Positions 1 through 64,000 of a stretch of DNA of 64,000 bases are shown piece by piece. The position numbers were made by a program, and so were the translations under genes. Numbering within the stretch: the stretch's first letter is position 1; the number at the start of each line of letters is the position of its first letter. The stretch is from the IMG/VR virus record IMGVR_UViG_3300046323_000587, positions 62,001 through 126,000 of that record; one strand, given 5' to 3'. The notes beneath the pieces are model-generated. The model saw only the letters and a program-made list of their open reading frames with translations, did not search any database and was not told where the DNA came from.

Positions 1-53
1 TTCCTCACAAAGAAAAAGAAATTAAATATATTACGATAGAATAAAGTAACAAT

Positions 54-92
54 AAAACTCTAACGATTTAATTATTGTTAGAGTTTTTTATT
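54..92 (+). terminator. Intrinsic terminator-like hairpin
   Basis: aaaactctaacgat / attgttagagtttt inverted repeat followed by a T-run, upstream of ORF 142. Confidence 0.65.
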
Positions 93-141
93 TATTAAGA
101 ATACTAGTATTAATCAAATTAAAAATAATTTACTTATATTT

Positions 142-546
142 ATGGAAAATCAATTAGCTATTTGGAATGAAGAATCAAGAAAATCTTTTACTGATGTAGA
201 AAAAAGTGAAGAATATTTTAATTTGAGTCCAAGAGAAGATGAAGGAAATATTGGAACAATGTATTGTATTAGTAATAAATACAATTTAGGAGACTCTCAT
301 ACATTAAATCAAGAAGAGATTATCGAATTAACTAAATCTGTTCCTCATCTACCTTTATTTATTTATGCTCATAGTGGAATATCTATGAATACTTACAAAC
401 AATGTCAATGGGATAGTAGTATGGTAGGATTTATTATCTATGATCAAAAGAAAGCTACTGCTCTTGATTTACATTTATCAGAAGAACAGATTTATAAAAA
501 TTTACAGCAAGAAATTGATGAGTATTCTAATTATTTATCTTATTAG
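142..546 (+). CDS. Conserved hypothetical phage/mobile-element protein
   Basis: 134 aa ORF; motifs SPREDEGNIGTM..KYNLGD, LPLFIYAHSGISM and WDSSMVGFI resemble a recurrent uncharacterised phage/ICE family. Confidence 0.6.
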   Translation: MENQLAIWNEESRKSFTDVEKSEEYFNLSPREDEGNIGTMYCISNKYNLGDSHTLNQEEIIELTKSVPHLPLFIYAHSGISMNTYKQCQWDSSMVGFIIYDQKKATALDLHLSEEQIYKNLQQEIDEYSNYLSY

Positions 547-566
547 AATAAAAAAACCTGTTAGAA

Positions 567-845
567 TTATTTAACAGGTTCGTTTGGTTTATTTAAATCA
601 TCTTCTTTTTGTTTCTCTTTGCCTGAAAAATAAAAATTAACTAAATTGCTTTGTGTAGTAATTATAGCACCTATTAACATACCTATTGCAGCATTAGTTT
701 CAGGTTTTAAAGAATTAGGATTAGTTACTAATGTAAGTAATATAATACCCATAAATAATGTATTTAATCCTAGAAGAAAAGCCCTACTATAAAAGTAATG
801 ATTGACTCTTAATTTATTGTAAGCGTTTTTTATTAGCTCTCCCAT
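567..845 (-). CDS. Small two-TM membrane protein (holin-like)
   Basis: 92 aa with two hydrophobic helices, a FYFSG motif and a charged C-tail. Confidence 0.55.
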   Translation of the reverse strand: MGELIKNAYNKLRVNHYFYSRAFLLGLNTLFMGIILLTLVTNPNSLKPETNAAIGMLIGAIITTQSNLVNFYFSGKEKQKEDDLNKPNEPVK

Positions 846-936
846 AATTGATATGTTTTAAATTGTAATAAGTAAAATAAAATACACTTATTGGTATAAT
901 AAATAATTCTATAACAAATAATCTGTTGTTTAACAT
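814..936 (-). CDS. Small single-TM peptide (40 aa, not in ORF track)
   Basis: ATG at 936 gives MLNNRLFVIELFIIPISVFYFTYYNLKHINYGRANKKRLQ*; overlaps the start of 567..845. Confidence 0.4.
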   Translation of the reverse strand: MLNNRLFVIELFIIPISVFYFTYYNLKHINYGRANKKRLQ

Positions 937-1025
937 AATAGAAGTATTTTAATTGTTTTTAAACATATCTATTTTTAATAATTTGTAATCAAAATTAATT
1001 TTAATTATTTTAAATTATTTTAAAA

Positions 1026-1247
1026 ATGTTTTATACGTATAGAAATTCAATAACAAATGAAGTAGTAGAGATAAGTCATTCAATGAATTATTGTATTGAT
1101 TTAAATAATGAAGAGTTGTTTAATAAATTGCCAGAAAATTTAAAAGAGAGATTGATTATTAACGGAGTAAAATTAAAAAGAATTATAGCTTACGCTCCAG
1201 CTGTTTTAAGTATGAATAGATTTGGTTCAAGTGAACTTAAAAAGTAA
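1026..1247 (+). CDS. Hypothetical protein, FmdB-like layout without the cysteines
   Basis: 73 aa; MFYTYRN...EISHSM ... LKRII.AP resembles FmdB zinc-ribbon proteins but lacks CxxC pairs. Confidence 0.45.
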   Translation: MFYTYRNSITNEVVEISHSMNYCIDLNNEELFNKLPENLKERLIINGVKLKRIIAYAPAVLSMNRFGSSELKK

Positions 1248-1265
1248 TTTTATATTTTAAATTAT

Positions 1266-2399
1266 ATGACAATATTAGAAGAATTGAATAAGTATAAAAA
1301 AGAGAATTTATTTAGTCAAGAGATAATTGAACCAATTTTAAGTAGAACCAACAATGAAATATATCTTAATATCTGTTCTATATTTTCTGTTGTGTTTGGT
1401 TTATCTATTATCACAGTCATTACTGAAAATCAAGAAATAGGGTTTACTGTTGTAGGAATATTTATATTTTTATTATTTATTTTAATTATAAATGAAAAAG
1501 TAAAAGTAAATTATCTTAAAGAATATGGTAAAAATCAATTAACAAAAGATTTAATTGTATCTTTAATTTCTATTGGAATTTCTTTAATTAGTTTGTTTGG
1601 TATTTACGTTAATGTAAATAATTATAATAAGTCTTTAGGTTCTGTAAATCAATTAACACTCAAAGAAGATTCTATGCTAATAAATAAAGTTAATGAAGTA
1701 GAATTAAATAGAAAAACTGTTTTAGAGCGTGTTAATAAAAATAATGAAAGTTATCTAAAAATTAGAAAAGATTACGAAGATCGTAAAAAACAGAATAAAT
1801 TTGAACTTACAGAAGATGATAAAAACATATATAATAAAGCAAATGAAAAATTGCAAGAAGCAATAGATAAAGAAATTAAAAAAATTGATGATAAAATTAT
1901 TGAGTTAAAAAAATCAAATGAATTAAAAAAACAACAGTTAATTCAAAATATTTCAAATAGTTCTAGTAGAACTTTATATGTAGCATTAATCTTTATGGGT
2001 TTGAGTTTTATTATTGAATTAGCTATTATTCTGTTGTCTTATTTTGAAGGTAGAAATTTAAGAGAGTATGAAATAAAACTGAATAACTATAAAAAACTTA
2101 AAAAGCAACAAGAAGAGGAAAGAAAGGTTGCTATTGAAAATAGTGAAGAAGTTAAATTAATGAAAAAATGCTTAGAAATAATTAAACGTTTATTTTTATT
2201 ATCAGAAACTAATGTTACAAAACAAACTCTTTTAGAAATGTCTATTGGTAATAAAAAAGATGTTGATATTATTTATACATTATTTAAAAAACTTGAAATT
2301 ATATCTTTTGGAAATAGAAACATTACTTTAATTCCTAAAAAAGAAATTGAAGCAATAAAAATTATTGATAATTATTTTACTAATTTAATAAATGTTTAA
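1266..2399 (+). CDS. Membrane protein with long coiled coil
   Basis: 377 aa; about three N-terminal TM helices, K/E-rich coiled coil, a further TM, soluble C-terminal domain. Confidence 0.7.
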   Translation: MTILEELNKYKKENLFSQEIIEPILSRTNNEIYLNICSIFSVVFGLSIITVITENQEIGFTVVGIFIFLLFILIINEKVKVNYLKEYGKNQLTKDLIVSLISIGISLISLFGIYVNVNNYNKSLGSVNQLTLKEDSMLINKVNEVELNRKTVLERVNKNNESYLKIRKDYEDRKKQNKFELTEDDKNIYNKANEKLQEAIDKEIKKIDDKIIELKKSNELKKQQLIQNISNSSSRTLYVALIFMGLSFIIELAIILLSYFEGRNLREYEIKLNNYKKLKKQQEEERKVAIENSEEVKLMKKCLEIIKRLFLLSETNVTKQTLLEMSIGNKKDVDIIYTLFKKLEIISFGNRNITLIPKKEIEAIKIIDNYFTNLINV

Positions 2400-2404
2400 T
2401 TAAT

Positions 2405-2827
2405 ATGAAACCAGTATACGTAATTCCAAAATACGGAGTAAGACTAGTAAAAAGTGAAAAAACAAATAAATTCTATGATTTAATAGAATTAACTTCAGCA
2501 AATGAATTTAAAAGAGAAAAATTTACAGACTCTCAAATTCATTATAGTACAAGAACTCTTGCAGATAATAAAATAGAGCAAACTATTACATTTTTAGATT
2601 TAGAAGCAAATCAGGAAAGATTTTTAACTAAACACAGTGGTAAAAATCTTTTATTTATATTTGAAGAAAATACTACTTTGACTGATTTTGTTTATGTTAT
2701 TATAGGTAATGAGGGACCAGACGGAGCTTTTATGCAACCTAGAAAAGGACCTTCTATTACTTTTAGACATATTTGTACAGAAATTCAATTGTTTGATACA
2801 AATAAATTAAATACAATTTTAAGTTAA
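2405..2827 (+). CDS. Hypothetical protein
   Basis: 140 aa ORF in a co-directional cluster. Confidence 0.65.
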   Translation: MKPVYVIPKYGVRLVKSEKTNKFYDLIELTSANEFKREKFTDSQIHYSTRTLADNKIEQTITFLDLEANQERFLTKHSGKNLLFIFEENTTLTDFVYVIIGNEGPDGAFMQPRKGPSITFRHICTEIQLFDTNKLNTILS

Positions 2828-2877
2828 TTAAATTTTAAAATTATTTTATTTATTAAACTAAAACCAATTTAATTAAA

Positions 2878-3147
2878 ATGGAAAACTTCAATTTAGATTT
2901 TATAACAGGACTAGGGGAATTATTTTCTTCTAGTTCTGTTATTTATTTAGTAGAAAAGAATCAAAATATTCCTGTATTAACTATTAATAATAATACTTTA
3001 AAAAAAGTATTTTATGATAAATTTTCTCAAGAATTAATTTTTAAAGAAAATTTTATTATTAATAATGTTTCTAAATTATCTAGTTTAAAGTTTTCATTGT
3101 TTAATGAAACAGAATTATTACTTTATTTAAAATTTGATAACAAATGA
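2878..3147 (+). CDS. Hypothetical protein
   Basis: 89 aa ORF with ATGA overlap into the next gene. Confidence 0.55.
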   Translation: MENFNLDFITGLGELFSSSSVIYLVEKNQNIPVLTINNNTLKKVFYDKFSQELIFKENFIINNVSKLSSLKFSLFNETELLLYLKFDNK

Positions 3148-3482
3148 AAGAACAATATTTTATAGCCGTAGTTAGTTTATATCATCAATATTTTAGAAAT
3201 AAATTAGAAAAGTACACTAAAATTGAAGCTCTTGAAGAATCTCTTACTAATAATTTTGAGTTATTTACAGAAGTATTTGTAAAAATATTGTTTAATTTAG
3301 GTCACGCACCTGAAATAGTTGGAGGAATTAGGTTTAAATCTCTTGATAAGGAAGATAAATATGTTACATTAGAATATTTACCTTGCAAAGCATTAACAGA
3401 TTTATTTTTAAGTAGCACTATTTCAAAAGCATACTATATTTCAAATATTAAGAAACTAAATACTATTATAAATAATGAATAA
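3144..3482 (+). CDS. Hypothetical protein
   Basis: 112 aa ORF overlapping both neighbours. Confidence 0.6.
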   Translation: MKEQYFIAVVSLYHQYFRNKLEKYTKIEALEESLTNNFELFTEVFVKILFNLGHAPEIVGGIRFKSLDKEDKYVTLEYLPCKALTDLFLSSTISKAYYISNIKKLNTIINNE

Positions 3483-3885
3483 ATTGGAGTTATTTAACTT
3501 GTCTTTAGAGAATTCTTGGGAAAATATTTGTATTGCATTAAATCATTTATTTGATAATTATTACAATGAATTACCTATTTTAGAAGAAAATGAAAGAAAA
3601 AAGCTAATTAACCAAGTAGAATTTTATGGTAAATTTTTATTAGATAAAGAAAATTTACCTAACTATTATACAATAGATTTATTAAAACACACTTCATTAA
3701 TTTCTCATTATATTTTAAAAGAATATTTTAAACCTGAAACAGAATTAAGTAGACAAAAGAGAGCAAATAAAAAAGCTAAGTTAATTTTTAACAGTTTAAA
3801 ATTAGAAGGTATCTCAATTAAATCAAATAAGAAATTTTCTAAAAAAATTAATAAAGAATTTAAATATAAAACTTACGAAGACTAA
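3475..3885 (+). CDS. Hypothetical protein
   Basis: 136 aa ORF with a basic C-terminus. Confidence 0.6.
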   Translation: MNKLELFNLSLENSWENICIALNHLFDNYYNELPILEENERKKLINQVEFYGKFLLDKENLPNYYTIDLLKHTSLISHYILKEYFKPETELSRQKRANKKAKLIFNSLKLEGISIKSNKKFSKKINKEFKYKTYED

Positions 3886-4022
3886 TGTTTCAAATAACTG
3901 TATTAAATTCTTGGGGTTCTCAAGATATCTTATGTAAAAATTTAAAGTTGTTAAAATTTAAAATAAATCAATCTCTTATACTAAACAATAAAATTTTACA
4001 CACTAAATATATAAAAAAATGA
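3885..4022 (+). CDS. Small hypothetical protein (45 aa, not in ORF track)
   Basis: TAATG overlap with the upstream stop and ATGA overlap with the downstream start; MFQITVLNSWGSQDILCKN... Confidence 0.5.
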   Translation: MFQITVLNSWGSQDILCKNLKLLKFKINQSLILNNKILHTKYIKK

Positions 4023-4657
4023 AAATACAAGAACTAGAAAAATTGTTTTCTAACCTATACAATATTTTTGAAGGTAAATTAATCAGTTTACAAAAATTAA
4101 ATGAATTAAAACTTGATATACAAAATATAGATGAAACATTAAAAAAATTTCCTGGAAATAAAATAAATTGTTCTTTACTTTCTTATAGAAAAACAGAAGA
4201 ATTATATTTAGTTAAATATTCTTTATTATTAATAAACAAAGAATTAATTGAATTATCTATTTCAGATAACAAAGTAAACAAAAAATATTTTGATTCTACT
4301 TATAATTTTATTAATAGTAGAAAACAAGAATTAATTTTAAATGGTAAAATTAAAGAAGAGAGATTTCCTTTATTTACTTATGAGTATTTGAAATCAATTG
4401 ATAAATTTATTAGAAAAGAAACAATTATTTATTTAGATAGAATAATTAATATTTTAAGTTTATCTTCTTCTCAAAATTGGATTAATTTTAGAAAAAAAAA
4501 ATTATCTAAACAAGAGACTATTGAAAAAACTATTAAATTATTAGAAGATAAAAAACAAACTATAACAGAAAAACATATTAAATCTATTGCTTTATTAGAC
4601 ACACAAATAAGTTACTTTAAAAGTCTTACAAAAGAGGTTCAAACTAAGTCTAAGTAA
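4019..4657 (+). CDS. Hypothetical protein
   Basis: 212 aa ORF. Confidence 0.65.
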   Translation: MKIQELEKLFSNLYNIFEGKLISLQKLNELKLDIQNIDETLKKFPGNKINCSLLSYRKTEELYLVKYSLLLINKELIELSISDNKVNKKYFDSTYNFINSRKQELILNGKIKEERFPLFTYEYLKSIDKFIRKETIIYLDRIINILSLSSSQNWINFRKKKLSKQETIEKTIKLLEDKKQTITEKHIKSIALLDTQISYFKSLTKEVQTKSK

Positions 4658-4685
4658 TAAGTAATAAGTAATAAGTAATAAGTAC
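4651..4685 (+). repeat. Tandem heptamer (TAAGTAA)x4 plus TAAGTAC
   Basis: Read directly; overlaps the stop codon of 4019..4657. Confidence 0.85.
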
Positions 4686-4760
4686 TAACTAAATTGATTT
4701 ATTAGATTCATTATTATTAATTATTAATAAAAACTTTCACTTTTAAACTACTTTAAATTT

Positions 4761-5369
4761 ATGGTAAACGTTGCAAATAAAATTGAAACTTCTATTGAAC
4801 AAAAAAATACTTTTGCATATTCTTTAAAAGAACAAGATTTAGTAACATCATTAGAAAATAATTTACCAAATACACTATTAAATAATATTTCTAGTCCAAT
4901 CAAAAACTCTTTTACAACTACATTTAATCCATTTAACAAGATGTCTTTCAGTTTAAAAGAAATTTATCATCAATTAAATGAAACTCAAAGTTCAACAGAG
5001 TTACTTGAAATTGTAAAAGAGTTTGTAACTGCTGCAACAAAAGAATATAAAATATTTAAAGATTCTGAAAATTATATCAAACAAGATAAACTAGAAGAAT
5101 TTGAATATTCTTTGACTAATCAAAATTACTTTGATAATTTTATTCTTGAATTGAGTAATTATTACGAATTTTCAATAAAGGAATTGAATTTAGAAACTCG
5201 TTCAATTACTTACATTAAAACAATTATTTCAAAACACCATAAAAAACAAATTAGGCAAAAATTCAACGATTTAAATTTTTTAATTAATGAAATTTACAAC
5301 CAATTTCAATTTATTTTAAGTGAAGTTGATTTTATATTAGTATTAAGTAGAATTCCTTTTTATATTTAA
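4761..5369 (+). CDS. Hypothetical protein
   Basis: 202 aa ORF. Confidence 0.6.
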   Translation: MVNVANKIETSIEQKNTFAYSLKEQDLVTSLENNLPNTLLNNISSPIKNSFTTTFNPFNKMSFSLKEIYHQLNETQSSTELLEIVKEFVTAATKEYKIFKDSENYIKQDKLEEFEYSLTNQNYFDNFILELSNYYEFSIKELNLETRSITYIKTIISKHHKKQIRQKFNDLNFLINEIYNQFQFILSEVDFILVLSRIPFYI

Positions 5370-5424
5370 TACAATACTCAATACTTAATATTCAATATTA
5401 ATATTTATAATTTTAAAACAATAT

Positions 5425-6030
5425 ATGAGCAATATTACATACAGACCTAATATAACTACAATGATTCCTTCTTTTAATAAAAACAAAGAAGGGATTTTGT
5501 TATTAAATTTAAGTTGCATAAAAGAACAAAAAAATTCTATTGTTAAAGAAGTATTTTTACACTTTCCTAAAATAAAAGACTTGCACGAAGATTATTATAA
5601 TAATGCAACTTTATTAGATAATACATTAGAACAACTACTTTTATTGTATCCTAAAATAAATAAAAATTATATAAAATTATTAGAAAGTTCTATTACAAAT
5701 TATTCTTTGTTAGGTACTACAATTAAATTGCAGATATTTGATAATAAATGGATTATTTGTTGTTATACTACTCTTTCTGAGAATGTAGATTTTGAATATG
5801 AATTAAATTCTTTTGATTTTAAATATAAATTTTTATGTAATTGTTTTAATAGTTTACTTTCTAGCACAGATTCTGAATTTACATCACAATTAAAAAACGA
5901 CAGTAAAATATTTACTTATCCTTTATTATTTGATAACGGAGAATTATTGTTTTATAATAAACAAAAAAACAAAAACTTGATTTTTTTATTAAATAATTTT
6001 AATAAACGTATATTTTATTTTTATACTTAA
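5425..6030 (+). CDS. Hypothetical protein
   Basis: 201 aa ORF. Confidence 0.6.
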   Translation: MSNITYRPNITTMIPSFNKNKEGILLLNLSCIKEQKNSIVKEVFLHFPKIKDLHEDYYNNATLLDNTLEQLLLLYPKINKNYIKLLESSITNYSLLGTTIKLQIFDNKWIICCYTTLSENVDFEYELNSFDFKYKFLCNCFNSLLSSTDSEFTSQLKNDSKIFTYPLLFDNGELLFYNKQKNKNLIFLLNNFNKRIFYFYT

Positions 6031-6063
6031 ATTTTTAATTAGTGTTTATTTAATATTTAATTA

Positions 6064-6465
6064 ATGTCTAAATCATTATATGAAACATATCAAATAACTG
6101 AACAAACTTTAAAGTATCTCAATAAAGATTTATTAGAATGTTCTATTATTATTGCTTTTGAAGGAATTACAGAAAATATTGTAAAATATGTAGATTTATT
6201 AGAAGTGTTTTTAGAAGATAATAAATTAGTTTATTGTTCATGTGTAGATTTTGAAGATAAATTTACTTTGAATACTTTGATGTATAATTTTAAAATACTA
6301 GATATTCAATTTTCATTAGATTATTTAATTGAGTTAGGGTTAATTAATTTATTAAGTTTATTTCCTTATGATTTTGTTGAATTTGCTTTAGCTTACAAGC
6401 TTGAAAAAATCAATTTATCTAAAAAAATGTTTCACCATATTAAATTTGTAATAAAATATGAGTAA
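6064..6465 (+). CDS. Hypothetical protein
   Basis: 133 aa ORF. Confidence 0.6.
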   Translation: MSKSLYETYQITEQTLKYLNKDLLECSIIIAFEGITENIVKYVDLLEVFLEDNKLVYCSCVDFEDKFTLNTLMYNFKILDIQFSLDYLIELGLINLLSLFPYDFVEFALAYKLEKINLSKKMFHHIKFVIKYE

Positions 6466-6625
6466 TAAAAAAGGATTTATTTATAATGGTAAAATATCAA
6501 AAATTTTACATTTTTTAAGACTAAATTATACAGAACAATTTATTTATGAGGCTTTAATTGGAACTAAGTACGCAACTACATTAAAATACATTAAACAAGT
6601 AAAAAACGAATACCATGAAAATTAA
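6458..6625 (+). CDS. Small hypothetical protein (55 aa, not in ORF track)
   Basis: MSNKKGFIYNGKISK...; fills the gap and overlaps both neighbours. Confidence 0.5.
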   Translation: MSNKKGFIYNGKISKILHFLRLNYTEQFIYEALIGTKYATTLKYIKQVKNEYHEN

Positions 6626-7073
6626 TTTAAGCAAGTTTAAAAATTATGTGCTGCCTCCAACTGAAACAACAGATTGGACAGTAAATATTAAAGAAATAGA
6701 AGATTATGTAAATTCTTTTGATATTAATATTAATAACACAATTAATACAAAATTTAGCCAAAAGAATTTAGTTGATTTGCATCAAGTTAATAGTATACTA
6801 ACTTCAAATAATTATAATTCTATTAAATATATTGAAACTTTTTCTAATCAAAATCTAGCTATGTTAGTAAATAAACTTAAAAATTATTTTATTATTACAA
6901 CACAAAACAAAGGTCTTGTAAATATCTATTTCTGTGATTATGCAAGAAACATACAATACTTTCTTACTACTATTGATTTATTAAAGTCAATAGAAAATAA
7001 AGAAAAAGCTGTAGAAGTATATATAGAACAATTAAATATTTTAGACTTGATAGAAAAATATAAGATTGAATAA
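6615..7073 (+). CDS. Hypothetical protein
   Basis: 152 aa ORF. Confidence 0.6.
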   Translation: MKINLSKFKNYVLPPTETTDWTVNIKEIEDYVNSFDININNTINTKFSQKNLVDLHQVNSILTSNNYNSIKYIETFSNQNLAMLVNKLKNYFIITTQNKGLVNIYFCDYARNIQYFLTTIDLLKSIENKEKAVEVYIEQLNILDLIEKYKIE

Positions 7074-7126
7074 ATTTATCAAAATAAAATAAAGTTTGAG
7101 TACAATTAACCATAATATTATTATGA

Positions 7127-7549
7127 ATGACCACAATTAAAAATGTGTCTGGAGTTACTAAACCACAGCTTCAGGTACTAGGTTTATATATTACAAAACT
7201 TTTACATAGATATCTATATAAAGGTCACAGCAAAGAGTTTTTAGAAGAAATATTTTTAACAATGATGGAAAGTGATATTGAACCCAGTATATGTGCAAAG
7301 AATATGAAATATGTACATAATATCACAAATAAAGACAGATTTAATACCTTTGAAATTTTAGCAGGTTTAAAAAATGATGAAGAATTGCCTGCTATTTATT
7401 TTCAAATGTGGCATTATCTACAAGTTTTGCCTCAAGCTATAAGTGTTACAATAGAACAAATAAAACTCTTTATTTTATCTAAAGCAACAACAGAACCAAA
7501 TGAAGATATTTCAGAATTAAAAAAGTATATTAACAATATCTTAACTTAA
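7127..7549 (+). CDS. Hypothetical protein
   Basis: 140 aa ORF. Confidence 0.65.
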   Translation: MTTIKNVSGVTKPQLQVLGLYITKLLHRYLYKGHSKEFLEEIFLTMMESDIEPSICAKNMKYVHNITNKDRFNTFEILAGLKNDEELPAIYFQMWHYLQVLPQAISVTIEQIKLFILSKATTEPNEDISELKKYINNILT

Positions 7550-7641
7550 TTGTATTTAAGTATTCTTAAATTAAATTATTTAGTTTCAATATTACATTTT
7601 ATTACAGTTTTCTTATTTTCCACTTTTAATTTTTTATATTT

Positions 7642-8193
7642 ATGATTAGTAATTATCATTTTACAGCAAATTATTTTAGAAATAAACACAGATTTAATTT
7701 TTCTTCTAATTACAATGGTCAAGGTAACGGATTACCAGAATTTAAAAATGAGTCAGAACAAAAACAAAATCTAATTGATTTAATCCTTGCATTAGAAAAA
7801 AATAACATTCAAAATAATTATTACTATAAAAAATTAGCTAGACATAGTGCTGTATCATTACAAAATAATATAGATTATAATTATCTTATTGCAAAAGGTT
7901 ATGAAGTTTTAATGGAACATATTAAAGCCGAATATAAATATAAATCTTTAGCAGTAAAAGAAAAACGAGATTATCAACAAAAAATTTACGTTGGAGATAT
8001 CCCTAATTGTAAATCAGATTACAATTATTTTATTATGAAATCCTTAGAATATAAAAATAAAGCAAAATCAATTATTCAAGAAGTAGAAAATACTATTCAA
8101 GATAAATCTATTTTTACAACTACTTGGAATAAAACTCAACACGATAAATATTTTAATTCTTATTTTAATTATAGTAAACATTATAGAAACTAG
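7642..8193 (+). CDS. Hypothetical protein
   Basis: 183 aa ORF. Confidence 0.65.
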   Translation: MISNYHFTANYFRNKHRFNFSSNYNGQGNGLPEFKNESEQKQNLIDLILALEKNNIQNNYYYKKLARHSAVSLQNNIDYNYLIAKGYEVLMEHIKAEYKYKSLAVKEKRDYQQKIYVGDIPNCKSDYNYFIMKSLEYKNKAKSIIQEVENTIQDKSIFTTTWNKTQHDKYFNSYFNYSKHYRN

Positions 8194-8314
8194 TTTTTTT
8201 TATAAAGACAATTAAACATTAAACAATTAAAACTTACAATTATATATTCATTTATTAATCAAGCTTGTTATTCATTAATTCAATTATTTAACAATTTTTA
8301 ATTTAAAATATCTT

Positions 8315-9115
8315 ATGACATATATCGTAAAATTAGCAACTATTACAAAAAAATATACAGTAAAAGCAAATACTACAGCAGATTCAACAGTTACACCATC
8401 TTCAGAAAACACAGAATCAAAAATTGTAAGTAAAGATTTTGATGGCGTTAATGGATATAAAAAAGTATACAATAAAAAATTAAATAAAACTAATTATATG
8501 CCAATAGAAGGAATTTTATCTTTTAATAATAAAAAATTTTCTTTAAATAAACCAGTAGAAGTAAAAATTAATGACAATTTATATAAAGGCTTTATCCCAA
8601 AAGATGCAAAAATAGATGACAATAATTATAAAGTAAGATATAAAACCAATGAAGGAAAAGAATTAGAACAAATTTTTAATATTTCTGATATTGTAGATAA
8701 CACATTTGTTCCTAAATTAGATGTATATTATAATGCAGTTAAAGATGAAACTTTTATGTTTAGTCCTTATAGATTGACTACAAATAAAGGAGAAGATAAA
8801 GATTTAATTCCTGAAGAAATTTCTAGTTTATATAATAGATTTTTTAAAGAAGATAGAAATTATTATTTAAGTTCTGTTCCAGCAGAAGTAAGAGAATTAT
8901 TTGAAAAATATTACAAACCAACTGGTTCTTATTACAGAGATAGGTCTATGAGTAAATATCCAAATGAATTTGTATTAAAAACAAAAGAATATGGTAAAAA
9001 AGTATTCTTTACTGTTCCAAAAGAGTATCTAGAACGTATTAGTGTGTTTTATAGAATTATGTCTGAAACAGACGAAAGAGAAGTTAATTTTCTAAAAAAA
9101 TTTCTTTATAAATAA
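8315..9115 (+). CDS. Hypothetical protein
   Basis: 266 aa ORF followed by a terminator. Confidence 0.7.
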   Translation: MTYIVKLATITKKYTVKANTTADSTVTPSSENTESKIVSKDFDGVNGYKKVYNKKLNKTNYMPIEGILSFNNKKFSLNKPVEVKINDNLYKGFIPKDAKIDDNNYKVRYKTNEGKELEQIFNISDIVDNTFVPKLDVYYNAVKDETFMFSPYRLTTNKGEDKDLIPEEISSLYNRFFKEDRNYYLSSVPAEVRELFEKYYKPTGSYYRDRSMSKYPNEFVLKTKEYGKKVFFTVPKEYLERISVFYRIMSETDEREVNFLKKFLYK

Positions 9116-9172
9116 ACCGCTTTATTAAATTATACTATTATACTATTAAATTATTAAACTATCAATTTCAAG

Positions 9173-9213
9173 AACCTTTAAATTTTGATTAATTCATTAT
9201 TTAAAGGTTTTTT
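9173..9213 (+). terminator. Intrinsic terminator
   Basis: aacctttaaat / atttaaaggtt stem plus T-run. Confidence 0.65.
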
Positions 9214-9278
9214 ATTGTTTTAAACTTAAAATTTAAACTTTTTAAATCACTATTAAATTACTGTAAATAAAAAAATTA

Positions 9279-9854
9279 ATGAATATACTAGATAATATTA
9301 AACCAATTTCAATTAAAGAATTAGTAAATTTTTATATTACATTTCCAGAACTAGCTTGTCAAATAGGTTATATTGTCAATGATTGTAAGTTATCAACTAG
9401 AGATGAATTATTATTTTCAAATAAAACACTTGTAAGTACAGTTATAGGACAATTAGAAGAAATTATTAAAGGTTCAAGCGAAATTAGAATACAAAAAAGC
9501 AAAACTGATTTAATTTCAGAGATCAAAAATTCTTATGAAGAAACTAAATTAAATAAAACAAGTTTAAATAATATTCTATTAGGTAAATATATTGAAAAAG
9601 ATTTTAATACAAAGCAACTATTCTCTATTGTTTGTTTAGAAGATGCTTTTAATACTTCTATTATAAAAGAAATTACAGAAGAATATAAAACAGCTGTTGG
9701 TATTTATTATTGTTTAATAAAGGATATTTATAATGATGAATTAGATCCTACAATTAGTAACTTTGAATTTAAACATTTAAATAGAAATTTTACTTTTAAG
9801 GTGGAAGATTGTAAAGATTGTATAAATTATTTAGAAGAAAATATTATAAAATAA
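9279..9854 (+). CDS. Hypothetical protein
   Basis: 191 aa ORF. Confidence 0.65.
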   Translation: MNILDNIKPISIKELVNFYITFPELACQIGYIVNDCKLSTRDELLFSNKTLVSTVIGQLEEIIKGSSEIRIQKSKTDLISEIKNSYEETKLNKTSLNNILLGKYIEKDFNTKQLFSIVCLEDAFNTSIIKEITEEYKTAVGIYYCLIKDIYNDELDPTISNFEFKHLNRNFTFKVEDCKDCINYLEENIIK

Positions 9855-9875
9855 AATAATCAACATAACTTAAAA

Positions 9876-10448
9876 ATGATTGAAACAGCTATTATTGATT
9901 CATACTCTTCTAGTAAAGGGTATGAATTATTATTACAAAGTGAAAAAGGGTTTAAGTATGTTTTATTTTCATTTCCAACTATTACAGATAAAACTACAAT
10001 AGATTATGAAAATTTAATGGTACATTTAGAACAAATACAAACTACTGTATATTTTAAATGTAAATCTATATTTGAAGTTCAAGATAAAATTATTAATAAT
10101 AAATTTGATTTAGTTTATAATACAAAAAGAACTGCAAATTTAAAAGCACCTAATAATGAAGAAGTAGAATATGAATATCCAATAAATAAATCAATGGAAT
10201 TTTATCATATTCAAAGAAATATTAGTTTTAGTCCTTTTGTACTTGATCAAGAAGGTCTATTTCATAAAGGATACAATAAAAATGTTTATTACAGTAATAG
10301 ATTGATAGTCGATTATCATCCAGATATTGAACCAAATCCTTGGAAGAAATATAATATAGGTGTAAATTTTTTACAAAAACAATATACAAAGATTTATCAA
10401 GATAACATAAAACAATTTACATTTGAAGAAAATGAAATATATATCTAA
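9876..10448 (+). CDS. Hypothetical protein
   Basis: 190 aa ORF overlapping the polymerase start. Confidence 0.65.
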   Translation: MIETAIIDSYSSSKGYELLLQSEKGFKYVLFSFPTITDKTTIDYENLMVHLEQIQTTVYFKCKSIFEVQDKIINNKFDLVYNTKRTANLKAPNNEEVEYEYPINKSMEFYHIQRNISFSPFVLDQEGLFHKGYNKNVYYSNRLIVDYHPDIEPNPWKKYNIGVNFLQKQYTKIYQDNIKQFTFEENEIYI

Positions 10449-12164
10449 AAAGATCACAGGATTTGAAAATATTCTAGGTACAATAAAAGAATTAAAGTTA
10501 GACTTAGATAGTTGTGAATATGGTGAACTAGTAGCTTTAGATACTGAAACTAATGGTTTAGATGCATACAAAAATAAAGTTTTATTATTAATATTAACTT
10601 TTAAAGGTTCTACTTGGCTTATAGATACCACAACTATTGATGTTAGTTTCTTACAATATTATTTCGATAAATATTCTTTTATTTTTATTACTCACAATGG
10701 TAAATTTGATTCAAAAATGTTGAGAATCAATTGTGGTCTGGATTTAAAATATATCTATGATACAATGATTGTAGATCAAAGAATTTATCAAGGGTATTTT
10801 ACTGATGTAAAGAATACTATAACTATAACAAATGAAGAAACTGGAAGAGAGACTAAGAAAAAAGTAAGTTATTTTAGTTTGAATGCAGTTAGAAAAAGAT
10901 ATTTAAAAAATTATGTTGAAATTAATAAAGAAATTAGAAATGCTTTTATTAATAGAGATTTTGATAGTTTTATACCTTCTTTAGACGAATTAGATTATGC
11001 TGCAGCTGATACTCTTGATTTAGAAACTATTTTAAAAGCACAAATAAATAAATTATTTGAAGTAGATGAAAGATTGTATAGATTTATTTTTGATATAGAA
11101 TTTCCTTTAATTAATGTATTAGTTGATTGTGAACTAGAAGGCTATACCATTAATACTGAAACAGCTAAAATTAATTCCGACATTCTTGAACAATTATTAA
11201 AAGATTGTAAAATAGATTTAAATGATTATATTTCTAGTGAATATTCTCATATAGATTTTTCTAACGTAGAGAAAAAATCTGTTGTTAGAAGAGAAATGCT
11301 ATCAAAACAACTACATAATTTCTTTGTTAGAATATCTACTCAATATCTTATAAAAGAAGAACTAGAACAAAAGAATAAGACTACTTTAAAAAAGTATCAA
11401 AATTGTTTAGATTCAATAACAAATTGTGAAAATAATATAATTAGAATAAAACAAGAACTAGAAAATCTTGATGTAACAAAAATTAATTGGAGTTCAAGTA
11501 AACAAGTATTAAAAGTATTTGATTTGGTTGGTATGAAAGATAAAGAGATGCCGATTTCAAAAGATGCAAAAACTAGACAATACAAGCCTGGAGTAGGAAA
11601 AGTAGCTTTAAGTAAATGGTTTGTAGATAATAAAACTAGTAGCTATCTACCTTTAATGAATAAGTTTCAAACTTTTACTGGAGTAGCTCATACATTTCGT
11701 TCTTTTTGTCAGCCTTGGTTAGATAAATATTTAAGAGAAAATAATAAAGTTTATACTATTTTTAGACAATGTAATACAGAAACAGGAAGGTTTCAATCAG
11801 GAGATAAAAAATCTGAAGCAAGTAATTTTCAACAAATACCTAATACTAAAAAATATGGTAAGAATAAAACACTTGTTTCTTTAAGAAAGATGTTTGTTGC
11901 TAAACAAAATCATAAAATACTTATTGCTGATTGGTCTTCTGCCGAATTAAGATATATTATTGATAAAGCTAGTGATAAAGAACTAAAACTTATATCTGAA
12001 ACAGGTGATTTACATTCTTACTTTGCTCAAAGAGCTTGGAGAGCTATTTATAATTATAGATATCTTAAAACAGGAGATCCAAAAGATAAAGAATTAGCAG
12101 AAACTTTGATTGTAAGTCAAAATGAAAATACTCATCTTAGAGGAGGCTTTAAACCATTTACGTT
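10432..12164 (+). CDS. polA: Family A DNA polymerase, exon 1 (3'-5' exonuclease plus polymerase up to motif B)
   Basis: Exo motifs ALDTETNG, HNGKFD and YAAAD; TETGRFQS; motif A ADWSSAELR; ends inside motif B (RGGFKPFT-F). ATG at 10432 preferred over TTG at 10423. Confidence 0.92.
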
Positions 12165-12482
12165 TAAATTAGTTTAATTTTTTTAATAGAAAAAAAAGAA
12201 AAACTCAGACGCTATATACAGTAATGTATAATAGAAAATTCCGTGAATTGCTGGAAATCCTTCAAAATTACAGGACAATCAGCAGCGAAGTAATTTAGAA
12301 ATAAATTAAACGTTCAGAGACTAGATTTTGATTCTTAACAAGTAAAGTTGCAGAAGATAACAAATCCAAGAGCGCGGGATAACCATTTTATCGTGTATTT
12401 AATGGTTAATGATATAGTCCGAGCTTATACAATGATAAAGTATAAGAATTATAGGATAAAGAGCCTATAAGATAACAAAATG
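12165..12482 (+). mobile_element. Group I self-splicing intron (IA-like, 318 nt, no homing endonuclease)
   Basis: P aattgctggaaa (12246-57), Q aatcagcag (12277-85), R gttcagagactag (12312-24), S gatatagtcc (12411-20); P3 attccgtg/cgcgggat; IGS agacg (12207-11) pairs exon cgtt|t with U.G at 12164; terminal G at 12482; splicing restores FTFGLIYG. Confidence 0.93.
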
Positions 12483-13080
12483 TGGGTTAATTTACGGAAT
12501 GCATAGCAAGAAAGCAGCTACTACTGCAAATATTAGCATAGAAGAAGCTGAAATTATGATTAAATCAATGAAAGAAGTTATTCCTGTAACTTTTGAAAAA
12601 ATGTTGTTACACGAAGAAGAAGCTCTTGCTAATGGATATATTATAATAAATGAAGTAACTGGTACTAGAAGATGGTTTAAACCTGTAATTGATTTATTTG
12701 AAGAAAGACCAGAATTAAAAACTATTGTAAATAAAATAGATAGAGCTAAAGCTGTTTATGAAGCACTAAAAAAGAAAAGATTTATGTCTGCAATTAATGT
12801 TTCTAGTAAAGCAAGAAATACACCAATTCAAGGTTCTCAAGCAGATGGCTTACATTATACCTTATTAAAAAACTATGAATGGATTAAAAAACATGACTTA
12901 GATATTAAATTAATTAATACTGTTCACGATGAATTTCATTATGAATTTCCTGATTGGTATGAAAGTTTTATACCTGAATTATTAACTGAACAGATAGGTA
13001 AGAATGGTTCTGTATATCTTAATCCTGAATTAATTAAAATGGAATCAGATTATAAAGTAGCAGATTATTGGATTAAATAA
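12483..13080 (+). CDS. polA: Family A DNA polymerase, exon 2
   Basis: GLIYGM (end of motif B), RNTPIQGSQAD, motif C TVHDE; spliced product 776 aa from ATG 10432. Confidence 0.92.
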
Positions 13081-13096
13081 TTTTAATTTATTTAAA

Positions 13097-13753
13097 ATGA
13101 AAAAGTTTAAAACAAAAGATGAAGTAGTAGATTTTTTAATTAAATTAGGTTATGTAACTATAAAAGACAATACTTTAATTATAACTGACAAATTAAAAGA
13201 AAATTATAACTATTTTGAATTAGAAAATAAATACAATCTATTAAAAGAAGAATATAAGACTTTAAGTTTATCTTCTAATTTAAAAATCAATGAATTATCT
13301 AAAACAAGAAGTTCTGTAACAGGAAAAGACTTGAAATTTGTATTTGAAAATATGGGATTTAAAGATTGGATTAAAACTTGGGTTAAGTTGTTTCCTACTT
13401 CTAAAAGAAATACAGTTACAGGTAAAACAGGACTAGAACAAAGAATGTTAAAATTTGTATTAGATAACCTAGAAACTTTGTTAGGATTATTAAAATATGA
13501 TTATAAAGGAGTATTAACTAAAAATCAGCTATTGAATGATCCTTCTTTTAGAACTGATTTATATCTTACAATAGATAAAGCTACTAAGAAATATTTGAGT
13601 GAAGTATCTAATAAAAATTATATGTATTGTAAAGAAGCTCAATACTTTATATTAAAAGCAGGAGAATCAAGTAAACTTCTTTCTTATTGTGAACAAGTAT
13701 TAGATAATTCACAAGTTAAAACTAATTCAGATTCTTGGATAACGTTTATTTAA
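13097..13753 (+). CDS. Hypothetical replication-module protein
   Basis: 218 aa between the polymerase and helicase genes. Confidence 0.7.
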   Translation: MKKFKTKDEVVDFLIKLGYVTIKDNTLIITDKLKENYNYFELENKYNLLKEEYKTLSLSSNLKINELSKTRSSVTGKDLKFVFENMGFKDWIKTWVKLFPTSKRNTVTGKTGLEQRMLKFVLDNLETLLGLLKYDYKGVLTKNQLLNDPSFRTDLYLTIDKATKKYLSEVSNKNYMYCKEAQYFILKAGESSKLLSYCEQVLDNSQVKTNSDSWITFI

Positions 13754-13791
13754 GATTTATTTAAGACTTATTTAAAATTATTACATCAATT

Positions 13792-15171
13792 ATGTTAAAA
13801 AGAAAACCACTAGATGTTACTAAATTAACAAATGAAGTTGAATCAGAAGATGAATATGAAACAGATTTTGAGAATGAAGAAAATCCTGAAGTAATTAATT
13901 CTACTAAACCTATTCAAGAAATTAATACACAAAGTGCCTCACAAATTAAATTAACTGATTTAGAATTAGAAAAACTAATTGTACAAATTCCTTTTGTTAA
14001 TTCTTTGTCTGATAATGCTTTAAAAGAATCTGATTTAAAAGGAATTGATTTAAAAGGAACTGAAGGAGAATATTCTAAAAAATATAACAAATATGGATTA
14101 CATTATCATTCTAAGAAAGCAAAACAAAGAACTATTGACGGTATTTTAGGTAAAAATAAAGGTTTGGCTACATTTCCTAAATTAGATAGGCTTATTTATG
14201 GATTAAATAAAGAACATCAATACGTTATTGTAGGAGAATCTAAATCAGGTAAGACTGCTTTATTGATGAATATTATATTCAATGCTTTGTTCGATAATTA
14301 TAGTCTCAAAGAAAACAAATATAATATAGTTATTAATTGGTTTTCATTAGAGATTACAGGACCTTCTTTATTTCAGAGATTTGTTTCAATGTATCTTTAT
14401 AGAAAGTATAAACTAGATTATTCTAAATCAGACTTAGAAGGTCGAACTAATAATAAATTAGGAGATAAGATTCAATTGGAAGGAGCTTCAAAAGAAGATT
14501 TATTGTCAAATCAATTGAATTTAGTTCACACTTATTATGATGAAGCAGAAAAAATTGTAAGAAATTTGGGTATTATTAATGTATTTGACTTTCCTAGTAA
14601 TTCTGATAAGATTAAAAATGTTATAAGAGAATGTCATGAAGAATATGGAAACTATACAGCAGAAGGAGACTATATATTAAATAATGAAAGAACTTTTGTT
14701 ATAAATATTGTAGACCACACTAGATTAATTGCTCAATTAGCAAAAGAAGATGAAATTCAAAGAGTTATTAATGTTTCATCTTCTTTATTCCAAGCTAGAA
14801 ATAAGTATCGTTGTACTAATATATTGGTTTCACAGTGTAATAAAACAATGAATGATGAAGAAAATGAACGTTATCAGTATGTACCACAAGTAGATGATAT
14901 GTTTGGTTCTAGTGCATTAGTAAATGATGCAGATGTTGTAATGTCTATTGCTACACCTATATTGCACAGATTATCTAATTTTAGAGGTTATGATATTGAT
15001 AAAATGAAAAATTTTTTTAGAGGTTTAGTTATTATAGCAGCTAGAGATTATGAATTAGGTACAGGAGTTGCTTTTGAGTCTAATTTTAGAAATAATATTT
15101 TTACAGAATTACCTTTACCAGAAGAAATGAATTACAGTAAATATGAAAAGACAATAGAATCAATAATGTAG
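13792..15171 (+). CDS. dnaB: Replicative DnaB-like (SF4) helicase
   Basis: Walker A GESKSGKT, FSLEI, IVDH, LVSQ, GSSALVNDADVV. Confidence 0.85.
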   Translation: MLKRKPLDVTKLTNEVESEDEYETDFENEENPEVINSTKPIQEINTQSASQIKLTDLELEKLIVQIPFVNSLSDNALKESDLKGIDLKGTEGEYSKKYNKYGLHYHSKKAKQRTIDGILGKNKGLATFPKLDRLIYGLNKEHQYVIVGESKSGKTALLMNIIFNALFDNYSLKENKYNIVINWFSLEITGPSLFQRFVSMYLYRKYKLDYSKSDLEGRTNNKLGDKIQLEGASKEDLLSNQLNLVHTYYDEAEKIVRNLGIINVFDFPSNSDKIKNVIRECHEEYGNYTAEGDYILNNERTFVINIVDHTRLIAQLAKEDEIQRVINVSSSLFQARNKYRCTNILVSQCNKTMNDEENERYQYVPQVDDMFGSSALVNDADVVMSIATPILHRLSNFRGYDIDKMKNFFRGLVIIAARDYELGTGVAFESNFRNNIFTELPLPEEMNYSKYEKTIESIM

Positions 15172-15250
15172 TTTTATTGATTGTTTTTAATTAATTAGCT
15201 TAGTTTTTATTTTTATTTTTATTATTTTTAATACTTTAATATTTACTATT

Positions 15251-16207
15251 ATGGCAGAATACAAATTTTTACCATTAACAGCAGCAGGAGAAGTCATTGA
15301 GCAAGATACTTTATTTGATAGTCCTTCTTCATTAGTTATGATTGCATTACCAAAACAAGGTAAAAGTAATTTATTGGCAGGGAATAAAAAATGTTTAATT
15401 GTCGATTTAGAAGGTTCCACTAATTATATAAAAGGTGCAATCGTATCAAAAGTTGTTATAGATGTATTAGAAGATTTAGATAAATTAACTATTGAAATTC
15501 CAGACAAAAATAATGAAAATCCAAAGGATCCAGCTAAATCTAAATTTATGTTGCGACCTATTTTTAATGTAGTTGCTGAACTTATTCAAGCAAATAATAT
15601 GATACAGTACAGAAAATTAGTTAAACAATGGAATCTTAAACAGTCTCCAGAATTAAAAAACCAGATTCATACTCTAGTAAAAAAAATGCCTTTTCCTGTT
15701 GTTGCTATTGATACTTTAACTTCTTTAAGCGAGGCAGCAAAATTATTAGCTTATAAATATTATATTATTAATAATCCTAAAACAACTAAATCTAATATTA
15801 AACTTGTAGATAATTATGGAGGACAACAATTTGTAAGAGAAGCTATGTTTGATATTAAAAATTTTATTGAAACTTTTGCAGCTCCTTTTATTATTTGGAC
15901 AGGGCATACAAAAGATAAAGTAATTAAAAAAGACGCTACAGATATTACTATCGCTGATTTAGATTTAGATGGAAAACTCCCTAATATTTTTACAACAACT
16001 TGTGACGCTATTTGCACTGTTTCAAGAGATGATGAAGGTGTTTACATGGATTTTTCTAATATACAAGGAAGTAGTGCTAGTAGAAGTACTTACATACCAA
16101 ATGAAAAATTGTTGATGAGTACACTATTTAAAACAGACGAAAAAGGAACGATTTCTACAAAACCAGAAACTTATTGGAACAAAATTTATCCAGAATTATT
16201 TAATTAA
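15251..16207 (+). CDS. P-loop ATPase (AAA_24/Sak4-like)
   Basis: ALPKQGKS, IVDLEGS, VAIDTLT, WTGH. Confidence 0.8.
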   Translation: MAEYKFLPLTAAGEVIEQDTLFDSPSSLVMIALPKQGKSNLLAGNKKCLIVDLEGSTNYIKGAIVSKVVIDVLEDLDKLTIEIPDKNNENPKDPAKSKFMLRPIFNVVAELIQANNMIQYRKLVKQWNLKQSPELKNQIHTLVKKMPFPVVAIDTLTSLSEAAKLLAYKYYIINNPKTTKSNIKLVDNYGGQQFVREAMFDIKNFIETFAAPFIIWTGHTKDKVIKKDATDITIADLDLDGKLPNIFTTTCDAICTVSRDDEGVYMDFSNIQGSSASRSTYIPNEKLLMSTLFKTDEKGTISTKPETYWNKIYPELFN

Positions 16208-16235
16208 ATCAATATTAAATTATCGATAATACATT

Positions 16236-16895
16236 ATGACAAAAGAAAAATTATTAGAACAAGAGAAAATAAAAGCATTAATACCAAAAAATGATTTAAT
16301 TATAAGAGTATATAAAGAAAGAAATCAATTTAAATTTTTTCCTTCAATTGAATTAAAGACTACTTACGATTTAAATTATGGAGGTATTATAACAGAGAAT
16401 AAAAAAACTGATAAGAAAGAGATTAAACAAAAGACTTTAGAAGGAAATGGGATAGATTTTTATTTAGTAGAAAATATCTTAAATACTAATTTTAATTTAT
16501 CTTATAAAGAATACAAAGAACGAACTATGTTAGAAAGTCTTTCTCAATTACCAGCTAAGACTTTGTTAGTGTCTATCACACCAAGAACAGAATCTAATAT
16601 TGATTTATTTGGTTCTTATAAACAAGGAGAAGAATTAACTTTTACAAAATCTGATACATCTGATCCTTTGATAGAAACTTTAATGGACGATCAAAAATTA
16701 GTTGATTTGGGACTGGACTTCAGAAAATTAATTAGTTTTGATTTGTTTATTTCTATTGAAAGTAGTGTGTATGAATTTGAATTACAAGATTTAACTGTTC
16801 AAACAATTGTAAACACTAATAGAAAAAGAAAATCTTTAACATTGATTAAACCAGAGATTATTAATATTGTATTGAATACCACAGCAGAAAATTAG
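16236..16895 (+). CDS. Hypothetical protein
   Basis: 219 aa ORF. Confidence 0.65.
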   Translation: MTKEKLLEQEKIKALIPKNDLIIRVYKERNQFKFFPSIELKTTYDLNYGGIITENKKTDKKEIKQKTLEGNGIDFYLVENILNTNFNLSYKEYKERTMLESLSQLPAKTLLVSITPRTESNIDLFGSYKQGEELTFTKSDTSDPLIETLMDDQKLVDLGLDFRKLISFDLFISIESSVYEFELQDLTVQTIVNTNRKRKSLTLIKPEIINIVLNTTAEN

Positions 16896-17018
16896 TCTCA
16901 AAAAAATCTAAGAAAACTTTTATTAAAATTTTATTAAAAACAACAATTAAACATATTTATTAGTAACTTTACATATTAAAATTTAAGTTTTTAATTATTC
17001 ATCTTAATTTATTGTATT

Positions 17019-18257
17019 ATGGCATTAAATAAAAAAGGTTTTTCAGCAATAGAAATAGCAAATAAAGTAGAAGAAAAATTCAATAATGTAGTTGGTTTTT
17101 TATTAGCAGAAATTGAAAAAATTAACCCTACTCAAGAATGGTTATTAGAAAATAAATATCAAGTTCCACAAAATTTTGATTCTAAATATTTTTATAAAGA
17201 AAGAGAAGACCGTAGTGATGCAAATTCACCTGAACATATTGTTGGAAAGAATATTACTTTTTGTTTAAAGAGAGATAGAGGTCAATTGCTACCAGATGAA
17301 GTATTGATTGAAAATGATTTATTAAAACGTAAACAAAAACAGGGTGGTGTACTGACTTCTGCAAATGATATTTATTTAGAGAATTATTTAAATTTAGTTA
17401 AAACAACAGGATTTAAAAAACTACTTTCATTTCCTATTAAACCTTCTTTTAGAACTACAACGGACAATCCAAATAAATCTCAAAAAATCGATGCTTTTGG
17501 AAATACAAAATGGATAGAAGACAGTAAAATGGAGGACCCTAATAATTATAATGAATATTTTTCATCTACAAAAGCAAGAAAAGCTCTTTTTGGTGAAGAA
17601 GATTTAGTTAATTTCTTAATGAAAGTACTGGAATCTAAAAAAACTGATGAATGTTATATTGATCCTATTGAAGAGATAGTTAAAAAAAGTGCAACTAAAC
17701 AATTGGTAGTAAGTGATTTAGATATTATTGTAACTTGGTTATCAAAAAATCTTATTGAAGCTGATAAAACTAGAAAACCTTGTGTAGGTGTATTGACATA
17801 TAGAAATAAAACTAATTCAGATTTCTTGGATGTATTTACAAAAGGATTTGTTGCTCCTTCTTGTATTTTTAATCCTTATTTGATGGATAGTAAATCTAAC
17901 GGTAGATACGGTTTCAATGCTTTTATTAGAAAAGCTACATTAGGGTATAAAGAATATACAGCTATTCCTAATATGGCAGGATTTAAACAATCAGAGAAAT
18001 TTGTTTATTATATTACAGCAAAAGAACAAAAGATTGAAGTAACTGCTAAAAAACCAGCACCAGCAGGAACTTATCCAATTAATGCAGAAAAACCTACTTT
18101 TGAAGAGTTGTTGTTGAACACTTTTAATCCTGCTGAAAAAGTGAATCAAATTATTGCTGATCCTAATAAAGTTGTCCAAGAAATGAAACCTAACAAATTT
18201 GAAGGCCTTGATGATAACGAAACATCTAATTGGGGAACTATGCTTGTAGCTGACTAG
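17019..18257 (+). CDS. Putative ssDNA-binding protein
   Basis: 412 aa between the AAA ATPase and primase as in crAss-like phages, with an acidic C-tail; function inferred from position. Confidence 0.45.
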   Translation: MALNKKGFSAIEIANKVEEKFNNVVGFLLAEIEKINPTQEWLLENKYQVPQNFDSKYFYKEREDRSDANSPEHIVGKNITFCLKRDRGQLLPDEVLIENDLLKRKQKQGGVLTSANDIYLENYLNLVKTTGFKKLLSFPIKPSFRTTTDNPNKSQKIDAFGNTKWIEDSKMEDPNNYNEYFSSTKARKALFGEEDLVNFLMKVLESKKTDECYIDPIEEIVKKSATKQLVVSDLDIIVTWLSKNLIEADKTRKPCVGVLTYRNKTNSDFLDVFTKGFVAPSCIFNPYLMDSKSNGRYGFNAFIRKATLGYKEYTAIPNMAGFKQSEKFVYYITAKEQKIEVTAKKPAPAGTYPINAEKPTFEELLLNTFNPAEKVNQIIADPNKVVQEMKPNKFEGLDDNETSNWGTMLVAD

Positions 18258-18282
18258 TTTGTAGTTTATTTAGTAATTGAAG

Positions 18283-18317
18283 AATCCTTATTGATAATTT
18301 TTCAGTAAGGATTTTTT
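18283..18317 (+). terminator. Intrinsic terminator
   Basis: aatccttattga / tcagtaaggatt plus T-run. Confidence 0.7.
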
Positions 18318-18383
18318 ATATTATTATACCTACTAATTCTTTAAATTTTAAATTAACTCACTTAAATTAAATGTTTAATTATT

Positions 18384-19400
18384 ATGTTGGTAAAAAATAA
18401 AACTATTATTAATTCAATTTCTACACAAGAAAAAGTTTCTAAAATATTAGATATAGGACAATACAATATATTACAATATTACTTAAAACAAGATATAACT
18501 AATCCAAATAAATTATTTAATCCTTATAGAGATATTTTATGTTGTGGAATAGATAATAAACCTAGTTGTTATATATCATCTAAAAAGATAAATGATACAG
18601 ATTGGTTAATATTTAACGATAGAGCTATCGGATATAGTGCAAATATTTTTGGTCTAGCAGCGACTAAATATGGTTTATCTTTAACCGGATTTGTAAATAA
18701 AGAACTTTTTAGTAAAACTGTTGATTTATTATACAATGAAATAACTAATTCAGAAGATCTTTTTGATATAGATGAAGATAAGATAATTGAAAAAAAACTT
18801 TTAAAGAAATCTACTTCTACAATAGAAGTATTTCCTAAAATATACTCTGAAAAAGAATTAAATTACTGGAAACAATACAACATAGAATTAAATGATTTAA
18901 TTGATTTTAAAGTGTTTGCTTGTAGCAAAGTAGTAATCAATGGAAAAACATTTTTACGTTCTTCTACTGAAGATATATGTTTTGCATATAAATTTCAAGA
19001 AGGTAAATATAAAATCTATCGTCCTGAATCTTTAAAAGAGTATAAATGGAGAACTAATACATCAGAAATAGATAATATAAACTTTATTGAAAATGATTTA
19101 GTAATACTTACTAAAAGTAGAAAAGATCGTATTGTATTGAAGAAAATGGGGTTTGAATCTTATTCTTATTCAAGTGAAACTTTAATTCCTGATAAACTAG
19201 CTTATAAAACTAAATACATTTTATATGATAATGACAATAAAGATTTTAACACAGGACAAGAATTTGCTAAACAAATAGCACAAAAATTCAATTTACTTAA
19301 TTTAGAAATTCCTTCTAAATATAAATGTAGCGATATATCAGATTTAGTAAAGAAAGTTGGATTTGAGAAAAGTAAAGAAATTTTACTCGGCTTAATTTAA
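18384..19400 (+). CDS. DNA primase (TOPRIM, crAss-type)
   Basis: NPYR...DNKPSC N-terminal domain, KIYRP..KW, ILTKSRKD, YDND, DISD. Confidence 0.82.
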   Translation: MLVKNKTIINSISTQEKVSKILDIGQYNILQYYLKQDITNPNKLFNPYRDILCCGIDNKPSCYISSKKINDTDWLIFNDRAIGYSANIFGLAATKYGLSLTGFVNKELFSKTVDLLYNEITNSEDLFDIDEDKIIEKKLLKKSTSTIEVFPKIYSEKELNYWKQYNIELNDLIDFKVFACSKVVINGKTFLRSSTEDICFAYKFQEGKYKIYRPESLKEYKWRTNTSEIDNINFIENDLVILTKSRKDRIVLKKMGFESYSYSSETLIPDKLAYKTKYILYDNDNKDFNTGQEFAKQIAQKFNLLNLEIPSKYKCSDISDLVKKVGFEKSKEILLGLI

Positions 19401-19424
19401 TAATTTAATAATTTAATAATTTAA
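19393..19424 (+). repeat. Tandem octamer (TAATTTAA)x4
   Basis: Read directly; spans the primase stop to the next ATG. Confidence 0.8.
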
Positions 19425-19858
19425 TGAAAAATACTATGTCAAATATTTCAATTTTAGATAATGAAGAAACAAAATCTATTCTATATGGAGTAGAATTAAA
19501 CAACACTATTAACAATATAGTAAATGATGTACAAAATAATAAACTAGACTTAGAAGAAACTTTAGAACAACATTTAGTAAAATTTTTTAAAGTTTATACA
19601 GATAAAATAGATTTACTAGAAAGAAAAATAAAAGAAGTAGTTATTTTAGTAATTATTACTAAACAAAAATTAAATGAAACTAAGTCTATTTTTAATGAAA
19701 GCACAGACACATTTAAAATGTTGGACAGTTCTTATAAAAATGTAAGTAAATTATTTAATTTAACAACTAAAACTATTGACACTAACAAAATTCAAGATTG
19801 GATAGATGAAGTTGAAAATAAATCTAGTGTACTTAAAAGTATAGACGATATTTTATAA
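19424..19858 (+). CDS. Hypothetical coiled-coil protein
   Basis: 144 aa ORF. Confidence 0.6.
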   Translation: MKNTMSNISILDNEETKSILYGVELNNTINNIVNDVQNNKLDLEETLEQHLVKFFKVYTDKIDLLERKIKEVVILVIITKQKLNETKSIFNESTDTFKMLDSSYKNVSKLFNLTTKTIDTNKIQDWIDEVENKSSVLKSIDDIL

Positions 19859-19875
19859 CATAGATTTTACTAAAC

Positions 19876-19908
19876 TATTAGAGAATATCTTTTAAATATT
19901 CTCTAATA
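19876..19908. terminator. Hairpin, possible terminator
   Basis: tattagagaatat / atattctctaata 13-bp inverted repeat. Confidence 0.5.
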
Positions 19909-19969
19909 ATTATTTATTAGCTAATCCAAACAATTTATTGCCATTTTTAACCCTTTAATAATCAAATAT

Positions 19970-20239
19970 ATGCAATTTCAAATTGACCCAATGTTATTAC
20001 ATTTTTTACCAGAAGATCGTTCTTATATTATCAATAATTGGGAACAAGTAATTTACAATTACAATCAAATAGTTATTAAAATTAGAGCTTTTCAAGCATA
20101 TTCAGAAATAAAAACAGAAGTAAGACCAGAAACAAATATTATAACTGAAAGTAACGATACAGAAAATGTAACTGAACAATCAGAAGTAATTAATACGGAA
20201 ACCCCTGTTACAGAATCAACTTATAGAAAAAGAAAATAG
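19970..20239 (+). CDS. Hypothetical protein
   Basis: 89 aa with a T/E-rich tail. Confidence 0.6.
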   Translation: MQFQIDPMLLHFLPEDRSYIINNWEQVIYNYNQIVIKIRAFQAYSEIKTEVRPETNIITESNDTENVTEQSEVINTETPVTESTYRKRK

Positions 20240-20303
20240 TTTTTATTATAATTTATTAGAATTATTTACCATTAAACTCAATATTAAACTTAAAAATTAA
20301 ATT

Positions 20304-22499
20304 ATGAAATACCAAGAAGAAGAAATTAATAGCATTTTAATAAGTAATTCTCAACCAATTTCACTTTATTTTAGTGAAGACGATAAAAATAAACTAATTA
20401 AATCAAAAGTAGATTCTGTTTATAGTAATCCTTATAGATGGTTAATAGAACTTGTAACTAATGGAATTGATGCTTGTAAAGAAGCTAACAAACCCATTAA
20501 AGTTGATTTAATTTATGATAATACAGATATATTAACTTTAAACGGAAACGGAAAAATTATTATTAGAGATTATGGTACAGGTATGTCTTTAGACAGAATG
20601 TTAAATAATTATACTGCTATAGGAAACTCTACAAAAGAAGATAATGAAGGAGCTATTGGTTTCTTTGGTATTGGTAGACTATCTGTATTAAAATATACTA
20701 AACTGTATGAAATAAACTCTTATTATCAAGGAACAAAATATTCTTTTTTAATGGGTTTACAAGATGTAGAGAGAGAACGTAGAGGAGAAAAATATATCAA
20801 TAAAGAATACACTCTTTGTAATATCTTTAACACAACTACAACAGAAGAAGATGGATTAGAAGTAATTGTAGAATTAAACAATTCAAAAGATATTAATAAT
20901 ATTACTTCATTTATTAATAAAGAATATCTTATTCTTCAAGAATTTGTAAATATCGTTAATATTAAAACTGATTTAAAATATAAAGAAGTATGGAAATCAG
21001 AAAATTGTAAAATACTAGAAAATCATACTCACGGAGGTTATATGTCTATCTCTTTAGGAGGAGTTTTATATGATTTAGATGACCATAAAGAAGAGTTGTT
21101 AACTTTATGCGAAAAAGACAAAGATTTAAGAGCTTTTTTAGAGATTTGTTTTTCTATTAGTTCAAATATAATATTTTTTGTTCCACTAAATAAAGTAAAA
21201 CCAACAGAATCAAGAGAATCTATTGATATTGGTTATACTAAAACACTACCAAATATTTTAGAAGTTGTAAACAAAGTAAAAAATGAAATATGTGATTATT
21301 TACTTACTGAAATTGAAAAGATAACTAATTTCTTTGAAATATTGCACATAATCAATTCTGGTTCTTTTAAAAATTCTTATATTTTAGCTAAATCTTTACA
21401 ATTTATTACAATCAATAAAAAGTTTGGAGACACTATTATAAAAGATTTAGAAGATTTGCTTAAAGTAAATTATAGATTATATAAAATATCAAATACATCT
21501 CAAATTCTTAGAAGAAATAGAAATCTATTTGAAAATTCTTGGAATAATACAGAACAAGGAAAACAATTAACTGGTATTGATGAAACTATTTATAAAGTTT
21601 CAGTTGAAAAATATAGTGATTGGGATATTCAAAAACCTTTAATTTATCAAGAGTTTTCTAAAAATGATTCTGGTAATATTTATAGTCAAATATTAACTAA
21701 ATATAATGTAAATACAGCCTATATTTTAAAAGAATCTTCTCCTATTATAACAACAACAATAGCTGATTTTTTTATTCCTTATACAATAGATGATTGTAAT
21801 AATTACAGTATTACTATTGACAATTCTAATAATATACCAAAACCTAAATCAGATAAAAATTATAATGTTGGTCATTATTGTTTCTATAATTCAGATGTAA
21901 ATTATACTCTTGATGTAATAACAGAACAACAATTTATTGATAATTATATCAACTTCTATTATATTTCATATAAAGAAAAAGATTCTTTAAATAAATTCTA
22001 TATTTCTACCGTTTTAAAATTAAATCCTTCTATTAAAATTTGTGTTATTTCAATGGATTTAATAGAGAAATTAAAAAGAAAAAATTTAATCAGTGATACA
22101 AATCATCTAAATACTGTCAGTATTTCAACACAACAAAATAAAGCTTATACAGCTTATATGGCTATTAAACCTATTATTGATAATATTTATATTTTATTAC
22201 AAAGCAACAAAATAAATTTTGGTAAATATACTGTTCCAGAGATTAATGAAATTAAATTTAAAGTAAATCATATAACTGAAAAATTAAATATAAGTTCTTC
22301 TGAATTATCTTTAGTAGACGCTTTTATTAAAATGAAAATTGTTGAATTAGATACTTCTTTGGTATTTAAATATAAAAAAGAATTCAATTATTATTTACAA
22401 CAATTAAGAACACTAAGCAAAAAAGATTTTAATTTCTTAGATTCTTTACATAATTCACTTATACTGATAGAAAGTAATAATCAAATTAATTTATTCTAG
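20304..22499 (+). CDS. rIIA: rIIA-like protein (GHKL/HSP90-type ATPase N-terminus)
   Basis: YSNP...ELVTNGIDA, IRDYGTGMS, GFFGIG, PTESRESI; adjacent to an rIIB-like gene. Confidence 0.8.
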   Translation: MKYQEEEINSILISNSQPISLYFSEDDKNKLIKSKVDSVYSNPYRWLIELVTNGIDACKEANKPIKVDLIYDNTDILTLNGNGKIIIRDYGTGMSLDRMLNNYTAIGNSTKEDNEGAIGFFGIGRLSVLKYTKLYEINSYYQGTKYSFLMGLQDVERERRGEKYINKEYTLCNIFNTTTTEEDGLEVIVELNNSKDINNITSFINKEYLILQEFVNIVNIKTDLKYKEVWKSENCKILENHTHGGYMSISLGGVLYDLDDHKEELLTLCEKDKDLRAFLEICFSISSNIIFFVPLNKVKPTESRESIDIGYTKTLPNILEVVNKVKNEICDYLLTEIEKITNFFEILHIINSGSFKNSYILAKSLQFITINKKFGDTIIKDLEDLLKVNYRLYKISNTSQILRRNRNLFENSWNNTEQGKQLTGIDETIYKVSVEKYSDWDIQKPLIYQEFSKNDSGNIYSQILTKYNVNTAYILKESSPIITTTIADFFIPYTIDDCNNYSITIDNSNNIPKPKSDKNYNVGHYCFYNSDVNYTLDVITEQQFIDNYINFYYISYKEKDSLNKFYISTVLKLNPSIKICVISMDLIEKLKRKNLISDTNHLNTVSISTQQNKAYTAYMAIKPIIDNIYILLQSNKINFGKYTVPEINEIKFKVNHITEKLNISSSELSLVDAFIKMKIVELDTSLVFKYKKEFNYYLQQLRTLSKKDFNFLDSLHNSLILIESNNQINLF

Positions 22500-22568
22500 T
22501 AAATATTCTAGTAAATATTTTAGTATCTCAATTCTTATTAATTCATTCATTTTAAACAAAATAATTCT

Positions 22569-23579
22569 ATGGTACAAATTTTTTCAGCAAATTTCAGCAT
22601 TGGTTCAACAGTAAAAGTGATTACAGCAGCACAAAATTATAATCTTAATATTAGAACAGAAGAAGATTTAACAACTAGTATTGAAATTAAATTTAGAATA
22701 GAGAAAGCAAATAAACATTATAAAAATAATAAAGGAGAGAAATATAAAAAACAATTAAATAAAATTATTGCTCTTTGTGATAAATTTAATACATTTAAAC
22801 AAATTCACTATTTAGATGAAAATTATTATATCAATAATAATTGTATCTATTATAAAGGGCTAGAAGAGTTCCCTATTACTGGTAAAGCATTAACTTATTT
22901 AAAAACTATTATTGATTCTAAAAATGTTGAACAAGTAAATAAATTTACAGCTTTTCATAAAAGATGCTCATTAAATAAAGGCGAAATTAAAAATGATGTG
23001 ATTATTAAAACTGGTAAAGAAGTAGTTCAAGAACTGTATGAATTTATCTTGACTCACAATACACCAGTAACAAATGATGGATTTTTATTGTTTAAAAGAA
23101 CTCTTAAATTTAAAGAAGGTTTTAAATATTTTATGCCAAATGAAGCAATTGATGTAATCGGAAATCATTTTGTATTTAATAGTGGTCAATTGGTAGATTG
23201 TAAAATTAATTGTCTAACGAATTTACCTTCTTCTTACAATGTACTTAAAGTATTCCAAGACTTAAACACTAATTTAGTTTCAGCTCATAAACATACAGAC
23301 GGAACTGATTGTGAGTGGTCTTTTGGTCAATATACTTATCCAGATAAATTAGACTACAATTCTTCTAATACTTGTTCTTCTGGATTACATTTTGGTACAG
23401 AACAAACTTTTGTAGGAGGTGATGGATATTTTATTGGTTTAGTAGATCCTGCTGATGTAATTAGTGTTCCAAAAGAATCAGGCACAGCTAAAATTAGAGT
23501 TAAAAGAGCTATGTTAGTTGGAATTACTACAAAAGATTCATTTGAAACTATTACTTTTGATCAAAGCTTTTCTAATTAA
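22569..23579 (+). CDS. rIIB: rIIB-like protein
   Basis: ELYEFI..TP.T.DG.L..K, CSSGLHFG, VDPADVISVP...KIRV. Confidence 0.8.
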   Translation: MVQIFSANFSIGSTVKVITAAQNYNLNIRTEEDLTTSIEIKFRIEKANKHYKNNKGEKYKKQLNKIIALCDKFNTFKQIHYLDENYYINNNCIYYKGLEEFPITGKALTYLKTIIDSKNVEQVNKFTAFHKRCSLNKGEIKNDVIIKTGKEVVQELYEFILTHNTPVTNDGFLLFKRTLKFKEGFKYFMPNEAIDVIGNHFVFNSGQLVDCKINCLTNLPSSYNVLKVFQDLNTNLVSAHKHTDGTDCEWSFGQYTYPDKLDYNSSNTCSSGLHFGTEQTFVGGDGYFIGLVDPADVISVPKESGTAKIRVKRAMLVGITTKDSFETITFDQSFSN

Positions 23580-23615
23580 TCTTCTTTAAAGAATTAAAAT
23601 TTACTCAATCATATT

Positions 23616-23653
23616 AATAACCTGTCAAGAGTTTCTTTTCAGGTTATTTTTTT
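23616..23653 (+). terminator. Intrinsic terminator
   Basis: aataacctg / caggttatt plus long T-run. Confidence 0.7.
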
Positions 23654-23677
23654 TATTAATGTTTTATTATTATTATT

Positions 23678-24118
23678 TTGAATAAGATTTGTAAGAAATG
23701 TAAACAAGAACAACCTTTATGTGAGTATTCTTTTGATTTTGAAGCTGCTAAATTTAAAGAAACTTGTAATACTTGTACAGCAAATAAAATCAAAGAGAAG
23801 AAAAAAGAACTTACCAAAGAAGAGAATCAACGATTAGCAAATTATTGTTATAATTACAATATAACAACAGAAGAATATTATAAATTAGAAGAATCTCAAC
23901 ATTTTTTATGTTCTATATGCAAAAAACCTACACCAAATAAATTTTTTTGTGTAGATCACGACCATAAAACTTCTAATGTTAGAGGGCTTCTTTGTAAAAA
24001 TTGTAATTTAGGTTTAGGTCATTTTAAAGATGATATTTCAGTAATGAGTAGTGCAATAGAGTATATAAGTAAAAGTAAAGAATATCAAGTAAACGGTATT
24101 AATTTAAAACGAAAATAA
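23678..24118 (+). CDS. Endonuclease VII-family (His-Me finger) nuclease
   Basis: N-terminal CxxC..CxxC; CSIC...VDHDH..VRGLLCKNCNLGLG; TTG start. Confidence 0.85.
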   Translation: MNKICKKCKQEQPLCEYSFDFEAAKFKETCNTCTANKIKEKKKELTKEENQRLANYCYNYNITTEEYYKLEESQHFLCSICKKPTPNKFFCVDHDHKTSNVRGLLCKNCNLGLGHFKDDISVMSSAIEYISKSKEYQVNGINLKRK

Positions 24119-24135
24119 TTTAAAATACTTCAATT

Positions 24136-24363
24136 ATGTCAAATAATTCAATTAAAATATCTGATGAAGTGTATTATTTAGATCCTTATACAAAAGAAAA
24201 TACATCAGAATATTTAGGCAGAGTAACTAAAATAGTAGGAGATTCAGTAACAACTAGAATAGGAGATGGTTATACAATAACAAACATTAATTATTTAACA
24301 ACAAATAAACCAAGTATTTCTAATAATTCTACTAACAATAAACCTAATAAAAATGCTAAATAA
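24136..24363 (+). CDS. Small hypothetical protein
   Basis: 75 aa with a beta-rich pattern. Confidence 0.5.
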   Translation: MSNNSIKISDEVYYLDPYTKENTSEYLGRVTKIVGDSVTTRIGDGYTITNINYLTTNKPSISNNSTNNKPNKNAK

Positions 24364-25393
24364 TTCAAGTAATTCCAATAATTCAAGTAAATTAAATAAT
24401 TCTTTACAAAAAGCATACGAAACATTAATTAAAGAAGGAGATTCTAGTCTCCTCTCTTTTTATAAAGTATTTTATACAGGAAAATTAACAATAAATAAAG
24501 TAATTGAATACGAAACCTCAAACAATAAAAGTTTAGAAATAGAAGATTTATTTGAACAATATAATAATTCAATAAACAATTCTTTTAATTTATTTGAATA
24601 TAAGCCTCATTATTTAATTTATGATGCAGATGAAATAGCCTATTTAATAAGTTATATTTGTAAAGACGAAACAAAAGAAAATGTTATAAAAGAATCTATA
24701 GATAAATATTTATATAAGATACTAAACGAAAAAAAATTTACTCATTATATTGCTTATCTAAAACCTAATATGGCAACTTTTAGAGATACTTTAGGGAAAG
24801 CTAAAAAATATAAAGGAAATCGTACTGGAACTGCACCACAATTTTATTTAAAATGGAAAACTGTAATAGAAAACTATTTAATTGCTAAGTACCATTTTGT
24901 TAAACTAGATGTTCCTATTGAAAGTGATGATGCAGTATCTATAACAGCAAAAATGTGTAAACAACAAGGTATTAATTATACAATAGTAAGTAAAGATAAA
25001 GATTTATTGCAATTAGAAGGAAATCATTTACATTATGATACAAAAAATAAAGTTTGGAAGGATTTATTTGTATCTGAAATAGGCGAAATTACACTTATAA
25101 GTAAAGATAAATATTTAGCTACTGGATATATTGCTTTAATGTATCAATGTCTAATAGGAGATTCTTCTGATAATATTCAAGGTTTAAAAAATTACGGACC
25201 AAAAAAATCTTACGAAATATTGAAAGATTGTAAAACAAAACATCAATTATTGGGGAAAGTTTTAGATACTTACTACAAATACATAGGAAAGTATTGGGGA
25301 AAACAAATATTTAAAGAAAATTACTCATTAGTTAAATTGCTGGATCGTTATAATGAATTTAGTTTTACTCCAATTAAAAACATCGCTATTTAA
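24353..25393 (+). CDS. 5'-3' exonuclease / flap endonuclease (PIN-like, T7 gp6/T5 D15 type)
   Basis: DADEIAY, YKGNR, ESDD, SKDKDLLQ, GDSSDNIQG..GPKK. Confidence 0.88.
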   Translation: MLNNSSNSNNSSKLNNSLQKAYETLIKEGDSSLLSFYKVFYTGKLTINKVIEYETSNNKSLEIEDLFEQYNNSINNSFNLFEYKPHYLIYDADEIAYLISYICKDETKENVIKESIDKYLYKILNEKKFTHYIAYLKPNMATFRDTLGKAKKYKGNRTGTAPQFYLKWKTVIENYLIAKYHFVKLDVPIESDDAVSITAKMCKQQGINYTIVSKDKDLLQLEGNHLHYDTKNKVWKDLFVSEIGEITLISKDKYLATGYIALMYQCLIGDSSDNIQGLKNYGPKKSYEILKDCKTKHQLLGKVLDTYYKYIGKYWGKQIFKENYSLVKLLDRYNEFSFTPIKNIAI

Positions 25394-25432
25394 TTATTAA
25401 TTGCTAATTACTTACTTCTATTTAACATTATT

Positions 25433-25723
25433 ATGATAAAAAAATTTTATTATTGGTTAAATAATTCTCCAATTTGGTATGAAGTTTATTGTTCTGTAAC
25501 AATTAGTTATACTTTATCTACAGATGATGAAATACCTAGTCAAGCAGAAACAAAATTACCTGAAAATAAATCTATTCGATATCTGATAAATCTAAAAGAT
25601 ATACTATCTTTTCACGAAATACCTAACAGTAACTCAGTTAAAATATCTTTAACAGATGCAAGAGATATCATAGCAGAAATTTCTTATGAAGATTTAAAGT
25701 CTTTGTTAATAAAATCAGTTTAA
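25433..25723 (+). CDS. Hypothetical protein
   Basis: 96 aa ORF. Confidence 0.6.
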   Translation: MIKKFYYWLNNSPIWYEVYCSVTISYTLSTDDEIPSQAETKLPENKSIRYLINLKDILSFHEIPNSNSVKISLTDARDIIAEISYEDLKSLLIKSV

Positions 25724-25740
25724 AAAGTAATTTACTTAAA

Positions 25741-26286
25741 ATGAAACAAAATAATAAAATAGATTCAAAAAACTTATCTTTATATTATATTGTTCCTAGT
25801 TTATCTTTCAAATATAAATCAATAGATAATAAAACTAAATTAGTTATATTTAATAAAAACAATTACGAATTAATTAATAGTTACATAGATAAAACTTCTA
25901 ATACAATACATATTAGAATGAAAATCTTTAATATAGAACTAGCTTTATCTAAAAACTATTTGTATCAATCTCAAGAGAATACTAAATTATTTATGGTATT
26001 CTCTTTACCTAAAAAATATATTAAAGAATATTTTCATTTTTTTAATAGTGAGTACACTAAGTTCTCTTTTCAATATAAAAAACTATTAATTAATTATTCT
26101 GGATTGCCTTTTTATGAAAGAGGTAGTTCACATAAATTATTATTAGGATTATTTAATGAAAAGAAGATAAATGGTTATGTACCTAATAGACTATATAATT
26201 ACTATTGCAATAATAATAAAGTAGATAAAGTACCAGAGGAGTATCAATTTATAAAACCTTTAACAGAAAAAGAATTTATTAATTAA
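25741..26286 (+). CDS. Hypothetical protein
   Basis: 181 aa ORF. Confidence 0.6.
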   Translation: MKQNNKIDSKNLSLYYIVPSLSFKYKSIDNKTKLVIFNKNNYELINSYIDKTSNTIHIRMKIFNIELALSKNYLYQSQENTKLFMVFSLPKKYIKEYFHFFNSEYTKFSFQYKKLLINYSGLPFYERGSSHKLLLGLFNEKKINGYVPNRLYNYYCNNNKVDKVPEEYQFIKPLTEKEFIN

Positions 26287-26296
26287 ATCACTATTT

Positions 26297-29104
26297 ATGA
26301 AAATTACAAAATCAAGTGGAGTTTTAGAAGCATTAGATTTTAATAAAGTACCTAATAGAATTAGACAACAAACAGCAGGTTTATCAGAATTAATTGATGT
26401 AGATAACATTTCTAAACAAGTAATCAATGGTTTAGTTGACGGAATTTCAACAAATGATTTAGATGATTTAACTGCCAATATTTGTGCTAGTTATACTATT
26501 TCTCATCCAGATTATGGAGTATTAGGAGGAAGAATTTTAATGAGCAGATTACACAAATCTAATAAATCATTAGACACTTATTTAAATACATTTTCAAGTA
26601 AATTAAATTCTCAAACACTGAATACTATAATTAAATATAAATTACAATTAAGTGAATTGATTGATTATAACAAAGATTTTAATTTTGATTTCTTTGCTGT
26701 TAAGTCATTAAAAAAAATATATTTACTTAGAACTACTGTAAATGAGCAATTGATTTACGAGACACCTCAACAAATGTATATTAGAATAGCTTGTAATCAA
26801 TCAGATGATTTAAATCAAATTAAAGAATGGTATGAAGCATTATCTAATCAATTGTGGAGTCCAGCTTCTCCTATTTTAATTAATGCAGGAACAATTAATG
26901 ATAGTAATATCAGTTGTAATCTTACTTGGTTAAAAGACGATAGTTTAGAAGGTACAATGGATACACTAAAAAACATTGCAAAAGCTAGTGCAGGTGCAGC
27001 AGGTATTGGATTTGGTATCTCTAATTTAAGAAGTCAAGAAACTACTTTTGGTATTCACGAAGGAACTTCTCACGGAGTTGTTAAGTTAGCTAAAATTGTG
27101 AATGAATTGATGAGGACTTACAATCAAAGTGGAAAAAGAACGGGAAGTTGTGCATTATATCTTGATATATGGCATTTAGATATACTATCTTTCTTAAAAT
27201 TGAAACTTCCAATTGGTTCAGAAGAATTAAGAACAAGGGATTTATTTTTAGCTGTAAATACTTATGATAACTTTTGGAGAGCAATTAAAAACAATACAGA
27301 CTACTATTTATTTTGTCCTGATATTTTATCTAAAAATGGTGTGAAGCCTTTATATGAATTATATGGAGAAGAATTTGAAAATGAGTATAACAGAGCTGTT
27401 GATTTAGGTTTAGGAAAAAGAATACCGGCAAGTGAACTATTTTTAGCTATACAAACAAGTCTAATTGAATCTGGTGTTCCTTATCTTACTAATCTTGACG
27501 CTGCTAATAGAACAAGTAATCATAATGTATATGGAAAGGTCAAGATGAGTAATCTTTGTGTAGCACCTGAAACATTGTTATTAACTGATAAAGGTTATAC
27601 ACCTATTGGAGAAAATGAAGGAAAGACTGTAAATATCTGGAATAGTAAAGAATGGAGTGAAGTTAAAATAGTTAAAACAAGTGATAGAGAGAAATTAATA
27701 AAAATTACTTTTAGTAATGATGCTGTTTTATATTGTACAGAATATCATAAATTCAATGTAGAAACTAATACAACAAATGCAATTTTTAGAGAAAATTCTT
27801 TAGATTCTTGGGAAGATATTAATGTAACGGAAAAAAGAGCTGCGGAATTAAATATTGGAGATATTATAGAAGGCTATAAATTTGAGAATGTAATTTATCA
27901 TAAAAAAAGAGTAGTAAAAATAGAAGACGAAAATAGATATGATGCTACTTATTGTGTAAATGAACCTAAATTAAATAAAGCTGTATTTAATGGAATTCTA
28001 ACAAAAAATTGCAATGAAATTTTACAATTTCAAGATGCTTATACAACTGCACAATGTGTTTTAAGTTCTATTCCTGTAAAGAACTTCATTAAAACTACAA
28101 ATGGTAAAAAAGAATTTGATTACATTGCATTAGAAAAAGCTATTAAACCTATTGTATATTATCTTAATAAAGTTATTGATAATAATAACTATCCTTATCC
28201 AGAAGCTATTAAAGGAGCAAGTGAACAACGAGCTATTGCTATTGGTACACAAGGAGAAGCTGATTTATTTGCAGAACTAGATTTACCTTTTGTATGTGAA
28301 GAATCAAAAGCACTGACTAGAAATATTGCAGAAGTTATTTATTTTGCTGCATTAAAAGCTAGTTTAGATTATGCAAGAGAATTTAATGTTTGTTATAAAG
28401 ATTTTGATAAAAGTAATTATTCAAAAGGTTTATTTCATTGGAAACATTATATTACAGAAGAACAAACATTCCTAAAAACTAGGTGGACAGAGCTTGAAAA
28501 AGAGATACTAGAAGTAAAAATGCTTGCTAACAGCCTTACAACGGCAAAAATGCCAACTGCAAGCTCAAGTGCGTTATTTGGAAACAATGAAGCCTTCGAA
28601 CCATTCAGTGAAAATCTCTATACAAGATCTACATTATCAGGAGAAACCATTGTAGTAAACAAATATCTTATTAAAGATTTAATTCATTACGGTATTTGGG
28701 GAGAACAATTTAAAAATCATTTAATACAGCAAAATGGTTCGATTCAAAATACTAATTTTAAAGAATTTTCTAATACAATTACTGATGAACAAATATTTCA
28801 CCTTAAAAATAAATTTAAAACTATCTTTGAGATATCTCAGAAACCATTAATTGATTTTGCAGCAGAAAGACAAATATTTGTAGACCAATCTCAATCTATG
28901 AACTTATATTTGGAAAAACCTACATTTAATAATCTTAGCTCTATGTTAGTGTATGCTAATGGTAAGAAACTAAAATCTATTATTTATTATTTAAGATCTA
29001 AACCAGCAACAGAAGCTAATAAAATGTTAGCAATCAATACAGTTAAATTAGCTAAAACTAAACCAATAGATTCAAATCAAGAATGTTTTGGTTGTGGAGC
29101 TTAA
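26297..29104 (+). CDS. nrdA: Ribonucleotide reductase class Ia alpha subunit (ATP cone, intein-containing)
   Basis: ATP cone, SPASP..NAG, SC, SNL|C.EI split by an intein, MPTASSS, DQSQSMN, YYLR, C-terminal CFGCGA. Confidence 0.95.
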   Translation: MKITKSSGVLEALDFNKVPNRIRQQTAGLSELIDVDNISKQVINGLVDGISTNDLDDLTANICASYTISHPDYGVLGGRILMSRLHKSNKSLDTYLNTFSSKLNSQTLNTIIKYKLQLSELIDYNKDFNFDFFAVKSLKKIYLLRTTVNEQLIYETPQQMYIRIACNQSDDLNQIKEWYEALSNQLWSPASPILINAGTINDSNISCNLTWLKDDSLEGTMDTLKNIAKASAGAAGIGFGISNLRSQETTFGIHEGTSHGVVKLAKIVNELMRTYNQSGKRTGSCALYLDIWHLDILSFLKLKLPIGSEELRTRDLFLAVNTYDNFWRAIKNNTDYYLFCPDILSKNGVKPLYELYGEEFENEYNRAVDLGLGKRIPASELFLAIQTSLIESGVPYLTNLDAANRTSNHNVYGKVKMSNLCVAPETLLLTDKGYTPIGENEGKTVNIWNSKEWSEVKIVKTSDREKLIKITFSNDAVLYCTEYHKFNVETNTTNAIFRENSLDSWEDINVTEKRAAELNIGDIIEGYKFENVIYHKKRVVKIEDENRYDATYCVNEPKLNKAVFNGILTKNCNEILQFQDAYTTAQCVLSSIPVKNFIKTTNGKKEFDYIALEKAIKPIVYYLNKVIDNNNYPYPEAIKGASEQRAIAIGTQGEADLFAELDLPFVCEESKALTRNIAEVIYFAALKASLDYAREFNVCYKDFDKSNYSKGLFHWKHYITEEQTFLKTRWTELEKEILEVKMLANSLTTAKMPTASSSALFGNNEAFEPFSENLYTRSTLSGETIVVNKYLIKDLIHYGIWGEQFKNHLIQQNGSIQNTNFKEFSNTITDEQIFHLKNKFKTIFEISQKPLIDFAAERQIFVDQSQSMNLYLEKPTFNNLSSMLVYANGKKLKSIIYYLRSKPATEANKMLAINTVKLAKTKPIDSNQECFGCGA
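27557..28009 (+). mobile_element. Mini-intein (151 aa) in NrdA
   Basis: Begins CVAPETLLLT, has block B CTEYHKF, ends GILTKN followed by C; removal restores SNLCNEI; too short for and lacking a LAGLIDADG domain. Confidence 0.92.
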
Positions 29105-29189
29105 TCAAAATACCAAGTATTTTTATTAATAGTCTTAAATAATCAATAAATTAATAAGTCAATAAATTAACAAATTAAATTCAATATTT

Positions 29190-30131
29190 ATGAAACCAGA
29201 ACCAATTTTAGACCAGCAGAATTTTAGAAGAACAATTTTTCCTATTCATCACCAAGATATTTGGAAATTTTATGAAGAGCAAGAAGATTCTTTTTGGAAA
29301 GCAAACGAAGTAGATTTGAGTCAAGATAATTTCAAAGCTTTATCAAAAGATGAACAATATTTTATTAAACATATTTTAGGATTTTTTGCTTCTTCTGATT
29401 CTATTGTAGCTGAAAATTTAGCTGTAAATTTTGGTAATTTAGTTAAATATCCAGAAGCACAATATTATTATCAATTACAAACTGTTATGGAAAATATTCA
29501 TTCTGTTATGTATTCTCTTTTAATTGAAACATATATTACAGATTCAACTGAGAAAACTAGATTATTTAATGCAATCGACACAATGCCAATTATTAACAAG
29601 AAACTTCATTGGGCTATTGATTGGATTAATAATGGAACATTTCAAGAAAAATTAATTGCTTTTATTTGTGTTGAAGGAATATTATTTTGTAGTTCATTCT
29701 CAGCTATATTTTGGTTAAAAAATCAAGGTAAGATGCCAGGATTAGGAAAAGCTAATGAATTTATATCAAGAGACGAATCGCACCACTGTAATTTCGCTAT
29801 ACATCTTTATAATAACCATTGTATAAATAAATTAGATAAAGATAAAGTAAAAGAAATTATATTAGAAGCTTGTAGACTAGAAAAAGAATTTGCTATTGAA
29901 TCATTACCAGTATCTTTAATTGGTATGAATAATGTTCTTATGGTTCAATATATTGAATTTGTTACAGACGGTATTTTAGATGCTTTGAATCTTGATAAAC
30001 AATTCAATTCTACAAATCCTTTTACTTTTATGAATCAAATAGCCGTACCTAGAAAAACTAATTTCTTTGAAAGTCGTGTATCAGAATATGTTAGAGCAGG
30101 AGGAGAAATGCAACTTGATGCAGAATTTTAA
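29190..30131 (+). CDS. nrdB: Ribonucleotide reductase class Ia beta subunit
   Basis: FW..EVDLS.D, FFASSD.IV.ENL, ENIHS..Y, VEGI.F, RDESHH, NFFE.RVSEY. Confidence 0.95.
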   Translation: MKPEPILDQQNFRRTIFPIHHQDIWKFYEEQEDSFWKANEVDLSQDNFKALSKDEQYFIKHILGFFASSDSIVAENLAVNFGNLVKYPEAQYYYQLQTVMENIHSVMYSLLIETYITDSTEKTRLFNAIDTMPIINKKLHWAIDWINNGTFQEKLIAFICVEGILFCSSFSAIFWLKNQGKMPGLGKANEFISRDESHHCNFAIHLYNNHCINKLDKDKVKEIILEACRLEKEFAIESLPVSLIGMNNVLMVQYIEFVTDGILDALNLDKQFNSTNPFTFMNQIAVPRKTNFFESRVSEYVRAGGEMQLDAEF

Positions 30132-30159
30132 TAACTAAACATTCAAATAATTTATCATT

Positions 30160-30205
30160 AATACTACTCTTTCTATCTATAAATGAGATTAAGAGTAGTA
30201 TTTTT
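30160..30205 (+). terminator. Intrinsic terminator
   Basis: aatactactctt / aagagtagtatt plus T-run. Confidence 0.7.
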
Positions 30206-30256
30206 GTTTTTATTATATTTTAAATATTATATTTAATAAAGAAACCTTATAATATT

Positions 30257-32068
30257 GTGAATACAATTACAATAAATATTGAGCCAGGAATAAAATACTT
30301 ATCAGAAAGTAAAAATATCAAACAACTACCTAAAAATTGCTTATTTGATAAAGGAAGAGTAGGATGTGGAGGAACCACCTTAGCAATTGAATCAAATGAA
30401 CCTTATGTTATTGCTGTTCCTTTTGTATCTTTAATAGAAAATAAAATGTTTCAACATTCTAATATATTAGGTATATATGAAGGAGTAAAAACATCTACAA
30501 TTAAAAACTATTTAAAGAATAACTCTTGTCCTATCATTATGGTTACTTATGATTCATTACCTAAATTAGGTAATTATATAACAAGATCAGAGTATAAATT
30601 ATTAATAGATGAATATCATTTATTATTTACACAATATTCCTTTAGAGATGAAGCCATAGATAAGCTATTGCAAGAATATCAACATTACAAAGAGTATTGT
30701 TTTATGACTGCAACTCCACTAGAAGAAGAGTTTATATTAGATGAATTGAAAGATTTAGATATAGTCAATGCTGTATGGGAAGATTCTTCTGATGTTACAA
30801 TAGAGTCAATTAAATGTTTAAAAGGAGTATTAAATACTACAATAGATTTAATTAATGATTATTTAGCTGATATAAAACATAATAAAGAAGGAAATCTCTA
30901 TTTATTTGTTAATAGTGTAAAATTTATCAAAGAGTTAATAAGTAATACAGATGTTAATTTTCAAAATTGTAATGTAATATTTTCTAAAAACAATAAAACT
31001 GATGTAGGATTAGATAGAGGAATTTTACCTTCTGATAAATTAGGTACAGTTAAACCAAAGAAGATTAACTTCTTGACTTCTACTGTATTTGAAGGTACTG
31101 ACATTTATGACGAGGAAGGTAAAATCTATATTGTATCAGACCCAAGTAAATCTAATACATTAGTAGATATTTCTACTTCATTTCAACAAATAGCAGGAAG
31201 AATAAGGAACAGTAAATATCGTAATCTTATAAGCCATATTTATAGTAATACTAGATATACTTCTCTTTCTTATCAAGATTTTAAAGATTTATCTGTAAGA
31301 GAAATAGAGTTAGCTAAAAAATCAACAGAAGCTTTTAATGCAATTCAAAAAGAAACTAGAACATATTTAATTGAAGCAGGATTAGGAAAGATTAATCAAA
31401 CTTATATCACTGTAAAAAAAGATTCTGAAATATATTTTAATCCAAATTTAGTTAAATTAGATATTTATAATTACAAAGTAAGTAAACATCTATATAAGAT
31501 CAGAGTAAACAATTCAGCAGATACTTCAACAAGTAATTTAACAAAAGAATGTACTAAATATAATTACAATGTTATTAACTTTGAACATAAAAGCGAAATT
31601 AAAATATCTCCAACAGATTTACCTGGGTTTAAAGATGTAGTAATAATGTTGAAAGAGCTACAAAATGGTACTGATGAAGAATCCAATGCATATAGAAAAG
31701 CAGCGTATTTAAGATTTTCTTTTTTAGAAAATGCAATAGAGAAACTAACTTTTGAAGGTATTGAAAAACTAAATTATGTTCAAACTAATGTTAAAAGGAA
31801 ATTAATCTCTTTATTAGATAGTAATCTTGAAACTAAAATATTCAAATTATTAAAAAGTAATTCAAAAATATCTTCTGGTAATTTTATTTCTTATAAAGAT
31901 TTAAAAGATGAATTTACTAAGATTTATTCTGAATTAAATATCAATAAAACAGCAAAATCTACTGATATTAAAAGTTTTTTTAATGTACAAACTATAAAAA
32001 AATACATAAATAAAAAACAAGAAGATGGAGTAATTATTATAAATCCGAAACCAATAATTAATTTATGA
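30257..32068 (+). CDS. SF2 (DExH) helicase-domain protein, possible replication initiator / origin-binding protein
   Basis: Degenerate Walker A GCGGTT, DEYH, TAT, STVFEG.D, QIAGRIR; basic C-terminal domain; GTG start. Confidence 0.7.
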   Translation: MNTITINIEPGIKYLSESKNIKQLPKNCLFDKGRVGCGGTTLAIESNEPYVIAVPFVSLIENKMFQHSNILGIYEGVKTSTIKNYLKNNSCPIIMVTYDSLPKLGNYITRSEYKLLIDEYHLLFTQYSFRDEAIDKLLQEYQHYKEYCFMTATPLEEEFILDELKDLDIVNAVWEDSSDVTIESIKCLKGVLNTTIDLINDYLADIKHNKEGNLYLFVNSVKFIKELISNTDVNFQNCNVIFSKNNKTDVGLDRGILPSDKLGTVKPKKINFLTSTVFEGTDIYDEEGKIYIVSDPSKSNTLVDISTSFQQIAGRIRNSKYRNLISHIYSNTRYTSLSYQDFKDLSVREIELAKKSTEAFNAIQKETRTYLIEAGLGKINQTYITVKKDSEIYFNPNLVKLDIYNYKVSKHLYKIRVNNSADTSTSNLTKECTKYNYNVINFEHKSEIKISPTDLPGFKDVVIMLKELQNGTDEESNAYRKAAYLRFSFLENAIEKLTFEGIEKLNYVQTNVKRKLISLLDSNLETKIFKLLKSNSKISSGNFISYKDLKDEFTKIYSELNINKTAKSTDIKSFFNVQTIKKYINKKQEDGVIIINPKPIINL

Positions 32069-32110
32069 TTTATTTCTCATAATAGAGTTTTTTAAAAAAC
32101 CAAATATTTT

Positions 32111-32313
32111 ACAAGGAAGTTTTTAATCAAGGGTATATAGTAACGGTAACGAATTAGAAATTTCCTTGTTTATTGTTAACATTTTTAAGAAATATAAAAA
32201 AATAAACTTTATAAAAATATTTTTATAATTTCCTAATTTTTAACAAATTATTTTACAAGGAATTTTTTGATTAAGGGTATTAAGGAACGGTATTAAATCA
32301 AAAAATTCCTTGT
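32111..32313. repeat. Two related long-stem hairpins (32111-32169 and 32255-32313)
   Basis: Stems ACAAGGAA...TTCCTTGT of 17 and 18 bp; both loops contain AAGGGTAT-N5-AACGGTA. Confidence 0.88.
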
Positions 32314-32397
32314 TTTTATTAAATATTTTAACATTACACTAATAAGTTAAACTTTCGATAATATTTTTATTATGGATAAATTAAATGAATGATATAA

Positions 32398-33999
32398 ATG
32401 ACTACATATAATGATAGTTTTCACCCATTATTTAATAGTAAACCTAAGAATAGTTTTGCTATAAAAAATACAGAAAAGTATAAAAAGAAAATATTTAAAC
32501 CAAAAGATTTATTTCCTTTTGGAAAATATAAAGGAGTAGAAATCTCTCAAGTTTATGGAGAAGATTTAAGCTATATCAGATATTTAGAAAAAAATGGTTT
32601 CAAATTCAATATGTCAGAATTGTTTACTGTTAATTTTTCTAGTAATTCTGAGATAAGATTAAATACACAACAGCAAGAGGCTTGTACTAAAATACAACGA
32701 TTTTTATTGTCAGAAGACAGAGAATTTCTTTTAGAAGGTGAAGCAGGAACAGGTAAAACAACTGTAATTAAATACGCTTTATCAAAAAAGAAAGGAGTTA
32801 TAGGATGTACAGTTTCTCATAAAGCTAAAATTGTATTAGGTAAAAGTTTAAACTGGGTTAATACAATAGCCTCATTGTTTAATTTAAGACCTTCTTTTGA
32901 TGATGAAGGAAATCAAATATTTAATAAATTAGATGAGAATATGATTACTGATAGTTGTAAAATATTAGTAGTAGATGAATGTTCTATGATTTCTCCTGAA
33001 TTAAGAAAAATGATTTTAGATTATACGTATCCTGATACAAAGATAATTTATTTAGGAGATAAATGTCAAACTCCTTATATTGATTCTAATAAACCATTAG
33101 ATAAAGATTCTCCTTGTTTTGCTGTTGTTCCTAATCATAGTTTAGTTACTGTAATGAGAAATGAAAATAACATTTCTTTAGCTAAACAATTAAGGAATTT
33201 AATCTTGAAATACAATGAAGACCAATTACCAATTGATTATAAATTAGATATTACAGAAACAGAAGATTTAAAAAAACTTTCTACTAAAGAAGATATTGTA
33301 GAACAATTTTCTTGGTTGATTGATAAAAAAAATGTCAATTCAGTTAAGTTAGTTGCATATAAAAATTCTGTAGTTAATAGTTTTAATAAAGAGATAAGAG
33401 AAAAGATTTTCAATAATCCTAAAACTTTTGAAATAGGAGACTGGATTATGATGCGTTCTGAATATGTTATAGACGCTAAACCTAAAAAAATTATTTATTA
33501 TAATGGAATGGAATTTATAATATCGTCTATTACTTCAAGTTCTTATGCTGGATATAAAGTAACATTATTAAATAAGGAAATTCCTGTATTAAAAAGAGAG
33601 TCTTATAATGATTGGGATAGTAAATGTTCTTTTTTAAAAAGAGAAGCTATTAAACTATCTAATAAAAAGAAGAAGTTAGTTAAATTAAATGAAGAAACAG
33701 GAGAATTTGATAAAGATAAAGCTACAACAGAAAAAGATATAAAGAAACTATCACAAGAAGTAATAGATGCTTGGAAACTGTTTTATGGTCATATAGATTT
33801 ATTTCCTAAATTGCAATTTGGTTATTGTATAACTAGTCATTTGTCTACTGGATCTACTTATTTAAACACTATTTGTTTAGAAAGTGATATTATGGAAAAA
33901 CACTACAAACCAAAAGAAGATTTAAAATCTATTAAAGAACCTCTACAATTACTTTATGTTGCTTGTTCAAGACATAAACAAAAGTTGTTTATAGGATGA
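32398..33999 (+). CDS. Dda/RecD-like SF1B helicase with small N-terminal FPFGKYKG domain
   Basis: GEAGTGKT, VVDECSM, GD..Q, YCITSH.STGSTY, YVACSR. Confidence 0.85.
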   Translation: MTTYNDSFHPLFNSKPKNSFAIKNTEKYKKKIFKPKDLFPFGKYKGVEISQVYGEDLSYIRYLEKNGFKFNMSELFTVNFSSNSEIRLNTQQQEACTKIQRFLLSEDREFLLEGEAGTGKTTVIKYALSKKKGVIGCTVSHKAKIVLGKSLNWVNTIASLFNLRPSFDDEGNQIFNKLDENMITDSCKILVVDECSMISPELRKMILDYTYPDTKIIYLGDKCQTPYIDSNKPLDKDSPCFAVVPNHSLVTVMRNENNISLAKQLRNLILKYNEDQLPIDYKLDITETEDLKKLSTKEDIVEQFSWLIDKKNVNSVKLVAYKNSVVNSFNKEIREKIFNNPKTFEIGDWIMMRSEYVIDAKPKKIIYYNGMEFIISSITSSSYAGYKVTLLNKEIPVLKRESYNDWDSKCSFLKREAIKLSNKKKKLVKLNEETGEFDKDKATTEKDIKKLSQEVIDAWKLFYGHIDLFPKLQFGYCITSHLSTGSTYLNTICLESDIMEKHYKPKEDLKSIKEPLQLLYVACSRHKQKLFIG

Positions 34000-34205
34000 T
34001 GGAAGACTACTTTAAATTAAATAAACTTGAAATGTATAAATTAGATGTATACCACTATATACTAAATAATGGAGTTAAAATATATAGTCTTTTAGCAGAA
34101 GAATCTAATAAAATATATAAAACTGAAAAAGAGTATAAATCAGCTAAAATGTTGTATGAGAAGGAGTTCAACCTTGTTTTTATAAGTAAAGTAATAGAAG
34201 CTTAG
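33996..34205 (+). CDS. Hypothetical protein
   Basis: 69 aa with ATGA coupling to the upstream gene. Confidence 0.5.
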   Translation: MMEDYFKLNKLEMYKLDVYHYILNNGVKIYSLLAEESNKIYKTEKEYKSAKMLYEKEFNLVFISKVIEA

Positions 34206-34241
34206 AAAGTTTAAAATAATTTAAAAATATTCTTGATATTA

Positions 34242-34273
34242 TTTGGAATATCGATAAGGGTACTCTATATTTG
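34242..34273 (+). promoter_or_regulatory. Bacteroidota-type primary sigma promoter
   Basis: TTTG (34242-45), 20-nt spacer, TATATTTG (34266-73): matches the -33/-7 consensus TTTG-N19-21-TAnnTTTG. Confidence 0.7.
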
Positions 34274-34362
34274 TATCAAGAAAACAGAGTAATAGTTTTT
34301 AGTAAAAGTTTCAAAATTCAATAGTTAATGTTTAATAATAATCAAAATTAAAATTTAAAGTT

Positions 34363-34713
34363 ATGGAAAAATCAAAAGTATCAAAAGCAAAAGTAACAAA
34401 ATCATCAGTAGTAGCAACATTGACAGTAAAAGATGTAATTAATGCACTTTCAACATTCACAGCAGAAGACAAAGCAATTATCAAAGCATCATTAAATCCA
34501 GCACAATCTTATTCAACTATTGTAGAGATTTCAGATATGTTAGAAACATTGACAATGCACACTAATAAATTGCAACTTAAAGGAACTAAATCACATTCTT
34601 CAGAAGCAAATAAATTAACTGTAAAAATGAAATCAGTTCTTACAAGATTGAGAAAAGAAAATATTGCAAAGAAAAACTCTTTACCAAGAAAAGAGAAAAA
34701 ATCTACAAAATAA
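34363..34713 (+). CDS. Basic histone H1-like (Hc1-type) protein
   Basis: 116 aa, K-rich; C-half KGTKSHSSEANKLT..MK..L..LRK resembles Bacteroidota Hc1-like proteins; own promoter and terminator. Confidence 0.55.
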   Translation: MEKSKVSKAKVTKSSVVATLTVKDVINALSTFTAEDKAIIKASLNPAQSYSTIVEISDMLETLTMHTNKLQLKGTKSHSSEANKLTVKMKSVLTRLRKENIAKKNSLPRKEKKSTK

Positions 34714-34740
34714 TTTTTATATAGCAATCAATTCAAATTG

Positions 34741-34771
34741 AACCTGTGACTGATGTTGCAGGTTTTTTTTT
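34741..34771 (+). terminator. Intrinsic terminator
   Basis: aacctgtgac-tgat-gttgcaggtt plus T-run. Confidence 0.8.
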
Positions 34772-34844
34772 AGCTTGATTTTAAATAAGTGTTTAAATTG
34801 ATTTTTTAAATTATTTTAGTTAATTATTAATTATTAAATTTTAT

Positions 34845-35402
34845 ATGAATAGATTAGATGTTTTAAAACAAAAAGTGGCTATTAATAAGCCAATGATTCA
34901 AAATCAAATGATGTCTCAACAAAGTGCTCCAATGGAAATGTATTCAGAAGAAGGTTTAGACAATGAAGAAGTAGAAGAAGTTTCAATGGAAGGTTTACAA
35001 GAAGATGTAATGAGTCAAGAATCTTTTGATGGGACGTATGATTTATCTACGTTTGCTTTATCTTTATTTACATTAAGAACTCAATTACATATTTGGCATC
35101 TTCAAACTAAATCATTTGCTGAACATAAAGCATTAAATAGTACTTATGATGATTTATTAGTATTGTTAGACAGTTATATTGAAAAAGCACAAGGTAAAAC
35201 TAACACTGTAATTAGAGTAGGTCATTTACAACCAAAAGAGCTTTGTGATTATCAACCTCAATATATGAGAGAATGTATTAGAAATACTTCACAAGAATAT
35301 CAAACGTTATTTCTTCAAATAGAAGGAGAAGATCTAAAGAATGTTATGGCTGAAATACTAGGTTTGTTAAATGAGTTAGAATATCTTTTAACATTGAATT
35401 AG
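34845..35402 (+). CDS. Ferritin/Dps-like phage protein (DUF5856-like) with acidic N-extension
   Basis: LHIWHLQTKSFAEHKAL..YD.L..LLD.YIE..QG and C-terminal YLLTL. Confidence 0.75.
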   Translation: MNRLDVLKQKVAINKPMIQNQMMSQQSAPMEMYSEEGLDNEEVEEVSMEGLQEDVMSQESFDGTYDLSTFALSLFTLRTQLHIWHLQTKSFAEHKALNSTYDDLLVLLDSYIEKAQGKTNTVIRVGHLQPKELCDYQPQYMRECIRNTSQEYQTLFLQIEGEDLKNVMAEILGLLNELEYLLTLN

Positions 35403-35415
35403 ACTTAAAATAAAA

Positions 35416-35445
35416 AATCCCTTATAAGTTATATTATAAGGGATT
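35416..35445. terminator. Bidirectional terminator between convergent gene blocks
   Basis: aatcccttataa / ttataagggatt with A-run on the left and T-rich sequence on the right. Confidence 0.75.
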
Positions 35446-35477
35446 AATTTTTGTATTTTATTCACTATCATTCACTA

Positions 35478-38400
35478 CTACTTACTATCAAAAGTATTAA
35501 CAAAAAATCTAGTTAATCCAGTAGTTTTTAAAGCTGTATCTAATGCTTTAGTTCCATCTAAATCAACGAATAATTGTTTTAATATTTTTCCAAAAGTTTC
35601 TATGATAGTAAAGCCTACAATAGGATTATTAGTTGATACAACTGTAAAAGCTGCATTTGCAACAGCTAAATCTTGAAATGATACAGCAACATTTTTATAA
35701 AATTGTTTTTCTATCCCAGTCATCCCTTTTTCTGAACTTTCAAAAGCTCTCATTGTAGTATATCCTAATAAAAACATTAATAAGTCGGCTAATAATCTAA
35801 CTAAATTCTCTTTTCTATCTTCTCTTAAAGTACTCCAATTAAAATTCTTCTCATACATTTGTTTATATACTGCAACAATAGTTTGAAATATTCCTTCCAT
35901 TGTTTTACCTTCCCAATCCATTATTATGTTTACTAAATTACCTTCTGAGTCATAAATTTTCTTTTTTACAAACTTACCTTGCTTAGATTTTGATTGATCA
36001 ATTTGTTGTAACCACCATTTCTCTTTCAATGAAATCATCCAAGTTTTAAATTGTAGTAATAATTTCCCCCAAGCAGTTCTACCTAAAAGAGTTTTCTTGT
36101 CATTAGAATAAGCTCCAAACATTTTATCAGATAAGTTCTTAAAGGTTTCTATTTGTCTTATAGTATAAGGTTGAGAAATTTCTCCCTCAGAGTTCAATGC
36201 TTTTTCTATTCCTACTGTAGCAATTAACTCTTCTTTGATTCTTGAATACAATGCTTTTTGAGATAAATATGCTTCGTATACAGATTTATCAGATTTATTT
36301 GTAGGTGGATTAGCTTGATAAATAGGGTCAAAATATAACTTAAATCTTAAATCTTTTTTTGGATCATACCTTAAATTACCTTCTGAATCTACTGTTACTG
36401 CTGATTTCTCACTAACTCCTCCAACATTTTCTGTTATAATTATCCCATCTTTAATCATTTGTCCTATAAATATAGCTCTTCTATTTACTACATCAGGAAT
36501 TTTATTAAAGTGATACATATACTTACTAGAAAATAAACCTAATTTATTTCCAGTTTGCATCTCAGTTGCTATATTGGTATAATCAATATTAGTTATATTA
36601 AAATAATTATCTAGTCCGTCACAAAAACTAATATTTTTTTCTCTGACCCAATCAGGCAAAGCTTCGTCAAACATAACTACACCGTACCCAGAATATAAAT
36701 CATTTAAAGTAAAATTACCATTTCCTACTGTTTGATTAACAATTGCTTCTATATTGGTATTCCAAATACCCGATAACAAATTTCTTACTGAAAGCATTGG
36801 ATTATAACCAATAAAAATAGTTGATACTGCATCTTTAACAATAGAAAAAGATTTTTCTAGGAAGGGAAGCTCCATAGTTTTATCTTTTTGGTCTAGTACT
36901 CCATTAAGATAAGAATCTAAATAAGCTTCTAAATTTGGTAAAGCTCCAAATGAATTAGCTTTTCTATATAACATCAGTTGTTTAATAGAATCGTACATTA
37001 CCCTTATTTTAAGGAATTCTGCATCTTTATATTGATAAGACGTAAATTGATTTAAAACGTGTTCTAAGTGAGTTTCAAATACTTGACTTCTTTCTAAAAG
37101 TTTCTTACGGCGATCTTCCATATTTGTAATATATGAGTTCATTATGTCATTTTTTCCATAAGAGTTTTTTAATATATTTAATTCTCGTTTAGCATTGACA
37201 ATCTGGCTTTCATAAGGATCAAAAGATACATCTACACTTCCCATTCCTTTACTAGCCTCTCCAATATAGTTGTTTATATTAATAACAGAATCCCACCAAT
37301 TTTTAGTAGCTTCAACAAAAGAAAGATTTTTAAAATAAGTTTTCCAATTATTTTCTAATTTAGAAGAAGTTTTACTAGGAAAAGTTAATGGTATATCAAA
37401 TTTACGAGCTTGTTGTATTGGACTATTAAATAACAAAGTAATTTCTTGTTCTGTGTAATATTGTTGTCTTAATCTTTCTTTAATTGCTTCATCTCTTTCA
37501 AATATAAATTGATTTATAAAAGCTATTTCCTCTGCATTAAGTGGACCTTCTTTTTCTGTATAAGTTTTATTAGGATCTTTTAATTTCATATCTTTTGTAA
37601 TCATATTCTTAAAATAAACAGTAGTAGAACCTAATGTATATTCTTGTAGTTTACCAATATAAGTAAAGTTTTTCTTATATAAATTATTAACAATAGGTGT
37701 CAATCGTTCTCTATAAGTAAGAAAGTTTTTACGGAATACTACTAAAGCTTTATTTATATAATCTATAATATTAGAAATAAGAGTATTATTCATATTAATA
37801 GGGTTGGTAGTTTCAAATTCAATAAAATTAGATTCTAAATCTTTATCCAATGAAATAACCAAACCATTAAGTTGTAGTATAGCATTATCTAAATAATATT
37901 TCTTTTCGTTATCTAGTGTAGTTTCTTTACCAGCTAAACTTTTTCTAATTTCTATAAGATGTTTTAATAACCCTTTTCTAACTTCATTTTGAGTAGGAGT
38001 TTCTTTATATTTATCAAATAATTTTTTGTAATCATCTGTTTCAACTAACTCAATACGATTTTTTGTATTATTTGCATTAAAGCTTGTAACATATTCTGTA
38101 AAGGATTGAACCCAATCTTGTGAATTTATACCAGCTCCCATTGCAGTTTTTAAATCAAAAGTTTTAAGCTCTTCTGATTCACTTGAAGCCAATTTATCTT
38201 TTATTCTTTCTGTTGTAAATACAGTTTTAATTGTAGGTAGTAAGTCCTGTAAAGTAAAAGAAGAAAATTCTTTATTTTGGTATACTATTCTAATTTCACC
38301 AATAGCAGAGGGTTTAACATTATCTGACTTAAAAGTATCTCCAGTTTCTAACATAGCAATCATAGCTGTTTTTATAGCCTCTATATTTCTATATGAAGCT

Positions 38401-40952
38401 TTTAATACATTTGGTGCAAGTTCTTCTGTATCGCCATAAAAATTACCTAATAAAGAAGTTCCTAATTTCATTTCATCTACGATATCATTTGGATTAACAT
38501 TACTTTTTATAGTAGAAATATGAACAAAATCTAAAACATTTGTGTTATTGTGACGAAAAACTAAAATTCCATTTCTACGTAATTCTTCAAAAGAATTATC
38601 TAGTTTCCAAGGATTGTGGTCTCCATCTAAATACTTATTCAAGTTTGTATCTACTTGATCAATATTCCACAATCCTTTAAAAGGTGTTTTTGATAGGCCT
38701 GCCTCTGATTTTATGTGTTCAACATATCTAATAGTTGCATTAATATAATAATTACCATTATCATTATAATCATCAATTAAAAGTTGTGTTATTGCTTTCT
38801 TATCCTCTTCGTGAACTACTGTATCTCCTTTTTTAGTTTTCAATAATATCTTTACTACATTCTTTTCTTTTTCTTTTGTAGACTGTAACCAGAGAGAGTA
38901 ATATCTATTTCCTTTATCATCAACAGCAGAAACATTTTTATCATCTTTTAAAATCTCAATAAAATTTCTATTTCCTATATAAGGTGTAGCTTCATTAACA
39001 ATTGAAGAACCAAATACTTCTTTAAATAGTTGTCCTGTTAAAGAATCTTTTTTAGCTGAGATAGTTTGAGGTTCTTTATCAAATAATTTAGAAATATTCA
39101 CATCTATTTGTCCTCCAGGTGCAATCTTACCTAACCCTGTAAACATACTTCCACGAGTATACTCAACTGATTTTAAATCCTGGTTTTCATAATCAGCTTC
39201 AATTAAAATAGGGATAATATTAACAGAATTAACTTTAAGTTTACCATACCCCTTACTTTCTAAAATATTTTTATAGATGTTTAATTGATATTGTATTTTT
39301 AACTTTTTTTCACTACTCCATTCACCATAAGCTTTCTTACTTGTTTTATAATCATACACATCTAAGTCTCCATTAGCTCGAATTACAATTAAATCTATTG
39401 TACCAGCTATATTAGCATAAGTATCTAGACCTAAATTGATTCCACTAAATACAGAAGCTTCTGTTATAAGAGCGTCTCCTGGCTGTAGTTTTAAATCTAT
39501 ATAGATTTTTCTAGCAACTGACATAAGACTATCAACATATTTCTTTACATCTGATACACTAGAGAGACTACCTAATTCTGGTTTTTTAAAAGGAGCTAAA
39601 GCTAATATTTCTTCGGCTATATTTTCTTTTACAGCATTTAATTGATCTTTTGTTGGCTTACTTGTAAGAGTTTGAATATTTTTATAAGTTATCTCAATAG
39701 CTTTGTGAATTACAGTTCCTAACTCTCTTTCTAATTTCCAATCAAGCATTTGTTGATTCACTTTGTTTTCAGCATCTACTTCACTCATACCTTCTTCTTG
39801 GTATCGTCTTTTCATATCAGTCAATACCTCATTTATATTGAATGACATAGTTCCCCAAGGATTTTCTTTTAATATTTGCTTATTATTTTCTATAAAAGTT
39901 GTAGTACCATAAGTTGTTGTACTTCGGTCATCAGATACAATATATCTACCATCAAAAGTATTTTCATCAGCTTGCTCAATATCAAAAGGACCTTCTACTT
40001 TTCTTCCATTATTATTAATAAGCTCAATAATATCTATTACTTTAGTAGATTCGTCATTAAATAAAATAAAATCTGATTTCAAATCTTTTTGATTAGGTAG
40101 CTGTTTAGTTAAATCTATTACTTTATCAAATAAGCTGTTTGTTTGCGGTATGTTTAATAATTTTTTAAACCAGTTAATTACACGATTAAATAAAGAGATA
40201 TTATCTTGATCAACTATTTTTAAGTAAGATTGTAGTTTAGAATTAGTAAATATCCCAACTAAAAACTCATCAATATTAGTCAAACTATATAATAAATCTT
40301 CACTTTCTGTAATAGGTAAATTAACTATATACTCAGAAATAGTTTTTCTAATAGAATCAAACTCATTTTTAATATTATTTGAAGCTCCATTTAATTTATA
40401 ATGAGAAACCGCATGAACAATCTCGTGAATTACAGCTAAATCTGGGTCTAAACTAGATTTATTAATATAAATTTTATTTTCTTTTGCTGAATAAAAACTT
40501 GAATTTGATTTTAATATTTGAGTTCTATAAGATAGTTCTTTTCCAATCAATTCTTCAGGAGAAAGAAAACTGATTTGAACATTATTTAATTCTTTAAATA
40601 AAGATAGAAATGTACTTAAATCTCGATACTCACTTTTTTCATTTAATTTAAGATATTCTAATGCTGACTTCAATGAAAAATTTGTACCTAATACTTCATT
40701 AATAGTCTTTGGTTTTTGATAAGATATACTTAAAAACTCTCTTTTAGGTTCTCCACTAGAATCTAACTTAGATTTAATTACTTTATTATCAATCCAGTTA
40801 CCAAAACTATTTAAAAATTCTTGTGTATGTATTTCTAAGTAATATTTATAGCCTTGTTCTTTACCAAATTCTTTCTGTAATTGGTTAAACAATATAGAAG
40901 GCTTACCTGACTTGGTTTTTACTGTTATTTCTTTTGGATTTCTACAAAACAT
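35478..40952 (-). CDS. Large polyvalent putative virion/ejection protein: zincin peptidase, PD-(D/E)XK nuclease, helical C-terminus
   Basis: 1824 aa; HEIVH...DEF; GTVIH..IE...IAGTIDL...YDYKT...QLNIY; hydrophobic C-terminal helices. Confidence 0.75.
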   Translation of the reverse strand: MFCRNPKEITVKTKSGKPSILFNQLQKEFGKEQGYKYYLEIHTQEFLNSFGNWIDNKVIKSKLDSSGEPKREFLSISYQKPKTINEVLGTNFSLKSALEYLKLNEKSEYRDLSTFLSLFKELNNVQISFLSPEELIGKELSYRTQILKSNSSFYSAKENKIYINKSSLDPDLAVIHEIVHAVSHYKLNGASNNIKNEFDSIRKTISEYIVNLPITESEDLLYSLTNIDEFLVGIFTNSKLQSYLKIVDQDNISLFNRVINWFKKLLNIPQTNSLFDKVIDLTKQLPNQKDLKSDFILFNDESTKVIDIIELINNNGRKVEGPFDIEQADENTFDGRYIVSDDRSTTTYGTTTFIENNKQILKENPWGTMSFNINEVLTDMKRRYQEEGMSEVDAENKVNQQMLDWKLERELGTVIHKAIEITYKNIQTLTSKPTKDQLNAVKENIAEEILALAPFKKPELGSLSSVSDVKKYVDSLMSVARKIYIDLKLQPGDALITEASVFSGINLGLDTYANIAGTIDLIVIRANGDLDVYDYKTSKKAYGEWSSEKKLKIQYQLNIYKNILESKGYGKLKVNSVNIIPILIEADYENQDLKSVEYTRGSMFTGLGKIAPGGQIDVNISKLFDKEPQTISAKKDSLTGQLFKEVFGSSIVNEATPYIGNRNFIEILKDDKNVSAVDDKGNRYYSLWLQSTKEKEKNVVKILLKTKKGDTVVHEEDKKAITQLLIDDYNDNGNYYINATIRYVEHIKSEAGLSKTPFKGLWNIDQVDTNLNKYLDGDHNPWKLDNSFEELRRNGILVFRHNNTNVLDFVHISTIKSNVNPNDIVDEMKLGTSLLGNFYGDTEELAPNVLKASYRNIEAIKTAMIAMLETGDTFKSDNVKPSAIGEIRIVYQNKEFSSFTLQDLLPTIKTVFTTERIKDKLASSESEELKTFDLKTAMGAGINSQDWVQSFTEYVTSFNANNTKNRIELVETDDYKKLFDKYKETPTQNEVRKGLLKHLIEIRKSLAGKETTLDNEKKYYLDNAILQLNGLVISLDKDLESNFIEFETTNPINMNNTLISNIIDYINKALVVFRKNFLTYRERLTPIVNNLYKKNFTYIGKLQEYTLGSTTVYFKNMITKDMKLKDPNKTYTEKEGPLNAEEIAFINQFIFERDEAIKERLRQQYYTEQEITLLFNSPIQQARKFDIPLTFPSKTSSKLENNWKTYFKNLSFVEATKNWWDSVININNYIGEASKGMGSVDVSFDPYESQIVNAKRELNILKNSYGKNDIMNSYITNMEDRRKKLLERSQVFETHLEHVLNQFTSYQYKDAEFLKIRVMYDSIKQLMLYRKANSFGALPNLEAYLDSYLNGVLDQKDKTMELPFLEKSFSIVKDAVSTIFIGYNPMLSVRNLLSGIWNTNIEAIVNQTVGNGNFTLNDLYSGYGVVMFDEALPDWVREKNISFCDGLDNYFNITNIDYTNIATEMQTGNKLGLFSSKYMYHFNKIPDVVNRRAIFIGQMIKDGIIITENVGGVSEKSAVTVDSEGNLRYDPKKDLRFKLYFDPIYQANPPTNKSDKSVYEAYLSQKALYSRIKEELIATVGIEKALNSEGEISQPYTIRQIETFKNLSDKMFGAYSNDKKTLLGRTAWGKLLLQFKTWMISLKEKWWLQQIDQSKSKQGKFVKKKIYDSEGNLVNIIMDWEGKTMEGIFQTIVAVYKQMYEKNFNWSTLREDRKENLVRLLADLLMFLLGYTTMRAFESSEKGMTGIEKQFYKNVAVSFQDLAVANAAFTVVSTNNPIVGFTIIETFGKILKQLFVDLDGTKALDTALKTTGLTRFFVNTFDSK

Positions 40953-41050
40953 TATATAAAATGATTTAATTATTCTTTAAATTATTTTTTAAATTGATTA
41001 GAGTGCAACTTAACTATTGTTCAATTATTATATATCTTAAAAAGCAATAA

Positions 41051-41126
41051 TATTTGATATGAGAAAAAATTTTTTTTAAGTAACACTAATACTTCAAAAT
41101 AAAAAAATTTTTTCTCATATCAAATA
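41051..41126. repeat. 26-bp perfect inverted repeat with 24-nt spacer
   Basis: tatttgatatgagaaaaaattttttt (41051-76) / aaaaaaattttttctcatatcaaata (41101-26). Confidence 0.88.
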
Positions 41127-41143
41127 ATTTTAACTAACAAAGA

Positions 41144-42580
41144 CTAACAAGCAACTGATACTTGACCTTGCTGGGAAAGTTGAAAATGGATTTCTGCTAA
41201 ATTTTTTCCTAATAAATTTACTTGATTACGATATTCTTTTTCAGCAGTTAAAGGATTAAGTTTAGTTAAAAATTGTAACAAAGTTTCAGGTTTCTTTTGT
41301 TCTGCATTAATAATTAAAGTAGAAATTCCATTAAAAGGTTTTGTAAAAGTAATTGGTGAAGTATCTAATAAAATTGAATATTCTTTGTTAATGTTTGCAA
41401 CATCTTTTAATGCTTGTGCATAACTATTCTTTAATGTCTTAAATTCACCTTTAATAATTCTAACAGATTTTAATTTCTTTAATTTAGAAATTATTTCTTC
41501 ACTATAATTATTCAATTGTAAAAGAGTTGTTGCAGGTTTTTTTTTATTCTGTGGTAATTTTTTTAATAATTCTTCTATTGGTGAAGATTTACTTAATATT
41601 TTTGTAGGTTTAAATAAATTAAATTCAAATACTTTATTTGTACCAATTACTTTAAAATATTGATTAGTATCTTTTGTAAATATCTCTAATTGAGGATAAT
41701 ATTGAATCAAATCATTTATAACACCACTTCTATAAGAAAAATATTCAGGATTAGTTAATAAAATTGATTCATCTAATAATCTTAATAAATAAGGCAAAAC
41801 ATTAATATTATTTTTGATATCTTGTTTTTCACCTTCTAACGAGTACTTGTTAATCAATAAATCTGTAATAATTTTAGTAGACTCACTCAATTCAATTATT
41901 GTTTTATTGTTTTGTATTAAATGATCTCTATAATCAATAAAAGGTATGTTCAAAGATTCTCTAATTCCATTAAATAATACACCTGATTGATTAGAACGTA
42001 TATTCTTTGATTTTAATAAATCTAATATTGCTTGATGATATGGATTAGCTTTTAATACAACAGAGTTACCTTTTAATAAATTATAATAAAGTTTTCTATT
42101 TAATATTGAAAGTGCCTCAACATCATTTAAGTTAGAATCTTTTTTGAGTTGTTCTAAATCTAATATAACTTCACCAGAGTAATTATTATTAATCCAATTA
42201 TTAAAATCATTTTCATTATTTACACAACAAACAACAAGATTTGGTGTATTTGAACTATTTATTGTAATAGGAAATAAAGAATTTATATGAGGTTCATAAT
42301 TTTCATCTAAATTCAATCCTTCAAGTGATAATTCTAATAGATTTATATCATTACGAAACTTCTTTTTAAATGTATCTTTTTGAGAATTGGATAATTCTTT
42401 ATTAAACTTTAATTTTTGTAATAATTCAAAATTACCTAATTCATTTTGTTTAAAAGAAGAACTTAAATCTAAATAATATTCTAAAGCTTTCTTTTCATCT
42501 TGATTAAAATGAGATAATAAGTCCTTAAATAATAAAGACTTATTACCATTTATTGCTAATATTTCAGAAGTACAATTCAT
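41144..42580 (-). CDS. Putative virion cargo protein; N-domain similar to that of 35478..40952
   Basis: 478 aa; MNC...NGNKSLLF..L...YYL...F...GNF...LDENYEP; ends VAC. Confidence 0.65.
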   Translation of the reverse strand: MNCTSEILAINGNKSLLFKDLLSHFNQDEKKALEYYLDLSSSFKQNELGNFELLQKLKFNKELSNSQKDTFKKKFRNDINLLELSLEGLNLDENYEPHINSLFPITINSSNTPNLVVCCVNNENDFNNWINNNYSGEVILDLEQLKKDSNLNDVEALSILNRKLYYNLLKGNSVVLKANPYHQAILDLLKSKNIRSNQSGVLFNGIRESLNIPFIDYRDHLIQNNKTIIELSESTKIITDLLINKYSLEGEKQDIKNNINVLPYLLRLLDESILLTNPEYFSYRSGVINDLIQYYPQLEIFTKDTNQYFKVIGTNKVFEFNLFKPTKILSKSSPIEELLKKLPQNKKKPATTLLQLNNYSEEIISKLKKLKSVRIIKGEFKTLKNSYAQALKDVANINKEYSILLDTSPITFTKPFNGISTLIINAEQKKPETLLQFLTKLNPLTAEKEYRNQVNLLGKNLAEIHFQLSQQGQVSVAC

Positions 42581-42613
42581 TATATTTTATTGTAATTTAA
42601 TTATTAAAATGTA

Positions 42614-45600
42614 TTAAAAACAATTGTTTGTTATTCTATCTAATTCAATTAGTTTCTCCATTGATTTTTCAATAGTTTTTTTATTGAAAGTGTGAATAGG
42701 TTTAGTTTTTAAACTATTTAAGTCTACTTTAATACCAGAATCTCCTATTAAATCTAATAGTGTATATAAATCCATTGATTTAATTGTTTTATTGTTTAGT
42801 TCTAGTTTTGAAATATTTTGTTTAGGAAAAATATAAGAGAAAATTTTTTTAATTTCATCAAAGAATTTATTCACTATTTGATTAAATCTAGTAAAGAAAT
42901 TAGTTTGATTAGAATCTACATAAACTTTTGCTGTATTTTCACCTATTAATGTAGCAAATACTTCCTCTCCTAATAGCTCTGGTGATAAATTTTTATAGTT
43001 TGGTAAAATATCTTTTATAATATCAGTTCTTTCCAAAGATAAATTAATTATTTGTTGATACAATTCAGGATTTTGATTTTTAATTAAGTTTAATAAAATA
43101 TGTGTAATCTCGTGTGCAGGTGTTTCAAGATTTAATTTATTTGTATTAAGATATACAACATTATCATCAACCCAACCGTGCCAATTAACTCTCTCATCAT
43201 TAAATGTTTTTCTAATATAAGATTTATCAACAAATTGAATATCTAAACCAGGAATTAATGGTTGTAGCTTTTCAATGAATTGTTTCATTATATACATTTC
43301 AGTAGAAAAATCAGAAGTACGAGATTGCTTTTGGAATGGTATTTCAAGTGTTCGTAACACGCCTTTTGTATTTTTTGGTATTATTGAATATTCTGAATAA
43401 GTTTTCGAGATAGTTTCAAATTCTATATCCAACTTTCTATCAATCAATATATAAGGAACTTCTGTTGTAAACTCTACATTTAAATCAAAATTTTGATCCA
43501 TAATCTCTATTTCAGGATTAGTTTTAGCTAATTCTATATTTGCTTTTTCTTCTTCTGATAAATTAGTTAAATCAATATTATTTAATATACGAAGTTTTTC
43601 AGCTTGATAATCATCTTCTAAGTCTACTTCTTCCTCTACATTAACATTACTAACAACTTCTTCAATAGGCGTAACTTGTTCAACTACTTTTGGTACCTCA
43701 ATTAATTGCTCTTTTAAAGTTTCTTTTGTACGATTCTCTAGTGTAGATTTAGATTTCATTACTTGTCTAGCAAATTCACCAACCTCAATAAATTCAAATT
43801 GTCCAGTTTTATAAGGGTCTATTCTATTATTTAAAGTAATTAATACTTGTTCTTTTAAATCACTATTTGTAGGTAATAATACTCCTTCTTTTGGTAATAT
43901 TAATTGTCCTCCATACTGTTTAGAAGCTTGTTGAAATTTGTTTATATCTTCTATTGAAGTAAAACTAATTACATTAGGAAACTTACTTTTTTGAGTAGCA
44001 TTACTTATATATAAGTTATTTAAAGCAGAAGATTTTCTTTCAATTTCAAGTTTTGGCTTATTTGAAATAATATATTTATCGTCTAATGAAGTTGATTTAG
44101 GATTAACAGCAATACTATAAAGAGTTGAAGGTAATTGTGACATTAACTTTCCTATTTCTTTTGCAGACCTTCCTGTATTCATATCTTCTTCACTTAATAT
44201 AGGTACATTAGTTTTAATATCATTAGTAGTTTCTTCTATAACAGAATTTGCGTCAAATATATTAATACTTCTTTTATCTAATTCAGAATTAATTTTTTCT
44301 AGCTCAATTTTAGCTTGTTTAAAAGAAGCATTTGAATTAGAAATATTCTTCTTAGACATAACTTCTGAAATATCAGTCAATACAACTAAATGATCAACAG
44401 TTCTACTATAAGCAACATATAGAAGTTTTAATTTTTCAAATAAATTTTTATTAGTTGCAATATTTTTCTCTGAAACAAAGTTGTTTAAATAAGAAGAACC
44501 TTGAGCTGAATGTGCAGTTATGTTATACCCATAAAATGTATCTATGAAATTATAATGTTCTAAAACTTCATAATAAAGTTTACCATTATCAGTCTCATAA
44601 ACAAATTCTATGAAACTATTTACATTTCTTAAATTTTTGTTTACAGGGATTCTGAATATAGCTTTCTCTCCTAATTCAGTTGTAACTTCAAATTCATATA
44701 AAGGCATTGTATCCAAATCAGGTGTCAGATATTTTAATGTTGTAGGAACTTCAACAATTCTAGGAATAGAACTAATAATAACTCTTTGTTCTTTAACTAG
44801 ATTTAAAATAGGTGGCTTATTTGTTATTTCATCTTTTAAAGGATAAAAATCTTTTTGATTTAATATCAACAATTCACCAACATTAAAATCCTCTTTATTT
44901 GCACCAAAGATTCTCTTTCTTATTTCTTTTGTTATTCTAATATTGTTTAAGTGTTTACTATTATTATAACCAATCATAGCAACACTTCTTAGATTAATAT
45001 TTAATTTAATATTTCCTTTACTATCAAATACTTCTTGTTTATATAGTTTTACATAATCCTCAATAAAAGTATTTTCATCTTCTGAGAATAAATAAGTAAT
45101 ATTAGGTGTGTTTTGTTTTTTATTCAATAAAGCAGTTAATTCTTTTCGAACTAATTGTACAGTATCTTCTTGTGGGGAACCATTCACTGTTATTTGCATA
45201 GGTAATTTATACAATAGAATATGATTCAATCTTATTGTAAGAGCCTTAAAAGATTCTGCTGCTTTAAATAAGTCATCATATTTAGCTCTCATATTAATAG
45301 TTAATTCACTATATCTCTTTTCTACATTGTTATCACCAGATAATTTAGATATTTGATATTTATGATAAATTGAATCAATGATTTTATTATCTTGTTTTAT
45401 AGACATTCCCTCAACTTCAATTTCTTTTCCACTAGGTGAAGGTAATTGAGCAAAATCTCCTACAAATAATAGTTTAGGTATCTTATATTTATCATATTTT
45501 TCAGCTAATAAATTTAATCTTTCTTGAATTAAATCAAATAGTTGATTATTAGCTAAACTTAGTTCATCTATAATAATATATTTATATCCAGATAATTTTT

Positions 45601-48600
45601 TATAGAAAGCAGCTTCTCCATAAGTTATATTTTTTAATGTAGATGCTTTACCTTCTTCATAAACTAAACCAAATAAATCGTGAACAGTTACAGCTGGATC
45701 TAAGTTTAATTTAGAATCTCTTGAAACTTTATATTGCTCATTAGCTAAACTTATCTCTCCCACAGCTTTATTAGAAGTTGCATAAATACCTACTGTAGTG
45801 CCAGATATACCTAAAGTAAAGTTTTCTTCATTTGCAAGATTGTCTAATAATCTATTAATTAAATAAGTTTTACCAGTTCCGGCACCACCAGATAAGAACC
45901 AAACATTATTAAGATTGTAGAGATCTTCAATTTTATTAACACTTGAAGGACTTTTAAAGAACTTCTCAATTTCATTTGAAGCATTCTGTTGATCTTTATT
46001 CAAACCATTATTTAATAGTGGTTCTTCAACAACATTTTGAGATTTTTTTAATGCTTGTTCTGTATTATACTTTTTCACTAATAAATTACCTATTTCAGTT
46101 TCAGATAATTGTTTCTCTTGATTCTTAGCTGCCATTTTATCTTTAATAGCTTGAATACGTTCTTGTTTACTTAATACTTGTGAGTAGATTCTATTGAAAG
46201 GTTTAAATGGTGTAGTTACATCTTTTAATGCTGAATATAAATCTTTTAAAGTAGATTTTTCATTTAATATAATAGTTTTATCAGAAGTTGAAGAAACTAA
46301 TTGTGATAACCAATAGAAAAATTCTTTTGATTGTGTAGAGTTTGGATTAGATTGAATTTGTTGTGATAAAGATTCTATTGAGTTTGATTGAGTTGATATA
46401 AATTGTTGAAATTTTTGTATAGTTTCTGGCGAATTAAGAATTGTTACTTGGTTTTCATTTTCTACTATTATTTCATTATTATTTAATAAAAATCCATCAT
46501 ACTCATTAACATTGATATTACTTCTTTTTTCATCATATTCTAAATAAAGTTTTAGTTGTTCTTTATCAAAATATTCTAAACTTTTACTTTGGTTATATGA
46601 TAAGTTTTTAGAATCTAATATGTTTTTAACATTTACAACAACAGGTAAAACTACCATTAAATTTTCAATTTCATCTCCTACTTTTTTATACATATCAGAA
46701 GCAGAAAAATAACCTTGATTTGTAGCTGAATAATCCATAGCTAGTTGGAAATCAATAGAAGTGTGAATTGCTTTAGTTTTACTTTTTGTACCTTTTTTAG
46801 TAGTTTTACTTTTATCAAATTTATCAAATTTTGTATCCGTTCCGTGAAATAACACTTCTTTAACTTTACTATCAGGATAAATACTATTCAAAAATTCTTG
46901 TACCTTACTATCACTAGCAACAGCATAAACAGGTTCAAGTTGTTTTAATTCTTGAATATTACCTCGTTGTTGCTCAGTTAATTCTTCTCTAACTTGACTA
47001 ATACTATCAAATTTATCTTTATCTAAGTAATATAACTTTTGAACAAATCCGTGAGGAATATCTGACAACTTAACATCAGAATGTAACCCTTTATTATATA
47101 TTTCATCAGCTCTATTATTAATAGCAGTTATTAATTCTAATCCTTGTAAGTCACTATTAAGAAATTCTTTTTCAGCTATTTGATAAGATTCTTCTTTTGA
47201 TAATTTTAATACATCTAATTTAGGTGATAATATTAATTCATTATTCTTCAAAGCTGATTTTAAATCAATAGTTCCTTTACCATAAGATACAAATCTAGCT
47301 AAATCTTTAATAGTTGTAAGAGGTGAAATTTCTTTAATATCAATATTTTTCTTTTTAAATATAGCTTTTAAAGCAATTGACATTTCATTAAAGAATCTTT
47401 TAATAGCTGCAATTAATCCTTTATTTTTTTTAAAATCCAACTCTTCTTTAATGTATTTATCAATAGAGTGAGCAATCAATTCGTGTTCAAATTCTATTTT
47501 ATCTGCATTAGAATAATCTTCTTTAATTTTATCTACAAGTGATTTATCTTTAATAGCTTCTGTAACAAGATTACTATATAATTCTGGATTTTGTATTCTA
47601 GCAACTTCAATAAATGGATGTGAAAATGCTTCGTGAACAGTTGAATCAATTGTAGCTTGATTTTCTATTAGATAAGCTGTTTGAGTATCAAAATCAAAGA
47701 ATCCTTTTGAATTAGGTCTAGTAAATTGAGTTTCTGCTTCTTGTTCAGTAATAAATTTAGTTGGAATATTAAAACGAGATTCTAATTCAGTTGTTATTGG
47801 TTGTAGAGAATCTGTAATTACTTCTATCGATTGATTAGAGTTCTTATTTTGTCTATACACTCTTGAAGATTTGCTAGAAGATTCATCAAAAGAAAAATAT
47901 CTAAATCCTTTATTAGTAAATTTATATTTATCTTTTTTAAATGGTATAAAATATATTAAATCATTTAAATCTTTACTTCTACCCATATTAAGCTTTGCTT
48001 CAAAAATTTGTTTCCAGTCTTTCCAATAATTATCAAATATTTCTGGATAATTTCCTTCATCAGTTCTTAAAAAAAAGTCTAGGATATATTGTTTCTTTTT
48101 ACCTGTTTTTGTATCTATTTCAGTAGGGTGTTCTACATATCCTGTAATAGTTATACTTTCAGCATTTTTATGATCTTTTCCAATAAAAGCAGTTGTAAGT
48201 TTCCAACTAGGGAACATATTGCTAATATTACTATACCAAGATTGATTTTTTAAAAAAGGTATTATTTCTTTTAAAAATACTTCTTGACTTCTTGTCTGCA
48301 TTAATTCTAAACCTCTAGTTTTTGCCCAGTATCTAAACTCTTTATGATTTTGTTCTTTTTCGAATTGATTTAAAGTAATTACTCCGTCTATATCGTGTAA
48401 ATCTTCTGATATAGATCTTACTAATCTACCATATTTTCTAATTACTTGTGAACCAGATAATTTATAATCTACAAAAGGGTTATTAAATAAATCAGTAATA
48501 ATTTTTTTTGCAAAAGGATCTTTATCTAATGTTTTTTGATATTCTTTAGGTTCTAGATCACCTCCTTTAAAATCTGAAAATGTGCCGTCTGTATTTTGAA

Positions 48601-49642
48601 AATAGTTTCGTATAAATTTAGTATAATCTTTTTTATACACATCATCAACTATATCTAAGACTATATCTTTTAATTGCGACTCTGTGTAAGTATTTACAGC
48701 AACGTTATCAAATATATTTTCATTAATCCAATTCCAAATCTTAGCATAAATTTTCTTTATCCAATTTTGCTCATATTTGTTTTTATATCCTTTAGATTCA
48801 AAATAAGCCTTATCTAAATCTGGATTTTTACGCTTTTCTCCTATGTATTTATTATTATATCCTTCTAAAATAGCGTCAGAAATAAATTCTATTATAACTT
48901 GTTTATGAGCAAAAACATTAAAAGATTCAGATTGTCCGTACTCAATATCTTCAGATTGTTCTTCATATCCTTTTTTATAATCATAAGTATCATATTTATC
49001 ATAGATCTCTTTATATTTACTCCAAGTTTTAATATTTTTCCATATCTCTATACCTAGAAGAGATTTTTTACCTAAAAAAGTGTAAATAATGTTTGCTGTT
49101 TGTTTAGCTAAAACTTTATCGCCTATATTAGATTTTAAAGCTAAAAATTTTTGTAGTACGTCAAACGCAGCCAAAGTATTTCCAGAATTAAATTCTAAAT
49201 TATTTAATAATTCATCAGCATTTGTATCTACTTCTATATTTAGTCCTTTGATAAAGTCAATTAACTTATTTTCTAATTTACTATCAAATTCTTCTTTTTT
49301 AGAAAGTTCTTTTACTTCATTTGAATTAATAATTTGATTCCACTCTTCTTCACTAGCAATTCTAAAATCAATACTTAAATTACCCAAAGTCTCATAGACA
49401 ATAGGTAATTGAGCAATAGAAAGAAATTTATCAATATCTCCTTCGTATTTATTATAAATATTATAAGCAACATAAACTGCTTTTAATTTATCTGGTTCAA
49501 TAGATAAGATTTTTTTGAATTTATCTTTATCTAACATTAATAAATTAAATTCTTCTTCTGATAATCCTTCTTGATTTTGATTATAAAGAAGTTTATTGAA
49601 ATCTAATTTTACTGATGGATTTTTAAAATTTGGACAAAACAT
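42614..49642 (-). CDS. Large polyvalent protein: nucleotidyltransferase-like, zincin, ADP-ribosyltransferase-like, SF1 helicase, zincin
   Basis: 2342 aa; LSGS...DLHDIDG; HEAFSH; FHGT...FD.FD...YDG...E; GGAGTGKT, IIDE, GDFAQL, TAHSAQGS, YVAYSR; HEITH. Confidence 0.78.
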   Translation of the reverse strand: MFCPNFKNPSVKLDFNKLLYNQNQEGLSEEEFNLLMLDKDKFKKILSIEPDKLKAVYVAYNIYNKYEGDIDKFLSIAQLPIVYETLGNLSIDFRIASEEEWNQIINSNEVKELSKKEEFDSKLENKLIDFIKGLNIEVDTNADELLNNLEFNSGNTLAAFDVLQKFLALKSNIGDKVLAKQTANIIYTFLGKKSLLGIEIWKNIKTWSKYKEIYDKYDTYDYKKGYEEQSEDIEYGQSESFNVFAHKQVIIEFISDAILEGYNNKYIGEKRKNPDLDKAYFESKGYKNKYEQNWIKKIYAKIWNWINENIFDNVAVNTYTESQLKDIVLDIVDDVYKKDYTKFIRNYFQNTDGTFSDFKGGDLEPKEYQKTLDKDPFAKKIITDLFNNPFVDYKLSGSQVIRKYGRLVRSISEDLHDIDGVITLNQFEKEQNHKEFRYWAKTRGLELMQTRSQEVFLKEIIPFLKNQSWYSNISNMFPSWKLTTAFIGKDHKNAESITITGYVEHPTEIDTKTGKKKQYILDFFLRTDEGNYPEIFDNYWKDWKQIFEAKLNMGRSKDLNDLIYFIPFKKDKYKFTNKGFRYFSFDESSSKSSRVYRQNKNSNQSIEVITDSLQPITTELESRFNIPTKFITEQEAETQFTRPNSKGFFDFDTQTAYLIENQATIDSTVHEAFSHPFIEVARIQNPELYSNLVTEAIKDKSLVDKIKEDYSNADKIEFEHELIAHSIDKYIKEELDFKKNKGLIAAIKRFFNEMSIALKAIFKKKNIDIKEISPLTTIKDLARFVSYGKGTIDLKSALKNNELILSPKLDVLKLSKEESYQIAEKEFLNSDLQGLELITAINNRADEIYNKGLHSDVKLSDIPHGFVQKLYYLDKDKFDSISQVREELTEQQRGNIQELKQLEPVYAVASDSKVQEFLNSIYPDSKVKEVLFHGTDTKFDKFDKSKTTKKGTKSKTKAIHTSIDFQLAMDYSATNQGYFSASDMYKKVGDEIENLMVVLPVVVNVKNILDSKNLSYNQSKSLEYFDKEQLKLYLEYDEKRSNINVNEYDGFLLNNNEIIVENENQVTILNSPETIQKFQQFISTQSNSIESLSQQIQSNPNSTQSKEFFYWLSQLVSSTSDKTIILNEKSTLKDLYSALKDVTTPFKPFNRIYSQVLSKQERIQAIKDKMAAKNQEKQLSETEIGNLLVKKYNTEQALKKSQNVVEEPLLNNGLNKDQQNASNEIEKFFKSPSSVNKIEDLYNLNNVWFLSGGAGTGKTYLINRLLDNLANEENFTLGISGTTVGIYATSNKAVGEISLANEQYKVSRDSKLNLDPAVTVHDLFGLVYEEGKASTLKNITYGEAAFYKKLSGYKYIIIDELSLANNQLFDLIQERLNLLAEKYDKYKIPKLLFVGDFAQLPSPSGKEIEVEGMSIKQDNKIIDSIYHKYQISKLSGDNNVEKRYSELTINMRAKYDDLFKAAESFKALTIRLNHILLYKLPMQITVNGSPQEDTVQLVRKELTALLNKKQNTPNITYLFSEDENTFIEDYVKLYKQEVFDSKGNIKLNINLRSVAMIGYNNSKHLNNIRITKEIRKRIFGANKEDFNVGELLILNQKDFYPLKDEITNKPPILNLVKEQRVIISSIPRIVEVPTTLKYLTPDLDTMPLYEFEVTTELGEKAIFRIPVNKNLRNVNSFIEFVYETDNGKLYYEVLEHYNFIDTFYGYNITAHSAQGSSYLNNFVSEKNIATNKNLFEKLKLLYVAYSRTVDHLVVLTDISEVMSKKNISNSNASFKQAKIELEKINSELDKRSINIFDANSVIEETTNDIKTNVPILSEEDMNTGRSAKEIGKLMSQLPSTLYSIAVNPKSTSLDDKYIISNKPKLEIERKSSALNNLYISNATQKSKFPNVISFTSIEDINKFQQASKQYGGQLILPKEGVLLPTNSDLKEQVLITLNNRIDPYKTGQFEFIEVGEFARQVMKSKSTLENRTKETLKEQLIEVPKVVEQVTPIEEVVSNVNVEEEVDLEDDYQAEKLRILNNIDLTNLSEEEKANIELAKTNPEIEIMDQNFDLNVEFTTEVPYILIDRKLDIEFETISKTYSEYSIIPKNTKGVLRTLEIPFQKQSRTSDFSTEMYIMKQFIEKLQPLIPGLDIQFVDKSYIRKTFNDERVNWHGWVDDNVVYLNTNKLNLETPAHEITHILLNLIKNQNPELYQQIINLSLERTDIIKDILPNYKNLSPELLGEEVFATLIGENTAKVYVDSNQTNFFTRFNQIVNKFFDEIKKIFSYIFPKQNISKLELNNKTIKSMDLYTLLDLIGDSGIKVDLNSLKTKPIHTFNKKTIEKSMEKLIELDRITNNCF

Positions 49643-49661
49643 ATATTACTTTGGTTTTATA

Positions 49662-52600
49662 TTATATCATTGGTGGAAACATTCTAACAACTTCACTAGA
49701 AGACTTACTACCTAAACAAACTTCAAAAATATCTTCAGCAAAATCATTCAGCAAAAGTTTATTTTTATTTATATCTGAAATAATATTTTTTGTGTCTTCT
49801 GAGACAGGTTTTTCATTTAGGTTATCCCAAGCTTCAAAATGAGTTTTTAATTTATCTAATAATTCACTATTCAGATTACTCATTTGTAAATCTATTGATA
49901 AATCCTCGTCTATTTGACTTAGATAACTTAAAAAATTTAAATACTCTAAACTTTCTTCTGTTGATACAGGAAAAACTTTTTTCTCAAAATCTGTTGGATC
50001 TTCGTCATCTGAAATATATTCTTTACTATTATTTTTATTTATTTTTTGTTCAGTTAATTTTATTTTATTTGTTATAGATTCAATAGATGTATTTGATTGT
50101 GAAAGGTTTTTATTTTTTTTTAATTTAAAAGTATTTATAATATTAGATAATTGATCTTTACTTAACTCATATAAATTAGGGTTATTTTTTATTATCTTTG
50201 AACTCTCTTCTTTAATATAAGCAATCACACTATTAACTTCTGATTCACTATTTCCAATAACTTCCATAGAATTATCATCATTTAACTCCACACCATCAGC
50301 TATAAACTTCTTATTATCATAAGTAACTTTACTTAAAGTAATTGGTATTCTAGTGATAAACATTCCATTTTGTGAGATAATTGAAGTTGAGAATGAAGAT
50401 ATTTTATTTGAAGTAATAGAGTCTGTTGGTTGATTTTCATTGTATTCAATACTTATAATTTTATTTCCTGTGTGAGATTTATTTCCATATTGTTTTCCGT
50501 CTTTAACTAACCATTCAAATGTATACAAGCCTAATTTAGGAAAATTAGAAAAATCTTCTGTATTTAATATTGCTCCATAACCCAATTGCTTACTTATCAA
50601 TTCTTGAGTATTAATTTGTGAATACAATATGTCCCATTTATCTGCTGTTAGAATTTTAGGTATATTATTATTTTCAATAAATCCGTCTGGTAAAATTAGT
50701 AATATAACATTATTTAAATTTGTGTTCTGTAATTCTGTATTGTTATCAATTCTAGTATATGTACCATCTAAATTTTTATGTAATAGTGTTATTTTAGTAG
50801 GGTGTCCGCCCGATAAATTAGCACTTTGAAAATGGTACATAGCTTTACCTGTTTGTGAGGATTCATTGTAGAATAGCATTATATCTGTGGGATCTTTTAA
50901 CCCTTCCGCAACTCCGTCTACTGTTTTAAATCTTTGATATCTATTATCAGGCAACAAAGTATATATAGAACCTCTTTCTGTAATAAAAGATTTTACTTTT
51001 GGAATTGATTCTGTAATATTTTCAGGTTTTGTTATTGTTTGATTAACTGGTTCAGTTGTAATTGATTTATTATTATTCAATATCTCATCTAATTTCTTTT
51101 TCCAATTAGGTTTTGACATATTGATAGTAGGTATTCTTTTTCTTCTAGCCATTTCAACAGCTTGTCCTGTACCTCCAGCAACTCTTAAAGGATTAGAAGT
51201 TTCTTTAGCATAGAATAAAACAAAATCAACAGGTGTATCTAAATTTTCTCCAAATATTTGATTAGTATTTCTAGCCATAAGTTTTTTAGCTCCTTCTGTT
51301 AATTTATCAGGGGCAGGATGTATTTCTTCCATTACAGTCAATTCTTTTTTACCTACAGGTGCATTTACACCAAATAAATTCTTTTTAGTAGTTCCTAAAG
51401 AAAAAGCTCTATCTGCACCTTCTTCATCTAGTCCAACTTTTCCATTATTTTTCTTAGAAAAAGCTAATCTTTCCTCATATTGTTTTTGATATTTTGGATC
51501 GTTACTTGGTCTAGCAATAAAAGTTTTACCAGTGTTTAACGTATAACCTAAACTTTCTAAATATTTAGCTGCTTCTGTCATTAAATTTAATACATCTTCT
51601 GGGGTTTCTCTACTACCAATTCCTGCATAAGTCATAGTAGGTTTGTCTAATTTTGCAGGTAAAGAATTGAATATAGGTTTATTGCTATTATCCATTTTAA
51701 CTGATTCAGTTGAATTATCTTTATCAGATTGATTTGTAACAGAAGAAGTTTGAGTTGATTGTAGAGGTTGTACAGAATCTAACAATTGCTTTTCATTTAC
51801 ACTGTCTACTTTCTTACCTTGAACCTTTCTAAGTGTCCACACAACTCTGTAATCTTTTGTTTTAACTTTACCATTAAAACCTTTATCAATAGTCAATTCA
51901 GGAAACCCTTTTGGCATATCAAATTTATCTGTTTCTTTATCAAATACAATTTCGTGAAACACATTTCTATTTTCATTTGAAAACACCAGCAAAGCTCCAT
52001 TAGATAAGATAAATTCTTCTCTTTTTTCTATTGAATCTGCTAACACCTGTAATGTATTTTTTCCTGTTTTATCAGAAACTTTAATTCCTTTTGATTCAAG
52101 TAAATCACTGTATTTTATAAGATTACTAGGAGTTAATTGTCCGTAAACTATAGTTTCATTTCCTAATTTATTTTTACTCCTTGATAATTCAGGAGCTAAT
52201 TTATTTGCTATTAGTAAATTAGATATAGTATTTAATCTTATTTCATATTGATTTTTAAATCCAGTACCAAAATTAAAATTGTTTGAGTCTTTTAATTGAT
52301 AAGTAATAAATTTCATAGGTCTTCCTGCTGATATAGTGATGATAGGAGAAGTATTAAATTCAGTGTTATCTTGGTGGATTACAAGACTTCCTTTATCATT
52401 TTTATCGTATACAGAATTATAACTTGCATCATATTCACTGATATCTATACCTCTATTTGCTAATTCAGTTATTATTTCTGTAGGTATATCAGGTAAAGTA
52501 TTTCCATTTTTATCAATTGATGTATATACATATAAAGGAAAATTAGGTATAGACTTAGGGTCTTTACCAGACAATAATTGAGATTTCATTAATTCTGTGA

Positions 52601-54002
52601 TTTCTTGCCCACCTATTTCTTTACCTACTAAAATTCCTTTGTATTGAAGTTTTGTTAAGGTATTAGATCTTATCCATTGATGTCCGTAACCCCAAGACAC
52701 ACTACCACCTGTTTGTTTAAATGAAGTATCTTTAATAAATTCAACATTGTCTTCTACTAATTTAATAGTTGTTTCAAGAGGTATTGCATTTTCAATAATT
52801 ATAAGACCTTTCTCATTCTTGATTAATTTAGGCTTAGATGTTGATTGTAGAGGTTGTGTTTTATTCTCACTTTGATTAAATGGGCTTCTAGGGTCATTGA
52901 TTAAGAAATCCAAAGCAGTTGCGTGTGATGGTTCGTTAGCTTTATTTGCAGTAGTATTAGTGTAATGTAAAGGTTGTCCTTTTAATCTACCACTAAGTAA
53001 TTGTTCCCTAACCCATTCTGCTCTTGGTTCAGTAGAATTGATTATCCAATCTATATATTTAACTACACTTTCTTTTGTAGAAGTAGTTTTAATTAAGTCT
53101 TGTGAGTGTTTCTGATATATAGTTTGTTCACTAGTAAATTTATTGCCAAAGTGTGTATCCTTATTCTTAGCTCTCCAATCATATAACACGTCAATACCAC
53201 CTTGTTGTTTAATAACAGCTTCTCTACCACTATCTTTACCAAATACAGTAGTTTTTACATTTGCCGATTTATTACCTAATAACTTGTAAATATCACTAGC
53301 TTCTTCGTCTTCATTAGTATCTTGTAAATCTTGTTCAGTTTCTTCTATACTTTCTAATATAGCTTCAAATTCATCTAACTTACCAATCTCTTTATAATAA
53401 CTTCCAATTTCTCCTAGTAACTCATCCTTATTCTGACTATATAATTCAATAATATCTGCTTTACTTATACTAATAGCCAATCTAGGATATTTCTTAGTAT
53501 ATTCTAATTTTTTATCTATTCCACTATTAAACTCTGATTTGATACTATTTTGTACTATATTAAATAATTCAGCTTCATTTTTACTTGAATCATTATTAAA
53601 ACCTTCATCTGGAATTATAGTAAAATTATTTTCAAAAATAGAATAAATAAATTCTGGTTTAGTTTTTAAAAATTCTTCTAATATTATTGTATTATTTTTA
53701 TTATTTAATAACTGTTCAAAACTACCTTTAAAATTATTGATAGTTCCAGCTACTTGATAATTAACATCAATAAAATCTATTCCAATAATGCTCTTAATTT
53801 GAGATAAAGTAATTTTTTTTGTTTTATCTATAATTAAAGGGTTTTTATTGGTTGATATAAAATCAAATATAACAGGATTGACGTCTATATGGTTTTTAAT
53901 AGCTTTTTTTATTATAACTTCTTTATCAACTTCTGATGTATTTTCTGGAATATCTATGTCTATCTCTTCTATTCCATTAGGCAATTCAATACAAATTTTC
54001 AT
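49662..54002 (-). CDS. Large polyvalent protein: DUF4326-like, AlkB-like 2OG-Fe(II) dioxygenase, SLOG/DprA-like domains
   Basis: 1446 aa; FGNKF...YIDW...LKG..L...SHA; HQD...H...RVVWTLR; YAGIGSRETP, GADRAF, ARN, GGTGQA. Confidence 0.72.
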   Translation of the reverse strand: MKICIELPNGIEEIDIDIPENTSEVDKEVIIKKAIKNHIDVNPVIFDFISTNKNPLIIDKTKKITLSQIKSIIGIDFIDVNYQVAGTINNFKGSFEQLLNNKNNTIILEEFLKTKPEFIYSIFENNFTIIPDEGFNNDSSKNEAELFNIVQNSIKSEFNSGIDKKLEYTKKYPRLAISISKADIIELYSQNKDELLGEIGSYYKEIGKLDEFEAILESIEETEQDLQDTNEDEEASDIYKLLGNKSANVKTTVFGKDSGREAVIKQQGGIDVLYDWRAKNKDTHFGNKFTSEQTIYQKHSQDLIKTTSTKESVVKYIDWIINSTEPRAEWVREQLLSGRLKGQPLHYTNTTANKANEPSHATALDFLINDPRSPFNQSENKTQPLQSTSKPKLIKNEKGLIIIENAIPLETTIKLVEDNVEFIKDTSFKQTGGSVSWGYGHQWIRSNTLTKLQYKGILVGKEIGGQEITELMKSQLLSGKDPKSIPNFPLYVYTSIDKNGNTLPDIPTEIITELANRGIDISEYDASYNSVYDKNDKGSLVIHQDNTEFNTSPIITISAGRPMKFITYQLKDSNNFNFGTGFKNQYEIRLNTISNLLIANKLAPELSRSKNKLGNETIVYGQLTPSNLIKYSDLLESKGIKVSDKTGKNTLQVLADSIEKREEFILSNGALLVFSNENRNVFHEIVFDKETDKFDMPKGFPELTIDKGFNGKVKTKDYRVVWTLRKVQGKKVDSVNEKQLLDSVQPLQSTQTSSVTNQSDKDNSTESVKMDNSNKPIFNSLPAKLDKPTMTYAGIGSRETPEDVLNLMTEAAKYLESLGYTLNTGKTFIARPSNDPKYQKQYEERLAFSKKNNGKVGLDEEGADRAFSLGTTKKNLFGVNAPVGKKELTVMEEIHPAPDKLTEGAKKLMARNTNQIFGENLDTPVDFVLFYAKETSNPLRVAGGTGQAVEMARRKRIPTINMSKPNWKKKLDEILNNNKSITTEPVNQTITKPENITESIPKVKSFITERGSIYTLLPDNRYQRFKTVDGVAEGLKDPTDIMLFYNESSQTGKAMYHFQSANLSGGHPTKITLLHKNLDGTYTRIDNNTELQNTNLNNVILLILPDGFIENNNIPKILTADKWDILYSQINTQELISKQLGYGAILNTEDFSNFPKLGLYTFEWLVKDGKQYGNKSHTGNKIISIEYNENQPTDSITSNKISSFSTSIISQNGMFITRIPITLSKVTYDNKKFIADGVELNDDNSMEVIGNSESEVNSVIAYIKEESSKIIKNNPNLYELSKDQLSNIINTFKLKKNKNLSQSNTSIESITNKIKLTEQKINKNNSKEYISDDEDPTDFEKKVFPVSTEESLEYLNFLSYLSQIDEDLSIDLQMSNLNSELLDKLKTHFEAWDNLNEKPVSEDTKNIISDINKNKLLLNDFAEDIFEVCLGSKSSSEVVRMFPPMI
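51754..52857 (-). repeat. 18-bp direct repeat (51754-51771 and 52840-52857) flanking the AlkB-like domain
   Basis: gttgattgtagaggttgt occurs twice, 1086 bp apart (in frame), encoding QPLQST. Confidence 0.85.
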
Positions 54003-54122
54003 ATTTTTCTGTATTTAAATATTTAATACTTAATTATTTTAAATTAGTAATTAAAATCAAATCTAATAAAAATAAACTATATCATAATTCATTTCTATTA
54101 GAATCAATTTTTTACTCAAAAA

Positions 54123-57100
54123 TTAGCAATCTTTTATTACACTTGTAGCATCAGAGTTTAAATATAAATCATATATATCTTCTAAACTATCTTCATCAAA
54201 CTCTATGGTAGAACTAACAGGTGTAGAATCAAATAAGATATTTTTATTGAAAGTAAATCCTTCAATAACTTGATTAGAAGAAGCTTTATTTATTATACTT
54301 AAAGCCATTACAAAGTTAAACAATTTTTGATTAGTTTCACTATCAATGGTATTATACTGTGATAATAAATTTAATAAATTGTATTTATTTTGAATAGTTT
54401 TTATTTCTACTTTATTTAATGGTTGTCTATTATTAGGTTTATTTAATTGGTTTCTTAATTCAGTTACTTGATCTAATAAAGTATTTTTATATTCTTCTGT
54501 AATGTTAAAAAGGTTTGTAATATAATCTTGCAATCTAGTAAAAATATTTAAAGTTCTTGTATCAAGATTTTCTGTATTTAAAGGTATTTGAGGGTCAATT
54601 ACATTAAATTGAGATTTATTTAATTGACTTACTTTTTCAATATCTTGTTCTAATAAAATCTCTTCAGTAGTATTAAATAAACTATTTACAATCTTTTCTT
54701 TTAAATCGTTTAAGTTTGGTTTAATAAATTTTATACTTTGAATTTTTATACCTTCAATTTTATCTTCTTTGAAACTCACAGCAGTTTGTTTTTCTGAACC
54801 TTCTTTACCTGTAATAAAAACCCAACCACCTAAATCTTGTGAATCTAATAAAGATAAAGGATTACCAATAAATTTAATTTTTTCGTATGTTGGAACATCT
54901 TTATTAGCAAAATAGAATTCTTCTTGTACTTTAATAAAATTAGAAGACTTACCTTCTCTATAAACTTCTCTTTTTGGATCATCTTTAACAGGAATTGAGC
55001 TACTTAAATAATTTAATACAATATTCATAGTGTTAAATTCCATTGTTCCTTCTACTGTTGGAATAAATTTAACAAAATCAATATGATATTTTTCTGGAAG
55101 AATACTTGCAAAACTAGATTTACTTGAACCAAACTTGCTTGTAATAAGAGAATACCAAGCAAACATATCAGTAATGTTGTAAGACCTTTGAGAAGTGTAA
55201 TCAACTACTGTTTTACCTTTATTAATATCTTGCTCTGTAATAGTAAATAGTTCATTACCTTCTGAATCTTTTGTTACTGTAAAATATAATCCTTGAATAA
55301 GTTCAAAAGCTTTTTTCATATTTACTGTAACTGGATTTATATCATTATTCATTTCTGAATCAGCAAAAGCAACTAATGGCTGAATTAAGATATTAACTTC
55401 TTTATTCAAATAATTTGTTGCTTCTTTTGGAACAAGACTATTTAATACAGTTTTATAGAAGAAATCTATTCTTTCTTGTGGACTTTTAAAATCTAATTCA
55501 CCATCTTTATCAAAAGGTAAATAATTTGAATTATTGCTTGAAATTCTCAGAAAATCTTTTAAGGGATTAAAGAAATGTTCTCTAAAACTATTAAAGAACT
55601 CTTCTCTATTAGTTTGACTGTTTAAAGATTGTTTATTGAAATCTGTTTGAAAATCATCTGTTTCTTTTCCAGTTATAACAAAAATTGGATTGTCTTTTGA
55701 ATTAGATTTCTTTTCAATATATTTTTCAGTTATTACACTATATATGTGGTCTAATATAGAACTAAATTCAACATCAGTTAAGTTAGGCAACTTACCATTC
55801 TTTCCTCTAAAATTTTGTAGGTTTTCAACTAGATTTGTAAGTTCTCTGAATACAAAACTCTTATTTTGCATAATATCATAAATCATTGAATGTTGTGTAA
55901 AATAGTTTTTAAAATGTTGATTTACTTCTAATGAATATAAAATAGGGAAAGCTTTTTTAGTTAAGTTACTATATTCAATATGATATTGTCTATACCAAGC
56001 AATGTTTTCATTAGATTTAGTGATTTCTGAAAGATTATTTGGATTATCTATTGGTTGTTTATTAAATAAATAAAAGTTAAATATTCTAGGATTGTATTTT
56101 TTAGTTATTCCATTTGATATAACTTCCATTTCAGTTTCATTTTTTCTTGGATTTAATAAGATATCTTTAATTTTAGCTAACTCATTTGGTGAAATATTAT
56201 CAGTTATATGATCTATAAAAGAGTTTTCAGTCATAGATATTCTCTGTTCAAGTGAAGCAGCTTCTTTTTCTTTATTTGTCAATAATTCCATTTGTTCTTT
56301 ATTTCTATAATCAATAAAAGGAACACCAAATTTAGTTTTATGAAATTTCTCGTAAGATTCATTAATAAAAGTTTCAATAGTATTATTAAAAGAGAAGTGA
56401 TCTTGAAAAGTTCCCTTATGACTTTGATTGATTCCTAACATTTTACCAAACATATTAAACTCCATTCCAACTTCAATCAATCCAACAAATTCTTTTAGTT
56501 TATATAAAGCTGTAGAATCTAGATTTTGAGTTCTATATAACCATTTATAAAAGTTTATTTCCCAAGTATTTCTACTACTTTTAGGTATATAATCTGTACT
56601 AGATAAAAGTCTTTTTTCGTATAAAATTATATTTTTTAAAGAATCTTTTTTTAATATAGAAAGTATATAAGAGTTATCAATTGTTTCAATTTCTTCTGTA
56701 TCTTTAAACCCATCAAATTTTTCTAGTAGTTTCTTTACTTTAATAGGTTTGTTTACTCTATAAGCAATTCTTAAAATATTCTGAATATCGTCAATTTCTG
56801 CAACAGATAATACACTTTTAGTAGTAGCGTTTTTCTTAAAATTTAATGTAAATTTATGTTTTTCTCCTTCAATATTACTAGAATGTTCAAACACCAGAAG
56901 AGATTTAACTTTTAAGTCTATTAGTTCTTTAATAGAATGTCCTGACTTAGTAATAAATAAATTATCATATTCATCAAACTCAATGTCAGCTAAAGTTTTT
57001 TCTTCAAGTTTTTTAATCAGTGAGCTATAAGTGTGTAAGAAGTCATTACTATTATCAGCAGCAACTTGTTTTGTTTTTCCATAAGAAGTTATACTATACT

Positions 57101-60100
57101 TATCATTTTCTATTTTAAGTCCAGGTACAGTAGCATACCTACCTACAACATCACCAATTTTATCAGAATTACCGTAAGTATGTATATCTGTTGATTTAGC
57201 TAATTCTTTAAATATAATATCAGCTTCTGGTGAAATTAAAATAGAGATGATATCTTCAACAGGTGTACCTAATGCAGTCAAAGCAGAAAATGTAGAAGCA
57301 GTATAAGAATTTAAATTCAATTTACCTAAAATCATTTCTTTTGCATTATCAGTTGCAGCAGACACAGCTTGAGAGATAGTTTCCCAAGCAGAAGAATCTA
57401 ATATAGTTTTAGATAAATAGAAAGCTCTTAATGTAGAAACTTCTTCTTCAATTGCTTTTTCTAGTTCTTCTCCTTTTAAACCTTTGGCAATTAATTTTTC
57501 TCTAATTTTAATTTTATTGTTACCAAATGTATCTTGCATATCTTTAGTAAGCTCATCAAAAGAACCTTTAAGTGTATCTGTAGAAATTTTTTCAAAATCT
57601 TCACCTCCTTCAGATAAAATTAATTTCACTGAAGTAAACATAGCTGAATCAATATGAAAACTTGCATTCTCCATAAATTCTTTCATAAATTTAAGTTGTT
57701 CTCCAAGTTGATTTAATCTTTTAGTTTCTTGCTCAGTTTTATTAGATTTACCTAATAATTTATCATACTCTTTCTGTTGTTTAGATTCATTTAACTTTAA
57801 ATTAGATGCAGAACTATAAAACTTAGGTACACCATCTTTATCAGTAACTTTAATAGCAGAAGCAGTAAAATCTTTTAATTTAGCTCCGTCTGACATATTA
57901 GTTCTAACAAAAGTTTGTTTAGGTACAAATACAAATCTTGAATCTGCATTTTTCATTGCTAGCATACTTGCATTAAAATAAATAGCATAAGCTTTCATAT
58001 CTTGTGCAAATATACCAGTTAATGATTTACCATCTCTATTTAAAGCAACCATAATAGCTTGATCCATTGAAGAGAATTGAGAAAAAGTTAATTTACCTTT
58101 AACAGATTTTTTAGATTGTGCTTGCATTGAATCCATTGAAATAGGTGAATTAGCTTGTACTCCATTTGCAGGATGTGTAATAATATCATACAATCTCTGA
58201 CTTATATAATTCTTATAAGCTTTTTGCCTGTATTGATTAGCTTTAAGCTTTTTTTCTTTAATAACTTTAATAGAATCTCCTTCAATAAGTTTACCTTTTT
58301 CATCTGTACTAGAAAGTTTTATACGAAATCTTTTAGGAAGAAATTGATCACTTTCAATAAAATCAACATCTAATTCTAAATCAAATGTTTCAGGTCTGCT
58401 TAAATCTATATCTTTATTCCATTTAATAAATTCACCTCTGTCAAAAGCAAATGCCATAATATTGAGTTTATCAATATCATAATCCGAACCTTGGAACCAA
58501 AGCATTTCTAATGGGTGATATACGGCATTACCTAAATCATTTTGAAATCCAACAACTTTCATACCAACATAAGACTGCATACCTTGTGCAGGAATACGAG
58601 CTCCAACCATCTCAAGAGATTTTTGAAAAGCTAGATATTTTTCTTTTGCTTTTTGTTGTAAAGATTCTTGAGTTTTAGAAGGCACAGTAAAATAAGTTTC
58701 TGATAGATTTTTGATCTTTTCTTCAACCATTATTAAAGTGTTATCAGATTGTTTAAAACTTTGATTAGTAGATAATAGTTTTTCTTCTTTTTGTTGTTGA
58801 AGTATTAATTGAAATTTTTGATTGTCTATTATAGAAATCTGATATTCTATTTCATCAAGTTTAGTTTGGTTTTTTGTATTAGATTTAGTTTCTAATAAAC
58901 TTAACCTTTCAATATCAATAGAATTAATTTTAGTTTGTAAGCCTTTTAATAAAGTTTTAGAAGATTTAATTGTATTATTTAATAGCCTGTTTGTTTCAGT
59001 AGCTTTATCTTTAAAAGTATTTAAATTTTTTAGTTGTTTATCTAAATCAATCAAATACTTTTTACCAGTTTTCTTAATTTCTTTTGCTTTCCAATCTCTT
59101 TCAAATCTAATGTAAAAATAATTTTCATTATACTGATCAATAGTGTAACCTTCTTCTAAATTAAATTGCGTTTTATACATTGAATCGATAATAACTTCAC
59201 AAGGATCAGTTTTATATCCCTCATCTGATAGATGTTTTTGTAATTTAGCTGTAGCAAATCTCCACATAATGTTAGAAAAAGATAATTTTGCTTTTGCTTC
59301 TTTATATAGCTTATAATCTGCACTATTTTGAAGTTCAACTTCTGAATCAGAATTTTTTGCTAATTGTTTATTTTTTTCTATGATTGCTTCAAGCTTTTCG
59401 TATACTTTAATAGCATTTTCTAAATCATTCTTAGTTTTTCTTACTTCTTCCATTAAAGGGTTAGTAAAACTTGCAATATTCCCTTCTTCATCAACTACGG
59501 TATCAGTCAAATATTCCCTATTTCCATCAATATCTCTATAATAACCAGTCCATTTTAAATTTCTAGATTTTAATGTTTTATAAGCTGGTGTTCCTTGATT
59601 TTCTTTAATCCATTTAGAATATACTTCTTGTGTACCTACTTCATCTTTTTCTAGTACTTTACCATTCAATACACTTCCAGCTGGAAAATCATATACTTTA
59701 ACAACATTATGACTTGGTGTCATAACCATTTGATTACCTGTGAATTTATGACGAATACCTTTCTTAGAAAAATCAGAAGCTAATTGAACAAATATACCAT
59801 TAAATACACTTTTATGTGAAATAAGGCTATTTACAGAAATTTTATCTTCATGTTTATCGTTATATTTATTTACAGCTTCAATTAATCTTGCAGTGCTACC
59901 TGATTTCTGATTAGCAATTACATCTTCACAAAAAGCACGAAATACTTCAACACCTTCTTCTTCTTTTGAAGGGTCTAATACAGTTTTCCATTCTTTAAGA
60001 TTAGAATCACCTAATTTAGCTAAACCTAATGCAACTTCATTTGCTAGTTCGCTTGTGTGCCCTTCAAGAAAGTTAGCTTGTAAAATTTGAGAAATTACAC

Positions 60101-63100
60101 TAATGACAGCTTCATCAGATTCGTGCTCTGTTGCAGTCTGTAATTTTAATCCTGTTGTCTCTGTAACAAAGAATGAATTATTTAATTCTTCTTGTGTAGC
60201 ACTGTAAAACCTTTCTTGTGTTATACCTCCTGGCTGTTGAGCTTTAGCAGAAGAAGGGTATCTCATAAAACTAACATAGAAATCTCTAGCTCCAGGAAAT
60301 TGTTGTTCAATTACAGGAAATACATCATTAACAATAACTTCCGCAATATCATTTGAAGCTCTGTTAATATTTTGATATACTCCATTTATTTTATTGATTT
60401 CAGAATCTCCTTTATCAGGTATTATAGAAGTTATTCTAGGTTGAAATCCTTCTAAACTCCCATTATTTTTTTCTTTGTATTCTTGTTCTAATTCAGAATA
60501 AGTTTTTCCATTAGCTAAATAAACCATCATTTCAAAATAGTTATTGAATGAAACTCCACTAATAGAATCCATATATTCAATAAATTTATAGTCTTGACTA
60601 AATCTATAAATTGGTTTACTCAATGAAATATTTAATACAACTTTTTCAAGAAAAGGGATAGAGTGCATCTTTTTAGTAGCTTCATAAAAATTATGGTTTC
60701 CTGCTTCATTTAATTTAGTTTGTTCAATAGATTCAGCTGTCATAAAGTGAATTGCACTTTTATCTAGTATTCTACCTCCAAAGAACCCATCTGCCAAAAT
60801 TTGAATAAATTTAGATGTACCACTTACAACTTGTCCGTGTTCTCCTCCTAATGCTTTTTGTAATACAACTCTTGCTAACACTCCACCAACTTGAGCTCCA
60901 TCAGCAATATCTTGATCTGTTTTAATTTCTCCTGCATTAGATTTCATTGGAATTTTATTGTTTCCAGGGTCAACCATAATTACTAACATCTCATTTTTGA
61001 GTCCTAGAGAATTATTCATAATAGTTCTCTCATTTCCTGTTGCAGTTTCAGTAACCATTCTTTTTACTCCATCTGTAAAAGAAGCATTAATACTTGTTGG
61101 AAGTATTTTAGTGAACATAAATTCATTATATAATGATAATAAATCTGAATCACTGTTTATAGTATCAGTATAATCAACTAAAGAACTAATTTCATTTAAT
61201 TGAATAAGTTTATTTTTAATAACTTCATTTTCTAGATTTATATCTTTTAAAAACGAATTAAACTCTTTTTTTAATGTAGATATGTTATTATATATATCCC
61301 ATTTAACTTTCTTAGCCTCTCTATCAAATGTACTTCCACTAGAACCCAATCTTAATTGTGAACCATACATAGAGTGCATTAAATAGAACAATTCAAAGAA
61401 TTTATTTGGAATTATCTCACCTGTTTTTTCAACTACAACACTTGTTTTATAAGCAGTAATATACTGAGAATTACCTCTTTTATCTGTTACAGATTGATTA
61501 TCTTGAAAATCTTCTAAATACGTCATTGCTGACTCATTTTCTGATAAAGCTAGTAAAGTTCTTAATTGTTTCACATTAGGTAAATGTCTATAGTCATCTA
61601 ATGTTTTAGCAAATTCAGGTAAGCCTATTTTTAAAAATATATCTTTTGATTTTTCTAATTCAGTTGCATAATTTATATTATGAAATTGCTCATAACTATC
61701 AGCATTATTTAAAGTTTTCATATACAACAGTAAATCAGGTTTAATCACTATTCCTGAAACATCTTCATTTAAACTATTCTTAGTTTTATATACAGTATAA
61801 ACAGAATTTTTTTCAGCTTGTGCTTTCCAGAATATTTTATCTTGATAATTAGCCATTACATTTTTATCTAATTTACCTTCTAAACCAGATAATATAGTAT
61901 TGATTTTATATAAAATATTTACATATTTATCAGGATCAGAATGATCTAAATCAGAAGAAAAATAATTTACAGAATTTTCATCTTCTTCATTAAATACTTC
62001 TGATTTTAAATCATTCATTTGTTTTTCTAGAAGTTGTTTTTCATCAATAGATAGATTAGACTTAGAAGTTTGTATTAAATAGTTTAAAAATCCAGAACCA
62101 TTTTGTTCTTGATGAAGTTCTTGTAATTTAGCTACTTTTGCTTCATCGGATAAATCTTTAAATCTTGGATCTTTTATTGCTTCTAAATAAGAAAGCATTG
62201 CCTCTATGTGAGATGTTGAAGTAATATCAAAAGATAAATAAGTATAACAAAGTTTACGAGCAAGAGAATTAAAGTGTTTTTGTTGAGAAGTTCTATTTTT
62301 CTCTCTTAAAGCAACTAAAGAAGTCAATCCTTCTATATTAGGTTTTACAGTAGGTACATAGTTAGTAGGTTTATCTGCGTAAGTATTAGGGTTAAGAATA
62401 AATTCAAAAGTATTCTTCTTCAATGCTTCAGCCATTTTTAAATAGAAGAATATATCTATATTAACAAGAGCTGTTTCATCTTTATCTAAATCTTTATTTT
62501 GTTTTACTTTATCAGTTGATTTTTGTAATACTCCGTCAATTAAACTTACATAACGATAAGAATCTGACTCTGTAAAGAATAGATTATTAGCTAGAACTGA
62601 ATTAAATATAGAATTAGCTAAACCTAAACTACTTAATTTAGTATTTGTTGCTTTTGTTACAGCTAAATCTTGTGTAAAAGATAATGCTAATGCAAAATTA
62701 ATGCTTGTAGGCACATTTGAATCTTTAACATTTCTTGTTACTGTACTTGTTTTACTAACATCAATAATAGAAGTATCTTCATTTGTTAGTAAATCGTTTA
62801 GTCTTATACCAATAAAATTAGAATAAGTTTCTCCATTTTTAGTTAAACGAACTAATCTATTGTTATTATTCTTTTTATTAATTTCTATAAAAGGTTTAAT
62901 ACTATCAATAACAGTATTTTGGTCTTGAATTCTTTTTAATAACAAACTTGCTATTTTATATTGTAAATGAAAAATACTTCTATGTTTTTTATCTTCAAAG
63001 TTTGTAGAATCTTCTCTATAATCTAAATTTTCATCTCCATAAATTTCTATAATATAGCTTCTTAATAATTTTGGATTGTTTTTTAATTTTTCTATTCTAT

Positions 63101-64000
63101 TGCCTGGAACATAAGTAGCTAGTTGATTTATGCATTTATCATAGTCTTTTTTATTAAAATTCTCCCAAATAGTGTTTTTATTACTAGAAAGAGTTTCTAA
63201 TAAATTAGTATAATACTCTTTATTTTTTTCTATTAATTGGTCTATATTAAGTTTATTGCTTGTACGAGGATTTTTAAATTTTAAATCTCCAATTAACTTA
63301 TTTGCAAAACGTTCTCTTAGATTTTTAATATAACCTTGACCTTTATATTTATCTTCTATTACAATTGAAGCAGATGCACTTCCAGTAAGTTTTACCGCTA
63401 CATAAGAGATATTACTAGCAGTTTTAAAATCAATTAACATTGGAATCAATAGTTGTTCAGATTCACCCGTTTCTAATAAAGCTCTATACATTGAAATAGA
63501 GTTATTACTTACATCTAATGAAAAATATTTATCATAAAGAGCTTTTAATAAATTAAATTGAGTTTCTTGTAAGTTTAAACTATTATTCTCTAAAACAGAT
63601 TTTATATTTTGTCTGAATATTTCTATATCTCCAATAGAAGTTAAAGGTTTCAATCCTGCTACTTCATAATCTATCTCCATTTGTTGAAAAGCCTCTTTTC
63701 TTAATAACTCACTGTTTTTATTTAATAGCAATTCAGCTTTATTTTTAGCTTCTCCAAATATGTTAGCAATCTCTCTAAAAGTAAGATAAGATTCTCCTGT
63801 TGAGATATTAGACAACATTAATTGACCAATAGAAGAGAATTTATGGTGTTCAACATTATCTTCATTTGAATAGTTATCTTTAATTGTAAGACTTTTATCT
63901 GAATGTACTTCTCCTTTACCATTAATAGAAACTATTCTATCAAAAGTTGCATTTACTAACCCTGTAAAATTATTATGAATAACTTTCAATAGATTTTCTA
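54123..64000 (-). CDS. Giant crAss-type virion RNA polymerase (5' end beyond the window)
   Basis: >3288 aa with the frame open to the window edge; RIPAQGMQS and GSDYDIDK (58467-58490) match the double-psi-barrel DxDxD catalytic loop of crAss-like RNAPs; SAATDNAKE.IL.KLN. Confidence 0.88.
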   Translation of the reverse strand, partial: ENLLKVIHNNFTGLVNATFDRIVSINGKGEVHSDKSLTIKDNYSNEDNVEHHKFSSIGQLMLSNISTGESYLTFREIANIFGEAKNKAELLLNKNSELLRKEAFQQMEIDYEVAGLKPLTSIGDIEIFRQNIKSVLENNSLNLQETQFNLLKALYDKYFSLDVSNNSISMYRALLETGESEQLLIPMLIDFKTASNISYVAVKLTGSASASIVIEDKYKGQGYIKNLRERFANKLIGDLKFKNPRTSNKLNIDQLIEKNKEYYTNLLETLSSNKNTIWENFNKKDYDKCINQLATYVPGNRIEKLKNNPKLLRSYIIEIYGDENLDYREDSTNFEDKKHRSIFHLQYKIASLLLKRIQDQNTVIDSIKPFIEINKKNNNNRLVRLTKNGETYSNFIGIRLNDLLTNEDTSIIDVSKTSTVTRNVKDSNVPTSINFALALSFTQDLAVTKATNTKLSSLGLANSIFNSVLANNLFFTESDSYRYVSLIDGVLQKSTDKVKQNKDLDKDETALVNIDIFFYLKMAEALKKNTFEFILNPNTYADKPTNYVPTVKPNIEGLTSLVALREKNRTSQQKHFNSLARKLCYTYLSFDITSTSHIEAMLSYLEAIKDPRFKDLSDEAKVAKLQELHQEQNGSGFLNYLIQTSKSNLSIDEKQLLEKQMNDLKSEVFNEEDENSVNYFSSDLDHSDPDKYVNILYKINTILSGLEGKLDKNVMANYQDKIFWKAQAEKNSVYTVYKTKNSLNEDVSGIVIKPDLLLYMKTLNNADSYEQFHNINYATELEKSKDIFLKIGLPEFAKTLDDYRHLPNVKQLRTLLALSENESAMTYLEDFQDNQSVTDKRGNSQYITAYKTSVVVEKTGEIIPNKFFELFYLMHSMYGSQLRLGSSGSTFDREAKKVKWDIYNNISTLKKEFNSFLKDINLENEVIKNKLIQLNEISSLVDYTDTINSDSDLLSLYNEFMFTKILPTSINASFTDGVKRMVTETATGNERTIMNNSLGLKNEMLVIMVDPGNNKIPMKSNAGEIKTDQDIADGAQVGGVLARVVLQKALGGEHGQVVSGTSKFIQILADGFFGGRILDKSAIHFMTAESIEQTKLNEAGNHNFYEATKKMHSIPFLEKVVLNISLSKPIYRFSQDYKFIEYMDSISGVSFNNYFEMMVYLANGKTYSELEQEYKEKNNGSLEGFQPRITSIIPDKGDSEINKINGVYQNINRASNDIAEVIVNDVFPVIEQQFPGARDFYVSFMRYPSSAKAQQPGGITQERFYSATQEELNNSFFVTETTGLKLQTATEHESDEAVISVISQILQANFLEGHTSELANEVALGLAKLGDSNLKEWKTVLDPSKEEEGVEVFRAFCEDVIANQKSGSTARLIEAVNKYNDKHEDKISVNSLISHKSVFNGIFVQLASDFSKKGIRHKFTGNQMVMTPSHNVVKVYDFPAGSVLNGKVLEKDEVGTQEVYSKWIKENQGTPAYKTLKSRNLKWTGYYRDIDGNREYLTDTVVDEEGNIASFTNPLMEEVRKTKNDLENAIKVYEKLEAIIEKNKQLAKNSDSEVELQNSADYKLYKEAKAKLSFSNIMWRFATAKLQKHLSDEGYKTDPCEVIIDSMYKTQFNLEEGYTIDQYNENYFYIRFERDWKAKEIKKTGKKYLIDLDKQLKNLNTFKDKATETNRLLNNTIKSSKTLLKGLQTKINSIDIERLSLLETKSNTKNQTKLDEIEYQISIIDNQKFQLILQQQKEEKLLSTNQSFKQSDNTLIMVEEKIKNLSETYFTVPSKTQESLQQKAKEKYLAFQKSLEMVGARIPAQGMQSYVGMKVVGFQNDLGNAVYHPLEMLWFQGSDYDIDKLNIMAFAFDRGEFIKWNKDIDLSRPETFDLELDVDFIESDQFLPKRFRIKLSSTDEKGKLIEGDSIKVIKEKKLKANQYRQKAYKNYISQRLYDIITHPANGVQANSPISMDSMQAQSKKSVKGKLTFSQFSSMDQAIMVALNRDGKSLTGIFAQDMKAYAIYFNASMLAMKNADSRFVFVPKQTFVRTNMSDGAKLKDFTASAIKVTDKDGVPKFYSSASNLKLNESKQQKEYDKLLGKSNKTEQETKRLNQLGEQLKFMKEFMENASFHIDSAMFTSVKLILSEGGEDFEKISTDTLKGSFDELTKDMQDTFGNNKIKIREKLIAKGLKGEELEKAIEEEVSTLRAFYLSKTILDSSAWETISQAVSAATDNAKEMILGKLNLNSYTASTFSALTALGTPVEDIISILISPEADIIFKELAKSTDIHTYGNSDKIGDVVGRYATVPGLKIENDKYSITSYGKTKQVAADNSNDFLHTYSSLIKKLEEKTLADIEFDEYDNLFITKSGHSIKELIDLKVKSLLVFEHSSNIEGEKHKFTLNFKKNATTKSVLSVAEIDDIQNILRIAYRVNKPIKVKKLLEKFDGFKDTEEIETIDNSYILSILKKDSLKNIILYEKRLLSSTDYIPKSSRNTWEINFYKWLYRTQNLDSTALYKLKEFVGLIEVGMEFNMFGKMLGINQSHKGTFQDHFSFNNTIETFINESYEKFHKTKFGVPFIDYRNKEQMELLTNKEKEAASLEQRISMTENSFIDHITDNISPNELAKIKDILLNPRKNETEMEVISNGITKKYNPRIFNFYLFNKQPIDNPNNLSEITKSNENIAWYRQYHIEYSNLTKKAFPILYSLEVNQHFKNYFTQHSMIYDIMQNKSFVFRELTNLVENLQNFRGKNGKLPNLTDVEFSSILDHIYSVITEKYIEKKSNSKDNPIFVITGKETDDFQTDFNKQSLNSQTNREEFFNSFREHFFNPLKDFLRISSNNSNYLPFDKDGELDFKSPQERIDFFYKTVLNSLVPKEATNYLNKEVNILIQPLVAFADSEMNNDINPVTVNMKKAFELIQGLYFTVTKDSEGNELFTITEQDINKGKTVVDYTSQRSYNITDMFAWYSLITSKFGSSKSSFASILPEKYHIDFVKFIPTVEGTMEFNTMNIVLNYLSSSIPVKDDPKREVYREGKSSNFIKVQEEFYFANKDVPTYEKIKFIGNPLSLLDSQDLGGWVFITGKEGSEKQTAVSFKEDKIEGIKIQSIKFIKPNLNDLKEKIVNSLFNTTEEILLEQDIEKVSQLNKSQFNVIDPQIPLNTENLDTRTLNIFTRLQDYITNLFNITEEYKNTLLDQVTELRNQLNKPNNRQPLNKVEIKTIQNKYNLLNLLSQYNTIDSETNQKLFNFVMALSIINKASSNQVIEGFTFNKNILFDSTPVSSTIEFDEDSLEDIYDLYLNSDATSVIKDC

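What the first reader, a model, noticed from the sequence alone, without database searches (positions are those of the whole stretch)
32101..32320. Twin hairpins with divergent stems and a conserved loop motif after the SF2 helicase: candidate origin, hairpin promoter or ncRNA
Seen: two units 144 bp apart, each preceded by caaat(t)atttt. Unit 1 stem is acaaggaagtttttaat/attagaaatttccttgt, where both mismatches are G.T wobbles. Unit 2 stem is a perfect 18 bp. The inner stem sequences differ between units yet both pair. The 23-25 nt loops share AAGGGTAT-N5-AACGGTA, i.e. two related heptamers 13 nt apart. This pattern suggests selection on both structure and loop sequence. Inference: a replication origin recognised by the adjacent helicase-domain protein, ssDNA hairpin promoters analogous to those of phage N4 virion RNAP, or a structured RNA.
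Basis: partly seen in the sequence, partly recalled or inferred. Interest (0 to 1): 0.7.

Follow-up and report, generated by a model that had tools for sequence, protein, structure and literature searches.

The report
Twin inverted repeats beside a helicase gene
Two hairpin-forming DNA repeats between two helicase genes of a 226-kb freshwater phage belong to a previously undescribed, conserved control element that travels with a herpesvirus-UL9-like helicase gene in many phages, and most likely marks where that protein starts DNA replication and/or controls its own transcription.

Summary
Two 59-nt hairpin units lie 144 bp apart, with 17-bp and 18-bp stems and 25- and 23-nt loops that share AAGGGTAT-N5-AACGGTA. 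They are the only copies in the 226-kb phage genome and fold far better than shuffled sequence.

The new result is comparative. [quoted passage not shown] It ends in a winged-helix-like domain and has more than 1,700 homologues. In many homologue loci the same kind of element sits next to the gene, usually 35-100 nt upstream and on the same strand. Each has a perfect 9-21-bp inverted repeat whose sequence differs between lineages, a T-run/A-run, and a conserved spacer core (T-run, AATC, GGGTAT, TA(T/A)AG). Some genomes carry 2-3 copies.

In this phage the two copies bracket an 85-bp stretch of 8% GC.

Best reading (confidence about 0.45): a DNA-level initiator site or origin module that contains a -10-like box. 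The main rival is a dedicated promoter/operator with no replication role.

An N4-type hairpin promoter, an intrinsic terminator and a known RNA family are not supported. The G.T-wobble argument for one strand does not hold. No binding, transcript or origin activity could be tested.

The parts
30257..32068 (+). Gene for a 603-aa SF2 helicase-like protein. It has a UL9/origin-binding-protein-like fold, a non-canonical motif I (GCGGTT, with no Lys at the GK[ST] position), DEYH, TAT and QxxGRxR motifs, and a C-terminal winged-helix-like domain at about residues 528-595.
   Evidence: Motifs are read from the translation. There is no Pfam, PHROG or NCBIfam hit. The AlphaFold model has pLDDT 86.5. 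The top Foldseek PDB hit is HSV-1 OBP/OriS, 9hgi_A, E 6e-9. AFDB hits include entries named 'Replication origin-binding protein domain' and plasmid proteins. The C-terminal domain matches the RFX winged helix at Z 5.5. More than 1,700 homologues were found.
32098..32229 (+). Tandem repeat unit 1 (hairpin H1 plus flanks).
   Evidence: Direct repeat D1, 132 nt, 72% identity to unit 2, spacing 144. Pairwise alignment.
32111..32169 (.). H1: inverted repeat with 17-bp arms (32111-32127 and 32153-32169) and a 25-nt spacer ('loop') of 40% GC.
32120..32136 (+). Conserved core of H1: T-run, AATC, AAGGGTAT. It is followed by a -10-like TATATAG and a second heptamer, AACGGTA, at 32142-32148.
   Evidence: Regex and PWM hits. 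nhmmer search with the family core, E 8e-4. Loop motif.
32170..32254 (.). 85-bp spacer between the two inverted repeats, 8.2% GC. Candidate DNA-unwinding element.
   Evidence: Only 13 places in the 226-kb genome are this AT-rich, which is 0.07% of 85-nt windows.
32242..32373 (+). Tandem repeat unit 2 (hairpin H2 plus flanks).
32255..32313 (.). H2: perfect 18-bp inverted repeat (32255-32272 and 32296-32313) with a 23-nt spacer of 35% GC.
32263..32280 (+). Conserved core of H2: T-run, GATT, AAGGGTAT. It is followed by TTAAGG and AACGGTA at 32286-32292.
32398..33999 (+). Dda-like SF1 helicase gene. Its ATG lies 84 nt after H2.
   Evidence: phrog_325, E 4.7e-68. Pfam AAA_30, AAA_19 and Viral_helicase1. 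No close homologue elsewhere.
30160..30202 (+). 12-bp inverted repeat with a 19-nt spacer that holds CTATAAAT, followed by a T-rich run. It sits 55-97 nt upstream of the 603-aa gene, the position the element occupies in relatives. It may be a diverged copy or the nrdB terminator.
   Evidence: Not significant in the core-HMM search.

Best explanation
H1 and H2 are two tandem copies of a conserved double-stranded-DNA control element that belongs to the gene cassette of a UL9-like SF2 helicase family.

Each copy has three parts: a lineage-specific inverted repeat whose arms end in a T-run and an A-run; an asymmetric, comparatively G-rich spacer; and, inside that spacer, a conserved core (T-run, AATC, GGGTAT, then a -10-like TA(T/A)AG).

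Most likely mechanism (inferred, not shown): the 603-aa protein recognises the element through its C-terminal winged-helix-like domain. Recognition could be of duplex DNA, or of the element extruded as a hairpin or cruciform with the core exposed. Two bound copies bracket the 85-bp, 8%-GC spacer, which melts. This gives entry to the helicase domains and to the Dda-like helicase encoded immediately downstream. On this reading the locus is an origin of replication. The embedded -10-like box may also supply activating or primer transcription, and autoregulation.

Shown here: the structure, its uniqueness in the genome, its conservation and covariation next to homologues, the fold of the protein, and the extreme AT-richness of the spacer.

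Inferred: binding, melting and origin activity.
For: 1. The element is real and unique in the genome.

2. It travels with the gene family.
- In 30 non-redundant homologue loci (201 kb), every core-HMM hit with E<1 lies 69-232 nt upstream of the helicase-like gene, on its strand.
- 11 of 32 loci have a perfect stem of 9 bp or more anchored at the motif, 9 of them with shuffle p<=0.01.
- Over 16 instances, 209 of 216 arm positions are Watson-Crick, with at least 13 different arm sequences.

3. The core is not a general promoter of this phage. In 226 kb only H1 and H2 match it.

4. The protein has the architecture of an origin-binding helicase.
- SF2 motifs.
- The best PDB match is HSV-1 OBP bound to OriS.
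- AFDB neighbours are named replication origin-binding protein or primase, and the best Swiss-Prot matches are encoded on extrachromosomal elements.
- The C-terminus is winged-helix-like.

5. The layout is origin-like.
- Two copies flank an 8.2%-GC spacer that is among the 13 most AT-rich places of the genome.
- L013 has three tandem copies with a 6.4%-GC spacer. L043 has two.
- In small (pro)phages this is the only recognisable replication gene.
- In small (pro)phages and in cultured distant relatives it is flanked by long non-coding regions.

6. There is precedent. UL9 binds inverted boxes around an AT-rich spacer, and also binds a hairpin form of OriS (PMC12543377).
Against: - No binding, unwinding, transcript or replication data could be obtained. 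Complex prediction did not fold the job and no RNA run was listed.
- Cumulative GC skew and gene orientation do not mark this site. The skew minimum and the divergent gene junction are at genome positions of about 205-210 kb. The hairpins at 94.1-94.3 kb lie 3 kb from the skew maximum and the convergence point. That divergent region also holds ultra-AT stretches.
- In relatives the element keeps a fixed strand and a fixed distance of about 35-40 nt to the ATG, and it follows a terminator-like hairpin. That is promoter-like behaviour.
- Small phages carry extra copies far from the gene and in either orientation.
- Not all homologues keep the inverted repeat.
- The P-loop lysine is missing (GCGGTT), so ATPase activity is uncertain.
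- The UL9 match is only marginally better than matches to other SF2 helicases. There is no Pfam Herpes_ori_bp hit. The winged-helix match is weak, Z 5.5.
Confidence: 0.45

Rival explanations
1. A dedicated promoter/operator with no role in replication. The 'loop' is the promoter core: a T-rich upstream tract plus a -10-like GG-TATA(A/T)(A/G) box, in several relatives an exact TATAAATA. It would be read by a phage-modified polymerase or an alternative sigma. The flanking inverted repeat is an operator, or a supercoiling-sensitive cruciform, that tunes it. In this phage two copies would drive the Dda-like helicase gene.
For: - The strand is fixed, the distance to the ATG is about 35-40 nt, and a terminator-like hairpin ends 10-15 nt upstream, so transcription of the gene has to start in or after the element.
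- Nearly every spacer has a -10-like hexamer.
- The canonical Bacteroidota TAnnTTTG box is absent upstream in 26 of 30 loci, so some non-canonical promoter is needed.
- One lineage encodes a small Sigma70_r2 protein nearby.
Against: - A promoter class would be expected in many copies in a 226-kb genome, but only these two copies exist.
- H2 ends 84 nt and H1 228 nt before the Dda-like ATG, not the 35-40 nt seen in relatives.
- In G001 and G003, extra copies point against the surrounding genes.
- This reading does not explain the conserved pairing of arms that differ even within one genome (the two G001 copies).
- It does not explain the 8%-GC spacer.
- It is not exclusive of the origin reading. 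T7, T4 and lambda origins use promoters (my knowledge).
Confidence: 0.3
2. A structured RNA made from the + strand. Candidates are a 3'-UTR or intergenic stabiliser, a processing site, a leaky long-loop terminator of the 603-aa gene, or a small non-coding RNA whose loop motifs bind a protein or another RNA.
For: - The + strand hairpins are strong (-16.1 and -21.7 kcal/mol; z -3.7 and -6.1) and both are followed by T-rich tracts.
- H1's two mismatches are G.U on the + strand.
- No canonical terminator follows the 603-aa gene.
Against: - No Rfam family matches, even at E<=10.
- The genome's clear terminators have short loops and G+C-containing stems.
- Relatives lack a T-tract after the right arm and have no room for a promoter upstream of the left arm.
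- Wobbles are split 6 to 6 between the strands across the family, which indicates DNA-level symmetry.
- The - strand of H2 folds as well as the + strand, z -8.3.
Confidence: 0.1
3. A selfish or neutral dispersed inverted-repeat element (MITE-like, or a recombination or packaging site) that merely tends to sit near this gene, duplicated in tandem here.
For: - There are several copies per small genome, in both orientations and with conserved terminal arms.
- Contigs of one lineage often break next to it.
Against: - The spacer core is conserved between lineages whose proteins are only about 45% identical.
- The position and strand relative to the gene are constant.
- No transposase was identified, and target-site duplications were not looked for.
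Confidence: 0.06
4. N4-type single-stranded hairpin promoters for a virion-packaged RNA polymerase.
For: - The phage has giant virion-protein-like ORFs on the opposite arm, one of which (over 3,288 aa) has no family hit.
- Conceptually, this is a hairpin that carries a recognition sequence.
Against: - The geometry differs. Stems are 17-18 bp and loops 23-25 nt, against 5-7 bp and 3 nt in N4 (my knowledge).
- There are only two copies, in the middle of a gene arm and next to replication genes.
- The same element occurs in 30-kb phages and prophages that are too small for such a polymerase.
- No RNA polymerase domain was detected.
Confidence: 0.02

Closest known systems
Herpes simplex virus 1 origin-binding protein UL9 with OriS/OriL
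   Same: - An SF2 helicase with a C-terminal DNA-binding part is the top PDB structural match.
- The cis site is built from inverted sequences around or beside an AT-rich stretch.
- It is able to adopt a hairpin form that the protein binds (PMC12543377).
- There are several origin copies per genome, and they lie in promoter regions.
   Different: - There is no detectable sequence homology (no Pfam PF02399 hit).
- The C-terminal domain has a different fold (winged-helix-like, with no RVKNL motif examined).
- Motif I lacks the lysine.
- Here the conserved recognition candidate lies in the 21-33-nt spacer and the arms vary. In OriS the boxes themselves are the arms, and the hairpin has a 3-nt loop.
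- The hosts are bacteria.
Iteron-type and promoter-coupled phage and plasmid origins placed next to the initiator gene (lambda ori, P4, T7 and T4 origins; my knowledge)
   Same: - Repeated sites lie next to the initiator gene.
- There is an adjacent ultra-AT unwinding stretch.
- Promoter-like boxes lie inside the origin.
- Copy number varies from 1 to 3 between relatives.
   Different: - The units are 45-70-bp inverted repeats with long asymmetric spacers and 100-150-bp spacing, not 17-22-bp direct iterons.
- The initiator candidate is an SF2 helicase-like protein, not a DnaA/RepA/O-type protein.
Stem-loop origins of rolling-circle replicons (CRESS-DNA virus nonanucleotide loop, pT181 IR-II; my knowledge)
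   Same: The stem varies and co-varies, the loop motif is conserved, and the element lies next to the initiator gene.
   Different: - No HUH or Rep_trans domain is present in the protein.
- The loops are much longer.
- The genomes are large dsDNA phages.
Phage N4 early hairpin promoters
   Same: A DNA hairpin carries the recognition sequence, with supercoil-driven extrusion as a possible mechanism.
   Different: The stem and loop sizes, copy number, genomic position and the absence of a recognisable virion RNA polymerase all differ.

Membership tests
UL9/OriS-type origin system | The initiator is an SF2 helicase (two RecA-like domains, motifs I-VI). | tested here: met
   DEYH, TAT and QxxGRxR motifs. 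Model with pLDDT 86.5. SF2 helicases at Z 14-16, and 9hgi_A is the top Foldseek hit. Motif I is atypical: GCGGTT.
UL9/OriS-type origin system | Sequence membership in Pfam Herpes_ori_bp (PF02399). | tested here: not met
   No hit for the protein or for 84 family members. Only neighbouring Atlas and AFDB clusters carry that family.
UL9/OriS-type origin system | A C-terminal sequence-specific DNA-binding domain. | tested here: inconclusive
   The last ~70 aa resemble a winged helix (RFX DBD, Z 5.5, rmsd 2.9 over 66 aa). Foldseek finds no significant match.
UL9/OriS-type origin system | Inverted recognition boxes flanking an AT-rich spacer. | tested here: inconclusive
   Each unit is an inverted repeat, but its spacer is G-rich (35-40% GC). 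The AT-rich stretch (8.2% GC) lies between two direct copies of the unit.
UL9/OriS-type origin system | The protein binds the site and the site supports replication. | not testable with these tools
   Complex prediction returned no fold for protein plus DNA. No wet-lab data.
Iteron-type origin | Several direct copies of a site next to the initiator gene, plus an AT-rich unwinding element. | tested here: inconclusive
   Two copies here, three in L013 and two in L043, with ultra-AT spacers. Unit size and spacing are atypical, and many relatives have a single copy.
Replication origin by compositional criteria | A cumulative GC-skew extremum or a switch of gene orientation at the site. | tested here: not met
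   The skew minimum and divergent junction are at about 205-210 kb of the genome. The site lies 3 kb before the skew maximum and convergence point. Skew follows transcription direction here, so this is a weak test.
N4-type hairpin promoter | A short stem (5-7 bp) with a 3-nt loop, several copies before early genes, and a virion RNA polymerase encoded (my knowledge of the family). | tested here: not met
   Stems of 17-18 bp and loops of 23-25 nt. Two copies only. No RNA polymerase domain in the giant ORFs.
Intrinsic (rho-independent) terminator | A G+C-rich stem, a loop of 3-8 nt and a following T-run. | tested here: not met
   Not called by the scan, which does find short-loop terminators at 34740-34765 and 35416-35445. 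T-rich tracts do follow H1 and H2.
Known RNA family (Rfam 15) | A covariance-model match at the gathering score. | tested here: not met
   No match at gathering score in the window. Only chance-level miRNA-precursor hits at E 0.34 and 1.2.
Bacteroidota sigma-A promoter | TTTG at -33 and TAnnTTTG at -7 (my knowledge of the consensus). | tested here: not met
   No TAnnTTTG in 32069-32397, and none within 160 nt upstream in 26 of 30 homologue loci.

The most novel reading that the evidence does not exclude
These elements are the origins of a widespread, undescribed phage replication system that is a bacterial-virus counterpart of herpesvirus UL9/OriS. An SF2 helicase-like initiator with a degenerate P-loop would recognise a conserved single-stranded core. 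That core is exposed in the long loop of a supercoil-extruded cruciform, whose stem is free to drift as long as it keeps pairing. The initiator would then open the adjacent ultra-AT spacer for a second, Dda-type helicase.
Probability: 0.25. Interest if true: 0.75.

Novelty: new variant of a known kind. Interest (0 to 1): 0.6.

Why it matters
The helicase-like family has more than 1,700 members in phages and prophages, mainly of Bacteroidota and Chlorobiota. It has no Pfam, PHROG or NCBIfam model and no assigned function. In many ~30-kb phages it is the only recognisable replication gene.

Linking it to a defined cis element gives a directly testable initiator-and-origin pair for a large group of environmental and gut phages. 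It would extend the UL9/OriS principle, an SF2 origin-binding helicase with a palindromic, hairpin-capable origin, from herpesviruses to phages.

It also gives a practical annotation marker: an inverted repeat with a T-run/A-run and an AATC-GGGTAT-TAAG core. It would supply candidate minimal replicons for hosts that lack genetic tools.

If the element turns out to be only a promoter/operator, it still defines a non-canonical promoter class for replication genes in these phages.

Tried and rejected
- Rfam at gathering score and at E<=10: nothing meaningful.
- tRNA/tmRNA scan: none.
- Small ORFs in the gap: only 20-25-aa chance ORFs.
- Sigma-70-like scan: fewer hits than in shuffles, so uninformative in this AT-rich DNA.
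- Close relatives of the phage: none. The only other contig with these genes is 100% identical, also across the hairpin region. There is no blastn hit in the phage collection. The Dda-like helicase has no homologue at E<=1e-30. No orthologous intergenic region could therefore be compared.
- Natural variation from metagenome runs: only short Logan contigs were available. The hairpins were identical where covered, apart from one unpaired-context variant (32257 A>T), so nothing could be learned about covariation.
- RNA runs: none was listed.
- Protein-DNA complex prediction: the job was not folded and gives no evidence either way.
- Covariance model: not built. MAFFT aligned the left arm and core but staggered the right arms because spacer lengths vary from 13 to 40 nt. 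Covariation was counted by script instead. Those instances were picked as hairpins, which is an ascertainment bias. The motif-anchored test is the less biased figure.
- General-promoter idea: PWM, regex and HMM scans of the whole genome, and strand-asymmetric k-mers upstream of 122 ORFs, gave no further copies and no shared promoter motif.
- G.T-wobble strand argument: rejected (6 against 6).
- Fold of the C-terminal domain: no significant Foldseek match, only a weak winged-helix match.
- Literature: no paper found on this family or element. Only the UL9 structural papers were useful.

Full report
**1. The observation**

- H1 has arms at 32111-32127 and 32153-32169. It has 17 pairs, two of them G.T on the + strand, and a 25-nt loop.
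- H2 has arms at 32255-32272 and 32296-32313. It has 18 perfect pairs and a 23-nt loop.
- The units are 144 bp apart. Each is preceded by CAAAT(T)ATTTT, and both loops carry AAGGGTAT-N5-AACGGTA.

This is not a chance feature.
- The arm pattern is expected 0.00 times in shuffles of the window and is found twice.
- It is found nowhere else in the 226,480-bp virus record that holds the window.
- Both units fold far better than dinucleotide shuffles as RNA on either strand, with z-scores from -2.3 to -8.3. They dominate the centroid fold of the whole gap as DNA.

The two hairpins are the best-conserved part of a tandem duplication of about 132-144 bp, at 72% identity.

**2. Setting**

The window is part of a 226-kb phage genome of 22-27% GC from freshwater metagenomes.
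- Genes run on the + strand from about 210 kb, through the record's start, to 97.4 kb. They run on the - strand from 97.5 to 208.9 kb.
- Cumulative GC skew follows this layout. Its maximum is near 97 kb and its minimum near 205-210 kb.
- The hairpins lie at genome positions 94.1-94.3 kb, 3 kb before the convergence point.
- Upstream genes are class I ribonucleotide reductase subunits. The downstream gene is a Dda-like SF1 helicase.
- The convergent arm encodes giant polyvalent proteins.

**3. The upstream protein**

The 603-aa protein has no Pfam, PHROG, NCBIfam or PDB sequence hit.
- It does carry SF2 motifs: DEYH, TAT and QxxGRxR. Its motif I is unusual, GCGGTT, with an invariant Lys five residues earlier.
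- An AlphaFold model built from 84 homologues has pLDDT 86.5. It shows two RecA-like domains followed by a C-terminal region of about 270 aa.
[quoted passage not shown] Other SF2 helicases score close behind.
- The best Swiss-Prot models are uncharacterised proteins encoded on an archaeal extrachromosomal element and a cyanobacterial plasmid.
- AFDB clusters beyond the protein's own family are repeatedly named 'Replication origin-binding protein domain' or 'DNA primase'. The protein-language-model neighbours agree.
- Folded alone, the C-terminal region has pLDDT 87.7. It has no significant Foldseek match.
- Its last ~70 residues superpose on the RFX winged-helix DNA-binding domain at Z 5.5 and rmsd 2.9 over 66 residues. 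That is suggestive only.

More specifically, the protein has the architecture of an origin-binding helicase.

**4. The comparative result**

The family has more than 1,700 members.
- They occur in ~30-kb phages and prophages, mainly of Bacteroidota and Chlorobiota.
- A 46%-identical paralogue lies at genome positions 22262-23968 of the same phage.

I scanned 74 distinct homologue loci, and then 26-32 loci that were non-redundant at 85% identity. Many carry a perfect inverted repeat of 9-21 bp with a 13-40-nt spacer next to the gene, usually from about -95 to -35 relative to its ATG and on the gene's strand.

Examples, given as arm length and spacer length:

| Locus | Arm (bp) | Spacer (nt) |
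|---|---|---|
| L114 | 13 | 29 |
| L115 | 11 | 32 |
| L113 | 21 | 13 |
| L020 | 12 | 26 |
| L035 | 12 | 22 |
| L043 | 13 | 33 |
| L091 | 12 | 21 |
| L008 | 16 | 22 |
| L058 | 18 | 28 |

- The arms differ between lineages (TGTTAC, TGTAAC, GACACA, TGCTAG, TGCTTA, CCTATA, CCTTACA, and ACAAGGAA in this phage), yet they always pair.
- Over 16 instances, 209 of 216 arm positions are Watson-Crick, 6 are G.T and 1 is a mismatch. Three to four pair types occur at each of the six positions next to the T-run.
- Those instances were selected as hairpins, which biases the count. A less biased test anchors on a motif found by expectation-maximisation in the upstream regions, with no reference to pairing. 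In that test, 11 of 32 loci have a perfect stem of 9 bp or more at the motif, and 9 of them have shuffle p<=0.01.

The motif is: left arm, T5-7, (A/C)AT(C/T), 1-4 nt, GGT, 1-3 nt, TA(T/A)A(G/A), then an A-rich run that forms the right arm. H1 (TTTTTAATCAAGGGTATATAG) and H2 (TTTTTTGATTAAGGGTATTAAG) fit it.

A profile HMM of this core was run over 201 kb of representative loci. Every hit with E<1 lies 69-232 nt upstream of the gene, on its strand. Most of these hits are the seed sequences themselves. The new ones are two further tandem copies in L013.

In the focal genome only H1 and H2 are significant.

**5. Copy number and layout**

- L013 has three copies upstream of the gene. The last two are identical and 102 bp apart, with a spacer of 6.4% GC.
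- L043 has two copies.
- The complete 31-kb phage G003 has three copies: one before the helicase-like gene and two elsewhere, one in each orientation.
- G001 has two copies that share a 29-nt spacer core but have different arms.
- In the focal phage the 85 bp between H1 and H2 are 8.2% GC. That is one of only 13 such places in 226 kb, or 0.07% of 85-nt windows. The loops are 35-40% GC against 25% for the genome.

**6. What the element is not**

- *Not a known RNA family*.
- *Not an ordinary terminator.* The clear terminators of this genome have short loops, and relatives have no T-tract after the right arm.
- *Not a canonical Bacteroidota promoter.* No TAnnTTTG is present.
- *Not a general promoter of this phage.* It has only two copies.
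- *Not an N4-type promoter.* The geometry, copy number and position are wrong, and the element occurs in 30-kb phages.
- *Not strand-specific.* G.T pairs fall 6 times on the motif strand (H1, L113, G001 copy 2) and 6 times on the other strand (G003 copies 2 and 3). The symmetry is at the DNA level.

**7. Interpretation**

The element is a cis-acting DNA module that is inherited together with this helicase-like gene. Two readings remain, and they are not exclusive.

*(a) Initiator site or origin.*
- The protein has an origin-binding-helicase architecture.
- It is the only recognisable replication gene in small relatives.
- In small and in cultured distant relatives it is flanked by long non-coding, often divergent regions.
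- The element can be repeated in tandem around ultra-AT DNA.
- It is specific to this gene rather than being a general signal.
- UL9/OriS is a precedent for inverted sites, an AT spacer and a hairpin form that the protein recognises (PMC12543377).

*(b) Dedicated promoter/operator.*
- The strand is fixed, the distance to the ATG is about 35-40 nt, and a terminator-like hairpin lies 10-15 nt upstream.
- Almost every spacer holds a -10-like hexamer, in some an exact TATAAATA.

Against (a): GC skew and gene orientation point to the divergent junction near 209 kb rather than to this site. That test is confounded by transcription.

Against (b): the copy number in this genome, the longer distance to the Dda-like ATG, copies that point against the surrounding genes, and the conserved pairing of variable arms.

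I rate (a), possibly with (b) built in, at 0.45. I rate (b) alone at 0.30, an RNA role at 0.10, and other readings as minor. That the element is a real, selected element linked to this gene family I rate above 0.85.

**8. Novelty**

I found no description of this helicase family or of the element in the literature I could search. The only cultured-phage homologues are 26-27% identical and are annotated as hypothetical or 'DEAD-like helicase'.

In kind it resembles known origin or promoter modules placed next to initiator genes. The combination is a new variant: an SF2 origin-binding-like protein, covarying arms, and a long conserved asymmetric spacer.

No experiment could be run. The decisive tests are listed separately.

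Noticed in passing
window 41049-41128: The strongest inverted repeat in the window: 28-bp arms with one mismatch and a 24-nt spacer. It lies between the 478-aa and 1824-aa genes of the - strand arm, 16 nt after one stop codon and 97 nt before the next ATG. Read on the - strand, its spacer (T-run, then ATTTTGAAGTATTAG) resembles the spacer of the L020/G003 variant of the element (ATTTTGTAGTAAGAT).
   Followed up: partly
genome C1 22262-23968 (outside the window; window = C1 62001-126000): The same phage has a second, 46%-identical copy of the helicase-like gene (P0034). About 30-62 nt before its ATG is a small 7-bp inverted repeat (TAACTTT / AAAGTTA) around GTAGGTATAAAAT, a miniature of the element. 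Large inverted repeats also lie at C1 20312-20404 (30 bp arms, 33-nt spacer holding ...CTAAGATAAAAAG) and at 20779-20855.
   Followed up: partly
window 30353-30379 (residues 33-41 of the 603-aa protein): Motif I of the helicase-like family reads G-x-V-G-C-G-G-T-T. The canonical P-loop lysine is replaced by Gly in all 84 aligned members, and there is an invariant Lys at residue 32. The family may be a non-canonical or inactive ATPase.
   Followed up: no
window 35478-63989, - strand: A run of giant ORFs (1824, 478, 2342, 1446 and over 3288 aa) that look like polyvalent proteins. Domains found: PD-(D/E)XK nuclease; a Dda/PIF1-like helicase plus ART-PolyVal; a DprA-like domain plus a 2OG-Fe(II) oxygenase. 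The ORF of over 3288 aa has no family hit at all.
   Followed up: partly
window 35416-35445: A bidirectional terminator-like hairpin (12-bp stem, 6-nt loop, T-runs on both strands) sits exactly where the + and - gene arms converge. This coincides with the cumulative GC-skew maximum.
   Followed up: no
genome C1 208897-210034: A 1.1-kb divergent non-coding region at the GC-skew minimum that contains two ultra-AT stretches (208896-208985 and 209356-209470). By composition it is a rival candidate for an origin or an early control region.
   Followed up: no
L120/L121 (G003, a 31-kb phage with direct terminal repeats): The terminase large subunit and the tape-measure protein are each split over adjacent ORFs under code 11. 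This suggests stop-codon reassignment in this relative. Some of its apparently non-coding stretches, including those around the extra copies of the element, may therefore be coding.
   Followed up: no
L116/L117 (G001), e.g. 3175-3276, 3297-3532, 18196-18247, 20996-21237: This 31-kb phage carries several further families of repeated intergenic hairpins and direct repeats (CAGTCCTGTAGTCTTTT and GTATATTAGATAGCTGT types). They are concentrated in the long non-coding regions on both sides of the helicase-like gene and in a 1.3-kb gap at 20.2-21.5 kb.
   Followed up: no
window 34845-35402: A 185-aa protein with DUF5856 and phrog_858 ('starvation-inducible transcriptional regulator') is the last gene of the + strand arm.
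   Followed up: no

Follow-up and report, generated by a model that had tools for sequence, protein, structure and literature searches.

The 64,000-nucleotide stretch of IMG/VR virus record IMGVR_UViG_3300046323_000587 analysed here (the window) carries, on its minus strand, a block of giant genes that begins with a DNA-dependent RNA polymerase (RNAP) gene reaching past the window end. In the order of transcription, the block comprises the following features, in window coordinates:

54123–64000, minus strand: RNAP, chain member 2; C-terminal 3292 codons of 3655 aa, with the start beyond the window end
58470–58484, minus strand: DYDID catalytic metal-binding motif of the two-barrel RNAP, residues 2203–2207, placed by alignment with crAss001 gp50 and relatives
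54126–54128, minus strand: Cys3655 of the RNAP (last residue, TGC codon), the C-terminal junction Cys
49662–54002, minus strand: 1446-aa chain member 3, with 2OG-Fe(II) oxygenase-like and DprA-like domains
53991–53993 and 49716–49718, minus strand: junction residues Cys4 and Cys1429 of the 1446-aa protein
42614–49642, minus strand: 2342-aa chain member 4, with a conserved N-domain, ART-PolyVal and a PIF1/Dda-like helicase
49634–49636 and 42620–42622, minus strand: junction residues Cys3 and Cys2341 of the 2342-aa protein
41144–42580, minus strand: 478-aa chain member 5
42572–42574 and 41147–41149, minus strand: junction residues Cys3 and Cys478 (last residue) of the 478-aa protein
35478–40952, minus strand: 1824-aa last chain member, with a PD-(D/E)XK nuclease domain; junction Cys3 at 40944–40946

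Together with a 3833-aa protein encoded upstream of the RNAP and outside the window, the source contig has six chain proteins (3833, 3655, 1446, 2342, 478 and 1824 aa). These comprise 13,578 residues with 17 Cys in total, 10 of which lie at the five junctions between consecutive proteins, so that each junction has one Cys on either side. The first protein starts with MEEQK, without an N-terminal Cys, and ends with ..ISCK, its sole Cys being the second-to-last residue. The RNAP starts with MADC, ends with ..IKDC and contains four internal Cys. The 1446-aa protein (MKIC) has its second and last Cys 17 residues before its end, the 2342-aa protein (MFC to ..NNCF) has Cys at positions 3 and 2341 only, and the 478-aa protein (MNC to ..VAC) additionally contains the adjacent Cys118 and Cys119. 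The last protein starts with MFC, has one internal Cys1444 and ends with ..FDSK, without a C-terminal Cys. The initial annotation, which proposed a head-to-tail chain linked through terminal Cys, had quoted the termini of the five proteins from the RNAP onwards correctly, as confirmed by the translations, and had rightly noted both that the 1446- and 2342-aa proteins contain no other Cys and that the last gene lacks the C-terminal one. Its five named members stand, but its count was one short, as the upstream 3833-aa protein was missed. Random placement of the 17 Cys would put at least 10 of them in the terminal zones of the six proteins, defined as the first 6 or last 18 residues of each, with a probability of 3e-16. 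Within the window, the Cys content of the block is 0.16%, compared with 1.17% in 41 plus-strand open reading frames (ORFs), none of which has a Cys among its first four residues.

The block is best explained, on the basis of these sequences, as encoding the proteins that a crAss-like phage packages in its virion and injects, that is, a gp47-like giant, a two-barrel RNAP and four 'polyvalent' effectors that probably include helicase, nuclease, DprA-like, ADP-ribosyltransferase-like and oxygenase-like domains. Residues ~2160–2210 of the RNAP (GARIP..GSDYDIDK) align with GSDFDVDK of crAss001 gp50 and GSDFDIDK of relatives, and the DxDxD (DFDxD) catalytic motif of the crAss-type two-barrel RNAP is present in a conserved barrel context. 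A profile of the catalytic region of this lineage (A2), built from seven sequences including the window protein, matched the phi14:2 RNAP structure (PDB 6VR4_A) with E=2.5e-38; the RNAP core as a single sequence had no match in the PDB (phmmer), and neither the RNAP nor the 3833-aa protein matched anything in PHROG or Pfam. The 2342- and 1446-aa proteins are giant polypeptides that each combine several effector or DNA-processing domains unrelated to one another, as is characteristic of polyvalent proteins, and PD-(D/E)XK is the only domain match in the 1824-aa protein, with several of the Pfam matches among the chain proteins scoring below Pfam's gathering score. The 478-aa protein matched nothing in Pfam, PHROG or GenBank phages (tblastn). 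A DUF4326-like domain with lost Cys ligands, which had been suggested for this block, was not recovered: DUF4326 (PF14216) gave no match at E<=5 in the four downstream proteins or at E<=1 in the 3833-aa protein and the RNAP. An AlphaFold2 model of the 2342-aa protein shows residues 1–115 at low confidence and a folded domain at residues 120–590, for which a Foldseek search of the PDB with the N-domain returned nothing significant (best E=0.086). The predicted position of Cys3 in an unstructured leader fits a tether rather than a residue of a fold or an active site. That Cys3 serves catalysis or structure within one domain family was rejected, since the same Cys occurs on unrelated proteins in a low-confidence leader; lipoprotein, intein and sortase-like readings were also rejected, as the termini show neither a signal peptide or lipobox nor a conserved domain.

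The arrangement found on the source contig follows a rule that is conserved across Crassvirales families. A Cys on both sides of the gene boundary was kept at 46 of 47 non-redundant junctions from IMG/VR relatives, crAss001, DAC15, phi14:2, a p-crAssphage-like genome, crAss002, Flavobacterium phage Fpv3 and four Suoliviridae; as expected for partners in disulfide-linked hetero-oligomers, the two Cys appear and vanish together, and pairs are absent at fusions. Among the IMG/VR relatives (26–61% identity), a single non-redundant junction lacks the pair. At locus L033, a TAA stop lies five codons ahead of the conserved ..NPLNC terminus, which counts against the linked-chain reading. Chain proteins of the IMG/VR relatives contain 0.045% Cys compared with 1.22% in the control ORFs from these loci, which have a Cys in the first 6 residues in 2 of 47 cases and in the last 12 residues in 2 of 47. 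The ends of the chains are bare: none of 19 last proteins of IMG/VR relatives has a Cys in its final 12 residues, and all 12 complete chain-first proteins, from 12 individually inspected genomes, lack the N-terminal Cys (a word-based homologue search with the 3833-aa protein recovered only itself). In the family of the 2342-aa protein, 85 of 87 homologues have a Cys at residue 2–9, which in 76 of them is the sole Cys in 2100–2900 residues; Cys3 is invariant across 30 diverse homologues, and the residues flanking the N-terminal Cys vary in the family.

The RNAPs behave in the same way. Clustering at 50% identity gave 150 representatives, and every one of the 128 full-length sequences carries the C-terminal Cys, with 105 also carrying the N-terminal one; their Cys content is 0.064%, and 233 of their 302 Cys are terminal. 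In representatives without the N-terminal Cys, the catalytic motif is located ~700 residues further in (p=2e-6), as expected for fusions of the RNAP to its upstream neighbour (A-B fusions, see below). Four apparent exceptions among the RNAPs proved to be three miscalled or interrupted starts, whose true MKC, MIC or MNC lies directly behind the upstream C-terminal Cys and stop, and one truncation by a contig end. The conservation of the terminal Cys in homologues, their enrichment and their absence at chain ends, which had been put forward as checks on the chain, were borne out. Whole chains illustrate how few Cys are left, nearly all of them junctional: the complete chain at locus L050 (2150, 3035 and 1267 aa) contains four in total, as do the 5398 residues of phi14:2 gp078, gp077 and gp076, all of which are marked in the GenBank record as structural proteins detected by MS/MS. 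In crAss001 gp47, gp50 and gp49, four of five Cys are junctional, although the gp47 gene is on the opposite strand, and all three proteins were detected in virions (PMC10172136). In DAC15, the genes and junction pairs are arranged as in crAss001, and there are four internal Cys. Since many proteins at chain ends possess only one Cys, an intramolecular N-to-C disulfide was rejected.

The junction Cys depend on gene fission. With A denoting the gp47-like module, B the RNAP, C the gp49-like module and a slash a gene boundary, Steigviridae have A/B/C and two Cys pairs; the four Suoliviridae genomes and Fpv3 have AB/C and a pair at B/C only, the C-terminal Cys of Fpv3 gp32 (4287 aa) being its only one; and Intestiviridae have A/BC and a pair at A/B only. 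The pair is absent wherever modules are fused and present wherever they are split, even if one of the genes is encoded on the other strand. Each genome examined has as many C-terminal as N-terminal Cys. Mapped onto an N-domain tree for the family of the 2342-aa protein, the state 'short, with a C-terminal Cys and a following MxxC protein' requires at least 4–5 changes, suggesting that it arose or was lost repeatedly; this tree was made with a quick method, leaving out P0087, and several of its branches are long, so that exact placements are uncertain.

These patterns bear on two readings that do without a bond between neighbours. According to the first, the Cys have no role at the protein level and reflect general Cys suppression combined with a nucleotide motif at stops and starts, arising from translational coupling or AT-rich codon bias, and many junctions are indeed tight or overlapping (gaps of -4 to +6 nt). 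Over all junctions, however, the spacing extends from -4 to 191 nt, the Cys is encoded by TGT as well as by TGC, and its codon lies at variable distances from the stop or start. Gene A of crAss001 and DAC15 keeps its C-terminal Cys on the opposite strand, away from the start of B, the feature is missing from other genes of the same genomes, and the rule is valid in the recoded Suoliviridae and across different genome backgrounds. We consider this reading contradicted by all of these data, and almost certainly wrong. According to the second, each terminal Cys acts on its own, for attachment to the portal or the C1 cargo, for homodimerisation or as a modification site, without pairing between neighbours. 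That crAss001 tail proteins use disulfides (PMC10172136) lends it some plausibility, but it leaves unexplained why chain-first proteins lack the N-terminal and chain-last proteins the C-terminal Cys, why the counts of both match per genome and why both are lost together upon fusion, which renders it very improbable.

We instead propose that the products of the separate genes are linked, most likely by disulfides, into a reconstituted 'polyprotein' that can be stored and ejected in order, which on the sequence evidence is probably the case. The cargo is purged of Cys save for one ~0–10 residues from the C-terminus (17 in one case) and one at residue 2–6 of the next protein. From this pattern we infer the bond itself, its chemistry, its presence in virions and its roles in ejection and release in the following hypothetical scenario: (i) in the virion, a bond, most likely a disulfide, would connect the C-terminal Cys of each protein with the N-terminal one of its successor; (ii) the separate proteins would thereby become a single linear, almost unbranched thread, which in this phage would consist of six proteins with 13,578 residues (~1.5 MDa), in an order equal to that of the fused polyproteins of other lineages; (iii) with the Cys a few residues from the chain ends, the joint would be about as thin as a polypeptide, and the purge of other Cys would avoid loops and branches; (iv) the thread would be stored and would then leave in fixed order by way of the narrow portal and tail, either pushed or pulled; (v) the reducing cytoplasm would cut the links and release the proteins. 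With a disulfide in place of a peptide bond, giant injected polyproteins could be broken up, rearranged and enlarged by new effector genes while delivery is kept. The full claim, namely that terminal disulfides stitch separately encoded cargo into one linear super-polypeptide across crAss-like phages, which is threaded in fixed order through the tail and then cut by host thiol reductases, has in our estimation an even chance of being correct. Published data on crAss001 are compatible with such a thread, in that its virions contain disulfides in the tail and in gp57, and its cargo must pass constrictions of less than 50 Å partly unfolded (PMC10172136).

Two readings retain a link between neighbours but assign it a different purpose or chemistry. 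The head-to-tail link may serve co-packaging, either by ensuring equal stoichiometry or by holding the split RNAP complex and the effectors together within the capsid, rather than ordered threading. The same sequence evidence applies here, and the sequences are silent on when and why the link matters. However, the strict position of the Cys near chain ends and their purge elsewhere match the needs of a threadable, unbranched joint, whereas a mere tether would tolerate surface Cys anywhere, and the cytoplasm, before packaging, is an unlikely place for disulfides to form. We regard co-packaging as unlikely. Alternatively, the paired Cys could bind a metal ion or cluster without any disulfide, perhaps with two copies of the junction contributing to one site, as in a zinc hook. 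Shared metal sites had been raised as an option in the initial annotation; the pairing logic would fit any bridging chemistry, and several cargo copies are present per virion (PMC10172136). Each terminus nevertheless offers one Cys with variable flanks, close to which neither a second Cys nor any His, Asp or Glu is conserved, and a pair of thiolates on its own is a poor ligand set for Zn or Fe, so that a metal bridge appears distinctly improbable.

For the linked thread, three comparative predictions were tested and all three passed. The head-to-tail chain as initially proposed is therefore supported in its sequence predictions (conservation, bare chain ends and pairs only at splits), and as a whole only in part. 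Against the thin-joint model count the longer tails behind the Cys in some proteins, with 17 residues in the 1446-aa protein and 5–10 in the RNAP family of the crAss001 type. Leftover internal Cys (four in this RNAP, two in the 478-aa protein and up to seven in Suoliviridae fusions) could mispair. Further objections are that assembly in a reducing cytoplasm and the anoxic gut imply the need for an oxidant or catalyst in disulfide formation, and that the cargo is not resolved in the cryo-EM maps of crAss001 (PMC10172136).

No other viruses are as abundant in the human gut as the crAss-like phages, which deliver megadaltons of protein into the cell before the DNA follows. Published ejection models state only that the cargo partly unfolds and leaves in some order. 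A rule of one Cys per chain end would turn this into a concrete and cheaply testable mechanism, for which cultured models exist (crAss001, DAC15 and phi14:2). The rule predicts the membership and order of the injected protein set, corrects the annotation of start sites of giant genes, and would account for the differing RNAP polyprotein splits between families as well as for the appending of extra anti-host effector proteins to the delivery chain.

A single disulfide tethers an unfolded cargo chain in a narrow channel in diphtheria toxin and the clostridial neurotoxins, where cytosolic reduction frees the cargo. In these AB toxins, unlike in the crAss-like chain, the two chains stem from one nicked polypeptide, without a capsid or multi-gene concatenation, which makes the likeness a functional analogy and not a homology. 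Intermolecular disulfides also occur among the core proteins of vaccinia, in particles made in a reducing cytoplasm (PMC2132897); there, as in the tail and gp57 of crAss001 (PMC10172136), they stabilise a shell or tail and are not end-to-end joints of cargo. The RNAP and cargo of Crassvirales (crAss001 gp47, gp50 and gp49; phi14:2 g065–g067 in the published numbering) are packaged in the capsid, are expected to be ejected partly unfolded and form one fused polyprotein in some phages, with virion presence and early activity of the RNAP shown only for phi14:2 and crAss001 (PMC10172136; bioRxiv 10.1101/2020.03.07.982082). These are the same proteins in the same genomic block as here, with the chain in this phage, known from metagenomic sequence and uncultured, extended by four polyvalent effector proteins, but the published model mentions neither cargo cysteines nor a covalent chain (PMC10172136; bioRxiv 10.1101/2020.03.07.982082). 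In the literature searched, no description of the junction Cys rule or of a covalent cargo chain was found.

Polyvalent proteins of phages and conjugative elements, the typical domains of which are also found on chain members 3, 4 and 6, are thought to be delivered along with DNA, and built-in peptidases have been proposed to release their domains, with cysteines and disulfides unmentioned (Iyer et al. 2017, PMC5512222). In contrast, the domains described here are on separate genes and apparently re-joined via Cys. Cys suppression by itself is already known from N4-like ejection proteins: in Schitoviridae, the vRNAP gp50/gp71, gp51/72 and gp52/73 show strong suppression, explained by the passage through the envelope (PMC11445570). 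N4-like and crAss-like phages share a giant virion RNAP and co-ejected proteins with Cys contents far below that of the phage proteome. In the N4-like phages, however, the count is essentially zero, leaving no terminal pairs and no linking, whereas the crAss-like chain proteins are not entirely free of Cys and keep one per junction terminus. The C1/C2-like cargo proteins of crAss-like phages, on the other hand, are mostly Cys-free and resemble the N4 case.

Five consecutive large ORFs occupy the minus strand at 35478-64000, and translation bore out every terminus quoted for them in the initial annotation, which had proposed a disulfide-linked ejection chain.

Large minus-strand ORFs of the window (35478-64000, from translation)
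RNAP, partial, N-terminus beyond the window; C-terminus ..IKDC; Cys at the last residue and internally
1446 aa; N-terminus MKIC; a Cys 17 residues before the end; Cys 4 and 1429
2342 aa; N-terminus MFC; C-terminus ..NNCF; Cys 3 and 2341
478 aa; N-terminus MNC; C-terminus ..VAC; Cys 3, 118, 119 and 478
1824 aa; N-terminus MFC; C-terminus ..FDSK; Cys 3 and 1444

The 1446- and 2342-aa proteins indeed contain no further Cys. The proposed chain of five was right in its members and incomplete in extent, as a sixth protein lies upstream outside the window. Sequence identical to the window is found on two IMG/VR contigs, one of 141 kb and one of 226 kb (IMGVR_UViG_3300046328_000499 and 3300046323_000587; about 24% GC, a large size and a high AT content for a crAss-like phage). 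An upstream walk on both gave the complete RNAP (3655 aa, N-terminus MADC) and, before it, a 3833-aa protein (MEEQKPDWLL..) with a sole Cys as its second-to-last residue (..ISCK). The six genes take up about 41 kb of the contig. The complete series (3833, 3655, 1446, 2342, 478 and 1824 aa) comprises 13,578 residues and 17 Cys, 10 of which are located at the five junctions between one C-terminus and the next N-terminus (p=3e-16 for such clustering under random placement of the 17 Cys). At the chain extremes, the 3833-aa protein lacks an N-terminal and the 1824-aa protein a C-terminal Cys. Cys content is 0.16% in the block versus 1.17% in the 41 plus-strand ORFs of the window, none of which has a Cys within its first four residues. 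These ORFs form the replication module, with genes for DNA polymerase, DnaB-like helicase, primase, ribonucleotide reductase, exonuclease, Dda-like helicase and a rIIA-like protein.

IMG/VR loci were retrieved with either the 2342-aa protein or a profile of its N-domain (26-61% identity). Their gene layouts vary, between two and four chain genes being visible, and the junction rule, by which a Cys near the C-terminus of each member is paired with a Cys near the N-terminus of the next, is kept. Automatic extraction found both Cys at 20 of 22 non-redundant junctions. One apparent failure, in locus L003, was an ORF-start artefact (true start MPC); in locus L033, the single exception, the reading frame meets a TAA stop five codons ahead of the conserved RNAP C-terminus ..NPLNC (L033 1290-1350), for which sequencing error, recent mutation and read-through are candidate explanations. 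Additional junctions in loci L012, L037-L043 and L049 all obey the rule; in L038-L043, MNC is preceded by an upstream ORF ending ..NNIGC. No Cys occurs in the last 12 residues of the 19 non-redundant last proteins. The relatives' chain proteins hold 51 Cys in 113,811 residues (0.045%), versus 1.22% in control ORFs taken from these loci, where a Cys falls in the first six residues in 2/47 and in the last twelve in 2/47. In locus L050 (2150, 3035 and 1267 aa) all four Cys are junctional, and locus L020 has an ORF 6146 aa or more in length with one Cys, 2 residues from its end.

The same pairs were found in cultured and distant phages.

Chain proteins and junction termini in cultured and distant phages, in chain order
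crAss001: gp47 (2341 aa, sole Cys at -2, opposite strand); gp50 (MSKRC.. to ..KICGANTLYEL); gp49 (MAKKC, sole Cys)
DAC15: gene arrangement and junction pairs as in crAss001
phi14:2: gp078 (last residue is the sole Cys); gp077 RNAP (MAC.. to ..QECK); gp076 (MSC, sole Cys)
p-crAssphage-like MW067002: ..FICM; MSC..
crAss002: ..FVCS; MSC.. at codon 33 of the annotated gene
Flavobacterium phage Fpv3: gp32 (4287 aa, sole Cys at -1); gp33 (MAC)
cr60_1 (Suoliviridae): ..HCKKS; MTC
cr4_1 (Suoliviridae): ..LNCKGK; MIC
cr10_1 (Suoliviridae): ..HCINNHNENNLS; MKIIC
cr50_1 (Suoliviridae): ..KECE; MQC

The GenBank record of phi14:2 annotates gp078, gp077 and gp076 as structural proteins detected by MS/MS. 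Recoded in-frame stops are present in cr60_1, cr4_1, cr10_1 and cr50_1. Terminal Cys are thus conserved in homologues: the rule is obeyed at 46 of 47 non-redundant junctions, window included (Fisher tests against 88 control ORFs, p ~1e-31 to 1e-33), and an N-terminal Cys is absent from all 12 complete first-of-chain proteins. The positional comparison suggested in the initial annotation yields terminal enrichment in RNAP-locus proteins relative to control ORFs, and absence at the chain extremes. Close homologues of crAss001 gp50 carry the N-terminal Cys in 119/120 and the C-terminal Cys in 120/120 cases.

BLAST mapping distinguished a gp47-like module A, the RNAP module B and a gp49-like module C. 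In Steigviridae the three are separate genes with two Cys pairs, Suoliviridae and Fpv3 have fused AB followed by C with a pair at the B-C junction only, and Intestiviridae have A followed by fused BC with a pair at the A-B junction only. The RNAP motif GARIP..GSDYDIDK aligns with the catalytic region of crAss001 gp50 and relatives, and a profile of this region matches the phi14:2 virion RNAP structure 6VR4 (E=2.5e-38). A profile search over 1.84 billion cluster representatives yielded 150 diverse RNAPs. The full-length representatives have a Cys no more than 12 residues from the C-terminus in 128/128 and within the first nine residues in 105 of 128, and terminal Cys make up 233 of their 302. 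In the 22 motif-bearing RNAPs without an N-terminal Cys the motif lies about 700 residues further in (median position 3063 versus 2352; p=2e-6), the shift that A-B fusions should produce. Four RNAPs were at odds with this explanation, and their contigs were fetched and inspected. For two, the gene caller had chosen a later start, the true starts (MKC, MIC) lying directly downstream of proteins ending ..SICK or ..PEEC; one gene is interrupted, its 148-aa N-terminal piece beginning MNC after ..SIGCE; and one is truncated by the contig end. The junction rule thus predicted the corrections. In the interrupted gene (metagenomic relative L062, 9408-10001), a 146-nt gap separates the piece from the remainder, an interruption that a frameshift, an insertion or an assembly error could explain. 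Deposited or automatic starts of giant RNAP genes look wrong in L052, L055, L058, L061 and L063, where the rule indicates a start at MSC, MKC or MIC, either downstream or upstream; the sites include L052 (MW067002) 16152-16215, L055 (crAss002) 11996-12092 and L058 (cr10_1) after 21984. In cr10_1, the ORF MKIIC.. after gp32 is without annotation.

Among 87 homologues of the 2342-aa protein, 85 have a Cys at residue 2-9, mostly at position 3 or 4, and in 76 it is the sole Cys in 2100-2900 residues. Cys3 is invariant in the family alignment, the first ~100 columns being otherwise unconserved, and AF2 gives low confidence for residues 1-115, followed by a confident domain at 120-590. This domain (window 47870-49285) is well conserved, with an invariant HDIDG and other motifs (pLDDT ~90), and begins the protein after RNAP in most relatives; it matched no Pfam family, and no PDB fold significantly. 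The upstream proteins' C-terminal tails have no constant feature except the Cys. N-domain sharers that end at 574-591, 689, 1167 or 2342 residues have a C-terminal Cys and are followed by an MxxC protein, and those that close the chain (2100-2900 residues) have none. On a quick N-domain tree, subject to long-branch caveats, this C-terminal-Cys state with a following MxxC protein would require at least 4-5 changes.

Every genome has as many C-terminal as N-terminal Cys, the Cys are missing at both chain extremes, and the two are lost together upon fusion. This suggests that each C-terminus pairs with the N-terminus that follows, and argues against independent roles of the terminal Cys or a common hub. 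Intramolecular bonds are excluded by the single-Cys proteins at chain ends. A nucleotide motif was rejected because junction gaps lie between -4 and 191 nt, the Cys codon is variably offset and may be either of the two, and crAss001 and DAC15 carry gene A on the opposite strand. The observation on terminal Cys is confirmed and generalised, and the proposed linkage of successive cargo proteins has strong comparative support.

Beyond this pairing logic, we infer the bond chemistry and the threading and release steps. Given a single Cys per terminus and variable neighbouring residues, a disulfide would be the simplest chemistry; intermolecular disulfides are present elsewhere in crAss001 virions (crAss001 structural atlas). 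Cys at the extreme ends would create a nearly linear joint between successive proteins, removal of other Cys would avoid loops, and reduction in the cytoplasm would set the enzymes free. End placement and the Cys purge would fit the passage of partly unfolded cargo through constrictions <50 Å, as required in crAss001 (crAss001 structural atlas). The main worries for the disulfide are the oxidant source in an anaerobic host and gut, and the choice of partners. The p-crAssphage-like L052 encodes a thioredoxin and a truncated thioredoxin near the cargo block (29836-31103); a link to junction-Cys redox state is pure speculation.

Polyvalent-protein domains were found in the downstream proteins: 2OG-Fe(II) oxygenase-like and DprA-like domains in the 1446-aa, ART-PolyVal and a PIF1/Dda-like helicase in the 2342-aa, and a PD-(D/E)XK nuclease domain in the 1824-aa protein. 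Database searches gave no matches for the 478- and 3833-aa proteins, nor any for the DUF4326-like domain named in the initial annotation.

Essentially total Cys suppression in ejected proteins has been published for N4-like phages. The C1/C2-like cargo proteins of crAss-like phages resemble these, most having no Cys (crAss001 gp45 has two), whereas the A-B-C(-effector) series conserves junction Cys. The C1/C2-like genes lie just upstream of the chain.

C1/C2-like cargo genes in relatives, proteins mostly Cys-free
L016: 2349-7324
L051: gp079 and gp081
L052: 3719-10209
L056-L059: upstream pairs
L060: gp46

The injected set thus seems to comprise a Cys-free and a junction-Cys class. The junction Cys are not mentioned in the crAss001 structural atlas, the phi14:2 RNAP paper, the large crAss genomics paper, the Crassvirales review, the 2026 N4 paper or the polyvalent-protein paper, and full-text searches of freely accessible papers for the combination found nothing. 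The known Cys-suppressed, virion-packaged ejection proteins would here gain a conserved linking device.

Two further elements were noted in and beside the block. An unusually long gap for such a tightly packed block (191 nt, minus strand, 40953-41143) separates the 478- and 1824-aa genes and contains a perfect inverted repeat of ~23 nt (TTTGATATGAGAAAAAATTTTTT and its complement), which may serve in termination or attenuation or as an internal regulatory hairpin. At ~35400-35445, between the convergent 1824-aa gene and plus-strand ORF 34845-35402, a T-run follows a GC-containing hairpin (CCCTTATAA..TTATAAGGG); this is likely a bidirectional terminator where the replication and cargo modules meet.

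Follow-up and report, generated by a model that had tools for sequence, protein, structure and literature searches.

Short linker DNA probably lets related phages swap domains of giant proteins in frame

What does it mean for a phage gene when one of the domains that it encodes lies between two identical stretches of DNA? In the window, the whole 64-kb stretch of DNA analysed here, the initial annotation had described an exact 18-bp repeat on either side of an AlkB-like domain, its copies 1086 bp (362 codons) apart, and had proposed that linker DNA of this kind acts as a joint for domain exchange. The repeat was confirmed. Both copies of ACAACCTCTACAATCAAC encode QPLQST and are read in the same frame of ORF 49662-54002(-), each comprising the third base of one codon (A), five complete codons beginning with CAA CCT, and the first two bases of the next (AC). 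Since peptide and frame are shared, the in-frame spacing is not independent evidence. Taken with its homologues, the locus (Table 1) suggests that, by way of short linker DNA, these phages can probably exchange protein domains while keeping the reading frame.

Table 1. Positions in the window of the features discussed in the text.
Feature	Position	Strand	Remarks
Multi-domain, putatively polyvalent-type ORF, 1446 aa	49662..54002	minus	DUF4326-like, AlkB-like and DprA-like modules plus undefined regions
Module B, weakly DUF4326-like (HFGN...PSHATALDFLIN), aa 236-369	52896..53297	minus	DUF4326 match in homologues no better than E 0.009-0.1
N-side linker, aa 370-388	52839..52895	minus	Few hydrophobic residues; predicted disordered
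ACAACCTCTACAATCAAC, N-side (upstream) copy	52840-52857	minus	QPLQST (aa 383-388), inside the linker that joins the DUF4326-like and AlkB-like modules
AlkB-like 2OG-Fe(II) dioxygenase module, aa 389-741, with large insertions	51780..52838	minus	Putative, from fold and motifs
C-side linker, aa 742-774	51681..51779	minus	S/T/N/Q-rich; predicted disordered
ACAACCTCTACAATCAAC, C-side (downstream) copy	51754-51771	minus	QPLQST (aa 745-750), where the post-AlkB linker begins
DprA-like (SLOG) module, aa 775-985	51048..51680	minus	PHROG 768, E 3.6e-43
Sak4-like single-strand annealing protein	15251..16207	plus	PHROG 124, E 6.6e-8
Exonuclease	24353-25393		PHROG 107
Endonuclease VII	23678-24118		PHROG 2633

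The bracketed module is a putative member of the AlkB type (PF13532) on the grounds of fold and motifs, its Pfam match (E 2.2e-6, 28.5 bits) lying under the gathering cut-off of 31.2. The HxD...H iron triad and the 2-oxoglutarate-binding RxxxxxR motif (H543, D545, H683, R719 and R725) show no variation across 12 aligned modules. The AlphaFold model of the module has a pLDDT of 79, and Foldseek returned E. coli AlkB (2fdk; E 3e-8, TM by target 0.72) as its best match, followed by ALKBH5 and ABH2; a PDB profile search was marginal (E 0.035). The module thus has the predicted fold and both motifs of E. coli AlkB and the ALKBH-family 2OG-Fe(II) dioxygenases, but differs from E. coli AlkB in its sequence (~12% identity), in ~150 extra residues in insertions and in its place inside a 1446-aa protein. 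In GC3 the AlkB segment does not stand out. Around the module, the AlphaFold model has pLDDT values <50 across aa 370-388 and is disordered from aa 748 on. No homologues were detectable for the N-terminal 235 aa and the C-terminal 460 aa of the ORF.

Comparison of homologues indicates that the AlkB-like, DprA-like and DUF4326-like modules have each been shuffled among many unrelated architectures. At least 14 architectures contain the AlkB module and at least 20 the DprA-like module, and module B, which is mobile among polyvalent proteins, is found in about 12; the homologues also carry NADAR, LPD38 (PF18857, in P0024) and helicase domains. Module homology stops at the linkers, and a fixed architecture across homologues, against which the initial annotation had set its proposal, was not seen. 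Across the N-side linker, the nearest relatives of module B and AlkB are discordant. The closest B modules, in P0038 (62%) and P0007 (49%), are both without an adjoining AlkB module, and P0002 is nearest for AlkB, yet its B module is only 24% identical. Because the adjacency of the DUF4326-like and AlkB modules recurs in two diverged homologues, P0002 and P0004, a simple recent insertion between two pre-existing repeat copies is unlikely.

At the DNA level, window positions 51070-51681 are 83% identical over ~600 nt (blastn) to P0005 and P0006, which come from other metagenomes (L046, L047). This DprA-like block has sharp ends in both linkers. Breakpoints had been predicted at TQP-linker DNA, and for this block they do fall inside linkers, if not at the 18-mer. 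P0005 and P0006, themselves ~95% identical in nucleotides, diverge completely directly after the DprA-like module, and the 150-aa DUF7831 module by which they differ sits in a TQ-type linker.

Related phages carry a public 24-nt linker, ACTCAAYCAWCTACTAGTGTTAAA, which encodes TQ[PS][ST]TSVK and is present in 33 exact copies on 29 viral contigs, in long ORFs and always in one frame; the window holds no copy of it. At least one of these uncultured phages is crAss-like. The linker family comprises 41 junction instances with mostly unrelated flanks, and both flanks are unrelated in 679 comparable pairs, although the counts behind these and the following 24-mer statistics are not phylogenetically independent. 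When 16 genes were compared for short DNA matches between non-homologous contexts, TQP linkers came out on top, and within P0005 two TQP linkers 600 nt apart are identical at 25/26 positions. The synonymous sites of the 24-mer are almost invariant, conserved well in excess of codon bias. When its five 4-fold sites were left free in the search, 24/27 matches had the consensus, whereas a fraction of 0.024 (2.4%) would be expected, and synonymous differences amount to 1.4% in the linker versus 23% over the 20 codons that follow. The conserved island is sharply bounded.

The 24-mer also coincides with breaks in homology. In seven contig pairs one flank is 89-99% identical and the other unrelated, and the breakpoint of this recent recombination, mapped with nucleotide resolution, lies at the linker in six of them and ~16 nt past it in the seventh (L056/L069). 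Contig L077 provides a parallel to the window: within a 2914-aa ORF, a complete PF13532 domain (E 2.9e-14) forms an in-frame cassette with an exact 24-mer on either side, the two copies being 744 nt apart. This AlkB-type domain is only 25-32% identical to the window's module. Part of the same ORF matches gp66, the virion RNA polymerase of Cellulophaga phage phi14:2, and P0020 adjoins a vRNAP_dom_2 gene; the window's 3288-aa ORF has no match to virion RNA polymerase. Hence breakpoints at linker DNA and synonymous conservation, both anticipated by the initial annotation, are found in the relatives.

The 18-mer of the window is a different case, and it appears to be private to this phage lineage. 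Among the viral, metagenome and genome contigs searched it is absent outside its own phage and an identical sister contig, and the anticipated junction with a single copy, or any such deletion variant, was not found in them. Nor did the searches turn up a close relative in which breakpoints could be compared. The sister contig comes from a different sample and matches with 100% identity across 11.2 kb. An assembly artefact was considered as the source of the repeat and rejected, because of this identity and because 18 nt is below the usual assembler k-mer sizes. No third copy exists in the window with up to two mismatches, and none of its other linkers has the 18-mer; with up to five mismatches there are 7 copies against 5.25 expected, so that the similarity claimed for ENQPTDS, DSLQPITT and STQSNS does not extend to the DNA level. 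The surroundings of the two copies share nothing beyond the 18 nt, with sharp edges, and the 18-mer has no internal symmetry, the repeats being direct and translated. In 11 further proteins with this AlkB module, no peptide is repeated on its two flanks.

Two further points count against reading the pair as a recombination joint. Given the shared QPLQST, a match at all five complete synonymous codons and at the third base of the codon before them has a P of 0.02-0.06 (about 0.057), a mild improbability only, and 18 nt is short for efficient homologous recombination. The N-side linker (...SENKTQPLQST) resembles the tail of P0031 after the same module (SENK...TQPKSKS), and its TQP(LQ)STSKP is reminiscent of TQPSTSVKP in the public linker. 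The C-side 18-mer aligns at the position of QP-type linkers in P0002, P0028, P0029 and P0030; the last three are of the public type, and those of P0028 and P0029 have DNA in common with the public 24-nt linker. From this short peptide resemblance and low-complexity alignment position we infer that the 18-mer may belong to the 24-mer's family and have arisen by recombination.

On balance, we consider it reasonably probable that the 1446-aa ORF encodes a phage polyvalent-type protein of independently mobile modules on disordered linkers, and that the 18-mers are diverged, lineage-private TQP-type joints kept identical by recombination. Both copies would then be DNA-level copies of one linker segment from a TQP-type family, which in relatives takes the form of the near-invariant 24-mer at module junctions and of which the window's pair would be a diverged private member. 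Because the same short DNA stands in the same frame at many junctions, any upstream module could join any downstream one without a frameshift. Homologous or annealing-type recombination inside the linker would join modules in frame, and its repeated use would keep the copies identical by concerted evolution. The window's pair would most likely record an exchange or homogenisation around the AlkB-like module and would leave that module deletable or replaceable in frame. The Sak4-like protein, exonuclease and endonuclease VII of the window could supply short-homology recombination, the Sak4-like annealing protein or host functions being candidate executors at the linker. A scan of 34 ORFs of the window against PHROGs brought up no integrase or recombinase, and no recombinase was found beside these genes. 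The 1446-aa protein may also be packaged and injected. Overall, the proposal that linker DNA is a joint for domain exchange gains from the 24-mer in relatives and from module mobility, and loses ground at the window's own 18-mer, absent from all other contigs searched apart from the identical sister contig.

It is possible, if unlikely, that the pair is a one-off scar, left by a single local template switch or short-patch conversion on CAACCT (QP) microhomology or by a duplication, with neither a linker system nor a continuing role behind it. QP is native to the linkers after module B (P0031, P0038, P0040) and after AlkB (P0002, P0028-P0030), so the microhomology would have been at hand, and a private, sharp-edged repeat with two copies only and no counterpart in other carriers of this AlkB module fits such an event. 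What makes a coincidental look-alike less likely is that modules are recurrently bracketed by identical linker DNA in relatives, where this DNA is linked to recombination.

Quite unlikely, in our estimate, is that the TQP-type linker constitutes a dedicated nucleotide-level site of an in-frame domain-cassette system, its DNA selected or recognised by a phage nuclease or annealing factor, with the QPLQST pair as a second, lineage-specific site. The palindrome ACTAGT, the only symmetry (6 nt) in the 24-mer, lies in its invariant core and may be cited for such a site. Were this so, polyvalent genes would be programmable arrays.

We regard as distinctly improbable a signal at the peptide level, in which QPLQST (TQPSTSVK in relatives) would be a protease site releasing domains after packaging or injection and the DNA identity a by-product. 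Polyvalent proteins have been proposed to be autoproteolytically processed, and DdrB of P1 is processed before packaging (PMC5512222). The motif does lie at domain junctions in disordered linkers, and HExxH motifs occur in the neighbouring 2342-aa ORF (at aa 2177) and 1824-aa ORF (at aa 176), although as bare motifs, no peptidase family being detected in profile searches. The former ORF also has an ART-PolyVal match (E 9.3e-5) below its cut-off. Selection on the peptide leaves the near-zero synonymous change in the 24-mer unexplained, and likewise the fact that variation inside the 24-mer is mostly amino-acid-changing (P/S, K/E, T/I). Furthermore, QPLQ is found at just two of at least six junctions in the 1446-aa protein and is absent from the four neighbouring giant ORFs. 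A processing role could nevertheless coexist with a role in recombination.

That two Q/P/S/T-rich linkers of an extremely AT-rich genome share 18 nt by accident is highly improbable: the window, with 24% GC, does hold several dispersed 17-19-nt exact repeats, and its QP dipeptides are not enriched (103 observed, 101 expected), but the 18-mer is its most surprising exact direct repeat (36.7 bits, matched anywhere in the 64 kb by 1/100 order-2 Markov nulls), and the probability that any two of six linkers share a 6-residue peptide (P = 0.0034, linker residues shuffled), multiplied by that of identical codons (0.057), is ~2e-4 before the linkers are required to flank the same module. The repeat is real and a chance origin unlikely.

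Frame-preserving domain shuffling in polyvalent proteins has so far been without an explanation, and identical linker DNA in one frame, with breakpoints at it, offers a concrete and testable mechanism. The linker could help to mark off modules in giant phage ORFs whose function is unknown and to trace domain flow between uncultured phages, and it could be a natural template on which modular proteins are engineered in phages. For the window, the AlkB-like module is predicted to be gained, lost or replaced as one unit.

Among known systems, polymorphic toxin loci such as CdiA-CT and Rhs are comparable to the linkers. There, a conserved pre-toxin motif (VENN, PxxxxDPxGL) marks where cassettes are swapped by homologous recombination. 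In both cases the in-frame homology for cassette replacement comes from a short stretch of conserved coding DNA next to a variable domain. Whereas the toxins have one junction per gene, at the C-terminal tip, and orphan cassettes, the linkers described here recur at many junctions within genes, flanking modules on either side, and do so across many genes and phages.

Conserved motifs in gp37/gp38 of T-even phages reportedly accompany the exchange of tail-fibre domains (Tetart et al. 1998). In Streptococcus thermophilus phages, according to PMC5601072, which cites Duplessis and Moineau 2001, antireceptor domains are separated by collagen-like repeats. These systems likewise have repeated motif DNA beside a variable domain, thought to be a recombination site. 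However, they concern host-recognition proteins and other motifs, with usually longer or tandem repeats, and have no universal linker with invariant synonymous sites. Integron attC/attI and shufflon sfx sites also are short repeated sites around exchangeable cassettes, a likeness in outcome only: they depend on a dedicated recombinase and symmetric sites, whereas here the repeats are direct and translated and no recombinase was found beside the genes.

The overall organisation of the 1446-aa ORF is reminiscent of the polyvalent proteins of Iyer, Burroughs, Anand, de Souza and Aravind (2017; PMC5512222), which likewise are giant phage polypeptides with unrelated enzymatic domains in variable architectures. 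The window's ORF joins several unrelated modules in one polypeptide, each of which occurs in many architectures. That paper mentions cassette recombination, raising recombinational variability through cassettes as a possibility; the terms AlkB, 2OG, dioxygenase and linker occur nowhere in its text. The same DNA at unrelated junctions across genes and genomes is a feature of the public 24-mer in relatives and not of the 18-mer, whose two copies share a single gene. The joint that we propose here, made of conserved linker DNA read in frame, is absent from the polyvalent-protein paper.

The notable result of this analysis is a public 24-nt linker, ACTCAAYCAWCTACTAGTGTTAAA, in relatives of the window phage; the repeat in the window itself is one modest, private example. 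A scan of viral contigs returned 33 exact copies in 29 contigs with GC contents of 0.26–0.42, where approximately 0.02 copies were expected by a rough estimate that assumes a collection of at most ~1e11 bases. Every copy lies in a long ORF and is read in the frame TQ[PS][ST]TSVK, with many, differing modules upstream and downstream. Two copies occur in each of four contigs, at spacings of 396, 453, 744 and 783 nt, all multiples of three. The invariant core includes the palindrome ACTAGT. TQP linkers also ranked first in an all-against-all comparison of short DNA matches between non-homologous protein contexts in 16 genes. Among the homologous proteins, the linker DNA of P0002 and P0005 agrees at 25/26 nt, and P0005 carries a 25/26 nt self-match, 600 nt apart and in frame, that brackets a module. 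P0002 and P0006 share 21/21 and 27/29 nt, and P0006 matches the linkers on the C-side of the AlkB module in P0029 (25/27 nt) and P0028 (17/17 nt). The start of P0002 lies 7 residues ahead of a public linker.

The conservation of this linker extends to its synonymous sites. When the 24-mer pattern was scanned with its five four-fold sites left free, 24 of 27 matches carried the consensus at all five, compared with 2.4% expected from codon usage (binomial P 5e-36, which is overstated, as the instances are related and not independent samples). Two of the remaining matches, of the same sequence, have one synonymous change, and one is an unrelated chance match. In 12 instances whose downstream modules are homologous, codons differ synonymously at 1.4% in the linker versus 23% in the next 20 codons. 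Variation within the linker is mostly amino-acid-changing (P/S, K/E, T/I), and conservation drops sharply on either side of an island made up of the 24 nt and the 2 nt before them. The check proposed in the initial annotation, whether linker synonymous sites are over-conserved, thus comes out positive for the public 24-mer, whereas for the 18-mer of the window the identity of codons, given the QPLQST peptide, reaches just P ~0.057 (0.012 for these particular codons, the rare CTA-Leu among them). Just downstream of the public linker, the peptide EGVSELFESNPELAN is often found (L053, L059, L062, L067, L069, L071, L077-L079 and L081, all loci on other contigs). It is kept at the peptide level only, with the 23% synonymous differences, and runs on into at least three module families (IGTPEQYSQYLD..., AVYEALGF... 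and QVYE...). EGVSELFESNPELAN may thus represent an adaptor or mini-module in its own right.

Similarity between contigs also breaks at the linker. In seven contig pairs, ungapped comparison of the contig fragments showed one flank 89–99% identical over 150 nt and the opposite flank unrelated. Of the four pairs aligned by nucleotide, three switch on the linker's first base, and L056/L069 switches ~16 nt past the linker. P0005 and P0006 are ~95% nucleotide-identical with two differences. P0006 has an additional 150-aa DUF7831 module, edged by VTQPTTSVKP on the left and KPTQSSTQAQ on the right, where P0005 has a single linker; and the two fully diverge directly after the DprA-like module, where P0005 reads ATTQPSISVEK. 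At locus L077, two exact 24-mers 744 nt apart flank a complete 2OG-FeII_Oxy_2 domain (E 2.9e-14, above the cut-off) within a 2914-aa ORF. This domain is 25–32% identical to the dioxygenase of the window, and the cassette is an independent repeat of the bracketed AlkB-like domain first seen in the window. The virion RNA polymerase of Cellulophaga phage phi14:2 (gp66) and crAss-like phages is a further match of the L077 ORF.

The same short DNA, placed in one frame at many junctions, would allow homologous or annealing-type recombination to join any modules with the frame kept, either between co-infecting genomes or within one gene. Every exchange would copy the linker, and this would account for its constancy next to diverging flanks. 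Candidate actors at the linker could be three products encoded in the window: a Sak4-like annealing protein, an exonuclease and an endonuclease VII. Stretches of 18–24 nt are close to the shortest that recombine efficiently in well-studied systems, but phages are known to undergo deletions between short direct repeats.

The window's own repeat, the 18-mer ACAACCTCTACAATCAAC, lies in ORF 49662-54002(-), whose parts are listed in the table together with other features.

Positions of modules, repeats and other features (aa, residues of the 1446-aa ORF; L, loci on other contigs)
Feature	Position	Remarks
N-terminal part, content unassigned	aa 1-235	
Module B, ends PSHATALDFLIN	aa 236-369	weak DUF4326 match in homologues (E 0.009-0.1)
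AlkB-like module	aa 389-741	fold, invariant residues, structure matches
DprA-like module	aa 775-985	PHROG 768, E 3.6e-43
C-terminal parts, content unassigned	aa 986-1446	
ACAACCTCTACAATCAAC, two exact copies, minus strand	52840-52857 and 51754-51771; aa 383-388 and 745-750	QPLQST; window scan
ACTCAAYCAWCTACTAGTGTTAAA linker	L051-L079, L081, L082, L005, L046, L047; e.g. L077:7766-7789, 8510-8533	module junctions, giant ORFs
RIIA/RIIB-like, ribonucleotide reductase, Sak4-like, endonuclease VII, primase, helicase	window 20304-23579, 26297-30131, 15251-16207	

Hydrophobic-poor linkers occupy aa 217-237, 368-399, 742-777, 976-995, 1188-1207 and 1317-1342 of the protein. An AlphaFold model of the AlkB-like region, built from a 12-sequence alignment (pLDDT 79), is folded over aa 389-747 and disordered at aa 370-388 and 748-780. 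Its top structural match is E. coli AlkB (E 3e-8, TM by target 0.72), followed by ALKBH5 and then ABH2, and H543, D545, H683, R719 and R725 are invariant in the alignment. The disorder limits and the AlkB fold thus place both 18-mer copies within, or on the margin of, the disordered linkers on either side of a single AlkB-type domain, which bears out the initial description of an exact repeat bounding that domain. We observed no compositional trace of recent acquisition in the AlkB segment, its GC3 of 0.138 being inside the range of the gene.

Homologues of these modules do not share a fixed architecture, as the initial annotation had anticipated. The AlkB module occurs at varied positions in at least 14 proteins of 221–6005 aa, with homology that begins at KP.L[LI]KNE.GLII and stops just past YRVVLTLRKV.G...(K/Q)L; the DprA-like module is present in at least 20 architectures and module B in ~12. 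The nearest relatives of the window's module B, P0038 (62%) and P0007 (49%), have no adjacent AlkB, whereas P0002, which is among the two nearest for the AlkB module (62% there), has a module B only 24% identical. By these mismatched relatives, the two modules that meet at the N-side linker have discordant histories. At window 51070-51681, the DprA-like block shows 83% nucleotide identity to P0005 and P0006 from other metagenomes, and this similarity stops abruptly at both linkers. Variable architectures and linker-bounded similarity thus support, at the level of sequence comparison, a shuffling of domains with breakpoints within linkers. A search for orthologues lacking AlkB gave no homologues of the N-terminal and C-terminal parts of the ORF. 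In P0003 (L007:56-3580), the protein ends with the AlkB module, whose last residues are YRVVLNLNYF and which lacks the second conserved Arg; the ORF that follows starts 2 nt on. This arrangement suggests that polyvalent genes can split at module boundaries.

The 18-mer is not a general joint. Among viral contigs, an exact scan located it solely in the window's own contig and in a sister contig. The 20 matches in metagenome contigs and 10 in genome contigs are all single-copy and non-homologous, most of them out of frame, the QPLQST reading being broken by stop codons. The single-copy deletion junction that the initial annotation led us to seek, or any reuse, was absent from viral, metagenome and genome contigs. 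The other linkers of the window lack the 18-mer, with 7 near-copies at up to five mismatches versus 5.25 expected, so the proposed likeness between those linkers fails at the DNA level. A repeated flanking peptide was present in 0/11 other carriers of the AlkB module and 0/4 carriers of module B. The idea of linker DNA as a recombination joint is supported for the public 24-mer, with its breakpoints, synonymous conservation and cassette, but the private 18-mer shows no use as a general joint. Two further candidates were dropped: a KETS motif around the DprA-like module of P0018-P0022, which is weak (just 11/12 nt), and a general QP-linker motif, as QP dipeptides show no overall enrichment and their 2.4-fold excess in linker-like windows is a composition effect.

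How, then, did the pair arise? A one-off scar at the window locus, for example from a template switch on the common CAACCT, is a rather unlikely source. QP is native after AlkB in P0002, P0028, P0029 and P0030 and after module B in P0031, P0038 and P0040, and the C-side 18-mer copy shares an alignment column with the public-type linkers of P0028, P0029, P0030 and P0002. B-AlkB adjacency also occurs in P0002 and P0004, which makes it unlikely that the module was simply and recently inserted between two copies already in place. That the QPLQST/TQP linker is a protease site would fit both its junction position and the processing proposed for polyvalent proteins (PMC5512222); we regard it as improbable, since it leaves the synonymous conservation unexplained and such sites are missing from the other junctions of the 1446-aa protein. 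Chance can practically be dismissed: although AT-only 17-19-mers recur by chance at the window's 24% GC, the 18-mer is its top repeat by information content (36.7 bits, reached by 1/100 order-2 Markov nulls anywhere in 64 kb), shuffling of linker residues gave P = 0.0034 for any 6-residue peptide common to two of six linkers, and the sister contig, from another sample, is 100% identical over 11.2 kb. The window has no third copy at up to two mismatches, and the two copies share no similarity beyond the 18 nt. ACTCAAYCAWCTACTAGTGTTAAA is absent from the window, with matches at up to eight mismatches at chance level. By peptide, the N-side linker TQP(LQ)STSKP resembles TQPSTSVKP, with differing synonymous codons. 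From this short, low-complexity stretch we infer that the 18-mer pair is a diverged, lineage-private member of the linker family, homogenised within the gene.

The second most improbable exact repeat of the window, TGTTGCAGGTTTTTTTTTA (19 nt, 34.9 bits; 34754-34772 and 41528-41546), has one intergenic copy and one within ORF 41144-42580, and is possibly a terminator-like element. At gene ends, short tandem repeats (4651-4677 and 19393-19417) consist of TAAGTAA ~4x and TAATTTAA ~3x. The DNA polymerase is apparently carried by two ORFs, 10423-12177 and 12499-13080 (+), ~320 nt apart, which match consecutive PHROG 17 profile positions (658-1070 and 1079-1194); an Rfam search of the window gave no match, intron included. 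RIIA-like and RIIB-like proteins, both ribonucleotide reductase subunits, a primase and a DnaB-like helicase are also encoded. Among the giant neighbours, the 2342-aa ORF (42614-49642 (-)) includes a PIF1/Dda-like helicase and weakly matches ART-PolyVal (E 9.3e-5), and the 1824-aa ORF (35478-40952 (-)) includes a PD-(D/E)XK nuclease. Their HExxH motifs (HEITH/HEIVH, at aa 2177 and aa 176, respectively) match no family and could be zincin-like peptidase sites. ORF 54123-63989 (-), of at least 3288 aa, probably runs past the window end. It was rejected as a virion RNA polymerase, having no Pfam or PHROG match, DxDGD motif or phi14:2 match; the one pointer to its nature is a weak hit on RdRP-like phage proteins in the ESM Atlas (score 0.70). 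The phage contig measures 226 kb at 24% GC, and no cultured relatives were found by DNA.

The 1446-aa protein fits the concept of polyvalent proteins (PMC5512222). The text of that paper mentions neither AlkB nor linkers. In jumbo phages, AlkB-like enzymes are reported only sporadically (PMC7824862). TQPSTSVK and DUF7831 did not occur in the literature searched. Polymorphic toxin cassettes as well as phage tail-fibre and antireceptor genes undergo exchange at conserved boundary sequences, and in this respect they resemble the linker system described here.
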